This document shows positions 1-64,000 of a stretch of 64,000 nt of DNA, one piece after another. Every line of letters begins with the position of its first letter. Position 1 is the first letter of the stretch. The DNA comes from Protoeuglena noctilucae. Its lineage: Eukaryota. Below the pieces are notes generated by a model, which was not told the origin of the DNA, searched no databases, and worked only from the letters and a program-made list of their open reading frames with translations. A program made the position numbers and the translations under genes. The stretch spans positions 310,001 to 374,000 of the forward strand of contig OY253683.1 of assembly GCA_958009085.1 (NCBI GenBank), in the 5' to 3' direction.

Positions 1-321
1 GGATGGTTTTGTGCCACCTAGCGCCGCCGATGGCGTGGAGCGGGACCCCTGCGCTCCGTGGGGCGTGGGGGAAGGTCTCCCAGCGCGGGGGCCGCGCTGG
101 CGGGGACCCCGCGGTCACCACCCGATGGCTGGGTCGCGGCATGTTGCGGTGGCGCGCTCGGCCCGGCGCTTGCGCCCTGGAGCGCGGCATCCGGGGCACG
201 GCCGGCGCGCGCCGATGAACGCGTCTCGCCGCGCTCGTGGGGCCACGCCGCCGTCGCCCCGAGCCCCCGTGCACATTAGGGACGTTCGCAGAGCGCAACC
301 CCGCCTCCTTCCGTCGCGCAG

Positions 322-677
322 GATTGCCCAGATCTACGCCATCCGCCAGGCCATCTGCAAGGCCATCGTGTCCTTCTACCAGAAGTACGTGGACGAGTCG
401 TCCAAGAACGAGATCAAGGCGAGCTCCCGCGCCAGGGGCCTCCTCGCGCCGCGCCCTGGGCACGCACACGCCGGGGCGATGGAGCACCTGCATGGCGCTG
501 TGGACGTCGCAGTGGCAGGTGGTGGCGCCGCGACGCAGCCCATTCGCTTCCCATCATCTGCAGGAGGTGCTGCTGAACTACGACCGCTCCCTCCTGGTGG
601 CGGACCCCCGCCGGTGCGAGCCCAAGAAGTTCGGCGGCCGGGGCGCCCGCGCCCGGTTCCAGAAGTCCTACCGCTAA
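322..677 (+). CDS. RPS16: 40S ribosomal protein S16 (uS9), last two exons (322-418, 564-677); 5' part lies upstream of these exons, probably outside the window
   Basis: [32 protein letters not shown] joins [37 protein letters not shown], the eukaryotic uS9 C-terminus. The intron at 419-563 is GC-AG. Confidence 0.96.
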
Positions 678-1010
678 ACGAGGTGAGAGGAAGTGGCAGG
701 CTCTGTGCATTTTGAGCCGCTATTGTGTCGCAGCAGCCCCAGGGGACGAGCTTGACCTGGGCTCGCGCATCGCTCGCAGGACTGTGGGGCGGGGGGCGCT
801 CAACGGTAGCCAGCCACCAGGGTCGGAGCCGAGCATCGCCCTCTCGTTCGGCGCCGCCGCGCTGCCTGCCTGGCCTGGCTGCGGTCCCTTTGCCCGCCCA
901 CCCGCATAGCCTCTCGCTCCTGGTGCATGTTCGTTGGCCAGGCGACACCGCATGGGGTGAAGACGGGCGGGCCGCCCGCTTTTGAAGCCGTGGACTACTT
1001 CACACGCTCG

Positions 1011-1882
1011 CTAGATTCGCATGTCCGACATGTATGCCTCGGTGACGCCGCGGTGGATGGCAGATTCGAGCGCCTGCGGATCCACGCCCCGGCTCAGCGT
1101 GGGCTTGGGGAGCTCCCGCCGCCTCTCGACCCCGCCGCCCACCCCGGCCTTCACGGCGGCCTGCTCGATCAAAAGGCCTTTCATTCGCTCCTTCAGCGCC
1201 CTCTTCCTGCACGATAGTAAGGTGGGGAGCTCAATCTCGGCCAGCCCCAAGTCACCGACACCACCCGGAGACCGGAAAGGCCTGGCAGAACGCCCCGCGC
1301 ATGTCAGCGCCCGATACTCACCGTGCCTTGGAGCCCAGGCCCTTGGACGTCGTGCGGCTCTGGGAACGCAGCTCCCTCATCTTCGATCTTATGGCGCGGC
1401 TCATCCTTACTCCCAGCCTGCGAATCCAAGAGAGGCAGCTCGGTCACGCCGGCAGGGTCGCGGCTGCCCACCGCCCTGCACGCTTGGCCCCGCCCCTTGC
1501 GCCCGCACTTGTGCTTGGCGCGCCCAGTGACGGGCGGCTGTTCTCGGGACGTGGACGGAGGGGACTCGTCGTTCGGCGTCGTCGGAACCCTGCTTGTCAC
1601 ATCCACGCGCTCCAGGTCGTCCGTTGCCATGGCCTCGTCGCCCGACTCGTCCGAATCGTCCTCGCGCACGGCGCGACCGCCCATGCCTGGGAACGGCAGA
1701 GCGGAGTTGTCATTGACGCACGCAACGGCATCGATTCTTGTGCCCCAGCCAACCCGGCCCCCGTCGATTTCACCTGTCAACTCAGCCGCCGCCGCCTCCT
1801 GATCATCCCCCGCATCTTCTCGCCGCGCCTTTCTGCTGCGAGCGCGCTTGACCTTCTTGCGCTTCGCGTAACCAGCTTTCAT
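1011..1882 (-). CDS. Hypothetical protein with basic N-terminus and acidic middle, probably two exons
   Basis: ORF 1304-1909 (ATG at 1882, MKAGYAKRKKVKRARSRK...) and ORF 1011-1250 both look coding. A GTGAGT donor lies at 1321, but I could not resolve an in-frame junction. Confidence 0.4.
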
Positions 1883-2221
1883 CCCCCAAACTGAGCCCTG
1901 TTGACGCAAAAGCTCGGGCCAAGCACGTGCTGTATCCTGCCGCTGCCAAGTGCGCTAGCCGAGCCCTGACGACGATGGCAGCTTTGGATGACATGGAGAA
2001 GATATTGCTGGGCGACATGGCGAATCCTAGATTGCTTGCCGCCCCTGACAGCTGCGCACTTGCGCCTGAACCGCAGCTGACCAATGGGCTATCCGCGGCG
2101 AGTGCCCCGTGCATGGCGCCATGGCTGAGTTCCATGCGTTTGCGCCGAGACCGCAAATCATCTCGCAGCGCCCGGGGCCTTGCACCTGCTGAAGAAGCTT
2201 GGCTTCGTTGCGTCGCCATTC

Positions 2222-3998
2222 ATGGCGTCCCCTCCGGGCGCGTCCGCACCGGGCCACCGATTGAAGGCGCACGAGATGGTCCCGGCCGAGACCTTCCACG
2301 ACCTCATCGCGCGCTTCACGATGCACTTGCCCGCGGAGGACATCGAGGACCCCGTCCGCCTCATGTTCAGCGTCGAGGAGGCTTGGTGGTTTTACGAGGA
2401 CTTCCTGAGGAACGTCGACGGGTCCCTGTCGAAGCTGGAGCTCGTGGACTTCGCCCGCGGGCTCTTCCAGCACTCGCCACGCTTCGAGATGCACAGGGGG
2501 AGGGAGGAGGAGTTGCGCCGCGAGTTTGGAGCTTACAAGAGAGTGGTGGTGAGGCGCTGCGCGGTCGGGACGCGCGCGCAGCGAGCGATCCGCCTACCGT
2601 GCCCTTCCCAACCTGCCAGGGGTCGGCCCCGCCTCGCAGCCCGTGTGCGGCGCAATTCTGCTCAACCCCGCGATGGACAAATGTCTTCTGGTGCGCGGGC
2701 TGAAGACCAACGACCACTGGATGTTTCCCCGCGGCAAGCGGGCCAACAACGAGACGGACGCCGAGTGCGCGTCGCGGGAGGTTTTGGAGGAGACGGGGAT
2801 CGACCTGGCGATCGTGGAGGGAGAGACACCGTACATTGAGGTGACCACTTACTGGGAGGGCGGCAGAGATGGCAACTAGGAGGGCCTTCTGGGCAGGCTC
2901 CTGCAGCTCAAGGCTCGAGACAGCTCAAGCCCCGTCTCGTCTGCAGAAGCACAACGGCGAGCAGCGCATGCGGCTCTTCATCGTGCCGGGCATCGACGAG
3001 TCGACGGCGTTTGCGCCCAAGTGCCGGGGCGAGATTGGCGCCTACGCGTGGCATCTGATCGACGAGCTGCCCCGGACGCACGGGGAGGCGACGAACGTGT
3101 ACCTGGACAGCGAGGGCAAGCGCCACCGCTTCTACATGGTGTGGCAGTTCATCGGGGACCTCGTGAAGTGGCTCCGGGTCCCGCCCAAGGGCAAGAGGGC
3201 GGCGGAGGATGCGGGTGGGGCGGACGGCAAGAGGGAGGCGCGAGCAAGGCGGGCGCAGGACGGCGTGGGCCCCTCGACGCCCGTGAAGCCGGTGGACGTG
3301 GTCAGGGTCGAGGCGAAGAAGGCCAAGAAAGGCGGAGACAAGGGCGCGGAGGCGGCCACGAGTCAGCCGCAAGCGGAGGGCAAGAAGGCCAAGAAGGGTG
3401 CCAACGGCGCGAAGGCGGTGGCGGCAACAGAGGCGGCCGTGCCGGCGGTGGCGCAGCCGGAGGGGAAGAAGGCTAAGAAGAACGGCGGCAAGGTGGCAAC
3501 CGAGACGGTCGTGCCCAAGGTGACTTGCTTGCTTGGATTGCCGGGGATATGGTATGGGTCAAGTGTTTTCCGCACGCTTTGGCGCATGCCTCAGCGTCTG
3601 CTTTCCCGCGCCACGCAGGCTGCAGCCGTGCAACCGGCCGAGGCGCCTAAGGTGGCACCACCAAAGGCGAAGGCGAAGCAGGAAGTGACCCCAGTTGGAC
3701 GGGCAGAGGGGCGCATGCAGCCATCAACGAACGTGGCCCCCGCTCCCGCTGCCAGTCAGAAGGCCGCCGAGGTGAAGGTGGGTCGTGCATGGGCAAGCGG
3801 ATGGTTGTTATTATGTTGGGTATGGTTGTGGACCCATGTAACCCCTGGCAGTGCCTGCAGGGAGCTGGAGGGGCGCCCTCTCTGTTACGCAAGGCACAGG
3901 AGGCGCTGGCGGCCCTGGCGTCGTTCAGCGGTGTGTTCGATTCGTTCCAATTCGACGTGCGGAGGGTCAAGGCGGCTTGCAGCTCTGCGGCGGCCTAG
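2222..3998 (+). CDS. DCP2: mRNA decapping enzyme DCP2 (Box A plus Nudix domain), multi-exon
   Basis: Box A DLIARF...RLMFSVEEAWWFYEDF; PVCGAILLN; Nudix box FPRGKRANNETDAECASREVLEETG; EIGAYAWH; plant-like C-terminal FDSFQFDV motif; TAG at 3996-3998. Confidence 0.93.
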
Positions 3999-4606
3999 GC
4001 CCCCTGGTCGGCGCCCACACGCGAGAGGGCGTCCGACGCCGCCTTCTGCAGCGCGTCCACGAGGTCCCGGCTCCTCTGCACGGTCTGCCTGGCGTCCGAT
4101 GTGCGGCGCCCGAGGTCCGCGGCACTTGCGAGGGCCTGGGCAAACGCGCCCTCCACGCTATCTGCGGCCAGGGTCGTTTCCACCGCTTCGTGATCCTTTC
4201 CTTGCTCCTATCCCTTCCATGCTCTCGCCCTGCGCGCATCTCACGGTGCATGGCCAGCAGCAGCTCCCCCAGGGACGCCTGGGCCCGCTCCAGCGCCGCG
4301 GCCGCCTTCTGGCTAATAGCCTCCAGCAGCGATTCGTAGGCAGCGTATTCCTCCACGACCTGCGCGAGCCTCTCTTTCATTTCCGGCGAGAGGCTCGAGG
4401 CATGCGCAGAAATTTCCTCGTTCATCTGGGGGGAGGGCAGTGCTGCTGCATCCGGGGCGGCGCTGCTGCGAGCCCTGCCCGCCCTTCCGATAATTGGCTG
4501 TTTGCATGCGTCGTGTGGGTGGGCCCGCGTTCACGAATGCATGTCCAGAGCGCCTACTTTCGGCTGCGCGCTTGCTGACCTCGACGCCCTGGCTCGGGGC
4601 ATCCAT
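3995..4606 (-). CDS. Small helical/coiled-coil hypothetical protein, probably three exons
   Basis: ATG at 4606 (MDAPSQG), then coding-like segments EEISAHASSLSPEMKERLAQVVEEYAAYESLLEAISQKAAAALERAQ and ETTLAADSVEGAF...DQGA* with high GC3. The last junction is weak. Confidence 0.55.
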
Positions 4607-4911
4607 CTTTGCTCGTCTTGCGGACGCGTTATTTAAAAAAGAGTTCGTGAAGTGCGTTCTCCGGCCGGGGAGCGTCGGGCTATTGAGCGGCAAACCTATT
4701 TTCTCGTCAGAACACAGTGAGGGCTTGTCACTCGTTTTGATGCGGAAATAGGCAACAGGAAAACCCGCATTGCTGCCGGGTAGAGAAGAGGAGGCGCAGA
4801 GGCTGTGTAGAGGCAATAACCACGGACCATGGTCATTGCACGGGGCGGACGGATGACGCTCCGTCCTGCGTTCCGGTGGGGTAGGCAAGCATCACATCTC
4901 TGCGCGTCACA

Positions 4912-7900
4912 TCACGGCATGTCGTGGCTCTTGGCCCTGGCGAGCTTGGCGATGTCGATGAAGACGTCTTCGAGCGACGCGTGCCGCATGGCCCAATCCA
5001 CGACCCCGCTGCCGCATGCCACGGCCGCCTCCATCGCCTGCAGCGGTGCCGAGCGCAGTTCGTCGTATGCCCGCCCCGGTCCCGGCGCAGGGCCGGCCAT
5101 TGTTCCGCACTGCGCGTCTCACCGCGAACACGGCCGCCAGGGAGACGCCCTCCGCGGGTATGCGGTACCGCCGGGTGCATGCAACCTCTTGCACCAAGGT
5201 GGCGTGGGGACTGATGGACGCCACGAGGGCGTCCGCCGCGCGCTGCACCTCCTCGCGCCCCTCGGCATCTTCACGTCCCTCCGTCACCACGGTCAGGATC
5301 ACGTAACCCCCGTACCTGGCTGAGATCTCTCGGGGGTGGCTGAGGGTGAAGAGTTCCCCGTCGATGAAGATGCCCAGCCGATCGCAGAGCACCTCCGCCT
5401 CCTGCGAAGCCAGGTGGGGGTTGTGAGTCATGGACACGCGCATGCCAAAGCGACGGCGTGGTGTACAGCCGGAGAGCCCCAGGCGCCAAGCTGTGTCATG
5501 CCCCGCACCAGCCCACCAGGGGGAGTCACCAAGGTGCGCATTGACCCACGTCCCTCTGTGCGTGCTCGCCTGCATTGAGTGCGTCGTGATGATGACCGCC
5601 TTGTCCTTCTTGGCCTGCTTCACCACGTCCCACAAGTTGCGCCGCGAGGCAGGGTCCAGCCCCGTGGACGGCTCGTCCATGAACACCACCCTGGGAAGAA
5701 CACAAGAAGGAGATGGCGCGGCTGCGTTGGAGCTAACAGGGACCCAGTAAAAGGCCCACGCAAGCCAGGCACTGCTGCGCCCTCAACCTCCCACCTGGGG
5801 CTACCAATGATCGACATGGCCACCGACAGCCTGCGCCGCATGCCGCCGGAGTACGTCCCCACGAGCCGGTCCGCGGCCGCGGAGAGGTTCACGGCACGCA
5901 GCGCGTCGTCCACGTCGCTTATCAGCCGCGAGGGCGGAAGGTTCTTGAGGCGCCCGTAGAACTCCAGATGCTCGCGGCCGGTGAGGCGGGCCCAGACGGT
6001 GTCGTGCTGGGGGCAGACGCCCACAAGCGTGTAGATGGTGTCCAGGTCCTGCATGATGTCCAGGCCCTCGATGTACGCCGTCCCAGCCGTGGGCTCCAGG
6101 AACCCCACGAGCATGTTGAGGGCCGTCGTCTTGCCTGCGAATGGGCCACAAGATGGGCAGGTTTGAATGAATGATGCGCGGATGCTGTGGGTAAAGCCCT
6201 CAACATGCTCAACATGGTAGGACTGGTGGGTGCCATCACTCCTCAACGGCCGCCATCGAGGGTTGGCTCAGCAAGGGGCCGCAGTCGAAGTCCCTCCCCG
6301 GCGACAATAACGCCTCACCCGCCCCGTTGGGCCCGACAAGGCCGACCACTTCGCCCCGGCGGACGGCCAGGGACAGGTGCCTCACAGCCACCTTCTCCGG
6401 ATGGCCCCCCACCGCCGGGAAGACCTTCTGCAGGCCCTCGGCGATGACAGGGTGCGTGCCGCGCGCCGCAGGTGCGATGTCGTCCACGGCTCTCTCCTCC
6501 CGGGCCACCTCCTCTGATTTGTAGACATTCTCGCTGAGGGGCGCAGGCGTGCGGTCCCGCTTGTACCCCCGGGACCGTCCCAGGTGCCCCAGGAAGAAGA
6601 GCCAGTGGCGCCGCACCCCGACCGAGCTGTCCAGCACCTGCATAGGAGGATGTGAAGAGGAGCAGCATCGCACCTGAAGGGACAGAGTTGCAGGGCATTG
6701 TACCTGCCGGTCCCCACAGCAGCGCGCACGTGGCGTGCTCTCCGCTAGCTGCATGCGTGCCATGTGTGTCTGCCCTCGCCTGCTCGAGGTACCACGCGAG
6801 CGCGGTGAGGACGACGAACTCCGCCACGAAGACGCCCAGCACGCGCGGCACGCCCATGTTGGGGTCGTGCATGTCGCCCCATCCCAGCCCGCTCTGGCCC
6901 CGGTACTGCCCGCGGAAGGCGAAGGCGGACATCTCGTACAGGACGCGGTAAACGCCGAAGCTGGGGATGAGCTCGAGTACGGGCACGAACGACCGGCGGC
7001 CGTCGATGAAGGTCTGCATGATGTTGCCGGCGACGACGCCGCAGAGCAGGACCCAAAGGTAGGCGGCGGAGAGCCCGGTGCGGCTGGACTGGAAGAGGCT
7101 GGACATCAGGAAGCCCTGGCCCACCATGGCGTGGACGGCGGTCAGGTAGAACAGGATCTGGAGGGAGTAGCTCGTCTTGCGGAAGAAGTTGAGGCCAATC
7201 GCAGATCCGAACGCCATCATTGCCAGGCAGTACACGAACCACACCAGCGCCCACCACAGGTACATGACGATCCTGCAGGGGATTGACAACGCAAGGTGTT
7301 GGTCTGGATAGCGACGCGGGGCAGTGCATGCATGAGAGCCGACGCTGTCTGTCAATAGCCCCTCATGCTTGGTGGCCGGTGCAGTGACTCGCCAGTAGGT
7401 GTTGCTGCTGAGCCCGTGCATCTTCATCATGACCCGCAAGCGCTGCTCCTTCTCATACACGAGGGCCTGGACCATCACTGCGGCAGAGGAGAGGCAACGT
7501 GGTCAGCGTCACCAACCGTTAACGCCCATTCCCGTTCTCAGTCACAACGGGTCGGTGGGGCCCTGGCTTGCCTGGCAGGGGCAGGCCGATGACCCAGACG
7601 AAGAAGGACGGGCCGAGGAGGGACGAGAAGTCCAAAAGGAGTCTGCTCTCGCGTTTGGGCATCTCCGACTCGTAGGTCTGTGCACAGGCCCGGGGCGGGT
7701 TGAAGCTTATGAGAGGCACTGGCGTCAACACGTATGCCAGCCATGGTATCTGCTGCCATGGTATTGCTTCCATGGTATCTGCTGCTCCTCGCCTGGGTGA
7801 CAGAGTACTGGGCACCGAGGTAGTCCGCCAGCCACGCGTTGACGGCCATGTTGATGGGCTTGGTCCACCGTTGGAACCTCTCCAGCCCCGATCCTGTATG

Positions 7901-9715
7901 CATGAACCGGCAAGGCTAGTGTCAGTCGCAGCCTTGACACAGGGCAGTGGTGCACAGAGCACTGGTGCCCCCTACCGGCAGGTCATACTGGCAGGTCAAG
8001 TCACGACCCCAGTACTTCCCTTACGTGCTGTGATGTCACTGCCCTGGCACTCGCCTGACGTGCTGTTGCGGACGTTGTCGAGCCAGAACCGCACGCGGAG
8101 CTTGCCGGGGCCCGAGTCTCGCCAGTCGACGGCGGCGGGGTACCGATACGAGAACAGCCGAGGGCTGCCGCACCCGGTGGCGCCCTTGAAGGCGCAGAAG
8201 AGCTCGCCCTGGATGTCTGCGATGCGCGGGCAAGAGGGCGTTTTCAGAAGTGGCATTTTGCATGCCACCAATGCCGGGGCGTGACGTGCGTGTGCTCACC
8301 ATGCGCCGTCGCCCGTGGCTGCAGGTCCGCTTCCGCGCAGGTGAGGAACTTGAGGCCCTCGAAGGAGAACCACACCAGGTCGAGCCTGCTGGTGTCTATC
8401 TTGGTCCCCAGGATGGTCATGTTCTGAAGGAAATGGGTACGAATGTCAACCGATAACCAAGGCAGGGTGTGGCGCATCACAATGGCCAAGGGTCAGCCGT
8501 TGATGAGCTTCGCGAAGCACAAGCGCACTCAAGCACGTGCGGCTCACCAGCGCAGGGATGCCTCCGTTCAGGGCCCCCCATGCCAGCACGTCGGTGCAGT
8601 TCTTTGTGAGGATGGTCAACGGCGCCATGGACCCCAGCCCGGCCCACGCGAGGTCCACCTCAATCGTCGGCGCGCCCGGGAACTGCAGCCAGGAATCACT
8701 GCATCCTCAGCTGCACGCTCACCCTGCTCGTCTTTCCAGCGCCCCGTGGCTACGAACGGGCAGCTATGTGCGAGCTCGATGCATCAGCGCAGCTCACCCG
8801 GACTGGGGTGGAGAGCAGCCCAGCGACGTCGATATTGTCGGCCATGGCGCCGGCCGCCCCGCGGGCGAACGTGTAGGCGGTGAAGGCGGTCGACAGCGAG
8901 TCCTGCAGGCCCCCACGCAGCATCGTGGAGCTGAGGGCGGCCCCCGACGGCGGGCCACCGGTCCCAGGGAAGGGCGGCAGCATGGCGTCTGTGTAGGCCG
9001 ATGCCTGGGTCAGGTTGGCGCCCGTGTGCAGCATGGGTACTTTGGGGCCATACGCGGGGTCCCTGTAATTGAGCTGCAGGAGCATGGGGGGTTGAGGTGG
9101 GTGCACGCACAGAGATGCTAGTACTATGCCAAGTGGGAGGCGCTCTTACCCATGGAATGAAATACAGAGGCGGCCAGCGTGCCGGATCTGGGACGGCGCA
9201 GAAGGACGCCTGGATGCCGGTGGAGTACTCGACGCCAGTAACCGAGGGGTCGAACTGCTTGCTGCGTGGGCAGAAGAGCGGCACGAGAGATGACGGGACG
9301 GCTGGGCTGTGAGCCGCGGGGCATCTTGCTCCTGGTGCCTCACCAGTACGTCTGAGTTAGGTCGCAGGGCTTGGCGGGCGTGGCTGCGTAGCAGCCCTCG
9401 GTCAGCGCCGCGTTGGTGCAGCACTCGTTGCATTTGTGGCCGCACTTGAGGTTCCTGTTGTTCAGCAGAAGGCGATTCACCACCACCTGGATGATCAGCA
9501 TGATGAGGCAGAAGAGGATGGGCATGGAGATGAGCCTGCGGCGGCGTTAGCTTGGTAGTTCAACAGGAAGCGGACAACAAGGCCCGTTCTCTGCTCACCC
9601 GTGGCCCCCAGCCTAACCTGATGTTCTGTCGCACGTCTCGTCGCTGCAGGCGCATTTGGTTGCGGAAGAGCGCCACGGCCTGGCCGCGAAAAGACGCACG
9701 AAGGCGCGTCGGCAT
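4912..9715 (-). CDS. ABC transporter subfamily A (single TMD-NBD, plant ABCA/ATH-like), many exons; start may lie slightly upstream
   Basis: Walker A GPNGAGKTT (split by an intron), GVCPQHD, signature YSGGMRRRLSVA, Walker B VFMDEPSTGLDP, H-loop TTHSMQEAEVLCDR, LVYEKEQRLRVMMKMHGL, C-terminal SLEDVF. Confidence 0.93.
7741..7785. repeat. Three near-tandem 14-15 nt units (CCATGGTATCTGCTG) inside an ABCA intron
   Basis: ccatggtatctgctg / ccatggtattgctt / ccatggtatctgctg read directly from the sequence. Confidence 0.8.
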
Positions 9716-10176
9716 TGCCGGGCCCCCCTGCGGCGCTCCCGCATCGCCCGTGCTCGACGACGCCTGCGACGCCTGCGCAAACGAGACGTGCTTCCTTTTC
9801 AGGTCGGTGCGTCGAGAACAAACCTCAAACCTCACCTTTAATGATATTCATCGTCGTGCGTCTCTTGCTACCCCGAGCTCACCGACGCCATCTCAGCCGC
9901 ACCAGTGGCGCTACCAGGCGCTATTGGTGTGCCCATGGCAACTCAAGCGCCTTCCGCTTACAGGCGGCGACGGCGCAGCTCGTCACTGCATGGTTCAACA
10001 AGATACATGGGGAATATGTGGCGTTACCGAGCTCGCGGCCGCTAGACACTCGGCATTCCTAGTCCGTCGTCAAGATTGCGAAAAGATGGCGTTCACCGAA
10101 CGCACAGATGCGGAGGCCCACAGTGCTGGCAGCGACTCTGCCAGCGCGGGCCAGTCTCAGCGAGCGTGGGCCAGCC

Positions 10177-11295
10177 TCAGTCGCGCGTGACGGGCCGCTC
10201 GGCCCTGACCCACTCCGCCATCCCGCCGTCGAGGACCTTGATGTTCTGCTTGATGCCGAAAAGGTCGGCGGCGTAGGCGGCGATCAGGGACCGCGACTGC
10301 CGGCCGAAGGGGTTGGCGTCCGTCGGCGTGAGCGTGCCGCCGATCTGGCACACGAAGACGGCCTCGCGGCTCCCTGCGAGGGCCTCTCTGAGCGTGTCCT
10401 CGAAGGCCTCGTTGAACTCGGTGCCGTTCGCGATGCCGAAGAAAGCGAAGGCCGCACGACGCAGCGTCTGCCACGCGGTCCAGCCGTTGATGAGCTGGAA
10501 CACCGGGACGCTCACGGCACCTGCGCAGGCGGGCGTGCAGCGCAGGGACGCATTGAGGTTTGCAAAGTGGTGGCTGCCAAGAGGCGTTCCCTCTGCGAGC
10601 TGCATTCGCCATGACTGTCCACAAGGCCCAGGGCAGCATGGCTGGAGCATCGGCTACCCTTCTCGACGCACCTTCGATGCGGCCCTGCCTATACTGGTCC
10701 TCTGGCCTGACATCGATGATGGGCACGCCCTTGCGCTGGAGCGCGATGAGCTCGTCTGCTGAGATGAACTGGAGCTTCTTTCCCTGCAAGACCCTCTGCA
10801 GGCAGTGAGACAGGAGGCGGGGGTCGGCCCCTGTCCGTCGCACAAGCAGCAGGACTCCCTGTGCCACCTGCCCAACACATACCGACATCGCCTCCCACGC
10901 CTTGGGGCTCGTCGGGCGAAATCCGTTCACGTTGAGCTTCTCCGCGCTGCCCCCGCCCGCGGAACCTGCAGGGAGTCTGGGGTGCTCATCGCGCGGGTGT
11001 CGCTCTCCAATTCAGTTCCGCTTGCTTCGAGCCATGGGATACGAGATGCCTCTCTATCCCGCTATCACCTCTGACGGGAGCCTCCGTGTCGCTCTTCAGC
11101 GCCCTCCTCTCCACGACCCTGGGGAGGCAGGTAGGTGGGCGATCGCGCCAGGCCGGGAGGGGGCCCGGCAGGATGTGGCGAGCGGAGCGGAACTCACCTG
11201 CGCGGCGCTGAGATCCGCTCCGTTTGCCCGTGCCCCCAGCCCATGACCGGTCGGTGCGGAAGCGCACACGGGCGCATTTGGGCCGTCGGCGCCAT
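10177..11295 (-). CDS. Chloroplast-type rhodanese-like domain protein (STR14-like), about five exons
   Basis: IIDVRPEDQYRQGRIEGAVSVP, LRRAAFAFFG..NGTEFN, active-site loop VCQIGGT, GRQSRSLIAAY, LDGGMAEW. The first exon from ATG 11295 resembles a transit peptide. Confidence 0.88.
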
Positions 11296-11553
11296 TTCCC
11301 GGTCACCACAACGAGATCACCACCAGCGGTCCCAGGGTCGCTCGAGGCGCGTCTGCCTGTCGTTTTCCTGCCCGACCTGCTCGCTGCTTGACGTTTCCTA
11401 CCCATCGGCGCCCGCGAGATCCCGAATCGCTCGACGTGGACGGGCCAAGTTTCAATGCCAGAAACTTCACGGGGCGCCAGGCGTCCTTCGCGCCCGTGGG
11501 TTCCGACAGTCCCAGACCTCCGCCCCCGTCATCGCACCGAGATACGTGGAAAG

Positions 11554-13387
11554 ATGATCGCTGCTCGCGCGTCGGTGCAGGCCCCCGTGGCCTCCAAGCA
11601 GGCCTCGCGCCGTGCTGTGGTGCGTCCCGGCGTCGCGCGGGCGGGGCCGACCGGCCGAGGCTGCGCGTTTCGATCGCAGCGCCTCGGTTTGATGCCTACT
11701 CGCTCGCCGCAGCGCCCCGCCGAGGCCCCAGCGCGCGATGCTATCCGTTTCGCTCGAGCAGCGGGATCCGACCCCGGGCCCCGGCCGGTCCGGTCCCCCG
11801 CGCTCGGTTCCGGCCGGGAGGGGGCCGGATTCGCTTTATTTTACTCGGCGCGGGCGTCCCGCGCCCTGCTCGGCCCGGGCCAGGCCCCCCGAGCGAGGAC
11901 CGACTCCCCGCCCGCTCCCTGCGCGCAGGCCGCGGCCGCCTTCAAGCCGGAGCAGGCCGCCGCCGCTTTCCTCGCGTCTGCCGTCGTTGCGTGGTCCGCG
12001 CAGGCCTCCCTCACGTACGACCAGATCCAGGGCCTGACGTACCTCCAGGTGCGCTGCCCTGGCCGCCGATGCGCGCTCCTCCGGCTGCGGTCGGATCAAT
12101 TCGTGACCATCGGTGCCCGATGCGGCGCGGCGGGGGCGCCTGCGCCCCGTGGGGGAAGCGCGCTGCGCAGGATTCAGGCCGTTGTGATCTTCGGCCCCCT
12201 CGCCATCCGCGCCGCGCTGGGTCCCCCCCGCCGATCCCACCGCGGAACCTATCGCAATTCGCGCCTCCTCTTGGGCGCGCGACATCTCGCGCGCCGGGGA
12301 CGAGCTCCGACGGCCCCCCCCTGCAGGTCAAGGGCTCGGGCCTGGCCAACACCTGCCCCATCATCGAGGCCGGCACGACCGACATCTCGAAGATCCCCGC
12401 GGGCAACTACACCTTCGACAAGTTCTGCCTTGAGCCCACTTCGTTCAAGGCGAGGGCGCATGCGCGCAGCCGCCCAGGGTGGCTCGCGGCGGGGGCGGCC
12501 CGTGGGTCGGGACACTCCTCGATGCTGCGGGCTCGGGGAGAGCGAGCGCCCTGCGAGCGCGCGGCCGCTGCTGCTGCCCGCCAGCCGACAGACCCAGAGC
12601 GCGGATGTCGCTGCCCGCTATGCAGGTCAAGGAGGAGTCCCAGTTTAAGGGCAAGGGCTCGGAGTTCGTCGACACCAAGCTGATGACCCGCCTGACGTAC
12701 ACGCTGGAGCAGATGTCCGGCAAGATGTCGATCAGCGGCAACCAGGTCAAGTTCGTGGAGGAGGACGGCATCGACTACGCCCCCGTGACGGTCCAGCTGG
12801 CCGGTGGCGAGCGCGTGCCCTTCCTGTTCACGGTCAAGGTGCGCCCGGGTCCAGCCCGGCCGCGCGCCCGCGCGCGGACGGCTCCACGGCTGGCGTGACG
12901 CGCCCCGCTCCTCGCCCGCGCCTTCAGGAGCTGAACGCCTCGGGCTCGCTCGACAACTTCGGCGGCGAGTTCAAGGTGCCCTCGTACCGTGGCTCGTCCT
13001 TCCTGGACCCCAAGGGCCGCGGCGCCTCGACGGGCTACGACACGGCGGTGGCTCTGCCCGCCGCTGGCGACGCGGAGGAGCTGGCTAAGGAGAACAACAA
13101 GAGCGCGGCTGGCAGCAAGGGCACCATGGTGCTCTCGACGGCCAAGTACGACCCCACCATGGGGGAGATCGCGGGCGTGTTCGAGTCCGTGCAGCCCTCC
13201 GACACGGACCTGGGTGCCAAGGTGCGGGCGGGGGCCGGGACGCGCGGCGCGGTGCATGGCTCGCGACGCACGGCGTTTTGCCCGTCGTGCGCGCCCGCGA
13301 AGGGTCGCGAGGCTCCTCCCTGGCACGCAGGCGCCCAAGGATGTGAAGATCACGGGCCTGTGGTACGCTCGCCTGACCAAGGCGTGA
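11554..13387 (+). CDS. PSBO: Photosystem II oxygen-evolving enhancer protein 1 precursor, multi-exon
   Basis: [113 protein letters not shown]; bipartite transit peptide. Confidence 0.98.
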
Positions 13388-14165
13388 GCGCCGGCCAAGC
13401 TGTGTCGTCGCGCTAGCGCGCTCTTCCTCCGGCTGCGATGAGGTGTTGGGGTGGCCAGCGGACAGGGGGGTGTCCGCTCGGCGGGGCGTCGAGGTCGGTG
13501 GCGGGGCCGCATGTTGCCGTGTCTCTTGAAAATAACTGTCTTTTGAAGTTGTAGGCCCAAGACGTGGCGAAATCGTCGACGCGCGCCACGTGGCGGCCAT
13601 TTGATCTGGCGCCAGGGCGGCCCTTGGCGGGAAGCCTGAGGGACCATGAGTCCCGAGGCGTCGAAAGAATCGTCTGTCGCGTTGCGAATTTTGCAGATAT
13701 ACCTCGCAGGCAGCTGTCCTGGCCCCTCGGCCCGATCACATCTCAGCGAGCATTTGGCGGGTGTAGGCGACGCGTTGTCCCCAGGGGCGGCCGGGTATCT
13801 GCGATAGAGGACGTGGACAGTTCCTCGGCGCCCTCTCGCCGCGGCAGGCGGCGCCACTCGCGCTTCCCTGCTTGGGGGCACTACGGGGCGCCCCCCGTGC
13901 CCTGAGGCGGGCTGGACATGTCCAGGCGAGGAGGGGCCCCGCGCATGACACGCAGAGGACCTGTCGCAACGGCAGCGGGGTCGTGCGCAGGCATACAACG
14001 ACGGGCGGCGACGCGGGGGGGCTGTAACAACCACGTGCGGATCGTAGTGCGGGCTTTCCGCCGCTGGGCGCTTCACGGGCGCCGTTACTCCTCCGCAGGT
14101 CCTCAGACCGCGGTAGCGCCGCGGCGGACAGCGTGACTTCCCAGAGGTCCCGCACTCTCGCTGCC

Positions 14166-17100
14166 ATGCGCGCGGCCGACCGCGACCTGCTGCTCCGCTA
14201 CCACGGTGAGCCTCGCTGGCCGCATCCCGCCCTGCTCCGCTCCTCTCTAACACCTCAAACTTCATCCCGGCTCGGTGCGCCTCGCAGACAGCGACGAGTC
14301 GTTCGACGCGGGCCCCGCGCGCACGTACGGGCAGACGTCCTTCACGAGGTCGGTGCAGGACACTGAGCAGCTGTCCTTCGCCCGGCAGATACGCTCGGCG
14401 CACCGGGACGTCCTCGCCGCCGCGGCCGGCACGTACGACGCGAGCGGCACGTACGCATCACCCTCGCGCCCGGCCGTGACGAGAGGCTCTCAGTCCTCCC
14501 GTGCACTCCTGACCTCCAACGGCGGTGGATCCGCTCGCTCCCTCCTCTCGCCGGGACAGGCCTCCGCGGCCCTCGCCACCTCCGCCCTCGTGCCCTCCTC
14601 CCGGAGCTACCGCACCCTTCGCCAGGGCGAGTCGGCCTCCGTCACGCCCGCCCGCGCACCGGAGCCCGCCGTCCGCCCGCAGCCCACCTCGACGCGCAGT
14701 CTCTCGAGCTTCGCCCCGCCCGATACCGAGTCGTGGCGCGCAGGGTGGCCCGGGTACCGGGGAGAGGGCCTGGAGGACCGTCCCCGGTGAGACGTCAAGG
14801 GGCGGCCTTGGCTGTGCGAGGCCGGCAGTCGTAGCAGCCCCCGGGAACGCCAGCGCCGACCGTCTACCATCGCAGGGCGGCAAGGACGCTGGACTTCGCC
14901 AGGCGGGGTTTGCAGGACGGAGGGGCGGACGTGGCGGGCAGCTCCCTGACGACCGTGACGTTGACGGCGGACGGGTCGGACCCGCGCGGGACGCCCAGCC
15001 GCGCGGATTCCTCTGCGGCGCGGGTCACCCCTGCGACCCCGACCCTCCCCAGGAGCCCCCTGGTGCCGCCCTTTGCGCGGCTCGACTCGTCGGCCAACTA
15101 CGAGGCCGTGGCGAGCGCGGCGGGGGAGCTCTTCAGCCGCGACAACGCTCCGCGGGAGCACGTGCTGCTCTCCGACGGCGGCACCATCCGCATGCGTCGC
15201 AACGACGTCTTCCAGGAGAACCCCGCGGCCGCCAGCCCCGGCACAGACGGGGCACTGCTGACCGTCAGCCCCATCAAAGCCCCGGCCCCGCCGGCCTTCA
15301 CCCCCGTCAACATCCCGACCCCGACGCCCGTGAGTCCCATCAAAGCCTCGACTTCGCCGGCCGTCAGCCCCATCAAGTCTCGGGTGCGATGGCCGGCCGC
15401 GCTTGGGAGCTCCTTGCCGCCCGCGGCGTGTGACCCGCCAAACGCCCACGCCCTCCCGGATGCCGCGCCCGCAGGTGGACCGCGTGCCCACGGGGCTGCC
15501 CGCGCCGTCCGACGGCCCCATCGGGGCGCCTCTGCTGTCCAACAACTCCGGCAGCACTGACACCGACCTGGAGCCGGCAGGGGCTTCGTACGCGGCCCCT
15601 CCTGCTCCAGCCACCCGACCCTCTCCGGTCAAGTCCGTCCAGCGCGTAGACACCCTCGACATGCGGGGATTCCCGACCAAGGAGCCCCGCCCTGTCCCCC
15701 CGGAGGCTCCGCCTGCATCCGCGGCCCCACCGCCCGCGGTCGCGAAGGCCGTCCCGAGCCCCGCCAAACCGCCCCTGAGGCCGGGAGCGCAGCGTCTGGA
15801 CACCGTGGATATGCGGCATTTCGTTATGGAGGACCGTGGGGCGAGGCAGGGGCAGGCAGCAACGCAGGGAGCCGTTGCCAGGGCTGGCGCCCCGGCGACG
15901 GCGGCGGCGCGGGCAGAGGCGCCGGCCGGGCCGGTGACGGAGATCACGCCGCAGGAGTCGCGCCCGGACTCCGCTGCTGCCAAGGCGGGGTTGCCGGAGC
16001 AGCCCAGGGCGGGGCTGGATGCGCCCTCTCGTGTGCCGGACGTGCCCTCTCGGGTATCAGATGCACCCTCTCGGGTGCCGGACGTGCCCCCTCGCGTGCC
16101 GGGCCAGTCGGGCCCCGACTGGCGCCCCTTGCTGGCGGAAGGCTTCGGGAAGAAGGCGGACCGAGCGCCATCCCGATTGGGAGCCGGGCAGGTGCGGGGA
16201 TGGGCTCAGCTTCTGACTGCTGCCTGTGGCATTGACCGAGGTCCTTTCATTGACGGTCTCCAGTTCCCCTTGCACCCGCAGCGGGCCTCGGTCGCCCCTC
16301 CCATCGACCCCAAACCTGCCGAGGTGGCACCCACGGCCCTGACCTTTTTCACATCGGACGGCGAGGCGGTTGGTGCAAGCAACGGGGCGGCCACGAAGGA
16401 ACAGGACGCAGGGGACGGTGGCCGGAGCACAGAGGACCAAGCCAAGCGCTTGGCGGCCGGCCTCAACGGACCACCTCAGCCAAATGGCCTGGCTCATAAG
16501 GGCGAGCCAGGCTCCGCCGTCGATCGCAAAGCGAGCCCGCTTTTCGGGAGGGCCCTGCGGTGGGGCTCCCTTTTCGCGAGGGCCGGGGCACTGACCGTGG
16601 TGGCGTGCGCCGTGGTGGCGTTCGCTTACGGAGTCGTGGCCTGTCACTGGGGACTGGCGGGCAGCGGCGTCCTGGCCCGATACCCGGGTCTCTGTCCCCC
16701 GGAGCACTTCGTGGCGCCTTACCTCGAGGCAGCCTCTGCGGCCACCCAGCGCGTCACGGGCGCAGCGGGGCCGGCCCCCGCAGCCCCGGCGGCCGCGCCC
16801 GCACACCGGGCGTCCCACAAGCAGCCCGCGGCCACAGCCGCAGCTTCCCTGGCAGCCTGGGCCGCCCCTGTGCTGCCGGTCGCCGGGGAGGTGTGCGCGA
16901 GGTCCACAGCATCGGCGGCCTACGCAGCCGGGTGGCCCCTGCGAGCCCTCGACGCCTCGGGGGTCACCGTCGTCAAGGACGGCCTCGTGCGCGCCGGCCT
17001 GAAGCCGCCCTTCTTCTGGCAGGTCCCGTCGCCCCCCGCGCCCGCGCCCACGCTCGCCCAGCGGCTCGTGGCGGTCCTCGCCTCCCCCGCTGCCGCGGCG

Positions 17101-18558
17101 GCGGCGATCGTCTCCCGGGTCCGCCGCCCCACCGCCTGGGACGCCGCGTTCGTCGCCGTCGCCGGGATCGTCGCTGCGGTGGTGGCGGCGCGGGTGCGCG
17201 ACGGTGATGCGTGGCGCCATCGCTCGCCCGCGGAGCGCGCTGCCCACGTGGCGTCGTTCGCGGGCATGGCCGGTGGCACGGGCATCCGCGAGGCGGTGGC
17301 GTTGCTGTCCTCGGCCGCCTCCAGCGGCGTGGCGATGGGGGCCGTGGCTGCAGTGGCAGCCGCCCTGACGACGGCCGCACGGCTGTGCCTGGCCGCAGTT
17401 CTGGCTGTGGCCCTGACCATGACAGGTGAGGCGACAGCGTGGCAGCCGCTGCCTGCTTGACCGGGAAGCAGGACCTGGCCTTGTTAACTGGCCCACCTCA
17501 ACATAGCTCTGGGTCCCGCGCCCGCAGTTACGGTGATCAACGCCTTCGTGGCCCTGCTGCTGCCCCTCTTCCGTCGTTGGCCCGGCCCCGCGCTCGGCTA
17601 CGCCTGGATCCACGCCTTTGCCTGGACGCTCGACCTTGGCTGCGTCCCGGACGTCGCGGACTCCATCGCAGCGCGGTTCGCCGGGCTCGAAGGTGAGGGA
17701 CGGCACCTGTCAGTGGGGTCTCACCCCTCGCCTTTTTATAGATCTTAAATCTTAGCGAAAAATGACACGCAGCCTGTGACTCTCGTGTGATTCACTGAAG
17801 CCAACCCGTACCCGGCACCTGCCCTTGCTGCGCTATGACGGTGTCAATCGTGCTTGCTCGTCCCGCAGAGGTCGGGGACTCGGACGAAGACACGTACCCG
17901 GAGTCCCACACGACGCGGTCCACTGGGCACACGGCGGCCCTCGCGAGGCTCCAGTCGGACGCGGCGAGTCCCCGGCGGGCGTCCCCCACGGCATCGCCCA
18001 TGTCTCTGGACGCCGTGACGCCCGCGAGGGTGCCGTCCTACGCGGCACAGGCGCAGAGGAACACGTTGCCCCGCGCGCACAGCAGGGAGCTGCAGCAGCT
18101 GCAGGTGAGGGTGTGGGCGGGCGCGGGTCTGTTGCATCCGGGATGCCGGCGCGCCCGCGTGCGGGGCTCTGGGGGACGGTTGGGCGCTGCCGCGCGCGGT
18201 GTGATGTAGTAATAGCTCGCGCTCGCAGGGTTGGGGCAGCGGCGCGTCCGCGGGGCAGGCGGGCCCGTCCCTGCTCCAGCAACTGAGCATGGGCTTGGCG
18301 CGGGCCATGAGCGGCGTGGGGATGGGCGGCGAGGGCGATGGCGGGGCCCTTGACGCAGCGCGGGGCGCGCAGGACGAGAAGATGGGCAAGCAGATCAGCT
18401 GGATGGGCCTCCGGTCGCGGATGCTGGTGCGCATGCAGACGGCCCCGCGGGGTATGGACCAGTTGATCAATTTCCACTGGCTCCGCAACCGCACCGTGGC
18501 GTACGAGGTGGACGGCGAGGCCCTCCCGGACCAGTTGCCGGCCAAGAGCCCGATATAA
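14166..18558 (+). CDS. Large hypothetical membrane protein: Pro/Ser/Ala-rich disordered N-half plus several hydrophobic helices, about eight exons
   Basis: Coding-like ORF pieces (14275, 14910, 15403, 17533, 17835, 18289) can be linked by GT-AG introns. TM-like stretches include ALTVVACAVVAFAYGVVA, AAFVAVAGIVAAVVA and LCLAAVLAVAL. TAA at 18556-18558. Confidence 0.6.
16018..16101 (+). repeat. Coding 21-nt tandem repeat x4 (DAPSRVP/DVPSRVS/DAPSRVP/DVPPRVP)
   Basis: Visible in both the DNA and the translation of ORF 15403-17460. Confidence 0.85.
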
Positions 18559-18602
18559 GGTAGTCCTAGAGCATAGCTAGATTAGTGGCCGGCCATGGCG
18601 CA

Positions 18603-18660
18603 ATAGCAGTCCTTCGTTTAATTTCAACAGTCCATAGCAGTCTTTCGTTCAACCTTCAGC
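18603..18660. repeat. Short intergenic direct repeat ATAGCAGTCYTTCGTT, 31-nt period
   Basis: atagcagtccttcgtttaatttcaac (18603) and atagcagtctttcgttcaaccttcagc (18634). Confidence 0.7.
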
Positions 18661-18794
18661 GGAATAGATCACGAGCGGGACGATTGAGCCGTGGGTTCGC
18701 GGGGCTCAATGCCCCGAAGGTGGCTGCAGGCGGGTGCCTGCAGTGGCGCAGCGCTTGATGCAGTCGCATCGCGAGTCCCCGCGGGCAGTCCTGA

Positions 18795-18802
18795 TATAAA
18801 TA
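18795..18802 (+). promoter_or_regulatory. Candidate TATA box (TATAAATA) upstream of the secreted-protein gene
   Basis: Canonical TATAAA in GC-rich DNA about 130 nt upstream of ATG 18933; positional inference only. Confidence 0.4.
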
Positions 18803-18932
18803 CGAATCATCTGAGCATGCTACGACATTTGCAGGGTACTTCAAAAGGGCGCGCGTGTCGCCAGCAACCTGAGCACGTTTCGCCGTGTGTGCGATCGCGA
18901 TTGGCGGAATCTGCGTCCGTTCAGCCCCTGGC

Positions 18933-19914
18933 ATGCCATATATAATCTCTCGGGTGGCGTTTGCGGCCCCCCTGGCGGTGCTTCTGCTGCAGGGACTCGC
19001 GTGGCGGGGCCTCGGGCAAGGCGACCTGCAAAACTCGATCGCGGTGAACGACCCGTCGCACAAAGTCAGCTCTGGCCAGGAGAATGTGAAAGGAGGAGTC
19101 ACGGGCTTCCTGAGCAGCAACGCTGCAGCCGCGGGTGACGAGCCGCGCGACCGCGAGCAGCTTCACTCCATCTTGATGCAAGCACTTGCTGCGAGCTCAC
19201 TCAGATCAAACGCTTGGCTTCGCTCGCCGCACCGCAGATGGGGACCATGCCGTCTCCCAGAGCAACTTGGCGTCCTCGGACCAGCAGGGCACGCTGACGA
19301 ATCAGACGCTCGCGGACGCCACGCCGGCCCCCACCTACACGCCCTCGCCATACCTGGTAGTGAACGCGATGCAGTGGCTGATGGAGCGCCGCAGGACCCC
19401 GCCGCCTCCCCCGAGCGGCCTCGCGATCATCCAGAGCAACGTCAGCGAGGGGACCGCCAACGCCGCCAACGAAGCCAGCCTGACAGCGGGAGGCAAGGCC
19501 GACGTGATGCAACTCAACAGCGCCGGCCCTGGCTCGGCCGCGCAGCAGGACAATCAGCTCACTGCAGACAGGTGCGAGGTGTTGTTCTAGCAACGGCGCT
19601 GTGCGACCCTGCCAGCCACCGTAACAGTTGCTGCCACCGTGACAGCCTGCCCTGACGAGAGACCTGCACGTCGCCATTCGCGCAGCATCAAGAACGACCC
19701 CACGGTGGCGCTCCAGATGAACATGTCGAGCGGGGGCGACAACTCCATGGCCAACAGCATCCCTGGCGCCCAGGGCGGCGTGCTGCAGATGAATCTGGAG
19801 GGCCGCGATGGCAAGACCATGACGCTGCAGCTCCAGGCGCCTCTGTCCAACAACGGGCAGAAGCCCGACGCAGTGTACGTCATTCCCCGGTCTCGGCGTC
19901 TGCTGCTGACGTAG
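18933..19914 (+). CDS. Secreted Asn/Gln/Ser-rich protein of unknown function, three exons
   Basis: Signal-peptide-like MPYIISRVAFAAPLAVLLLQGLAWRGLG. GT-AG introns join ORFs 18885, 19186 and 19639 in frame. Ends ...PRSRRLLLT*. Confidence 0.7.
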
Positions 19915-20324
19915 GCTGCGACCTTCGAGGTGCACTGTTGTTCAGTAAATGTGTCACGACACTTGGCGTGCGTGCTCGTGGCTTCACATGCGTGACCTGA
20001 GGCAGGTCGTCTCAACTCATGCCCACTAGGGCGACGGACAGTGATAGCAAGTGTTGGAAGGGAAGGACATGCGGGAGATGAGAGAAACGGAAAAGCTCAC
20101 AAAGCTCACATCGCATCGTGCTGGCTCGTGTCACATAGACATCTCAGCATGCGAAAGCGTCGCGACCTGCTCGCCACGCATCACTAGTCGCAAGCGGAAA
20201 AGGACCTCCCAAAGGGAAGCAAGCATGACCTGCTCATGTCCACGAGACGCAAACACAGTCTCGTATGAAGGAGACCAGCTGTCAGCTCTGGCACGGGCCT
20301 GTGGGGTCTGGTGGTCGTCGGCGC

Positions 20325-23300
20325 CTACCCAGCCGTGGGCGTCCGGCTATGCCGCCCCCGCCGCGGCGACTGCCCCGGCCCAGGCGACCCGTGGCCCAGC
20401 ATGCCGTCCTCCGCATCCACGGGCGGGGTGCGCCGCCAGTGCCCGTGCCCGGCCGCTGCGTCCAGGTCTTTGCGCGTCACGATGCCAACCACGTGGTTCT
20501 GCGCGTCCACCACGCACAGGTGGCGCAGGCCCAGCAGCACGAACGCCTGCGACGGGTGGGCAGGGCGAGGGCGCGTTGGATGGCGTGGGACACAGGCAGA
20601 GGCGGGCGCGGCAGCCTAGATGCGTGCCCAGGGCCAAAGCAGGCATGAGGCGCAGCCAGGAGCGTGCAATGCAGCGTGGCGGTCACCTGGTGGACGCGGA
20701 AGGCGCTGGTCTCTTTGCGGACCGAGAGCGGGGCGCGGTTCATGAAGGGCCGCAGATCCACGTACAGCTCACGCAGTGCTTCGTGCAGCGCGTGGCCCAG
20801 GCTGCTCGACCGGGACAGCGGCACCGAACCCAACCCTGACACGCTCGCACCCGCGCCCTCTCCTTCCCCAGCGCCGTCCCCAGCGGGGGAGTCGTCGTTC
20901 GCCCCAAAGCCAGACATGTCGGCGTGCCTGGGGGCCGCCTCGACCGTACTTGCAGCCCCCGACCACGCCTTCCCTCGCAGCGCCGAGCTCGCGTGCGCGT
21001 GACGAGACCCGGCTCCACCCGCGCCACCCACGCCACCGTCGCCACCCCCGTCGCTGGCGGCTGGCGCGCATGCCTTGAATGTCACCCCCGATGCATCGTC
21101 TGCCCCCTCCGATGTCCCAGACTCTCTCGACTCCTCGGATCCCTCCTTGCGGACGCTCCTCTTAGCCAGCGTGGATGTTAACGTCGATGTCCCTGGCTGC
21201 CCCGCCTCGTGGCCCCCAGGAGTCGCCACCCCGGACATGGTGGTGGGCTGGGGCGTGACCCAGCCGCTCTCGGGGTCCTCCTCGCGGATCGAGTCCATCC
21301 AGTCGACTAACGTCTGTTGAGACGCTGCGAGTGCAAGCTGAGAGATTGTGTGAGGTATGGGAGGGCTTGCGCTGGAAGGGCATTTGTGATGGAAGGGAAT
21401 GTGATGGGAGCAGTCACGCAGCGCTCGGCACCAAGCCCAGGGCATCCATGACCACGCAGCTCAGCTTGCCTGTCATCCAGTCGACGAGGATCGTGTCCAC
21501 TGCCTGGGAGGCCGAGATGAGGTGCCGGCGGTGCTTGAACTTGCGTCGGTAGAACTGCCCCATCTCACGGTCCAGGCGAGCGATGTCCATCGGCGACACC
21601 GACTGCCCATCCACCCTGCAGGTCCAAGGTCAGAGGCGAGGCAGGTGAGAGTTGTCGCAGGTGGGAGTGGCTGATCGGGGAGTTGCTGAGGGATACGGGA
21701 GCTGAGATGCGGTAAGAGAAGCATGAAGTGGGACAACAAGTGTCAAAAGCGCCCACCACCCCGGTACCCGCGCCACCCGCCCCTTCACCAAACCAAACCT
21801 CACCTGCAGAAGGCCTTCTTCTCCAGCAACACAAGGAGCTGGGACCGCAGGATCATGCCCTCGAGGTGCGTGGCGGTGCCCTGGCTGTCGCGCTCAAACA
21901 CGGGGAAGCCGTTGTGGCTGGTGGACCTCAGTGCCCGTATGACGCGCTCGACGGACTCGATGCATCGGAAACCGCGCACGGGCGAGGCCATGACGTCTTC
22001 TGCGGACATGGCCCGCAGCGCACGGGGCGGCTCATGGCGAAGGAAAAACACCGCTCGGTTGCGCTCTATCTCCGACTCGTAGACGCCGTCTGCGTTGAGG
22101 AGGTGGCCGACGAAGCTGGAGACGACCACGGCGATGATGATGCCGATCAAAAAGTCGATGCTGTGGGTGCCCTCGACCACGATGACGACCAGGGAGATGG
22201 ACGAGCGGAAGACGCCACTGGGTGGGGAGAGGGCAGGAGGAGAGGGTTGGGGCGACGATGGGGTGTGAGAGCATGGTGACAGGCGAGGGCAGGAGGAGAG
22301 GGTTGGGGCGAGAGTGAGCGTGACAGGGTGGTGGCAGTCAGGCAAGGCGTGAGGAATGGGTCAGGGCGATGCTGGGGCACAGGCGCTATGGATGGGGCCT
22401 GCGATGAGGGAACATGAGCGCAGCAATGGACCCCGCCAGGCCTTACAGCATCGCCTCACCCGAGCATGGCAATGGATCCCACCAGTACAGCATCGCCTCA
22501 CCCGAGCATAGCAGTGGATCCCACCAGTCCATACAGCCCCGGCTGGATGTCTGTGATGCCGGAGAGGTGGTCTTGCAAAAACATGCCCACGAGTGTCCCG
22601 CCCGCGCCCCCGATCAAGATGGACGGCATGAAGAGGCCGGCAGGGACTGCGGGACCGAGAGCGGGGTGAGTGAGGGCGAGTGCGTGTGAGTGAGGGCGAT
22701 TGCGGGTGCGGGTGGGCGAGTTAGAGCGAGTGAGGGCGAGTGATGAGGGCGATCATCGACTCGCCTGCAGTGCCGGCCGCCAGGGACATCATGAGGAGGT
22801 AGCTGGCCGTGACGAGGGCCAGTGCCCGCTTGCTGAAGAGGCAGCTGGCGGGCGTGCACCGCTCCTTCTTGGGAAGCCCGTCCCCGAGGCTGCGAAGAGA
22901 GAAGAGGCTGGGTGAGCATGAAGTGGTCCACGATAATGTGATACGGTAAGCACACCAATGTAACTTAAGAAGAACGAGACAAGTATCACATTCTAGGACA
23001 GTTGGACAACCAGATGCCTCGGCATCCTTCACCTGTAGAGCTGCCGCACCGTCTCCTCGGGCACCGAGAAGAGGGCCGTGGCGAGGTCGTTTAAGTGACC
23101 CTCCGGGCACCCGAACTGCAGGCCGTAGTCCTTGACCCATGCCTGCTTGCGGGGCACGCAGGTGCCGAAGCGGTAGGACAGGAGGAAGAACACGAGGCAC
23201 GTGACCAGGCCCACCGCCAGGACCTCCAGGATGCGGCGGAGGTGGCTGTGGAGAGGGGCGCGCGTGTGGCTCAGCACGTTCCTGCGGGGGCGCGAGGGAG

Positions 23301-25489
23301 CGTGGTTAGTTGGTAATCAAGAAATTATAGAGGCTTCGATTGTCTTTTCCAGGGCTCAAAACCAACGATGATGTCTGGCATGGGCAGCTGACGAGGCGAT
23401 GTGTGTGCTTGGGACAGGGGCAGCGATGTGTAGCTGTGACTGGGCCCCCTACTTACAGCAAAACCTGCACGCACCTGAGGAAGTTGAAGGCGACGCCGAG
23501 CAGGGCCGCAGCGGCGGCCGTGAGGGCGATGAAGGGCGCCTGGACGAGCCACTCGGTGTTCTGCAACGCGCCAAGACCGTCGAAGGACAGGAGGCCTGCG
23601 GGGGCGATACAGCAGGCAAGACATCCCAGTCGGCTCTCAGCTGGGGCATGGCCAGCGCTGGCGACGACTGGTGGTGTGACTGTCACGACGACAGGAAGTA
23701 AGGTGGCAAACTGTTCACGCTGTTCGCAGCGAGCGGCTCTGCGTTTGTGTCTCAGGCTCAGCCGCGGCATCGGGTGCGTTTGCGCGGCGCACCGAGGTTG
23801 ACGCGGTGGTTGAGCTGGGCGATGGTGAGCACGGCGAACACCGCCGCGAGGAAGCACCGCCAGGCGACCTTGCGGGACCAGAAAGAGCAAGCCTCCTCCA
23901 TGGCAAACATGACACCACCAATGGGAGCCCTGCGAGCGCAGGGAGCACGATTGTTATACACGCGTGCATCGGTGCACAGCTGCCCGACTTGCAATGACGA
24001 CGCACATCGTGAGGAAGGCCGAGGTGGATGCGCAGCTGCTGTGCGGCACGTCCACGCACCCGAACGCGGCAGCCAGCCCCGCAGCCGTCCCAGCGGACAC
24101 GAACTCTCGCTGGTCTGCGTCGTTAAAGCCCTGCTGGCTGATGACGCACGCGGCCGCCCCCTCCTCTTCCGCGTCCTCTGCCGGGGCGAACATGGTGCGC
24201 CGGCGCGTGACGCAGCACAGCACGCTGTCCAGGTAGCAGTGGAAGTGCGTCAGGGTGGACGCCACGGCCGCGCCGATGTGCACCATGGGGCCCTCGGGCC
24301 CCACCGCCAGGCTGGGGAGGCGAGGGCGCAGGTGATTACATGGACCAGGCCGGCCACAGCAGAGATGCACAGTACGACTTGAACGCCTTCCCTTGTGGGC
24401 CATGGCTGGCACGGCATAGCAACATGACGGCGCTCTCTGCCGGGCTCTCTTAGACCCTCCCACAACCTCCCACAGCGCCAGCAGGAGGTCTAGCATGGGG
24501 CCTGTCATGGTGTGCATCAACGAGCTCACCTGGCGGAGCAGGTGCAGATGGTTCCCACGACCTTGACGACCAGGGTTCGGAGGCGCAGGAGGTCCGGCAC
24601 GTGGTTGCCGTTGAGGTAGGCCATGACTAGGGACACCCCCGCGCCGGCCGCCTTGGGGGCGTACAGCTGCACCAGGATGGCCGCCAAGGACAGGATGACG
24701 GAGCTCCAGAACCAGTAGAAGATGAAGGCTGACACAATGCTCTGGTGCTCCTGGGAATGGAATAGGATAAAAGGGCCTCGTGAGTGTGTGTGTCTCTAAG
24801 ACTGCGTGGCATGCGCAGGGCGGGGAGAGACCACGGGTGAGGGGGTGCGCGTTCGTCCAGCCATCGCGATATGAGCCTCGCCTGCGGTGTCCCCTGGGCG
24901 TTGGTCATGAGGTTGTCAATCAGGTCGTTTCGGATGTTCGTGGCCGTGGCCGACACATAGCCTGCGCAAGGACGCGACTTGCAGCGTTCGTGGCACGACG
25001 GCTGCAGAGACATGCAAGCAGCGCGCGTCTGCAGGGCAAAGCGCGCGGCGCACCGATCAGGGCGGCAAGGAGTCCGGTGATAATGCCCGTGCACGTCACC
25101 ACGACGAACTTGGCGAGCGTCTGGCCCGTGTACCCGTACACCTTTCGGTTCTGGGGCAGGTGGCCCTGACGCTCGTGGAACAGGTCGTTCTGAATCGGCT
25201 CATAGTCTGCGCCAGGGCACGAGGCTGCACGGTTGACCTCCTCCCAGCGCCCTCGGCGCGGCAGCCCTTGCAAGCTCGCTGTGCACAGTCACTCCTCCAT
25301 TCGCGAGCGCACCGCTGCCTCACCCAGGCTCTCCGCAGGCAGCTGGGTGGCGTCGGGCCCAGCAGCGCCCCCGATCCTGCGCAGAAGGTCCGCGACCCTG
25401 CTGCTCGGTCTGGGACTAAAGGCTTGCTCTTTTGACTCCGCATCCAAGCCCGCGCCCCGCAGCAAGGGCTGCGGATCGTTTCCCTCCAT
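20325..25489 (-). CDS. CLC-family anion transporter with two CBS domains, many exons
   Basis: DYE N-terminal motif, AGAGVSLVMAYLNG, GPEGPMVHIGA, GTAAGLAAAFGAPIGGVMFAMEE, VPAGLFMPSILIG, GVFRSSISLVVIVVE, GVYE, CBS motifs HNGFPV and LGLRHLCVV...VVGIVTRKDL. Confidence 0.93.
22229..22311. repeat. Intronic 27-nt direct repeat (GAGGGCAGGAGGAGAGGGTTGGGGCGA x2, 56-nt period)
   Basis: Identical copies at 22229-22255 and 22285-22311. Confidence 0.85.
22444..22527. repeat. 42-nt tandem duplication spanning a CLC exon/intron boundary
   Basis: Copies at 22444-22485 and 22486-22527 differ at two positions; a degenerate third copy lies just to the left. Confidence 0.9.
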
Positions 25490-26251
25490 GCCCGCAGCCC
25501 ACGCTGCCCTGCCGCCGGTGTAGGCCTCGGGCTGGGCGTCAGCGAGGACCTAGCTCATCCGCTGCAAGGCTGGAAAGCCGCAGTGGCCGCGACAGGGGCG
25601 ACGTCGCCTGCACCTGCACACCAGCGCAGCTTGCAGTCGATGGAACGCGCAGGGGCCAAGCCTCGCGTGCCACCAGCGGATGTGGGATGTGCGGCATAGC
25701 ACGTGCTCGGGCCCGCAGCGAGCGCGGACAGCCGAGTCGGGCACGTCGACAATGCGCCAGTGACCAGCAGCTGATGCGCACCTTTGCGCCCCCGGCGCCT
25801 GAATCTGACGGCAGATTCCGCAAACACGTTTGTTGCTGTGCCTCTTCATCCCTAGGCGAGAGGTCATTGGCGCGGCACACGCAAAGTTGCTTGCTTCTTG
25901 GGCACCTCCCCGTTTCTGCACGCGATCGCGGGCAATGGCGTGGCAGACAGCGTCCAACCTCGTCAGTAGCGGGCGGCTGGCGTCCGCGAGGACAGCGCCG
26001 GCAGGTGCCACACGGTCGGATGCAAAATCCAGTGCATTTGGCCGCACCGAGCGATGGCATGCCCGGAATGTGCTTGCATCGTCTTCATGAAGCTTTTGCT
26101 CTCCTATGTGGCGGGCCGTTAGCCCCATTCGGGCCACGACGGCTGTCTGAGACGCCCGAGCTCACGCGGGGTTGCATTCGAGCCCAGCTGAGGCCCAGGA
26201 GTCCCTCCACTTGCAGGGATATCGTGCCGTCCGCTGCGTGTATCGACTATC

Positions 26252-27308
26252 GTGCGCAGTGAGGGCGGAGACGACGGCCGTATGTCCTCTTCTGGGCCGG
26301 GGTCGTCGACGTCCCCCGCCTCTGGCGAGCGTAAGTCCAAGATCGGCATCAAGGGCGGCATCGATGGTATCTTGGACTTTGCCCTTGCGGGCCCCAAGAT
26401 GCGCAAGTGGTACAACGAGGAGGAGGACGAGGGCTTGCAGGCGGTCAAGGGGCGCGGCCGGGAACGGGAGGGCGGGACCGGCGGCGAGGACGAAGCTGAG
26501 CCGACCACGCGGGACGGCATCCTCGTCATCGGGGCGGAGACCGCGCTGGGCGACGCCGTGCTGATGCAGCTTATCCTGCAGAGGCAGCCAAACGTGACGG
26601 CGCACGTGAAGAGCGTGGAGAGGGTGCGCACACAGTATGCCGAGTACGTGCGGCCCATGTCCGTGTCCCTCGATTCCGGGGCGATGGGCAAGGCGCTCCG
26701 GGGCACTCGGGTGGTCATCTGCTGCGGGCCTGTCGCCAACCTGGTGAGTCGCGCCACGCATGACGCCAGCCTCACGCCGCTGCTGGGAGGCAACACTCGG
26801 CAAGAAGCGCCACCCCCTTTGCGCGCGCAGCCTGCGTCCGCGAAGGCGGCGGTAGTCGAGCACTTGGTGTGCGTGGACGTGGAGCAGCGGTCCAGCGGCC
26901 CATTCGGCCTAGGGGGCAGCGAGGACGCACAGCTGGAGCCCGCGATTCCGAAGGCGTGCGTGGCCAGCGGGGTGCCTACCACGGTGGTGCGCGTCAAGCA
27001 GATCTCGGGGCGCCCCACCGTAAACGCCCTCAGCTTTTCGCTCGACGGGGAACCTCAAGGGGCCGTCTCCAGGTGCGTCTCGAGATGGCTTGCAGTACGA
27101 TGCCGATCGGCGACTGCCGGGCACCCGATAGATCGCACAGAGACTGGTTCTCACGTTATGTCACCTCTTCTCGTGCAGGGAGGACGTGGCCCTCGCGGCC
27201 GTCCAGTGCGCGCTGGGCAAGGCGCCCCCGGGTGCCCGGCAGCTCTCCCTCAGCTTTGCCGGGTCCGGCGTCGCTGACTGGGGCCAGCTGGAGGCCCTGC
27301 TGGCGTAG
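26252..27308 (+). CDS. NAD(P)-binding Rossmann-fold (atypical SDR-like) protein, likely organellar; true start probably upstream
   Basis: ILDFALAGPKMRKWY, ILVIGAETALGDAVLMQLIL, KALRGTRVVIC, GVPTTVVR, QGAVSREDVA; TAG at 27306-27308. Confidence 0.7.
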
Positions 27309-27344
27309 CGCGGCGCGCCGACCGGCGATCGCACCGTCGTTGAA

Positions 27345-30016
27345 TCAGGCAGAGGCAGGGACGACATCCAGCGCGGCCAGCTTTGCCTGGTACGCGGCGT
27401 CGCTCGCCATTGCGTACATGACGACAGAGGACGCCTGGACTTCCCCGTCGCCCCACAGCGCCGCTACCTGCGCCAGCCGCCCCACCCGTGCTTCCGGCAT
27501 CGTCACCAGCCACGCCAGCATCCCTACATCCTCCTGGCCCACCCGCCAGCGGGCCCACAGCGCCGACCACTCCGGGTGCCCCCCGCACGCCGCCTCCAAC
27601 GCCCAGACGTTCCTTAGCACCTTGTCAACACTGTACGTCAGCATCATGGGCCGCGCCAACACCATCCGCATCACTGTGCCCGTTCCGAGCGTCTCCGGCT
27701 CCAACTCTGAGAGAATTTAGCGAGAGAAGGCTGCTGCATCAGCACTACGACGCAGGCAGACTGAACACAAGCAGGGTGGGTGCGCCCACCCATTGCAGCC
27801 GTGAACCGCCACGCTCACCTCGGCGGTACCGGGATATCTTGAGCTGAAGCTTGTCCACCGGATACGACGTCATGGGCGACTTGAGATACTGCAGGATGAA
27901 CGCCCGGGCCTCTCCCCGACTCAGCCCACCCGCATACCGCACGAACTCGAGCATGTCTTTGCTCCTGCGCGCGTCAGACGCGGCTTTGAGCTCATCGCGG
28001 TACACCCTGCCGGCATGCACCGCTCCTCAGCTCCCCACGCCCCATGTCCTGGCTAGGTGAGCGATTGCGCCCCGCTCACCTCTGCACGATCGTCTCGGTG
28101 GAGAGCCGCAGGATGCTTCCGTTTTGGTTGATGGCCTTGCAGATGTCACCCTCCGGCACGCCAAGGTAGTGCCTCAGCTGCTTGCGCGCCGTGTCCACCT
28201 TTGCGTTCACCGTGTCGGGGTTCATTGCCAGGAGCGCCGCGTGGCGCCTGAAACACAGAGGCGGGTGTCGTCATGTGTAAGCTCAGCTGCCGCCCGGCTC
28301 GTGTGGAGGCCAGGGTGCGACAACCCCGTGCCACCACTGCCTTGCACATGGAACGTGTCGAAGCTCATTGCCCATATCAGTGGCATGCAAGCACGCCACC
28401 TGAGAATGTTCTTGAGATCGAGCCATTGCGCGTGATCCCTGTGGCCCAGCACCGTCGCCAGCCATTTCTCGATGCCCTTGCCCGTCGAGCGCAGGACTTG
28501 CGGGTTGGTCCGCCACGTGGAGGGCCGCAAGACAGCGTCTGCCAGCCAAGACACGTCCACGCTGGCCCCGCCACTTCCCTCCCCTGCGAGCCGACCAACA
28601 GAGCGCCGGGAGCTCGCTCGGGCTGCCGATGAGCTTGCCCAATCGTCAAGTCCTTGCAGTTGACAGCGATGGACAGTCGAGGCGGCTCTGCCACATACCT
28701 GGCAACCGCACGCTCTGGAGCTGTCGGACGTCCAGGAACCATCGCTCGAGCGCAGAGGGGAGCGCCCCGATTGTCAGCACGCGTGGGTATGTCGTTGCCA
28801 CCTGCGGTTGGTAGCAGCCCTAGGGTAAAGATCGACACGCCCGTGATACGCCTGCTGCCATGGAGCTAGGCTGTTGCATTATCAGCTGACGATTGATATT
28901 CTCCCAGCGCACCTGTCGCAAGTCGAACCCGACTTCCTTGGCGGCTGGCATCTGGGACACGGCACGGCTCGCCGCGGCAAGCGTGGCCGGCGTCACGGTG
29001 AGGATGCAGGGCAAGCGTCGGATGATTAATCGGACGTTCATCCAATCCAGCTCGTCCCTCGACTGCACGTTGCGCACCCATGCACTGCGGCAGGAAGAGC
29101 AGGCAGAGACGTCGCACGCATCACGTCGCTCCCCTTGCGCACATGCGGCACTCCCCAACCCGCACCTCAGCGCATCCCCGTCCACGAGCTGCCACGGCAC
29201 CATCTTCTGGGGCGTTGTCAGGGCCCGCACGGCGCTCTCGTATGGAATGCCGATGCCCTTCTCCCAGAACGCGACCGCATCCGCCACAGGGTCGCCGGTT
29301 GGCCTCGGCAGCCACCCGGGCCCGGCCTCCAAAGTTTGCGCGCCCTCTTGATCAGAGGCTCCGGCGACAGCGTCGCCCACGAGGCGTCGCAGAAGCTCAG
29401 ATGCGCTGCGCGTGGCTTCCGCCATCTCCCGCTGCATCCTCTCCGCATCCTCGGCGGCGATGCGTTTGACGGGCGAAACATGCGAGGTTTTCTTGTCGAC
29501 CTGGCCGGCGACGGGCGGCTCCTTCGACCTGCGGGGGCTGTGGATGGCGCCGTCACGTGTGGACCTAAAGCACGTCCTCGGTTGCGCACTCCGACAGCAA
29601 ATTCCTCACGTGTCTCGACTCTGCTTCTTCACCGAGTCCTTCCGCGGAGCCTGCGGGCCGCGCCTGTCCTGCCGCCGCTTGTCTCGGGGCCGCATAGGGT
29701 CCGCGCGCTGACCCTGGCTTGAGGCGGCACCGCGAGCAGTCTTGTCCGCAGGAGCGCGTGAAAACGAGCGAGAGGATCTCCTGGGGCTCCTTGAAACCTC
29801 TTCCCGATCCTTGCCGGCGTCTGCAGGGCTCTCCACGCCCTTGCTCACGTGTAGCCGTGTCTCTAGCGCCCGCGAGCCGCTCTTCACGCAGTCCCACGTC
29901 TGGACACGACTCAGAAAGAACACAGGCCGTCGCCAACGACGGAGTGTGCCCCCGGCCGTGTCATGGAGGCACCGTCCACCATGAGGCCCGGCGCCGCCCG
30001 TGGACGCCCGCTGCAT
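27345..30016 (-). CDS. mTERF-like helical-repeat protein, multi-exon
   Basis: Repeated P-x-x-L-x-x-S/T-x-x-x-L-like units: RLPCILTVTPATL, LLAMNPDTVNAKV, GSILRLSTETIVQR, SPMTSYPVDKLQLKI, ARPMMLTYSVDKV. The N-terminus is Arg-rich and low-complexity. Confidence 0.55.
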
Positions 30017-30267
30017 GGGACGGCCTGGCGCGTCAGATCCGAGACATTGCGTTTTAGGAAAGCTCGGCGTCAGCGGTCTCGTTTTGCGATTCAACGAAGA
30101 AAAACGGGATTACTTGCAAGGCTGACTTGCAAGGGGGTCAGCATGGCAACACCACTAACCTAACTGTGCCGAGGCATGGCCTGGCCCCGCCATCAGAGGC
30201 GGTTGCGGCTCGTAGCACAGCCAGCGGCACACGGAGCAGCCCACTCGCATCGGGGCTCCTGCTAGCC

Positions 30268-31878
30268 CTAGGGGAGCGGCTCCTGCTTGTCGGCCAGGCG
30301 GCTGAGGTGCAGGTAGGCGTCCGTGCCGTACCCCTCCATGCTCAGCACCTGGAGATCACCCCCGAAGTACCGCGCGTACAGGCGGCTGATGGGCAGGCCG
30401 TAGCCGTACCCGGCCAGCGCCGCAGGCATCTGCGGGTTCTCCAGGTCCGCGCCGCCCATCGGGTTCTTCGCAGTCGTGTAGAGGTAGGTCCATATTCGAG
30501 GCAGGCCGGACCGGGCGATGCCGCCTCCCTCGTCCGACACCTTGATCGTGATGTCCTCGACCCCCTCCGCGACGACAATGCGCACGGGGGGCGGCTGCGG
30601 GCGCAAAAGTTGCGCGGGTCACCCTCCCCGTCCCGCGCCTCGCAGGCGCCCCTCACGCTTGGCACGCCACGCCCCATATCCCACCCTAGCTCCGCCCGGC
30701 CCCCGCACCTCTTCGTTCGAATCCTCGAACCGGTCCTGCACCGCGCGCAAGGAGTTCTTGATCAACTCGAACAGCATGTGGTGGAGGTGCCCCGGCACGT
30801 AGGGGAACGTGAGGTTGGGGGCGCCGTATATCTCGGCCTCGGGTGCGCATCCGTACTCGCGCAGGCAGATCTCCCGCGCGCCCGCGATTGCCTCTTGGGC
30901 AACCGCGATCGGCGACGTCTTCGTGTTGATCAGCCCAATGTGGTTGGGCTTTGGCGGCTCGTGCAGCGTGATGTGCTGGCCGATGAGCATGCGGATTCCC
31001 ACGCGGGACATGTAGAAGCCGTCCAGGAACTGGTGGATCTCGGGGATGTCGTTCTGCGGGCAAGGAGAGCTGGCAGCAGGCATGGAGCGCGGGCAGCAGA
31101 GCGTCGCCGGGGCGAGCCGCTGTGCTGCTGCGAACTAGGCAGCCCTCACCAGGTTCTTGCCGCCCACCCTGCCGCTCGCCAGCTCCTCACGCAGCTCCAC
31201 GACGCCCTGTGCCATCAGCGGCACGACCGTGACGTGCCGCTCGTAAATCTTGCGCAGTAACTCCGTGAACTGCACCTCCTCGGCGGCCGTGCGGACGGCC
31301 GGGAAGCTCCGGATGTCGCGGAAGGACTGCACGTACATGTCGCGAACCCTCTGGATCGGCGCCTTGTTCGACAGACCGTACGGGAGGTTCTCCAGCTCGG
31401 CGACGCGGTGTGCCAGGCGGATGGGCAGCTCCCCTCGGAGGAACTGCGGGGAAGGGGGGGACGCGGGGTGATGCCACGCAACATCGGCAGGAAATGCACG
31501 AGATTCCGGCGGCCATGCGCGCTTTACCTGCGCGGAAAGGATCATCTGCCGCTCGAAAGGGTTGGCCCCAAAGTCCAGCATGTACTTCAGCGAAACCCCG
31601 GTCTGCTTCTTCATGGCACACGCGAACACATCGTTGACGACCTCCGGCGGCACGGTGTCCTGCGGCGAGGAGGCGGAGGGCTCCCCAACTCAGTGACGAA
31701 ACGCCACCATTTCTTGTGGCTCCGGTCGCGCGCCTGGGCGCCGGGCGAACGCAGCTGAGGACGCAGAGACGCAAAAGGGGACCTCAACAATATCCGGGGG
31801 AAAGCCGCTGCGCACCTGCAGCCTCCTCGGCAGGGCCTCCGAGGCCGCGGCCAGCGCAGCCCGTGTCGCTCGGAACAT
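30268..31878 (-). CDS. PDK: Mitochondrial pyruvate dehydrogenase kinase
   Basis: KQTGVSLKYMLDFG, FLRGELPIRLAHRVAELENLPYGL, FLDGFYMSRVGIRMLIGQH, HLHHMLFELIKNSLRA, IKVSDEGGGI, LAGYGYGLPISRLYARYFGGDL, MEGYGTDAYLHL; presequence MFRATRAALAAAS. Confidence 0.96.
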
Positions 31879-32483
31879 CTGCTGCTGCGGCGAAGACGAG
31901 GGCGAGATCAAGCTTAGCGCCACCATCACGATGACCCGGGCGCGGGCAGCGCGCCCCCCCCCTTCGAGGCCCAGCTGGGCCGCGGGAAGGTGAAGAGTGC
32001 GCACTGAACCCGCGCGGGGCCTGGCCTGCTCGCCACCGCGCGTCACCCGAGTGCCGGAACGACGACATGCAATCGCGTTGCAGCACTATCGGACCGCGCA
32101 CACGGCGCGGCTGGCGGGAAGGGCGCGGCCCATGCGCGCGCGTAAGGCCACCCTCCCGAGGCCCCCGCGCAGGGCGCCCGTGAAACCTGGGTGGCCCCGT
32201 CCGCCTAGGTGGCCGGTCCTCACCTGTGCCAACGTCATATGCGTCACCGAACGCGCCGCGTTCCGGCCTGCCGCGGGAGGTCACCGGACCCAGATCTCCA
32301 CGGACCGCTGTCGGGTCCCACCGCGACGATGTAATCTATAAGTTCCGGCGCGCTGTCTGTCGCCCCGGGCCAAGGCCGCAAGGGCCCCTGGTCTCCATGA
32401 GAGCGCGCGTGGAAGCCCAGAGCCCTACGCCGACAGCATTTCAACAAAGATGTGACGGGGCGCTACGGAGCAGTCGCGGGGAA

Positions 32484-33987
32484 CTAGTTGCTTTTCTTGC
32501 CAGTGATCAGGTTAAACTTGATGGTGCCCATCCGGAACCCCTCGGCCATTAGCGGCATCACTGCGGAGAGGAAAGTCGGGGGTTTACGCGGCGGAACCAA
32601 CAGAAGCCAGTCTCACGCGTTGCCATGCCCGTCACGCACCGAGTGCTCCCTTGAGGGTCGTCCAGCCGGCCTTGAGGAGCCCAGCCATCCCACGGCCCGT
32701 CAGGGCGCTGCGAATCACGCGGCCCCAGAAGGGAGCGACGAGGTCCGACCAGTCGTCTGCGGGAAAGGTCGGTTCGGTGACCATCGCAGGGGGGCCACGC
32801 GGGCTTCTACGCTCCTGACGGCAAATGCCACGCACCCACACGGACGTCCTGGAAGCCCCGCTCTCGTAAGAGCTTGCTGTAGTCCTGCGCCGAGCACCAG
32901 GCCGGCAGGTAGTACGCCTCGCAGATCCTGTCCAAGAGGTTCTGCTCCTCGGGCCTGCGGGTGGCCGGCAGGTGGTCGAGGGTGCCGTGCAGGAACCTGG
33001 TAAAAGGGGACTTCTCTGCAAGCTGTCCACACGCACCTGAGGCTCTCCCCGGGCATCAGCTCCCGGTGGCACCAGGTGACGATCAGCACGCGCCCCCCCG
33101 GCGCGCAGACGCGGCACAGCTCCCCCACGAACTTGGCCTTGTCGGGCATGTGCTCCCCCGACTCCATGGACCACACCTGCGGCGGCGTCCAGCGCGTGGA
33201 AGGTCAGCCCACGGGCATGGCAGGACTGGGCCTGAGCGCGATGCGAGCGACGCATCTCACCAGGTCGAACTTCGCGTCCGGGAAGGGCATGGCGAGGGCG
33301 TCCGCGACCGAGAAGGTGCACCTGTCGCTGAGGCCCTGCACCCGGCTCAGCTCATTCGCGCGGCCCGCCTGGTATGGCGACAGCGTCACGCTCTGCGCCG
33401 TGCAGCCGAACTTGCGCGCGATGTACCTGGAAGAGCCGCCGACTCCGCACCCGACGTCCACCATGGATGTGACGGAAGTCACGCCTGCCCACCGTAAGGA
33501 CTCGTCGATCATTCGCTCCTGGGCCTCACGGTCGGAAATCGTTTCCCCGGGCCTGCGTCGATCGGATGCTGGAGATGTGATTGCGTCGGAGCTGAGCCGA
33601 GCTAACGACGGTCCCCAGACCCTCAGAGAGGCCCTCCCAGGGTTGCCCCCCGACCTGTACAGCCCGTGGTGCATGTGCTCTCCCCAGATGTCCTCCCAGA
33701 GGCCGGAGCTCTCGTCATAGAAGGACGCAATGCCCTCGTTGAGCGTGGACGCCTTGGTCCCGAGGCCGATGACGGGGCGGAGCAGGTCTGTGGCAGGAGT
33801 CACGCCGATGCAAAGGTGCAGCAGCACAGCCACGCGTGCGCTTCGCTGCGTCAAGAGAGCACTTCACAGACTCACCTGCAACTCCCACGCGCGCGATGGA
33901 TGCGGTCCTGGCCACCGGCTGCGGCGCATTCCGCCTCCCCGATGCCCCTGTGGTGAAAAACCCGCTCGAGCCGTCGACACAGCCCAT
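32484..33987 (-). CDS. VTE4: Gamma-tocopherol methyltransferase, multi-exon; start approximate
   Basis: GIASFYDESSGLWEDIWGEHMHHG, MVDVGCGVGGSSRYIA, FDLVWSMESGEHMPDK, PGGRVLIVTWCHR, DWSDLVAPFW, GWTTLKGALVMPLM...IKFNLITG. Confidence 0.95.
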
Positions 33988-34382
33988 GCGGAAGATCGAT
34001 CCATCACTCATTGCAAGGATCAGTCGTCGTGCGTGGATCTGTTACCTGCGAAGGCCCGCTGGGCCCCTAAAGGAGTTGCAGCCATGGTTGGGAGTGCGAG
34101 GCCAGGCCGCGGCGATGCGCGGAGATTTGTCGGGATCGAAGGGAGATGGAAGCCTCTGTCCCGTTGATCGAGCGCTGCAAGAGACTGCGTGCGGTTTCCC
34201 GCGGCGCCTGCACTTGCCGTCTCGCGCGGGTCGCCAGTCTCGCCACGTCAGCCAGCCCCTTTCGGGGGCCAGCGAGCTGGCGGCCTTGACATGTCGCCGA
34301 GCCGGGGTGTTGCGACGACGCGGTAGTTTCAGGCACTCCTCGATGGAATCCCGCCCAAGATAGGGCGAGCGGGGGGAACAGG

Positions 34383-35405
34383 ATGGGAACGCCCTCCGGA
34401 GCGACGTGGAGCAGCGTGCTCTTCGGCGGGGTGCGCGTCGCGAGCGGCAACGAGCAGTCGGAGGCACGCGACCTGGCCAGCACACCCGTGGAGGACGCTG
34501 CGCATTCGGACTTCCAATGCGCGGTGTGTCTCGGCAACGACGGGGCCCAGGCGACCGTCAAGGCCTGCGGTCACAAATTCTGCGAGCGGTGCATCACGCG
34601 ATGGTGTGGTGAGGCTGCAGGGCGCGCGTCTATCGATCCTCGACGCAGCGTTTGGGGGAGAGATGACGAAAGCAGCGCCTCTGCCGTGCGCGCAGAGACG
34701 CGAGCGCGGGCCAAGTGCCCGCTCTGCCAAGCCGACGCGCGCCAGCTGCTATTGAGCGGGGGCGCCGAGGTCCGCGTCGAGTTTCGGGAGGTCCTGCCCG
34801 AGGAGCCGCGGCCTGGACCCCGCCCGTCGTCGTTCCGGGGCGAAATCGAGCGCCTTCAAGCGCTCCTCGTCCGCACTCGCGACGAGCTTGCCCGGGACCT
34901 CGCCAGCTCTTCCTCGTTGCCGGATGACGTCGTGTGCGTTGCGTTCGACACGATGGATGAAATTGGGGCGCGCCTCGAAGCGCATATCGACGCTTTGCCG
35001 CTGCTCGGGGACCCGGACGACCTCTTGGGCGAGCTGCTGAGGCTGGAGGGCCTCTTGGGGAGGATAGGCAACGGGCATTTCGACAGGATCCAAACCGAGG
35101 GGGCCAACGTGCTGAGGGGGCCAGCGCGCTGGGACGAGGCGGCCGCGCGGCCGGCGTCGGCTTCGGGAAGCGACTGCGACGATTTAGACGACACCTACCT
35201 CGAGGGTGAGTCTACGTGCTGGGGCAGACCTGCCCAGTCGTGCTGTCACGTGCTCTGCATGCCTGGCCATGCCCAGCAACCAGGACCTCGCACGCGCAGA
35301 GACGATCTGGAGGACGAGTTGGTGTCGCGTGGCGTCTGGAACGGGGGGCTGGGATTGCGGCGTACCCCAGGCCCAGCCCCCCGCCGCGGGCGCAGACGAC
35401 GTTGA
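34383..35405 (+). CDS. C3HC4 RING-finger protein (putative E3 ligase), possible intron near 35206
   Basis: CAVC...ACGHKFCERC...CPLC, with an insertion before the last Cys pair. Confidence 0.8.
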   Translation: MGTPSGATWSSVLFGGVRVASGNEQSEARDLASTPVEDAAHSDFQCAVCLGNDGAQATVKACGHKFCERCITRWCGEAAGRASIDPRRSVWGRDDESSASAVRAETRARAKCPLCQADARQLLLSGGAEVRVEFREVLPEEPRPGPRPSSFRGEIERLQALLVRTRDELARDLASSSSLPDDVVCVAFDTMDEIGARLEAHIDALPLLGDPDDLLGELLRLEGLLGRIGNGHFDRIQTEGANVLRGPARWDEAAARPASASGSDCDDLDDTYLEGESTCWGRPAQSCCHVLCMPGHAQQPGPRTRRDDLEDELVSRGVWNGGLGLRRTPGPAPRRGRRRR

Positions 35406-35571
35406 CGAGCGTTTCTGTTGTTGACAACTTCCCATGCGCCACCGGTCGTAGAAAGCGATTCAGAGGCCTGCAGTAGCAGCAGTGGGGTTAGCTAGCGACA
35501 TCAATGCAGTGCGAGGTATTGTGAGGTGCCGGCTGAAGGAACACAGAAAGGAAGACAGCGTGCGCTAGTGT

Positions 35572-37827
35572 TCAGACCGCGGCTGGGGCGGTGTGGCGTG
35601 CGGGTGAAGGGGAGCTCAGCTCGCTGTCGTCGAACGCCGTCAGGAGCTTGAGGATGTCCGTCTGAGTGATGACTCCCACGGGCCGCCTGAGCGAGTCAAT
35701 GACGTACGCGCGGTGCAAGTGCCTCTGCACGGGACATCAGATGCAGGGGTGCGTGTGCATCGCCCGTCATCGCCTGTGCCATTGCATTTCTCGACCATTA
35801 GGTAATTCCCTACAAAAGGGTCGCACCCGTTCCCAGTTCGCCAGGAGCCTCACCTTGACGAACAGGGAGAGCACTTGGCGGAGGGTGTTGCCCGGCCGCA
35901 CAAAGTACAGGTGCTGCCCGTCCTCGCACCCCAAGGACCGCCGCTGCATCTCCGTGAAGTGGGACCTGCGAGAGCGAAGCACGAAAGCGAGACCAGGTCC
36001 GACTGCTATGCAAGAAGCGTCCTGCCCACGAGGCGCACCATGCCTAACGCGCGACCCACCTAGCGGCCTTGAGTGCGGCGACCCGGGGATGCTCATCGCC
36101 CATCGACACGCGCCGAGGCGTCCCCGACCCCGCCAGCTGCACCTGCTGCAACTCGAACTCCCCCACGCTGTCCGCCTGCCTCAGCTCCCCCTCGCCCACC
36201 GTCGCCCCCGCCACGCTGTCCACGGCGACCCTGCCGCGCTCGCCCCCCGTGGTCCCCGTGTCAGAGGCCTCGCGCGAGGCCGAGCCCAGTTCTGGCACAC
36301 CCGAGTAAGGCGACGACCCGGCCGTGGGGATGGCGTACCCCATGAACTGCGAGCGGGGGACAGGGCATAGCACGTGCGTGCCAATCTGCATCCGCGAGCG
36401 CATCAGAGTTAGCAACTCTGGTCCGTTCGCCCGGCACGCCTCGCTCCGCACGCACCTCCACGCCGTTCTCCAGGGAGAGGAATTCGCCCACCGGGAGCGC
36501 CAGCACCCCCAAGTGGTCCACCGTCATCCCCCGCAGGTCCGACACGCTGAAGTTGCCCACGAGCCGCCCTTCGGCGTCTAACACGGGCACTCCCGAGAGG
36601 TTGTGCTTGTCCATCAGCACCAGCACGTCGTACGTGGGGGTGTCGCTGCGCGCCGTGTACATTTGCCTGTGTGCAGGGGAGACGGCGCATGGGTAAACAT
36701 GCCGCGCATGCGCAGGACACGTCACGCGTGGGTAGCCAATGCCGCCCGTGCTGCGCCGCGCGCCTGGGGAACATCTCGGAACCCCACCCGAGCGACTCCA
36801 CGGTGTAGTCCGCCATTTCACCAATGTGGCCGATGTTCTTGTACACGAAGCGCACCACGTCGGTCTGGCTCACTGCAGGGGACCATGGGGCGCAGGAATG
36901 TGAAGGAAACCGATTAACCATGCCCTGGGCCCGCGGCGGGAATGGTGTGGCGTGGCATGGCACACCTATCGACTCCACGTGGCCCGATGCGCTGGAGATG
37001 CCGACACGGTGCACCACCTTGCCGTACGCGATGGCCCGTGGGCTGCTGACAGGGTGCTCGGGCTCATCGGCTGTTGGGGAGTGGCCCCTGCAAATGAGGT
37101 GCGGGTGGGTGCGTGAGTGGCTGGGCCCGGGTGCGATGAGAAGCCAGAGAGCGCGCAAGCTTCGCCACTGCACCTGGCACGATGGCTGTTGCGGCTGTGC
37201 AAGAACCCCGTGTTGATCAGCTCCCACAGCGTGCAGCGGTCGGCGGCCTTTCGGAACACCAGGTCCCCGTCCCGGGCCATCCCGCCGGGTAGCGCCTCCA
37301 GATTCAGCGAGCTGAACTTGGGACCCGTTTCTTCCAGCACCTGCGGTGCAGCGGGCGGCGCCGGGCGTCAGCAGCGAGGGTGTTACGGCATAGTGCCCGC
37401 CGGGTGCCCGACTGCAGTGCCTGCACACCTTCATGCGCTGCAGCATGGGCATGCCCTCGAGCCCCATGCCAGCGCAGAAAGAGAGGAACCCATGGAGGAT
37501 GTCCTTCAGGTCGACAAACCCCTGTACCTCCGAACCCTTGTAAACCGGGCAGGATAGCACGCGCTCCTGCAGCAGGAGGGGAGGAGGTTGCTTCCTGAAG
37601 CAGGCGCAGCGAGCTTTGGCGCACCCGGGCAAGGCGAGAGCACCCACCTTGGCGAGACCAGTGAGGACCTCGCCGACGGTTGCCTCGGACGTTAAGGAAA
37701 AGATGGGGCGCATGTTGGACACCTCAAGATCCCTGACTTTCTTGAACAGCAAGTCGCGCAGCCCGCGAGAACGCAGGGACGCCTGGCGGTGGGGGACACC
37801 TGGGCGAGCAAAAGTATCATGGCCCAC
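35572..37827 (-). CDS. CBS-domain protein, SnRK1/AMPK gamma-subunit-like (KING-like); start unresolved
   Basis: Four CBS-like units: RVLSCPV..GFVDLKDIL, VHRVGI..VSQTDVVRF, NLSGVPVLDAEGRLVGNFSVSDLR, HLHRAYVID..PVGVITQTDIL; TGA at 35572-35574. Confidence 0.8.
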
Positions 37828-38368
37828 GTCGGCCGCGGAAGCACCAGTCAGCGGGCCATTGGCAGCGGCGATATCTGCGCCATGTCTGCTGCAGCATGAT
37901 CCAAACGCGGCACCGGTTTAAGCAACAACCGTACCTGGGTCCCCGTGGTGGTTCGCCATCCCTTTTCGTCGCGATGAAAGGGAATGGGGCCTCCACTCGT
38001 CGGTCAAAGGCCGGGGATATCGTCAGTTCTTGTGAGAGATGCGCGGGGGATCGAATGCGGAACAGGAGGAAAAGAATTTGGCGACTGGCATGAGGTAAAC
38101 GCCAGCGGGCGATGACAACCGAGAGCTACCTCGCAATCTTGCTTTTTCTCGATCAACTTTGCCACATTCAGCGGGACGTCGGGCGTCGCTAACTTGTATT
38201 TGGAGCTGTCGCTCTGCCAACACAAATTGCGTCCCCGAGCTCGCTTCTCGGGCCTAAATAGCTTCAGTTGCCGCTGGAGGGACCGCGTGGCCACTGGTGT
38301 GCAGCAGCCGACGTGCCACGCGCGGCCATGCCGCGGGACGCCCCCGCCGTCGCTGTCGCCCGAGCGCC

Positions 38369-39265
38369 ATGACGCGCATGTTCCCTGAGACCGCAAATTT
38401 GCCGAGAAGGAGGAGGGGCTACACGCGCCAGCCCATGGGCAGCGTGTCGCCGTCTCCGTCACTGGCCATGCCTGCACCAACCTTCGACCCGTCAGGTGCG
38501 CTGCGCTGCCCAGCACACCCGCCGTTCGCGTGTCACGAGTGGTGCAGTTGCCTCGAGGCACAGCCGGAGCCCCGGCCATCGCAGGGCTCGGCTCCACCTT
38601 TGAGTCGGCCTCCTCCCTGGCTGGACCGGTGAGCCAGATGAGCATCGGGAGTCCCCTGGAAGCCAAGGAGGACTCCATAACCTCCACGACGTCGGTGCGA
38701 TGGAAGCAGCGCTCCATCACCGTGCGGGCCAAGGACGCCGACACGTGGATGCCTGGCCACCCCCTCCCGCCCCTCCCGCCCGTGACCTTTGAGGACGTGG
38801 AGCTGAGGCGCGACGTGGCCCTGGATCCCGACGCCATTCATTTCCGGAACGCAGGTGACTCGCCTGCATCCCTGCGCGTCTTGGAATGCTCTGCACTTAT
38901 GTGCAGCCTGGCATCCAAACGCGAAGGTCCCCATGCCCCCAGAGCCCTCTCTCCCCACCCTCCACGCGCGCACGGCGAACGCCGCTCTCGGCCAGGGCCG
39001 CCCCCGGTGGGGGGCGACGCCACCTGCGAAGGAGCGCAAAGTCGCCCCCTACGGCTCATGGTACATGCCCGTGAAGACGTGGAGCGCAGCGTACCGCCGT
39101 CAGTTCCGTCTGGATCCATGGGGAGCTCAGATGCTCGAGGAGCAAGAGAAGGAGGTCCTGAAGGAGCAGCTCCGCCTGCAACCGGTGCCCACCAAGCGCC
39201 AGCTGGCACAGACGGCGCAGATTGCGGCGCCCGTTGCCTTGCTGCGAGACAGGCTCGGATTATAG
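38369..39265 (+). CDS. Hypothetical protein, three exons
   Basis: GT-AG introns link MTRMFPET..., GSTFESASS...IHFRNA and AWHPNAKVP...YGSWYMPVKTW...RLGL* in frame; codon usage looks coding. Confidence 0.55.
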
Positions 39266-39502
39266 CCGCACCGCGTAGAGCAGCAACATGAGTAAGGATG
39301 CCGCTGTAGCCAGTGCCATGTCTTTGTCCAGGGAGCGTCGACTGCCTGTGTCCTGCGCCCGTGACGCCCCTGTAGCAGTCAGGTCAGGGCTGGGGACCGG
39401 GCTTGCAGGCTGCCGAGCGACTCGGTGCAGTATTGCACCGTGCCATTTAATTTCCTACGTGGCTGGTGCTGTGCCCCGAGCTTTGCATGTCGCACCTTGC
39501 AC

Positions 39503-41519
39503 CTAGAGCGGGTCAAGGGTCGGGTGCACGCGCGAGCGGGTGGTGGCGGTGTTCAGCCCGGTCGTCGACGGCATGAAAGGGATGCCTTTCGTGAAGGCGC
39601 CGTCCAGCCCGTGCCACTCCAGAGGCATCTCGGCCTGCCGCGGGCGCAGGCGGCCGTACGACGCACTCGTGGTGGTGTAGCAGGGGTGCTGGCCCACCGC
39701 GGGGACATTCCACGCATGGACGTCCGCGAACCGCGCGGGGACAGCCATCGAGCCGAACTGCGTGCCCATAAGAGATCCAGCCGGTGGATGAAATCAGCAG
39801 GGCAGTCACTCGGCAAGCTTCGCGTGACAAGCAAGTGGCCAATAGAGCAGCTAGTGCAAGGCTCGGTACCTCGTCCGCCTCCCCAAACGTCTTTGCGGCC
39901 TCCGCCAAGACTTCCTCGGCGTCCAGAACGGCGGAATCCAGCACGGCCGCCACGGCTCCCAGGGTTCCCGAGAACGCAAGCTCCCCCAGGGTGGTCGCCT
40001 GCGAGGGCAGCGGCAGCGGCCCATGCTCAGCCGCAGTCGAGGCGCCGCAGAGCAGGCCGACAGGTCCCCCCTCTTCTCAAGCCTGCATAACAATGCATGA
40101 TCCTGACAGCTCTTGCCTCCGCCGCTCTGTGCAGCATCTTGTGCCGGGGGCCCCTCCCGACTGCATCGACCGCCGTGGTGCCCGGCTGGGACAGAGGCAT
40201 GTGCCGCCGCTCCTTGGCCTGTGCCTTGAGCAGCTCGAGGAACACGTGCACGTAGTGGCTGGCGAAGAGGCAATCCTCCGCAGACCTCTGCAGGACGGGG
40301 GCGGAGGGGCGCGCTGTGAGCGGCGGCACCGAGGGCACCGACGGCCCGGTGGCTGCGCGTGGTCGTGTAAAGCGCACGCACCAGTGGGAGGCACGTGTCG
40401 ACCGTGAGCGCCCGGACCGGCCCCTGACGCAGCAGCTCTGCGTAAAGGTCGGCGAGCTGGGCCCCGTCCTCTGCCGCAGCGACCGTCGCCGCCACGCCCA
40501 GGTTCTCCGCCCTCAGGAAGGCCACGGGTGCCGCGCACATCGCCTCTCCATCACTGCGGAGGTTGATAATTGGTGGAGAATGACTGCCGCAGCTTTGAAA
40601 CGGCCGGGTGGCACCCCACAGGAGTCACCACAGCTGTGAGGGTGCCCTCACCAGAACGGGTCGCTGAAGCCGCTCACGCCCACCACCCCCCGAGCCCGCC
40701 GATCGCTGCCCTCCAGCTCCAGCCTCGTCAGACCCACGGAGGGCTCCCCGTCCTTCGTGAGCCTCGCTGCAACCACCGGTGCCATGCTCAGCACCGCACT
40801 CTCGATGAACTGCTGCATGTCGAATTGCGGCGCGGTCAGGGACGTCAGGTCGATGACCAGGACGTGACCCGATGGACGCACTGCCTCGACGAACGCCGCG
40901 ACGTCTGCGTGTGTTATTCGAGCGGGCTTTGGACTGATGCCGGAATAGCAGCAGGTGCAAGCCGGTCCGGCAAGCCTGCTGCTCACCGTGGACCGGCGCG
41001 TAACCCTGCTGGCTCGAGCGGCCATTCGACAGGACGTTGGCCACCGAGAGCCCCAGGGGACTGCCATGCTCCGCCACCCACTTGGTCATGTCGTTCATGG
41101 CATCATCGTTCGTGACGATGTAGGTCGAGCGGTCGAGTGGAAGCAGCCGCGCGCACTTGCGTAGCTGGAACAGCGGATAGGAGAGCGCTGGGGACAAAAA
41201 CAGCGTTTTGTTGTGCGGACGGGGCTACGGACGATGCATTTTCCGCTGCGGGTCTCCAAAGCAGCTCGCATGCATGTCATGGCCCTGGGCGGCGACTCGC
41301 CGCAGCTGTCCCGCGTGTCGTGGCGCGATTATGACCACCTTAAAAACGCGCTAGACTGGGAGGGTGCTTCGCACCTGGAAGCTTCCCTATCGGGGCGAAG
41401 GCGACGCTGTGGGGTGTTGCCACACGCCCCAGCGTCGCAGACAGCGTCCGGGCCGGGATCTGCTCCATCCACTCCGCCGAGCAGCTAGCTAAGATGACGC
41501 AGGACACCTTCACCACCAT
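39503..41519 (-). CDS. Nucleotidyltransferase-like domain fused to a C-terminal PIERCE (C9orf116/FAP182-like) ciliary domain
   Basis: The N-terminus MVVKVSCVILAS...APIGK...TYIVTND...NVLSNG resembles NTP_transferase folds. The C-terminus HPCYTTTSASYGRLRP..EMPLEWHG..GAFT...GLNTATTRSRVH resembles PIERCE1/2. The two parts are joined by a phase-0 GT-AG intron at 39758-39869. Confidence 0.65.
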
Positions 41520-41819
41520 GTTGGGCCACCAAGCTCCCCTGGCCCGCAGGCGAAAGGCTGGCCCTGGGCCCCCGGCGCGCCAGTAGCACAGCGATGGGCT
41601 GCGGAAGGTCAGCAGACGCGGGGAAATGCCGCAACGTTTGCTTTCGCCTGTGCCATGGCACGCATCCAGCGCCAGACGAACCCGTAGTTGCAGGAAACCC
41701 CTCCTGCTCTGGAGCTCTGGAGGGGTCTCTTCCTGGCCACTCTCCACACGTAGGGAGTGCGGGTCCGCGCATCAACCAGCAGCTCGAATTGGCGATCCGC
41801 TGCTCCTATAAACCTGCCG

Positions 41820-44035
<2,216 letters not shown>

Positions 44036-44982
44036 AGCATGTATGTACCTGCCAACTGAGTGGCGAATGCTGATTTGCCAGGAGACAGCGGAATGGTGTG
44101 AACACTGAAAAGTGTGGCTGGCGCCTGCAGCACAGGACACTCGGCAAGCGTTTCTTGCCGGCGATGGTGGATTGCGGCCCACCAGTGCCGGCTCGCACCT
44201 GCGGCGTCGCCCGCGGGGCCCGAGGGGGGGCAAACCACACACGCATACCTCGCGTGACCCTTTCGGCTAGAGTGCGCCGCGCGTGCGGCCGGGCTTTGGC
44301 TGCCTTCGTCGACACATTGCTTTCGGGTCCACCCAGCTCGGCCTGATGGGCCGTCAGTAGCGGCGGCTGGCCCCTTGCGCGCTCGCCTGTTGCACAGTCC
44401 CCGGCGTGCGCCCTCTAGGTGGGCGGTAGTCCGCCGATATCATGTCGATGGGTCGCCATCAGTCCCAGCAGGCCACCGCGGACACAGCGGCCTCGGGGGC
44501 GGCATCCGACCTCTCCCTGAGTTCCGACAGGACGCAGGGGACTGTTGGCGACTCGCAGAGGCTCGTTTTCCCGGTGAGATGTTAATTTGCTTCTGTACAA
44601 AACGCGAGGGCCCAAGCCGGGCGTCCAGGCGACGCCACAGCACGCGCTTTCCCCCCCGGTCGTTCCTGCTGGCTGCCCCGGCCCCCGGCGCGGTGCCCTC
44701 GCATCCACGACCCGCGAATCGCTCCGATCTGTGGCGGGGTGGTGTCGCGCTTCTGTTCCCGGATCGAACCGGGCAGGGAGTGCCGCGGAGCGCACGCTTG
44801 ACCCGACCTTTTGCCGCGTCAAAAAGTGCCACCTCGACTCGCGCGGGGAGCGAACGCGGGGCCTATCCGAGTCGCCGCAGAGGAGAGCAAGCAGCGAGAT
44901 CTCCACGGCGCTGTCATGCGAGGGCGCCCAGCCCGCCGTGTCCGCCGTGGCGGCCTCCCAGTCGGCGGTGCGGGAGAGCGCC

Positions 44983-47900
44983 ATGTCTGCCGCCGAGTTC
45001 GAAGGCGGCCACTCCTCCGGCCGCCCTCATGTTACCCTATCTGAGTCCCAGCGAGCGGGGCGCGTGCCGGGCTCAGCCAAGGACGGCCACGGCTCCAACC
45101 ACGAAGGCGAGCCCGGGCCCCTGCCACCCAGTGCGCCCTACCACCACAGGCTCTCCGCAGGCCGAGCACCGCCCCCGCACTCCCCTCGCAGGCGCAGACG
45201 ATCGTCAGGTCCGAGCGCGCGCGCACTCCAGCCGCGTTCGCAGGCGCCGGCAGCACGGCGCGTCCACCGACAAGCGGGCAAACGTGGAGGTGGTGCACCA
45301 GGGCTCCAACCATGAGGTGAGACTCACGGGGCAATGCCCGTCCCTGCGCTGACCACCGGGTGCGCAAGTCCTGCTGGTTTCCGTCGGCGCTGGAGCCACA
45401 ACGCATGCCCCGTTTGCCTGTCTTCGCAGATGGAGCGCATCCCGACGCTCTCTGGCGTTTCCGCGGTACGATTCGACGACAAGAGCGACCGACACGTGGC
45501 CGGCGCCGCCCCCGGTACCGATGCGCCGCCGGGGCAGGCCCGCTCCATGGTCTCTGCCAGTGCGCGGGTGGCGCCCGGGGGCGCGAATGCAGACACGCCG
45601 ACCGGGGCCGAGGCGGTGGGCAGCCCCGTGAGGGAGAGGGCGGCGGTGGGGTCTGCGGCAGGCGAGGATGGCCTGGCCTTGGGGGGCAAGGGCCCCTGCT
45701 CCTCCACCGGCGCTGCGGGGATGCATTTCATCGGGACCACCGCCAGTGCCGGTCGAGACGACGGGGACATGGACCAGCTCGTGGGCCCGGCGGCGGGGCC
45801 GGTGACGGCGGCGGAGGCGGAGGTGAAGGAGGACGTCTCGCAGGGCGTGGGGGAGGTCGTGGAGGGCGTGGCAGGGGCCGGGGGCGGGCTGGATGGGCCG
45901 GGCGGGGTGGCGAGCGGGTCGCGTGCCGCCAAGCTGGGCAGCGAGGGCGCCGGGCTCGGCCCCGCGGGGTTCCGAGAGGTGGTGGAGGGCGGGGAGCTGC
46001 GACGGGGCGGTGACGAGGGCGGTGCAACGAGCGAGCCCTCGGGGTCTTGGGAGGGCGGTTTCCGGGTGCCCGGCCGCGCGGCCGTGGGGAGCACGAAGGA
46101 CGAGGGCGAGGGCGCCGGGCGCGCGAGCGGCATGCGCGTGGCGGCGGAGCTGAGCGGCGCGGCCAACAGCGCGGTGTCGATGGGCGGCCGCGCCCTCGCG
46201 TCTGGGGACATCGCGGGGGAGGTGTCTAAGGGGGTCGCCAGGGACCCTGGCAGCCCGGGGCGGTCTTCCGCCGCGGCCATTCTGGACGGCGTGGGCGGGG
46301 CGGACGCGGAGGGGGAGGGCGAGGTGGCGGGGCTGGCTCAGATGCACGTGGCGAGCCAGATGAGCGCCGGGGCGGCATCGGGGCGGGCGGAGGTGGTGGG
46401 GCTTTTGGGAAGGAGTGGGGAAGGGCGCCATGGCGACTCGGGCATCGCGGAGCAGCCGATGCGGGCGGCTGCGGACGGGGCCCGTGGGGCGGGCAGTGGG
46501 GGGCCAGGGACGCTTGAAGACGACCGCGACCCAGCCGACGAATGGCTACGGTGAGCGATGAGCTGAACACGAGCAGAATGCTGATTCGCTGCTGCTATGT
46601 TGCCGTGGGACGTTCGGTGTGGGCCAGGGCCCCGTGGGGCCCGGGGTTGGCTCTGTGTTTGATGGTGCGGCTCGCATCACGGTGCCAGTCCCGGGTGTCT
46701 TGTCGATGAAGCTTCATGGCAGCTTGGTCGCAGAGTCTTCCGGCCTACGCGCGGCGCCCCGCACAACACGGCGAGCGTGGTGGCGGGCGGGGACGGGGCC
46801 ACGGTGGGCACGGGGGCGGAGGGTGGCGCGGATGATGAGGGCATCGGGGGCCGGCCGGGAGTGGCGGCAGGGCCTCGCGCCGCGTGGCATTTGAGCCCGG
46901 CGTCGAGTCTCTTCCGCGCCCAGCAGGCGGCGGGCGGCGGCGCGTCGTGGGCGTGGGAGGGCAAGGGTGCGGTGGCGGAGGGGGCGGGCAGCAAGGGCGC
47001 CCCGCCGGGGGACGGTGTGGGCGAGGGAGGGCACGCGGGGCGGTTTTTGGAGGAGCGTGGCGAAGACGCCGAGCCCACGGGGGCGGATCCCGGCCCAGCG
47101 AAGGGCAGCTCGCCGCACAGCCCGGTGGCCTTTGCGGCGCACCACTCCCCGCCCGTCCACGCCCACGCGCACCACAGCCAGCGGCCGGCGCACCACCACC
47201 CGCGGCGCAGCCACAGCCTCCAGGCGGGGGCCGAGGCGGGGAGCGAGGCGGCGGGGGCGGACGACGGGGCGGCGTGCTCTGGGTTCACGCCCGCCTGGCC
47301 CGCGGTGGGCCCTGCGCGCGCGCACTCGAGCTCCCGCGCGCCGCATGCGAGCCCCGCACTGGCCGAGGTGGTCGTGGCGAGGTCTGAGGTGGAAGACGAG
47401 GAGGCGGGCGGTCGCGGGAGTGGGGGGGCCGTGCTGAGGGCGTCCAGCCCCACACCGCAGCCGGCCATCATCGCTCGGGGCATGATGCACCTTCGTCCGC
47501 CGTCGCCCGCGCGCGGCGAGGGCTCCCGCCCCGGCCACGCCTCGGCGTGGGCTTCGGACCAAGAGGCAGAGGCCGAGGCGGACGTGGACGTCGACGCGGC
47601 CCTTTCCCAGATGGGCCGGGCGGGGGGCGCGTTGGCGGGGACGGCCCGGGGTGGCGCGGGGGCCTCGGACAGCGCGGGCCGCGTGGCAGCGGCCGGCACA
47701 GGCCCCGTCGCAGCCCCCGAGAGCTCCGCGGCGCCTCAGACGGCCGTGGTGGTCAAGTCGTCTTCAGTGCAGGAGGGCCAGGCTGCGCTGTCCTCGCCCC
47801 TCAAGGAAGCCGCCCGGTCTGCCATGGGAGGCGTCGCACCCACGCCTCTCAGTCGGGCGCTCTCAGCGACGGACCTTGCGGCACAGGCGGTCCCGAGGCC

Positions 47901-50900
47901 AGCTGCCGGGCTCACCCCGGCACCGACCGCCCCGGGGGAGCCCTCCCGCGAGCGCGGGCCGCGCACGGTGCAGGCCGCCGCCTCCGCCGCCAGCTCCCGG
48001 CTGCCTGGCGAGGGTGGGGCGTCGGGTGCGGGGTCGCTGTCGGGCGCCCCGGACGGTGACGACAGCGACGCCGGTGCGGGGGCTGCGGCATCCCGAGGGG
48101 ACTGGCATGCGCCGGGCGGGCGGGAGGGCTCACGAATGGCGACGCTTGAGGTGCGGGAGCCGGTTAATGGGCACGCAGCCTGTGAGCGCCGTGACGCCGC
48201 TTTTGGATGCCTTTCCTCACTGCGTTGCGGGTGCCACAAAGAGGACCCTGTGCGTTTCCTTGCTTGCAGCCCGGCACGGACCCGGACGGCGACGTGGAGC
48301 TGTCACCCAGGGGCTTTGCCGGACCCAAGACCCCCGCTCCTCAGGTCGCGCGCCTGTCCCTGGGCCACGCAGCCAACGACGAGGATGTGCAGTCGGGGTC
48401 AGACACACCCCTGCCACAACATCACGCCACAGGTGCGCCGCCATTCGACGCGCAGCAAGCCAGCATAGCTGCGGGCTGTGGGGATGAGCGACGCAGGGCG
48501 TCATGTGCTGGCGGGGCTGTTCCTCTGCCTTATCCACCCCATCCGCCCCTCGCCTGCGCGCAGGCGCACCCCGGGCACCGGTCATGGTGGCGCGTCGCTC
48601 GGCGGCAGAGGCTGGGTCCGTGGGCGAAGGTTCCCAGGCATTGGCGATGCGACTGCTGCCCGCCGCGAGCCGCAGCGAGGTCCCGGCCCTGGACGCCGCC
48701 GGTGCCGTGGGCCCCGCGGACGCGGAGATGGACGTCGGGGGCGGGGGCGTGAGCTTGGGCCCTGGGATGGGGGCGTCGATGGGCGCGGCACCTGGGGCGG
48801 TCGTGGGGCAGGGCGAAGCGCAACTGTACGGCAGCCGGCGCGCCCACACCACGGGCAGCCGCGCGCGGGACGACTCCAGGGAGGCCTTGGCCGAGGTGAG
48901 TGCAGAGGCGGACGGGGGAAGGAGTTGGCAGCTTCAGCGTGCAGGCTGGTTGCGGGGAGGGTGGATGCAGCACAGGCATCGCGCGGGGTGCCTGTGGGGG
49001 CCGCGGGCATCGCACGGAAGTGGCATTTGGTGCGCGCTCGGCAGGTGTACGTGGAGGAGAGCCCCGAGGTGGCGCTGGAACTGCGGAGGGCGTCGAGCGT
49101 GCATGGTGACGGAGTCCGGTCATCTGCGGCAGATGAGAGAGCTCCCCACGCCCTCCCGATGTCCGGGGCGGGCCCCGCGCCGCGCCCGGCCATGGCGACG
49201 ATCCAGAGCGCCCCGGGCTCGGTCGCTGCCGGGGGCGCGACCACTGGGGCGGTGCTCGACTCGCACCCCACGCTGCGGGCCTGGGCAGGGGCGGCCCCGG
49301 AGCGCGGAAGCACCGAGCGCGGCGATGCGCCCCACACGCTGGCGGTCGAGCCAAACCTCGCCGGTGGGTGGGCCGCTGTCACTCGCCATGCCGCTGTGCC
49401 AGTCTTGTGTTACCACATGTAGCGATGCGACAACCCCGCGACTCCCCGCCTCCCCAGGGGCCCGCGAGGCGACGCGCGGCGCCGCAGGGGTCGCCGTGGG
49501 CGTGGGGAGCACTGTGGCGGCCGGTCCGCGCGGGGTCAACTTGCCGGCGAGTGTTGGGTCGCTGCGGGGCCCGGGCCTCGGTCCAGGCGCGGCGAGCGTG
49601 GAGAGCGGCCCGCGAGAGACGGACGCGGACCGTGGCTGGACTGCGAGCCGCGACGCAGTGGACGCGGACCCTCTGCTGCCCCGCGCCATCGAGCACATCC
49701 TGACGCACGCGGCAGCCGGTCTCGTGGCTCCCAACAACGCACAGGTATGAGCCGCCGCCACGCCACGAGTGCTTTGTGCATGTATGCGACGAGAGGAGCG
49801 TGTTTGTTCGGTGTCACCCACGACTGTTATACGGTGCTCAGCTCAGCGGGGCAGGGCATGTCTGCTGCCTGCAGGTCCGCTTGCCTGTGCACCCTCCCGG
49901 TCCCCTGCACGGCGTCGTCCTCGAGTGGACGGACAACCGCGGCTCTTCTCGGAACGTGGGGCTGGAGATGGTCGGGGCGAACGGCAACGGCGCGCGATCC
50001 CAGGCCGGAGACCGCCAAGGGTGAGGATGAGACTAAGTCGCGCCGCCTACTTGCTTTGATGCAGCCGCTGCTTGCTCTCTGCAGTCAAACCAGGGCCATC
50101 CTTTCTGTGCCATTGCAATGGTATCGTCCGTCTGTGCGCTGACCGAGAGTTGACCAAGGGCCTCTGTGGACCCTCGCACGCAGCAACCCGTCATCTGAGG
50201 CTGTGATCGAGTCCTCCATCGGGGCAGAGCCCCTCCGGCCCGTCCCGTCAGGCCACGGCAACTCCACGCTCGGATCATTGGACGAGAACAGCGGCGCCGC
50301 GGGGGCTGCACGCGTGGGGAGAGCACAGGTGGGCGCGCGTGGGGGTGGCTGTAGGGCGGCTTCTGCAGTGCTGGTGCGTGTGGCGGGGCCACGGCTGTGG
50401 TCGCGAGCACGGGGACGTCGCAGCGGCCCAGACTCTCCCCACACGCCCATTCGCTCCAGTATCGCGGTTTAGAGCAAAGCGAACTGCCGTGGTGTCATTG
50501 ATCGCTCCCTGGCCCAGATCATTGTGAGTGATGTCGTTGGTTCACTTCTCGTCGCCTTCTGTGCACCCCAGCGTGTGGCGAGCACGGTGGCGATTGTGGA
50601 CGGGGTGGACGACGTGCAAGGCGCCGTGCTGGGCCGCTTCCGGCCGGCGGGCGACGGGGGCGGGTGGTCGACGGACGCCGTGCTGCACAGTGAGGGCGAG
50701 GGAGAGGGCGAGGGCGAGGGCGAGGGAGGCGGCGTCGAGGACGGGGTGGGGCGGCGGTGGGAGCGGGGGCTGTTGGAGGGGAGGGGCAGCGGGGGCACGG
50801 GCGGCGAGGCGGGGTCGGCGGGGGCCGCGGGCGGCGCCCACGGCGACTCCACCGAACATGCACCCGCGAAGGAGGGCCACGGCATGAAGAGTGAGTCGGG

Positions 50901-51039
50901 GGCGCGGGGCGTGGCGAACGGCGTGTACGGGAAGGGGCCTACGGCGTCGCGTTCGGCGGCGTCCAACCCCGGGAAGCGCAGCGCGGGGAGCGTCGAGGAG
51001 CGGGGCAAGCGGCGGCGCGTCGGGGCAACTGAAGGATGA
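44983..51039 (+). CDS. Very large Gly/Ala-rich low-complexity hypothetical protein (could be more than one gene)
   Basis: Long coding-like ORF segments (45431-46550, 46777-48150, 48564-48895, 49045-49364, 49459-49744, 50572-51039) are mostly flanked by splice signals. Some junctions are unresolved and no domain is recognisable. Confidence 0.5.
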
Positions 51040-51583
51040 CAGCCCCGCTTGGGCACCCCGCTTAGGTGTTGATATTGATTTGCGCCGCCCTCTTTGTGAC
51101 GCTTTCAAAAGCCAACGAAGACCTGCCTCTGATGCGGTGCATCGCTGAAAGAGATTCCATCGGGTTCGGGAGCGGGTTTGCTGCAGCGCCTTCTGGCGAC
51201 GGCACCACGGCTCAGCCGCTGCCTTGGCCGCTTGTCTTCTGCCATGTTGTTCACACCGGTGCAATAAAACGGCATGCGCCGTTGTGTATGCTGGCGCGGC
51301 CGGGAGGGCGAGGTGCGCTCCGCGTCATTTTTAGAGCCGTGTTCCACGGCAACGGCTCCATCGCCCTCTCTCCGGTGGACGATTGTGAAACCTTCTTCCT
51401 CTGGGAGGCTGCAGCCGGCGTCTCATCGCCGGGCGGCGCGTGAGCGCGCCATGTCCATGGATGACGCACCGCCGCCTCGCTTGGGCTCTCCTATCCCTGG
51501 GAGGCGAAATCTCGGGGTCCGACGCTCCAGGGGGCTCTCTTTACACATAGGAAAAGCGCGGGTGAGGTTTATAAGGCTTGAGG

Positions 51584-52400
51584 ATGCCGCGATTGGCAGA
51601 ACCCGGCGCACAGGTAACCTCGCGATGTGGCGCCCTCCCTCGTGCGCAGTCCTTCTCATGCCTCTCCAGCATCGCCGAAGGACGCTTGGGTGACAGCACG
51701 CGCGTCCTCCAGAAGTCGTCGCGCCCCCGGTTGCGCGGGCCGATCGCGTCGTGCAACAGCCTGACGGCCCTTCCACCAATGATGGCGATGCGCACGCGGC
51801 TGATGCACGAATCAGGTCCATCGGGGGTCCCGGTCACGGTAATCGATCCCGAGGAGCTAGCCACGGACTTTTCGCGGACGCTGTCGGCTGCTCTTCCGAG
51901 GTGTGTACCACTGCCTCGCACCCTGCGCTGCACCCGGTCAGGCCGGGTGCAACGAAGGCACGCCACCGCCCACGCAGACATTCCGCGGAGCTCCCTGTGC
52001 CCGGCGAGACTGCGTCAGGGTCGTTCGCCGCCCCGCCCCGCACCTCTCATTCACCGACGATGGGGCGTGGCGCCCTGCCAGGTCGACCGCCCTTCCCGCG
52101 CCCTTTGCGCCGGGTATCCCACAGCCCCGCCTCTTCGGGGCGGGCATCCGCAGATGGGACGCGGTATTTTGGGCCCGATACAAGCTTGATGGCGCCCACA
52201 GCCCCCGACTGAGGGCGGTGCAGGCGGCTCGCGCAGGCGTACAGTGGCGGGGCGAGCGCAACGCTTGGTGGCATGAGAGTCAAAGAGGGACTGCCGATAT
52301 AGCTGTAGAGCTCATGTCTGTCGTTTCAGGCCTTTTCTTCCGTTTGCACCTGGTAGGTGGCTGGCGCAGCGTGCCATGTGCCAGCGTTGCCACTAGTTGA
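51584..52400 (+). CDS. Possible small hypothetical protein, two exons
   Basis: ORF MPRLAEPGAQ...SRTLSAALPR with a GT donor near 51901 and a downstream ORF 51903-52400. A TTTATAA lies just upstream. Confidence 0.3.
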
Positions 52401-52478
52401 CAGCCCAGCGGCGCGGATTTGACCGCAGCACCCTGGTGCGCATTCAAGGCGCGAGGCACGCAAACCGCAGCTGAGAGC

Positions 52479-55400
52479 TCAGGTCCGACTCCGCTTCCCA
52501 GGCCGGTCCCGGTCCCCAGGGCTGCGGCGATCGAGACCCCGCGAATCGCTCCGCTCCCTCTCCCTATCCCTCTCCCTGTCCCTACTCCTCTCCCTCTCCC
52601 TCTCCTTGTCCCTCTCTCTCTCCCTACTCCTCTCCCTGTCCCGTCTCGAGTCGCCACGATGATCGCGCTCCTCCCGCCTCGTGTCACCCCTCGAGTCCCC
52701 ACTCCGACGGTGTCGCTCACGCTCTCGATCCCGCTCGCGTTCCCCATCTCGCTCACGCTCTCGGTGCCTCTCTCGCTCCCGCTCGCAATCCCTGTCTCGC
52801 TCACGCTCACGCTCGCGATCCCTGTCCCTCCCCGCTCTGTCCCTCTCCCTCTCCCCACTGGTGCGCCTTTCCCTCTCCCTCTCCCTCTCTCTTGCGCCCC
52901 CCGCCCGGTCATCCCTATCCTCCCGATCCCTGGTCGGGGCCGACACCGACGCCGAGCCTTCCTTCACGCTCGCCGCCCCCTGCCCCGCGGTCTCGCCACG
53001 AACGCTTGCCCTCGAGGCCTCTGCGCCACCGTCACGCGGGCTCTGTGCATCCCCCGTACCCGTGACCTGCCTGTCCCACCGACGAAGCCGCCCCCGCCCA
53101 CCGTCGACGGGCTGTGGCGTCGCCTCTGCAGCGCGCGCGGCGCCGTCAGGTACCGCGGGCGCGGCAGGGGTCGCGGGCACCACAACTGGGGCTGAGGTTG
53201 CCGATACAGGCAACCCCGCTGAGGCCGGGGCTGTGGCGGGCGCCGGGGGGGCCTCGGGCGCAGTCGGCTTAGGTTCCTCGCTCCCCGCGGCTGCAGTCCC
53301 CGCACCGTTCCCCTCTTCCTCGTCTGACGAGAGCCCGAGGCGGTACACGCCACCTCCTAGCTGCGGCTGACTGGGCTTGACTGGCAGCACCTGGGAAGGC
53401 CTCAGCTTGACCAGCGCCCCGCCCACGCGCACCGTGTACACGAAGGCGCTGGGAGGGGTCCCCTGGCCGCCCCACGCGCCCGGGCTCCTGCGGGCGTGGC
53501 GATGGCTGCGAGCGTGCGCTCTGCCAGAAACTGCCAGAACACGCTGGCTCGTCCCGACCCCAGGCACCGGACCCGTCCGTGCGGCCGGCTCACCTGTCGA
53601 CGTCCACGACAACGCCAGGCCGCTTCTCATCCCCCGCTTCCTCTACCACCCATACCTTCTGCCCCCGGGCAATCGGCTGCGGATCGTACTTACGGCCCCG
53701 GGTGTCCCCCGGAGAGCTCTGGGGCGCGTGCCGAAGCTCGTGCATCAAGTCCCGGTCCACGGAGCCGGGGTCGGGCGGGGCTTCGCCGCCCGAAAGGAGT
53801 CGCAGGAGGCTCCCGACCTCGCCCTGTGGGGGAACCAGTCACAAGCACCCGGGTCAGCGCCTGCATCAGCACACGCACCCGCATCGGCGCCCCTGCACCT
53901 CCCACGCCGCGCCGCGTCGCCCGGCAGCGGCTCTCCAGGCGCCAGCACCGTCACTAAGCCTCACGAGCGAGCCGGCGCCAGCGTGGTCGTCCGGAGGTGG
54001 GGTCATCACGCGGACGTCCTCTCCGCCGAAATGGATGCGGCGGCCCGACTTGACCGGGAACGCCGCGTTCGAAGAACCCTCCCCGAGGTCGTCGTCGCTC
54101 TCGGCCTTGTCTCCTGACTCAGCGCCGCCTTCCTCCTCGTCAGAACCGTACGTCACCAGGCCGCCCAGCCCGCGGCCAACCCCCGTCGGCCGAAGCGCGG
54201 CCGGCGTGGACGCAACCGCAGCCGCCGGAGTGGCCGGCGGCTGCTGCTGCGCGGGGCCTTGTGGAGCGGTGGCCGACTTGAGCACCGGCTTGGGCGCCGC
54301 GCCGCCCTTGTGAGGCGCCGCCTCGTGGTGGGCCTCGCGAGCTGCCTCGAGGATCAAAGCGTCCGTGACGGCCAGCAAGATGTCCGTGACGACCGTCTGC
54401 GAGGCAGAGGACAGGCGACGAGGCAGGTCACAGGACAGGCGATGGGAAAGGCAGAGCACCCTTTCAGTCCACCCAAACCACATCGACGTCGCCAGTCCTG
54501 CGCATAGGCCATCGCCACCGATGTCAACCCCACTCCCACGACTCCCCCACCGCAGCGCTCGCCTTGGTCACGTCAGCCACCACCGCGCGCCGCTCGGCGT
54601 CCGTGAGCGCCGCCCCGTCCCCCTCGCCCTCGTCGTCGCTCCACAAGTGGCCCCGCTTGCCCCGCCCCTCCCCCGCCGCGCTCGACTTCCCCTCCTCGGC
54701 CGCCTGCTTACGCCTCTCGATCTCTTCCCGCAGCCACCCCGGCACCCGTGCCAGCTTGTCCTCCGCAGGCGGGGGGGCGGGCGGAGGCACGGCGCCGGGC
54801 GGAGCGGCCACGGCCCAGGCGTCCGCGGGAGGCGCCGGCGCCCAGCCCTCCGGGACCGGAGGAGGCGCCGGCGGGGGCACCGGCGGGGGCTGCTGCGGCC
54901 ATTGCTGCGCCTGGTGCGTGGGATACCAAGACCCGTAGGCGGCGTACTGTCCGTGCGCGTACGCGGCACTTGGATCCGACGGGGCGTACTCCGGCGCGGG
55001 CGCGCCTGCGTAGCTGCCGGGATAGGCCGTCTGGGCAGGCGGGTACTGCGTGTGCGCAGGGTACGCAGGCGCGGCCGTCGTGTACTGCGCGGGCTGTGCG
55101 GCGTTGGCCTCCGGGGGATACCCCTGCCACGTCTGCTGCTGCTGCGGCGGTTTCGGCTCGGAGGGCATCTGCAGAGGAGACGGGGCTGGTACACGTGGAT
55201 CGCCACCGCCGGGACGCAGCCAAAAGCAGCGCGCTTCCACCCGATGGCTCACCCACGGCGGCCGGTAGGCTTGTTGCACAGGTTGTTGCTGCTGCGCGTA
55301 ATAGTCGTACGACGGGGCAGCTGCTTGAGCGTATGGGTGCTGGGCCTGCGCCGTCGCTCCTGCGGGAAAGCAGGGATGGAGCACCCGTCGATTGCAGTGA

Positions 55401-55657
55401 CAAACCAGCTGCACGGTGATGGCAGAACTGGAACCTGTCGCCCTCTGGCCCCCGTTTGGGGAAGGCATCGCAGAGCTCGCTCGTTGGCATCCCGAGCGTC
55501 CCGAGCAGAGGCGCCAGCCGCGATTCTCACCCCGAGTCCAGTCCCCTGGATACGCTTGATACGCATAGTTGCCGTAGCTCGCGTCATACGGCCCGGGCTG
55601 CGGCGCAGACGCCTGGCCCGGGACCGGGGGCGGGGCCCCCGGGGTCTGGCCGTTCAT
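52479..55657 (-). CDS. PNISR/SFRS18-like Arg/Ser-rich splicing-associated protein
   Basis: Pro/Gln/Tyr-rich N-terminus; VPGWLREEIER, TKTVVTDILLAVTD..I.EAAREA and GLGGLVTYGSDEEE match the remembered PNISR pattern; long RE/RD/RS C-terminal tail. Confidence 0.75.
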
Positions 55658-56501
55658 CCTTGGCACGGCATGCCCAGTCCCACGGGTGACGAAGACCCCA
55701 CGCACCGAGAGGGGGCAGTGGGGGCTACCAGGCGCGAGGGGAATCGCAAGGATGATCCGGGCCCCCTAAACCACTAAAACTCCTGCGCAGACCGGGTAAT
55801 GTGAACTGAAAGTGTGCGCGGGAGCCGTGGATTCCGAGCGATCGCAACCCTGGGGTCGGCGTCGGGCACACAAAACGTCAGATCGCACGCAAACTCTAAA
55901 TGTGTCACCTCTTTAGCAAAACACTTGCTTCAATTTTGCTGCGAACGCGCGGGCGGGCGACGTGGACGACCGGCTGCGCGGGAGGGGCGGCGTTCTGGGC
56001 GAGAGGCGGAGTAACTCATCCGGTGCGTGGCGCGCCTTGTCATATGTGCGCGACGATGACGCTGGCGTGGCCAAACAATTGCCGAGGGAGCCTGCCGTCA
56101 GCATTTAGACCGTCAGCATTTGGAAGCATGCATGCCTGGATTTTTGGCGGCGAGGAGCTCCCGAACGGTTCCCCGCCACCCACTCGCTACCAGCTCCTGT
56201 CGTTTGTAGCCTACGATGCACCGGGGACCACCAGGAGCCTAGCGTCGACGCTGGAAGGACTGCCTCGACGGTCTCCAAGGCTCTGGCCGGGAAGGGGAGC
56301 TCGAGGGCGGCGCCATGCGGTCGGCGTCGCGCCTCGGGGAGGGACCGGGAATCCTCGACCGCCGCACGAGTCAGAGCGCAACCACCCCTCGCCAAATGAC
56401 CACACTTGCGCCTCTCCGGAACCCATCTGCGCTTGTCCCCGAGAACGAGCCCTACGAAACGGACAGGTTAGATTAGCAAGGAGAAGCATTCTGCAGGGAC
56501 T

Positions 56502-59181
56502 TTGACTCGATGCATCGTCCTGCGCGAGGCTGTCTGGCCCCTCCGCACCCGACGCAGGCGTGACACGGAGGGCTCGCCATCGTCTGCGAACAACAAGGAA
56601 GCCAGGAGGGCCACGCTGACACTCTTCTCACGCATCACACAGATCCTCCAGCCGAGAGGTGTCCTGCAGAGCCGCCGAATCACATTCGCTCCCTTTGCTA
56701 TGCGTCGCTGCTCTGCAGACCGGGAGCTCCCCTACCCTCGTCACTGCACTGCAGTGTTCACGGACCGGAAGTTGCCAGAGACGACGTGGCCCGGCGATGA
56801 TGGCCAGGTCCAACCAGATCCAGACCCAGACGCGAGCACGATGCGGCGCGTTGAGGGGATCTCGGACTTGGGGCTGCTCACGACCGGCCAGGACGACGCG
56901 CGCGGGAGCGAAACTGCGCGGCGGACGTCCAATCGCGACGCCCGCGACTGGACGGACTGGATGCAGATGCTTGCCGAGGGACTGTGGCTGCCTTCCTACT
57001 CCGCCATCGTCCTGGGCACCTTCCTCGTCGCCTTCATCGGATACCGTGAGAAGGGTTGGCGCCTTGGCTGGTGCTAGTGTGACACCCTGGCTGAACAGCC
57101 TTGCTCTTGCCCTACTGTTGCTCTCCTGACACGTTCGGTCGTCAACCTCCCGCAGTCGGCATGTCCCGTGGCCTGCAAGTCTGCGTCGATTCCCCCGACA
57201 GCTCCCGTGGACCCTGCATCCTCTCCCTCACGAGCGCCTCCGGTCTCGTGGCCACGCTGGCCACCACCGTGGCGTGCCTCCTGATCCCCCGCACGTCGCG
57301 CATGGCCCTCCGGGTGTCCAACGCGGCCGTGGCCGTCGCGTGGTGGTGCATCCTGGGTTTCCTGCTCGGAGGATACTGGGCGCTCTGGACCAGCATGGGC
57401 CCCACGAGCCCAGACGGGACGCCGGCGCTCCAGCACCTGCGCATGCTTCCCGGCAAGCCCTCCAGGCACATCGAGAGGGCGTTCGCGATGGCGGTGAGCG
57501 TGCACGTGACCGTCCTCATCACGTCGCCGCCCCGGCGACCCCACTGGGAACCCTCGTGGCCGCGACAACGGCCCAGCTGGCCCAGTCCCTCGTCGCTATC
57601 GGCTCGGACCTGCACTACGTGGCGGGCCAGCCCGGACAGGGCTCGCGCGCCCTCTACGCCGGCCTCGTCGTCGTGGTCGTGGCGCTCTACGCCCTCCTCG
57701 CGCCTTTCCTGACCATCATCGTCCGCCCGCGGTGGCTCAACGGGTCTGGCGTCGAGCCCTCCTGCGCCGTCCTGGTCGCGAGAGTCTTCTCCGCCACAGC
57801 GCGTTTCGTGCTCCGCACCCCACAAGTCTCCGCCGTGGCCGTGTCCAAGTGGCTCGCCAACTCCATCCTTGCCGCGTCCGTCCTCGCCCTCGTCGCGGCC
57901 TCCCTGGCCGGCTTCCCCGTGCCGCCCGGCGCCGCACTCGCCGCCCTCCTCGCCTGGGTCCTCATGGTGCGCGTCACGGGCAGGCTGCAGGTGGGCATGG
58001 CCGCCACGGCGCTGGACGAGGCGCTGACGCGCGACGTGGCCAACACAGTGATGGGCCGCGCCCTCCGCCCCGATGCCGCCAACCCTCGGAGCGTGGCGTC
58101 GCCCCTCGGCAACTCGCTGCCGCAACAGCCAGAAGGCGCCAGCCCCCTCCACTCGGCCCACCCCGCCGTCCACCCGGCGCCCGCCAGCACTGTCGGCAGT
58201 GCCGCGCTGGGCTCGTGGCACGCGGCCGTCGGAGAGAGTGAGTCGCTTTTGACAACTGTCTGGGGCAAATCAAGAGGCACTCTATTTGAGCATCACTTGC
58301 TCCTGAACAGAACCGCAACAGAGTGTTTCCGCGTCCCGTCCCCGCAGCCTGGCAGCAGGCGGTGGCGTCGTACGTCCCGCCGTTGCCCTACCTGCGCGAG
58401 TGCAAGGCCGTGACGGTGGTCTTCACCGACATCGTTGGCTACACGCACCTGTCCTCGACCCTGCGGCCCTCGGTCGTGCTGCAGATGCTCCACCAGTACT
58501 TTAGCAAGCTCGACGCGCTGATGGACATCACGGGCACCTACAAGTACCAGGCGAGCGCTGCGGACGCGCCTACCTGCCCTGCATGGCACTGACCCACGCG
58601 CTGCTGTCTCGTAGATGGCCCTTGACTGGCAGTGGGTCCTGTGGACGCCGCAGACCGTGGGCGACGCGTACGTGGTCATCGCGGGCTTCCCGGATGAGGA
58701 CAAGGGCCACGCAATGCGCGCGCTCCGCACGGCCTTCGCGATGATCAAGGTGGCCGAGTCGGTGACGGTCCCAGCCGAGGAGATGCCCGTACAGGCACTG
58801 CGGGTCATGGGCCGCACGATGAAGCGACGGGCGCTGGATATCAACGAGAAGGGCGCCGCAGCGCACATTCGGGGCGCGTTGGAGGCCACGGAGACGGAGG
58901 CGTGCCTGCAGATCCGCGTGGGCATCCACACGGGTCCCCTCGCGGCCTCCACGCTGGGCTTCAAGCGGTCGTGCCTGACGCTGGTGGGCGACACGCTCAA
59001 CACGGCCAGCCGGATGGAGAGCTCCTCGCGGCCGGGGCACGTGCGGATGAGCGCGGCGACCTACAGCCACCTCCCCGCAGACGTCCAGCGCGTCTTCGCG
59101 GCCGAGACGCTCGACGTCAAGGGCAAGGGACCCATGCAGACGTACATCGCCTCGCATGCCGATCTTCAAGCCACCACATGA
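56502..59181 (+). CDS. Multi-pass membrane class III nucleotide (adenylyl/guanylyl-type) cyclase; start unresolved
   Basis: VTVVFTDIVGYT, YKYQTVGDAYVVIAG, IRVGIHTGP, LVGDTLNTASRMES, VKGKGPMQTY; several hydrophobic helices at about 56980-57980. Confidence 0.9.
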
Positions 59182-59811
59182 CATGACCACGATGACCCCC
59201 ACTTGTTGCGACGAGCCACGCGGTTTGCCAGCCAGTTCCTACCGCTTTTCGGTGTCGGGAGCGTCCCTCACGCAGCTCCCTCACTCCCAATGGACGGCAA
59301 AGCTATCCTGCCGCCTCTGCTTTGCGCACCCGCCCCTCCATCCGCTCTGGTCCTCGTCCCAAGAGTACCTCTGTTCAGATCACGGACGATGGGGTTTGGT
59401 GCGCAGCACCTTCCTTGATGCGTGTGACACTCTGATGCGGCGGCGCACCGCGCCATCTCCCCTTCCTAGTTGGCTCTGGCAGTAGCGCCTTCCCTAGTCG
59501 TTTGGGGCCATCCCCAAACCCTGCAAACCCTTCCTAGTCGAGTAGCGCGCGATGCGGCTGCAGCTCTCGATACACCATTGAAAGGGACCTTAGAGGGCGC
59601 GACTGTCAACGCAAGCCACGGCTGTCAGCCAAGCCGGGAGTGACCGTCAGGGGCGCCGAATGGGACGCTGCCTTTCGTCTCTCCTGCAAGCAAAATGGCG
59701 GTACGGAAATCACGGTGGTTATAGCAGATTTCGCCGGGTGGCGACCTCGGACGCTGCAGCAAGGGCATCAGGACAGCAGGATAGCCATGGGCCATGGGGC
59801 AACCCCTGCGC

Positions 59812-61082
59812 TCACGGTGTGGTCCACCTGGCCACCCCTGGCTTCCCGGGAGAGGTCCCCGCGCCACAGACAGCACGGCGCAGCTCTGTCACCTTGTGCA
59901 CGCGGGCCCTACGCCGCAGCACGCCGTGCAGCCTCCGCCAATCGATGTGCACGATGGCGCGGCCGTCCAGAGAAGGGATGGGGACCTTGAGGTTTTGCGG
60001 GAGCTGCAACGTCCACCCGGTCAGCTCCGGGACTTGGTACGCTCCGGACACTCCCGCCGCCTCTGGCGCGGCTGGCTGTCTCGCAAAAACCCTCACCGGG
60101 GCCGCCCCTGCCGGCATGGCAGCAGACGCCTGGGGTGCAGGAAGGGCGTATCGGCGTCTCTCGCGTGACGTGCGGAGCTTGCAGTGTCAGAAATCGGAAT
60201 CGGCCACGGTATCGCGCCCTCGCCCGCGCGCCCTCACCCCGGCCTGGGCTGAGCCCATGCCATGGTCGTCCGCCATTGGGGCAGTGAACGACGCCTCGAT
60301 CGCCAGCAGCACGAAATAGGTGCTGACGTTGACCTTCAAGGACCTTGGCTCATCAGCAGAGTCATACTGGCTCGGAAGCCGGCTGATGGCCCAGGAAATG
60401 CCCCGCGCTCTGCGGCCTGCCTGGGCACCACGTGTGTCGCGGCGCCCTGGCCTCGGTACGGCGCAGCGCTATGGCACAGGTGTGGGTATACTCGTCAAGT
60501 AGCGCTCTCGCGCCTCCGCTCGAGATAAAGAGCGACCGCGGTGGCGAGCAGCAGGAAAAGGAGTGCCCCCAGTGCGACGGTGATCCACGCGGAGTCCACG
60601 GGCAGGATTGAGGGGTAGCGTGCTCGACTTACTGCCTCCGGGTCGTCGCTGTCGTAGGGCTCGCCTTTCAGGAGCGCCTGCGAGCTCGCAGAAGACGCGC
60701 AGAGGCTCCCGTGACATCCATATCCAGGGCAGGTCGCATCTGTCAGCAAAAGCCACCAACGCCCAGGTTTTATTGCTTCATCGCTGTGCACGCGCGCCTG
60801 ATTGGCCCTGCGCCTCCTCACACCCATCCAGGCACGAGCGCCTTGCGTGAGCTTACAGCCGCTACTCCCAGAGCGAGACGGGCCGCAGCCTACGCGACGC
60901 GCAACCTGAAGTGACGCTGGAGCAGTGCAGGGCGCTGTTTTGCTTTCTGCCCGATGTGAAACTTCTGACGAGCAACTCGACAGACGGTTCTTGGCCCCGC
61001 GCTGCAATTGAGGGGCCCCGGTTCCTCGAGAATTCGCGTATCTATCACCAGCCACATTTCCTTGGCCATCCAGCGACGCCAT
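59812..61082 (-). CDS. Hypothetical, possibly membrane protein; exon structure unresolved
   Basis: TM-like AWITVALGALLFLLLATAVALYL, plus coding-like segments LKVNVSTYFVLLAIEASFTAP and YQVPELTGWTLQLPQNLKVPIPSLDGRAIVHIDW, some with flanking splice signals. Confidence 0.3.
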
Positions 61083-61346
61083 GGTAACGGGGCTCGCCCG
61101 TGCTCCCACCGTGGGGGTGCGCGCGACACAGGCGCGCCGCGATGGGGGTATGGCGTCCCGGTTCACGCTCTCGCAGCAGCGGACACATCAGCGATGCGGG
61201 CTGTTTGTGGAACCGGCGTCCCAGCGCGTCGAAGGGGCCGTGTCTCAGGTCCGTGACTGCATCCACCCCTCCCGCAGCGGCCGACACCGCTCAGGGCGAA
61301 CACGCCACCTGATCATTTTGATCCAAAGCAGTTATGGATCTCGGAC

Positions 61347-62934
61347 ATGTCGGAGTCTCGGTTGATGCCTCCACGGCCGGCGTTCCGCCTCCCAAGTGGT
61401 GCAGCGCAGGGGCCTGCATTTCTCGCGTCGTCTCGACTGCTGGGCTGCCTTCCATACCTCACCGCGCACTGTTTACTTTGCTGCGGTGCATCTCTTTCGC
61501 CCTCCATGCCGTATTTCTCACGGCGAACGCAGGTGCCGGCCAGGGCTCGCGGCCAGCGGGCAGTGAGCATTTGCCGAGCGGTCCCCGAGCTCAAGGCTCT
61601 CATATTCGACTGCGACGGCGTGATCCTCGAGTCGGAGGACCTGCACCGGGTCGCGTACAATGACGCCTTCAAGGTGCGCAGCTCGCATGAGGGCTGCGTC
61701 GTCGCTCGGTCCGTCCTCGATGCTGATCCCCGCGCGCCCCCCGATCCGCAGAAGTTCGACGTGCGGTGCGGCGGGAAGCTCGTGGAGTGGTCCGTGGAGT
61801 TCTACGACGTGCTGCAGAACACGGTCGGGGGCGGCAAGCCCAAGATGCGATGGTACTTCAGCCAGCGGGAGGGTGCCCAGTGGCCCACCTCCAGCATCCT
61901 CGGGGGCCGGGCTCCCGCCTCGGAAGAGGAGCAGGCGCGGCTGATCGACGAGCTGCAGGACTGGAAGAGCGAGAGGTACCAGCAGATGATCACGTCAGGG
62001 GAGGTGCCGCCCAGGCCAGGTGACTCATCAGGGCAGGGTGCACTGCAGTTGACACTCCTACTAAGCCGTGTCCCCGATGCCAGGCGATGAGTCCAGCAGG
62101 CTGGCCTGACGGAGCTACGTAGGCTTGTCTGTCCCCGCTATGCCCGGTGCTAACGGTTGTGCGCTTGGTCCATCCCGATGCGAGAGTCTCACTGGCCCGT
62201 GCGTGCGTGCGTGTTCCCAGGGGTTCTTCGGCTGATGGACGAGGCCCGTGCGGCAGGGCTCAAGGTCGCAGTGTGCTCTGCAGCCACCAAGAGCTCTGTC
62301 ATTGCAACGCTCGACGCCCTGATCGGAAAGGAGCGGTTTGCGGCCCTCGATGTATTCATGGCAGGGGACGACGTCCCTCGCAAGAAGCCCGATCCTTTCA
62401 TCTACCAGGTGAGGGAGCTGCGAGGGAGTTTGCCGGACGTACCTGCGACTGTCGCACAGATGGGCCGCAAAGACGGTGTGTCCTTGGAAGGCTGAGCGCG
62501 GCCCATGCGCTTGTGGGGGTGACACGACTGCATCTGCCCTCGGATGCCCGCAGCTGGCAGCGCAGAAGCTGGGACTGGACCCCAAGTCTTGCGTGGTGGT
62601 GGAGGACTCGACCATCGGCCTCACTGCTGCGCTGGGGGCCGGGATGAGGTCCGTGCCCGCTCGCGCCAGGCAGCCCTCTCTGCTGCACAGCTGCCAATCC
62701 CTCACCCATGTCCCTCACCCACACTTATGCACCTCGCCCACGCCCCTCACCCACGTTCCTCGTCGCCCACCCAGGTGCGTGGTTTCCTACACCCCGTCCA
62801 CCGCCAAGGAGGCCTTCGAGGGCGCGGAGTGGGTCGTGGGGTCGCTGGGGGAGGACCCCGCTGTCGTGACGGTCGAGAAGCTGAGGCAGGGCGTGGTCCG
62901 GCAGGACGACCGCGTCGAGGTCATTTCCGCTTGA
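61347..62934 (+). CDS. CbbY-like HAD-superfamily hydrolase, likely chloroplastic; start approximate
   Basis: Motif I ALIFDCDGVILESEDLHRVAYNDAF, VGGGKPKMRWYF, PRPGVLRLMDEA, VAVCSAATK, AGDDVPRKKPDP, CVVVEDSTIGL. Confidence 0.92.
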
Positions 62935-63330
62935 AACCCACCCTGAGCCACGTGAACCGATTTTAGCAGTCTGACGATGGGATTTGCAGGACTTCTCTTT
63001 CTCACATGGGCCTTTCAAGGGGCTAGTGCACCTTGGCGACATGCGAACGTAAGGTCCGATGCTAGCGGCCAAAATAGCACGTAATGGGGGAGCCAAGCTC
63101 CCTGCCTTAGGAACGCAAGCGCGGCGGAGCAAATCGTAGGGTGTGGGCCGAGGCAATTCTACCTGACTACCTCTCAAGCGTGTTTGAGAACACGGAGGTT
63201 GCTGGCGACGCGGGAAGGCATCACCTAGGCTGCGGAGTGGGTGGGTTCTAGCAGGCATGCGTTCCGGAATCCGGGGGCTCGCGAAAGGAAGCCTCGCCAT
63301 CCAGGGCGCCCGGCACAGGCGCGGCGTGGC

Positions 63331-63932
63331 TCATGCCATGTGCAGCGTCTCCCAGTCGTCGACCGAGGCGATGGGCGAGGTGGCGTCGAAGGCGGAGCCC
63401 TCGCCGTCCTGGCGGGGCCGGATGACGACCTCGCCGGTGTCCGGGTGCACGTCGATGACGGCCGTGTCGCCCTTGATCAGCAGCCCGGAGAGCAGGCCGT
63501 CGGACAGGGGGTCCTCGAGAAGGGCCGTGACGGCGCGGCGGACGGGGCGGGCGCCGTACTCGGGGCTGTAGCCCTCCGCGACGAGCTTGGCGACGACGGC
63601 GGGGCTGAGCTCGAGGCGCACGCCGCGGTCGAGCATCCGGCGGCGCGTCTGGGCCACGTGCATGTCCGTGATGCGCTCGACGTTGGCCACGGACAGGTGG
63701 TGGAAGACCACGATCTCGTCGAGGCGGTTGAGGAGCTCCGGGCGGAAGTGGCCGCGGAGCTCCTCAAGCACCAGCGAGCGCACGCGCTGGTGGCGGTGCT
63801 CGTCCTCGGTCTCCTGGTCCGTCACGATGTCGAAGCCGATGGACCCGCCGCCCTTGGCGATGACCTGGGAGCCCACGTTGGACGTCATGACGATCAGGCT
63901 GTCCTTGAACGATACCTTGCGACCGTGCGAGT
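63331..63932 (-). CDS. CLPD: Chloroplast Hsp100/Clp chaperone, ClpD-like; last exon only, gene continues beyond the window
   Basis: DSHGRKVSFKDSLIVMTSNVGS, AKGGGSIGF, FRPELLNRLDEIVVF, GYSPEYGARPVRRAV. The VSFK/IAKG pattern favours ClpD over ClpC. Confidence 0.8.
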
Positions 63933-64000
63933 CTGCGGGGCGAGCGGCGGGGGGGGCGTTACACAGTGTCACCGCGCGGAGCATGGCGTTGCGTTGCGCG

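What the first reader, a model, noticed from the sequence alone, without database searches (positions are those of the whole stretch)
419..58653. Frequent GC-AG introns with a tight AG|GCGAG donor consensus
Seen: the reading frames can only be restored with GC donors at RPS16 419-563, ABCA 5402-5569, 6638-6779 and 7678-7792, PsbO 12450-12625, CLC 22647-22764 and 24751-24881, Deg 41957-42039 and 43232-43316, PNISR-like 54397-54562 and cyclase 58551-58653. Two more are probable, at 8054 and 45107. Every case has exonic AG before the donor, and 10 of the 11 read GCGAG. Known: GC-AG introns are usually about 1% of introns. Inference: with very roughly a hundred introns in the window, the rate is several-fold to tenfold higher. 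It includes typically highly expressed genes (PsbO, RPS16), which suggests lineage-specific relaxation of 5' splice-site recognition, possibly driven by GC pressure or variant U1/U6 snRNAs.
Basis: partly seen in the sequence, partly recalled or inferred. Interest (0 to 1): 0.75.

Follow-up and report, generated by a model that had tools for sequence, protein, structure and literature searches.

The report
GC-start introns common in green alga
In this small marine green alga about one intron in six begins with GC instead of the near-universal GT, more than I found reported for any green plant or alga, although some unrelated marine algae are already known to do the same.

Summary
Real and genome-wide. 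All 11 stated introns end GC..AG. Eight are backed by spliced RNA contigs, transcript-sized protein records or gap-free homology; two (CLC) have no in-frame GT alternative; one (PNISR) is unresolved. A gene finder giving GC, GA and GG donors equal priors called 252 GC of 1,615 introns in 863 kb (15.6%; decoys 12 and 17), and 0 of 74 in other green algae. The alga is probably a pedinophyte. U1, U5 and U6 recognition sequences are canonical, so the variant-snRNA idea fails; no introner family was found. GC is used almost only where the rest of the donor matches U1: 46% of AG|GYRAG donors, 2-5% elsewhere. A relative shares one GC donor and switched another. Best reading: GT-to-GC substitutions tolerated by compensation under GC pressure. 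Frequent GC donors are known (Emiliania ~60%, pelagophytes 14-17%; the scan noted another alga), but the highest value in a 121-genome green-plant table is 8.5%. Extra lead: the GT donor AG|GTGAGT is under-represented, so C is the majority base there.

The parts
419..563 (+). GC-AG intron, RPS16 (uS9), AAG|GCGAGC
   Evidence: flanking exons match chain 22tu_SQ residues 78-109 and 110-146 with no gap
5402..5569 (-). GC-AG intron, ABCA transporter, CAG|GCGAGC
   Evidence: RNA joint in X1 and X2; only GC..AG placement fits
6638..6779 (-). GC-AG intron, ABCA, CAG|GCGAGG
   Evidence: RNA joint in X1 and X2
7273..7392 (-).
   Evidence: RNA piece ends at 7271; no in-frame GT alternative; part of the 1,448-nt length match
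7478..7571 (-).
   Evidence: no in-frame GT alternative; part of the 1,448-nt length match
7678..7792 (-). GC-AG intron, ABCA, CAG|GCGAGG
   Evidence: part of the 1,448-nt length match
7894..8054 (-).
   Evidence: part of the 1,448-nt length match
12450..12625 (+). GC-AG intron, PsbO, AAG|GCGAGG
   Evidence: RNA joint in X1, X2, X5; spliced model identical to P0002; GC also at this position in relative L117
13926..14098 (+). doubtful predicted GC-AG intron after a 2-codon first exon, CAG|GCGAGG
   Evidence: GC-specific model only; may be false
21325..21469 (-). uncertain predicted GC-AG intron, CLC, CAG|GCAAGC
   Evidence: GC-specific model; the neutral model chose a GT intron 21314-21431 instead
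22647..22764 (-). GC-AG intron, CLC channel, CAG|GCGAGT
   Evidence: both models; no in-frame GT alternative; downstream exon matches CLC; no RNA joint displayed
24751..24881 (-). GC-AG intron, CLC, CAG|GCGAGG
   Evidence: both models; no in-frame GT alternative; no RNA joint displayed
36667..36763 (-). predicted GC-AG intron, CBS-domain gene, CAG|GCGCGC
   Evidence: both models; in-frame GT words nearby; unverified
39999..40116 (-). predicted GC-AG intron, GAG|GCAAGA
   Evidence: both models; unverified
41957..42039 (+). GC-AG intron, Deg protease, CAG|GCGAGG
   Evidence: spliced model identical to P0158, 512 of 512 residues
43232..43316 (+). GC-AG intron, Deg protease, AAG|GCGCGT
   Evidence: P0158 identity; five homologues shown align across the junction without a gap
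   Evidence: both models; outside the stretch laid with RNA; unverified
54397..54562 (-). candidate GC-AG intron, PNISR-like gene, AAG|GCGAGC
   Evidence: unresolved against in-frame GCG|GTGGGG at 54550
58551..58653 (+). GC-AG intron, adenylate/guanylate cyclase, CAG|GCGAGC
   Evidence: Pfam PF00211 positions continue 55|56; no in-frame GT alternative

Best explanation
These are ordinary major-spliceosome (U2-type) introns whose donor has C at +2. Shown: they are spliced exactly; they make up about 15-16% of introns on the chromosomes sampled; they match GT introns in length, base content and acceptor; U1, U5 and U6 recognition sequences are unchanged; C at +2 occurs almost only when -2A, -1G, +3R, +4A and +5G are all present. 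Inferred: the unchanged U1 5' end binds AG|GCRAG with one C.A wobble, and the flanking pairs keep the duplex inside the range of working GT donors (median -6.7 against -8.3 kcal/mol). In that full context +2 is close to free, so GT-to-GC point substitutions driven by GC-biased mutation or gene conversion build up towards the local neutral C share (46% seen; 53-74% in context-matched intron and intergenic DNA). In weaker contexts they are removed by selection. Donors switch class at old intron positions rather than arriving as new introns.
For: RNA, protein and homology support for 11 window GC introns and for a PRP8 GC intron outside the window, human residues 1505|1506. Neutral gene finder: GT 1,334, GC 252, GG 17, GA 12; GC 223-270 over priors 0.3-15%; held-out loci 18 of 92 and 9 of 65; control algae 0 of 74. 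Without any gene finder, AGGCGAGT occurs 2,254 times against 613 for the reversed word. GC share by core matches: 223 of 480 (5 of 5), 39 of 848 (4 of 5), 6 of 276 (3 or fewer). U1 duplex energies. Relative L117 has GC at the same PsbO intron, and GCGAGT where this genome has GTGCGC. Compensation at GC donors is stated in PMC2490688 (passage); the +2C wobble in PMC4383343 (passage).
Against: GC content alone does not predict the rate in published annotations: Chlorella variabilis (67% GC) 0.68%, Monoraphidium (65% GC) 19 of 67,746, though GT-biased annotation may explain this. AG|GTGAGT is rarer than a 'stronger is never worse' model allows (11 seen, at least 23.6 fitted), so something more may act. 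The genome-wide share is a prediction from my own gene finder on 3% of the genome (12 of 13 displayed RNA joints recovered), not an RNA count. The direction GT-to-GC is not shown: one relative, one gene. +3A is not compensatory once context is allowed for.
Confidence: 0.72

Rival explanations
1. Upper limit on donor strength (an addition to the best explanation): near-perfect GT donors bind U1 too tightly in this alga, so at the strongest contexts C at +2 is favoured because it loosens the duplex for the U1-to-U6 exchange.
For: +6T in AG|GTGAG donors 11 of 247 (4.5%) against 12-15% in three context-matched references (p 7e-5 to 1e-3), 18-36% with other exon ends, and 55 of 192 in AG|GCGAG; unchanged under neutral and GT-only models. 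With two or more extra U1 matches, 52 of 60 donors are GC. Genome-wide AGGTGAGT:AGGTGAGA is 1,029:2,471 = 0.42 against a T:A ratio of 0.63-0.73 after TGAG in intron and intergenic DNA. A four-state toy model fits only with the perfect GT donor penalised (deviance 0.1 against 8.8-13.1).
Against: The C share at AG|GYGAGT (55 of 66) does not differ from the intergenic reference (0.735, p 0.16). My sample holds 19 AGGTGAGT words where the genome count predicts about 34, so the size of the deficit is uncertain. The toy model has nearly as many parameters as counts. The pattern was found after looking at several positions. No other alga was tested for it.
Confidence: 0.4
2. A protein of the spliceosome (U1C, LUC7, PRP8 or similar) changed in this lineage and lowered discrimination against C at +2; GC pressure then filled the opening.
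For: U1C differs from the human chains at Thr11 (Ser), Tyr12 (Phe) and Arg28 (Leu) and has Val at position 19, positions that PMC4383343 (passage) lists as touching or lying near the U1/5' site duplex. Other GC-rich green algae have far fewer annotated GC donors.
Against: The same passage says alanine changes at these residues had no growth effect in yeast. U1C was not compared with other green algae, so the changes may be common. METTL16, SNRNP27K and PRP8 are present; LUC7 was not searched.
Confidence: 0.28
3. A variant U1 or U6 snRNA reads GC donors.
For: None found. The U1 match scored below the Rfam cut-off (65.9 against 69.5 bits).
Against: One U1 by covariance search and one by an internal-motif pattern (1 true of 5 matches), 5' end canonical; U6 ACAGAGA and U5 loop 1 canonical. 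Only 41 of 427 U1 candidates were scored, so a very divergent copy is not excluded.
Confidence: 0.04
4. The GC introns are introner transposon insertions that bring or co-opt a GC donor, as in pelagophytes.
For: Pelagomonas introners carry GT and GC donors (10.1101/2021.10.25.465678, passage).
Against: 7 of 268 GC and 25 of 1,336 GT introns have any BLAST match to another intron, the strongest from one local duplication; end repeats equal after AG (3.59 against 3.46 nt); same lengths, median 124 against 122. The PsbO GC intron position is shared with a relative whose intron no longer aligns.
Confidence: 0.03
5. C-to-U editing of the pre-mRNA restores GU before splicing.
For: None; spliced contigs cannot show the base at +2.
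Against: Editing would not need the tight U1-matching context; no other letters were listed for the RNA runs, though contigs drop rare variants and intron cover was not checked.
Confidence: 0.03
6. Artefact: assembly errors or misplaced boundaries.
For: A few window calls are doubtful (13926, 21325, 54397); decoys show about 15 false calls per donor class.
Against: DNA run X8 shows no other letters over 5300-25299 (it may be the assembly's own source); RNA joints, protein records and a relative's gene agree.
Confidence: 0.01

Closest known systems
Ordinary U2-type GC-AG introns (about 1.2% in 121 plant genomes, PMC6310983; under 1% in mammals, PMC2490688)
   Same: GC..AG ends, closer match to the U1 consensus at the other donor positions, GT/GC switching at orthologous introns.
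   Different: About thirteen times as frequent; in the full AG|GYRAG context C is nearly as common as T, and the majority at AG|GYGAGT.
Pelagophytes Aureococcus anophagefferens (~14-17%) and Pelagomonas calceolata (~14%) (10.1101/2024.10.30.620910, passage)
   Same: Same share of GC-AG introns in a GC-rich marine alga; attributed there to genome GC content.
   Different: Stramenopiles, intron-poor (0.2-0.9 introns per gene), with introner elements in Pelagomonas; here an intron-rich green alga (about 6 introns per predicted gene) with no intron families.
Emiliania huxleyi GC-dominated donors (56-65%; PMC4028052, passages)
   Same: GC-rich marine alga, GC donors verified by RNA, AG acceptors, under-called by GT-trained predictors.
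   Different: GC is a minority here; no confirmed GA donors (GA calls at decoy level) against 4% in the Emiliania curated set; intron retention not measurable here.
Green algae with raised annotated non-canonical rates: Ostreococcus tauri 8.5%, Micractinium conductrix 7.0%, Chlorella sorokiniana 5.7%, Micromonas pusilla 5.6% (PMC6310983 supplement MOESM6; GC-AG and AT-AC counted together)
   Same: Green algae well above the plant mean.
   Different: This genome is about twice the highest value; those figures come from deposited annotations, mine from my own predictor, so they are not strictly comparable.
Eurytemora affinis / Oikopleura dioica GA-AG introns (PMC7072748, passages)
   Same: Changed +2 base with conserved exonic AG upstream.
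   Different: GA not GC; a variant U1 was proposed there and none is found here.

Membership tests
U2-type GC-AG introns | removed from mRNA with GC and AG ends | tested here: met
U2-type GC-AG introns | donor complementary to the U1 5' end, more closely than GT donors | tested here: met
   all five core matches in 223 of 268 GC against 257 of 1,336 GT donors
U2-type GC-AG introns | same acceptor type as the GT-AG introns | tested here: met
   YGCAG acceptors, lengths and GC content alike
U2-type GC-AG introns | canonical U1, U5, U6 present | tested here: met
   U2 and U4 not searched
U2-type GC-AG introns | lariat formation at a U2 branch point | not testable with these tools
   only a loose motif count, 23.5% GC against 20.3% GT
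U12-type (minor) introns | RTATCCTT donor (motif recalled) | tested here: not met
   donor matrix is G C R A G
U12-type (minor) introns | U11/U12 snRNAs in the genome | not tested
   not searched
Introner elements | families of sequence-similar introns | tested here: not met
   7 of 268 GC introns with any match; sample is 3% of the genome
Introner elements | target-site duplication or terminal inverted repeats | tested here: inconclusive
   direct end repeats equal to those of GT introns after AG; inverted ends not tested separately
Introner elements | recent, lineage-specific positions | tested here: inconclusive
   one gene: three PsbO positions shared with relative L117
Emiliania-type GC-dominated splicing | GC donors in the majority | tested here: not met
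   15.6-16.4%
Emiliania-type GC-dominated splicing | pervasive intron retention | not testable with these tools
   only contigs were laid
Variant-U1 system (Eurytemora proposal) | a U1 copy changed opposite +2 | tested here: not met
   divergent copies not fully excluded

The most novel reading that the evidence does not exclude
This lineage keeps 5' splice sites inside a window of U1 binding strength with an upper limit: near-perfect GT donors are selected against, so C at +2 is the preferred base at the strongest donors and GC introns serve as a release valve for U1, possibly tied to a changed U1C. With thousands of such sites and unchanged snRNAs it would be a natural test of whether over-stable U1 pairing limits splicing outside yeast.
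Probability: 0.3. Interest if true: 0.72.

Novelty: new member of a known kind. Interest (0 to 1): 0.52.

Why it matters
It extends GC-donor-rich splicing, known from haptophytes and pelagophytes, to the green lineage at about twice the highest share in a 121-genome table, without introners and without changed snRNAs. Roughly 8,000 GC introns by extrapolation, in 157 of 270 predicted intron-bearing genes, give a large natural data set for how much the other donor positions must pay for a C at +2. Practically, a GT-only gene finder mis-models such genes: it missed or misplaced all 14 window GC introns I checked, so annotations and gene-loss counts for this lineage may be affected.

Tried and rejected
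Variant U1/U6/U5: canonical. Introner families: none. Link to expression (GC3 proxy), position in gene, first or last intron: flat. Clustering in genes: within-gene pairs 344 against 336 expected, p 0.40; adjacent pairs 49 against 37, p 0.018, weak. Differences between chromosomes: 9.6-26.7% over 17 pieces, p 0.055. +3A as compensation: rejected, same odds against context in GT and GC donors. Depletion of AGGCGAG in coding DNA (O/E 0.62; AGGTGAG 0.10) is partly circular and CGGCGAG is also low (0.70), so not used as support. PNISR junction by homology: the only hit, P0277, is a genomic read-through frame; Pfam did not match the upstream exon. CLC upstream exon: no PDB match. CLC had low RNA cover and 27 joints were not displayed, so absence of a shown joint says nothing. 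L114 gave one GC and one GA call in doubtful models, and L096 and L118 one GT call each; these three loci and L117 are not in the 74-intron control. Contigs C24 and C25 are 15.9 and 5.2 kb and were not sampled. A paper recalled as testing extended U1 pairing in mammals was not held. No report of GC-AG enrichment in pedinophytes or chlorophytes appeared in ten full-text searches; subscription journals, bioRxiv supplements and Additional file 8 of PMC6310983 were out of reach.


Full report
Verdict. The window belongs to a 26.3-Mb, about 67% GC green-algal genome, and roughly one intron in six starts with GC. The kind of thing is known from other algal groups; I found no report of it at this level in the green lineage.

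Organism. Probably class Pedinophyceae. The plastid Ycf1-like protein has three hits, the only named one Pedinomonas tuberculata at 24%. The Deg protease shares 267 identical residues with Pedinophyceae sp. YPF-701 against 220 with [Myrmecia] bisecta and 217 with Micromonas commoda. A MinD-like frame lies between the plastid rRNA repeats (label from recall), where PMC12574857 (passages) places minD in pedinophytes.

Check of the coordinates. All 11 intervals begin GC and end AG, each after exonic AG; 10 read GCGAG. I laid three RNA runs and one DNA run on 5300-25299, a stretch chosen for its many candidates. Of 15 displayed joints, 13 are from RNA runs: 3 GC-AG (5402-5569, 6638-6779, 12450-12625) and 10 GT-AG; 27 more were not displayed. 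No equivalent placement of the three gives GT..AG. The PsbO joint is in two studies. The X1 contig holds 1,448 nt between window 7272 and 9881; a model of 11 introns, four with GC (7273-7392, 7478-7571, 7678-7792, 7894-8054), gives 1,448, a GT-only model 1,567. This is a joint check, not one per intron. The spliced PsbO equals P0002 and the spliced Deg, with both GC introns, equals P0158 at 512 of 512 residues; both records come from contigs shorter than the unspliced genes. RPS16 exons meet at residues 109|110 of chain 22tu_SQ and the cyclase exons at Pfam positions 55|56. The two CLC introns have no in-frame GT alternative but no displayed RNA joint. PNISR is open: a GT donor 12 nt on is also in frame.

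Genome-wide share. I wrote a gene finder, seeded its donor model with the 10 RNA-shown GT introns, self-trained it on 863 kb (the window and 16 pieces of 50 kb from 16 other contigs) and allowed GC, GA and GG donors with the GT matrix and equal priors; GA and GG are decoys. Result: GT 1,334, GC 252, GG 17, GA 12, that is 15.6% (95% interval 13.9-17.5), 14.7% after subtracting the mean decoy count. Priors from 0.3% to 15% gave 223-270 GC; a GC-specific matrix gave 268 of 1,631. The window has 19 of 127. It recovered 12 of 13 displayed RNA joints. Loci not used in training gave 18 GC of 92 and 9 of 65. On six PsbO loci of other algae from metagenomes (52-62% GC, two pairs overlapping) it called 74 GT and no GC. 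One predicted PRP8 GC intron was checked and joins human residues 1505|1506. Independently of the finder, AGGCGAGT occurs 2,254 times in the genome against 613 for the reversed word; the excess, 1,641, matches the 1,664 extrapolated from the sample.

Anatomy. GC donors have A at -2 in 92%, G at -1 in 99%, A at +4 in 92% and G at +5 in 98%, against 58, 92, 63 and 86% for GT donors. With all five core matches 223 of 480 donors are GC, with four 39 of 848, with three or fewer 6 of 276. Acceptors, lengths (median 124 and 122) and base content are the same in both classes. Against the organism's own U1 end, GC donors have a median duplex energy of -6.7 kcal/mol, GT donors -8.3, and the GC donors would have -11.1 with T at +2 (unmodified-base parameters). 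U1 begins AUACUUACCUG, U6 holds ACAGAGA and U5 loop 1 is GCCUUUUAC; one U1 gene was found by two searches. METTL16, SNRNP27K, PRP8 and U1C genes are present. There is no intron family.

Relative. Metagenome locus L117 encodes a PsbO 90% identical (234 of 259 residues; 38 of 95 four-fold sites differ) with introns that no longer align. It has GC at the same intron (AAG|GCGAGT), and CAG|GCGAGT where this genome has CAG|GTGCGC: the +2 change goes with a better +4 and +6. So the trait is shared and donors switch class in place. This is one gene in one relative.

How it most likely works. Shown: exact splicing, frequency, context rule, canonical snRNAs. Inferred: U1 tolerates a C.A wobble at +2 (PMC4383343, passage) when the flanking pairs are all present; there +2 is nearly neutral and drifts towards the local C share (46% against 53-74% in matched reference DNA). 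Compensation at GC donors is the known rule (PMC2490688, passages); what differs is how little the C costs. Whether GC pressure is enough or a protein changed is open. U1C differs from human at four listed contact positions, but it was not compared with other algae and such changes were harmless in yeast by the same paper.

A lead beyond the finding. AG|GTGAG donors carry T at +6 in 11 of 247 cases, against 12-15% in reference DNA, 18-36% with other exon ends and 55 of 192 in AG|GCGAG. Genome-wide, AGGTGAGT is 0.42 times as common as AGGTGAGA, where 0.63-0.73 is expected. A toy model in which stronger donors are never worse predicts at least 23.6 such sites; penalising them fits. Against this: my sample holds 19 AGGTGAGT words where the genome count predicts about 34, the C share at AG|GYGAGT is not above the intergenic reference (p 0.16), and the pattern was found after the fact. 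I give an upper limit on U1 binding about 0.4 as a contributor.

Comparison with what is known. Plant mean 1.2% GC-AG; in the 121-genome table the highest shares of GC-AG plus AT-AC are Ostreococcus tauri 8.5%, Micractinium 7.0%, Chlorella sorokiniana 5.7% (PMC6310983: passages and supplement MOESM6 whole, rows of MOESM5 and MOESM14). PMC7072748, PMC3488318, 10.1101/2021.10.25.465678 and 10.1101/2021.10.04.463119 were seen as passages; the last has no word 'splice' and one 'intron', about chloroplasts. Ten full-text searches showed no report for pedinophytes; unseen supplements and subscription journals may hold one.

Score. New member of a known kind; interest 0.52. The most novel reading, selection against over-strong GT donors that makes C the preferred base at the best sites, has probability about 0.3 and would deserve about 0.72.

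Noticed in passing
window 6638-8054 (-): Five consecutive GC-AG introns in the ABCA gene, 6 of its 16; the highest count in the sample. Within-gene clustering is not significant genome-wide.
   Followed up: yes
L138 3407-3591 and 9097-9305; L136 1872-2029; L129 1906-2066: The PRP8, U1C and METTL16 genes themselves carry predicted GC-AG introns; one PRP8 intron checked by homology.
   Followed up: partly
L136 1501-1870: U1C zinc finger has Ser11, Phe12, Leu18, Val19, Leu28; human has Thr11, Tyr12, Ser19, Arg28. Not compared with other green algae.
   Followed up: partly
L134 1504-2244: PRP8 differs from both displayed chains (8xi2_A, 6zym_A) at otherwise shared positions, e.g. Thr for Ser (human 1524), Leu for Ile (1566), Met for Phe (1577). 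Meaning unknown.
   Followed up: no
genome sample: G is favoured over A at +3 about four-fold beyond context in both GT and GC donors, although A pairs better with U1.
   Followed up: partly
window 9882-10516 (-): One RNA contig (X1 record 1, 6,622 nt) runs without a break from the rhodanese-like gene region into the ABCA gene on the same strand: read-through, overlapping ends or an assembly join.
   Followed up: no
L096 1654-2403: A relative's PsbO (87%) has no introns over residues 39-289 on a 3.3-kb contig with long flanks, unlike this genome and L117: intron loss, a retrocopy or a fused transcript contig.
   Followed up: no
G000:C27:34420-49954 (L091, L092, L094): The two plastid 16S genes point away from the short stretch between them that holds the Ycf1-, CcsA- and MinD-like frames (labels partly recalled).
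   Followed up: no
genome sample, introns numbered 1147-1160 and 1570/1573: A set of 100% identical intron pairs in mirrored order points to a recent local gene duplication or a doubled stretch of assembly.
   Followed up: no
window 22647-22764 (-): The CLC GC intron is largely a GTGA/GCGA simple repeat on the + strand.
   Followed up: no
window 54304-54480; P0277: A public protein record reads from intron DNA into the PNISR exon, an example of a gene call that ignores the introns.
   Followed up: yes
window 2222-3998, 30268-31926, 32484-34011, 61506-62934, 63331-64000: Other genes seen, labels recalled and untested: Nudix/Dcp2-like, pyruvate dehydrogenase kinase, tocopherol-type methyltransferase, CbbY-like HAD hydrolase, Clp ATPase end. 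All their predicted introns are GT-AG in the GC-specific model.
   Followed up: no
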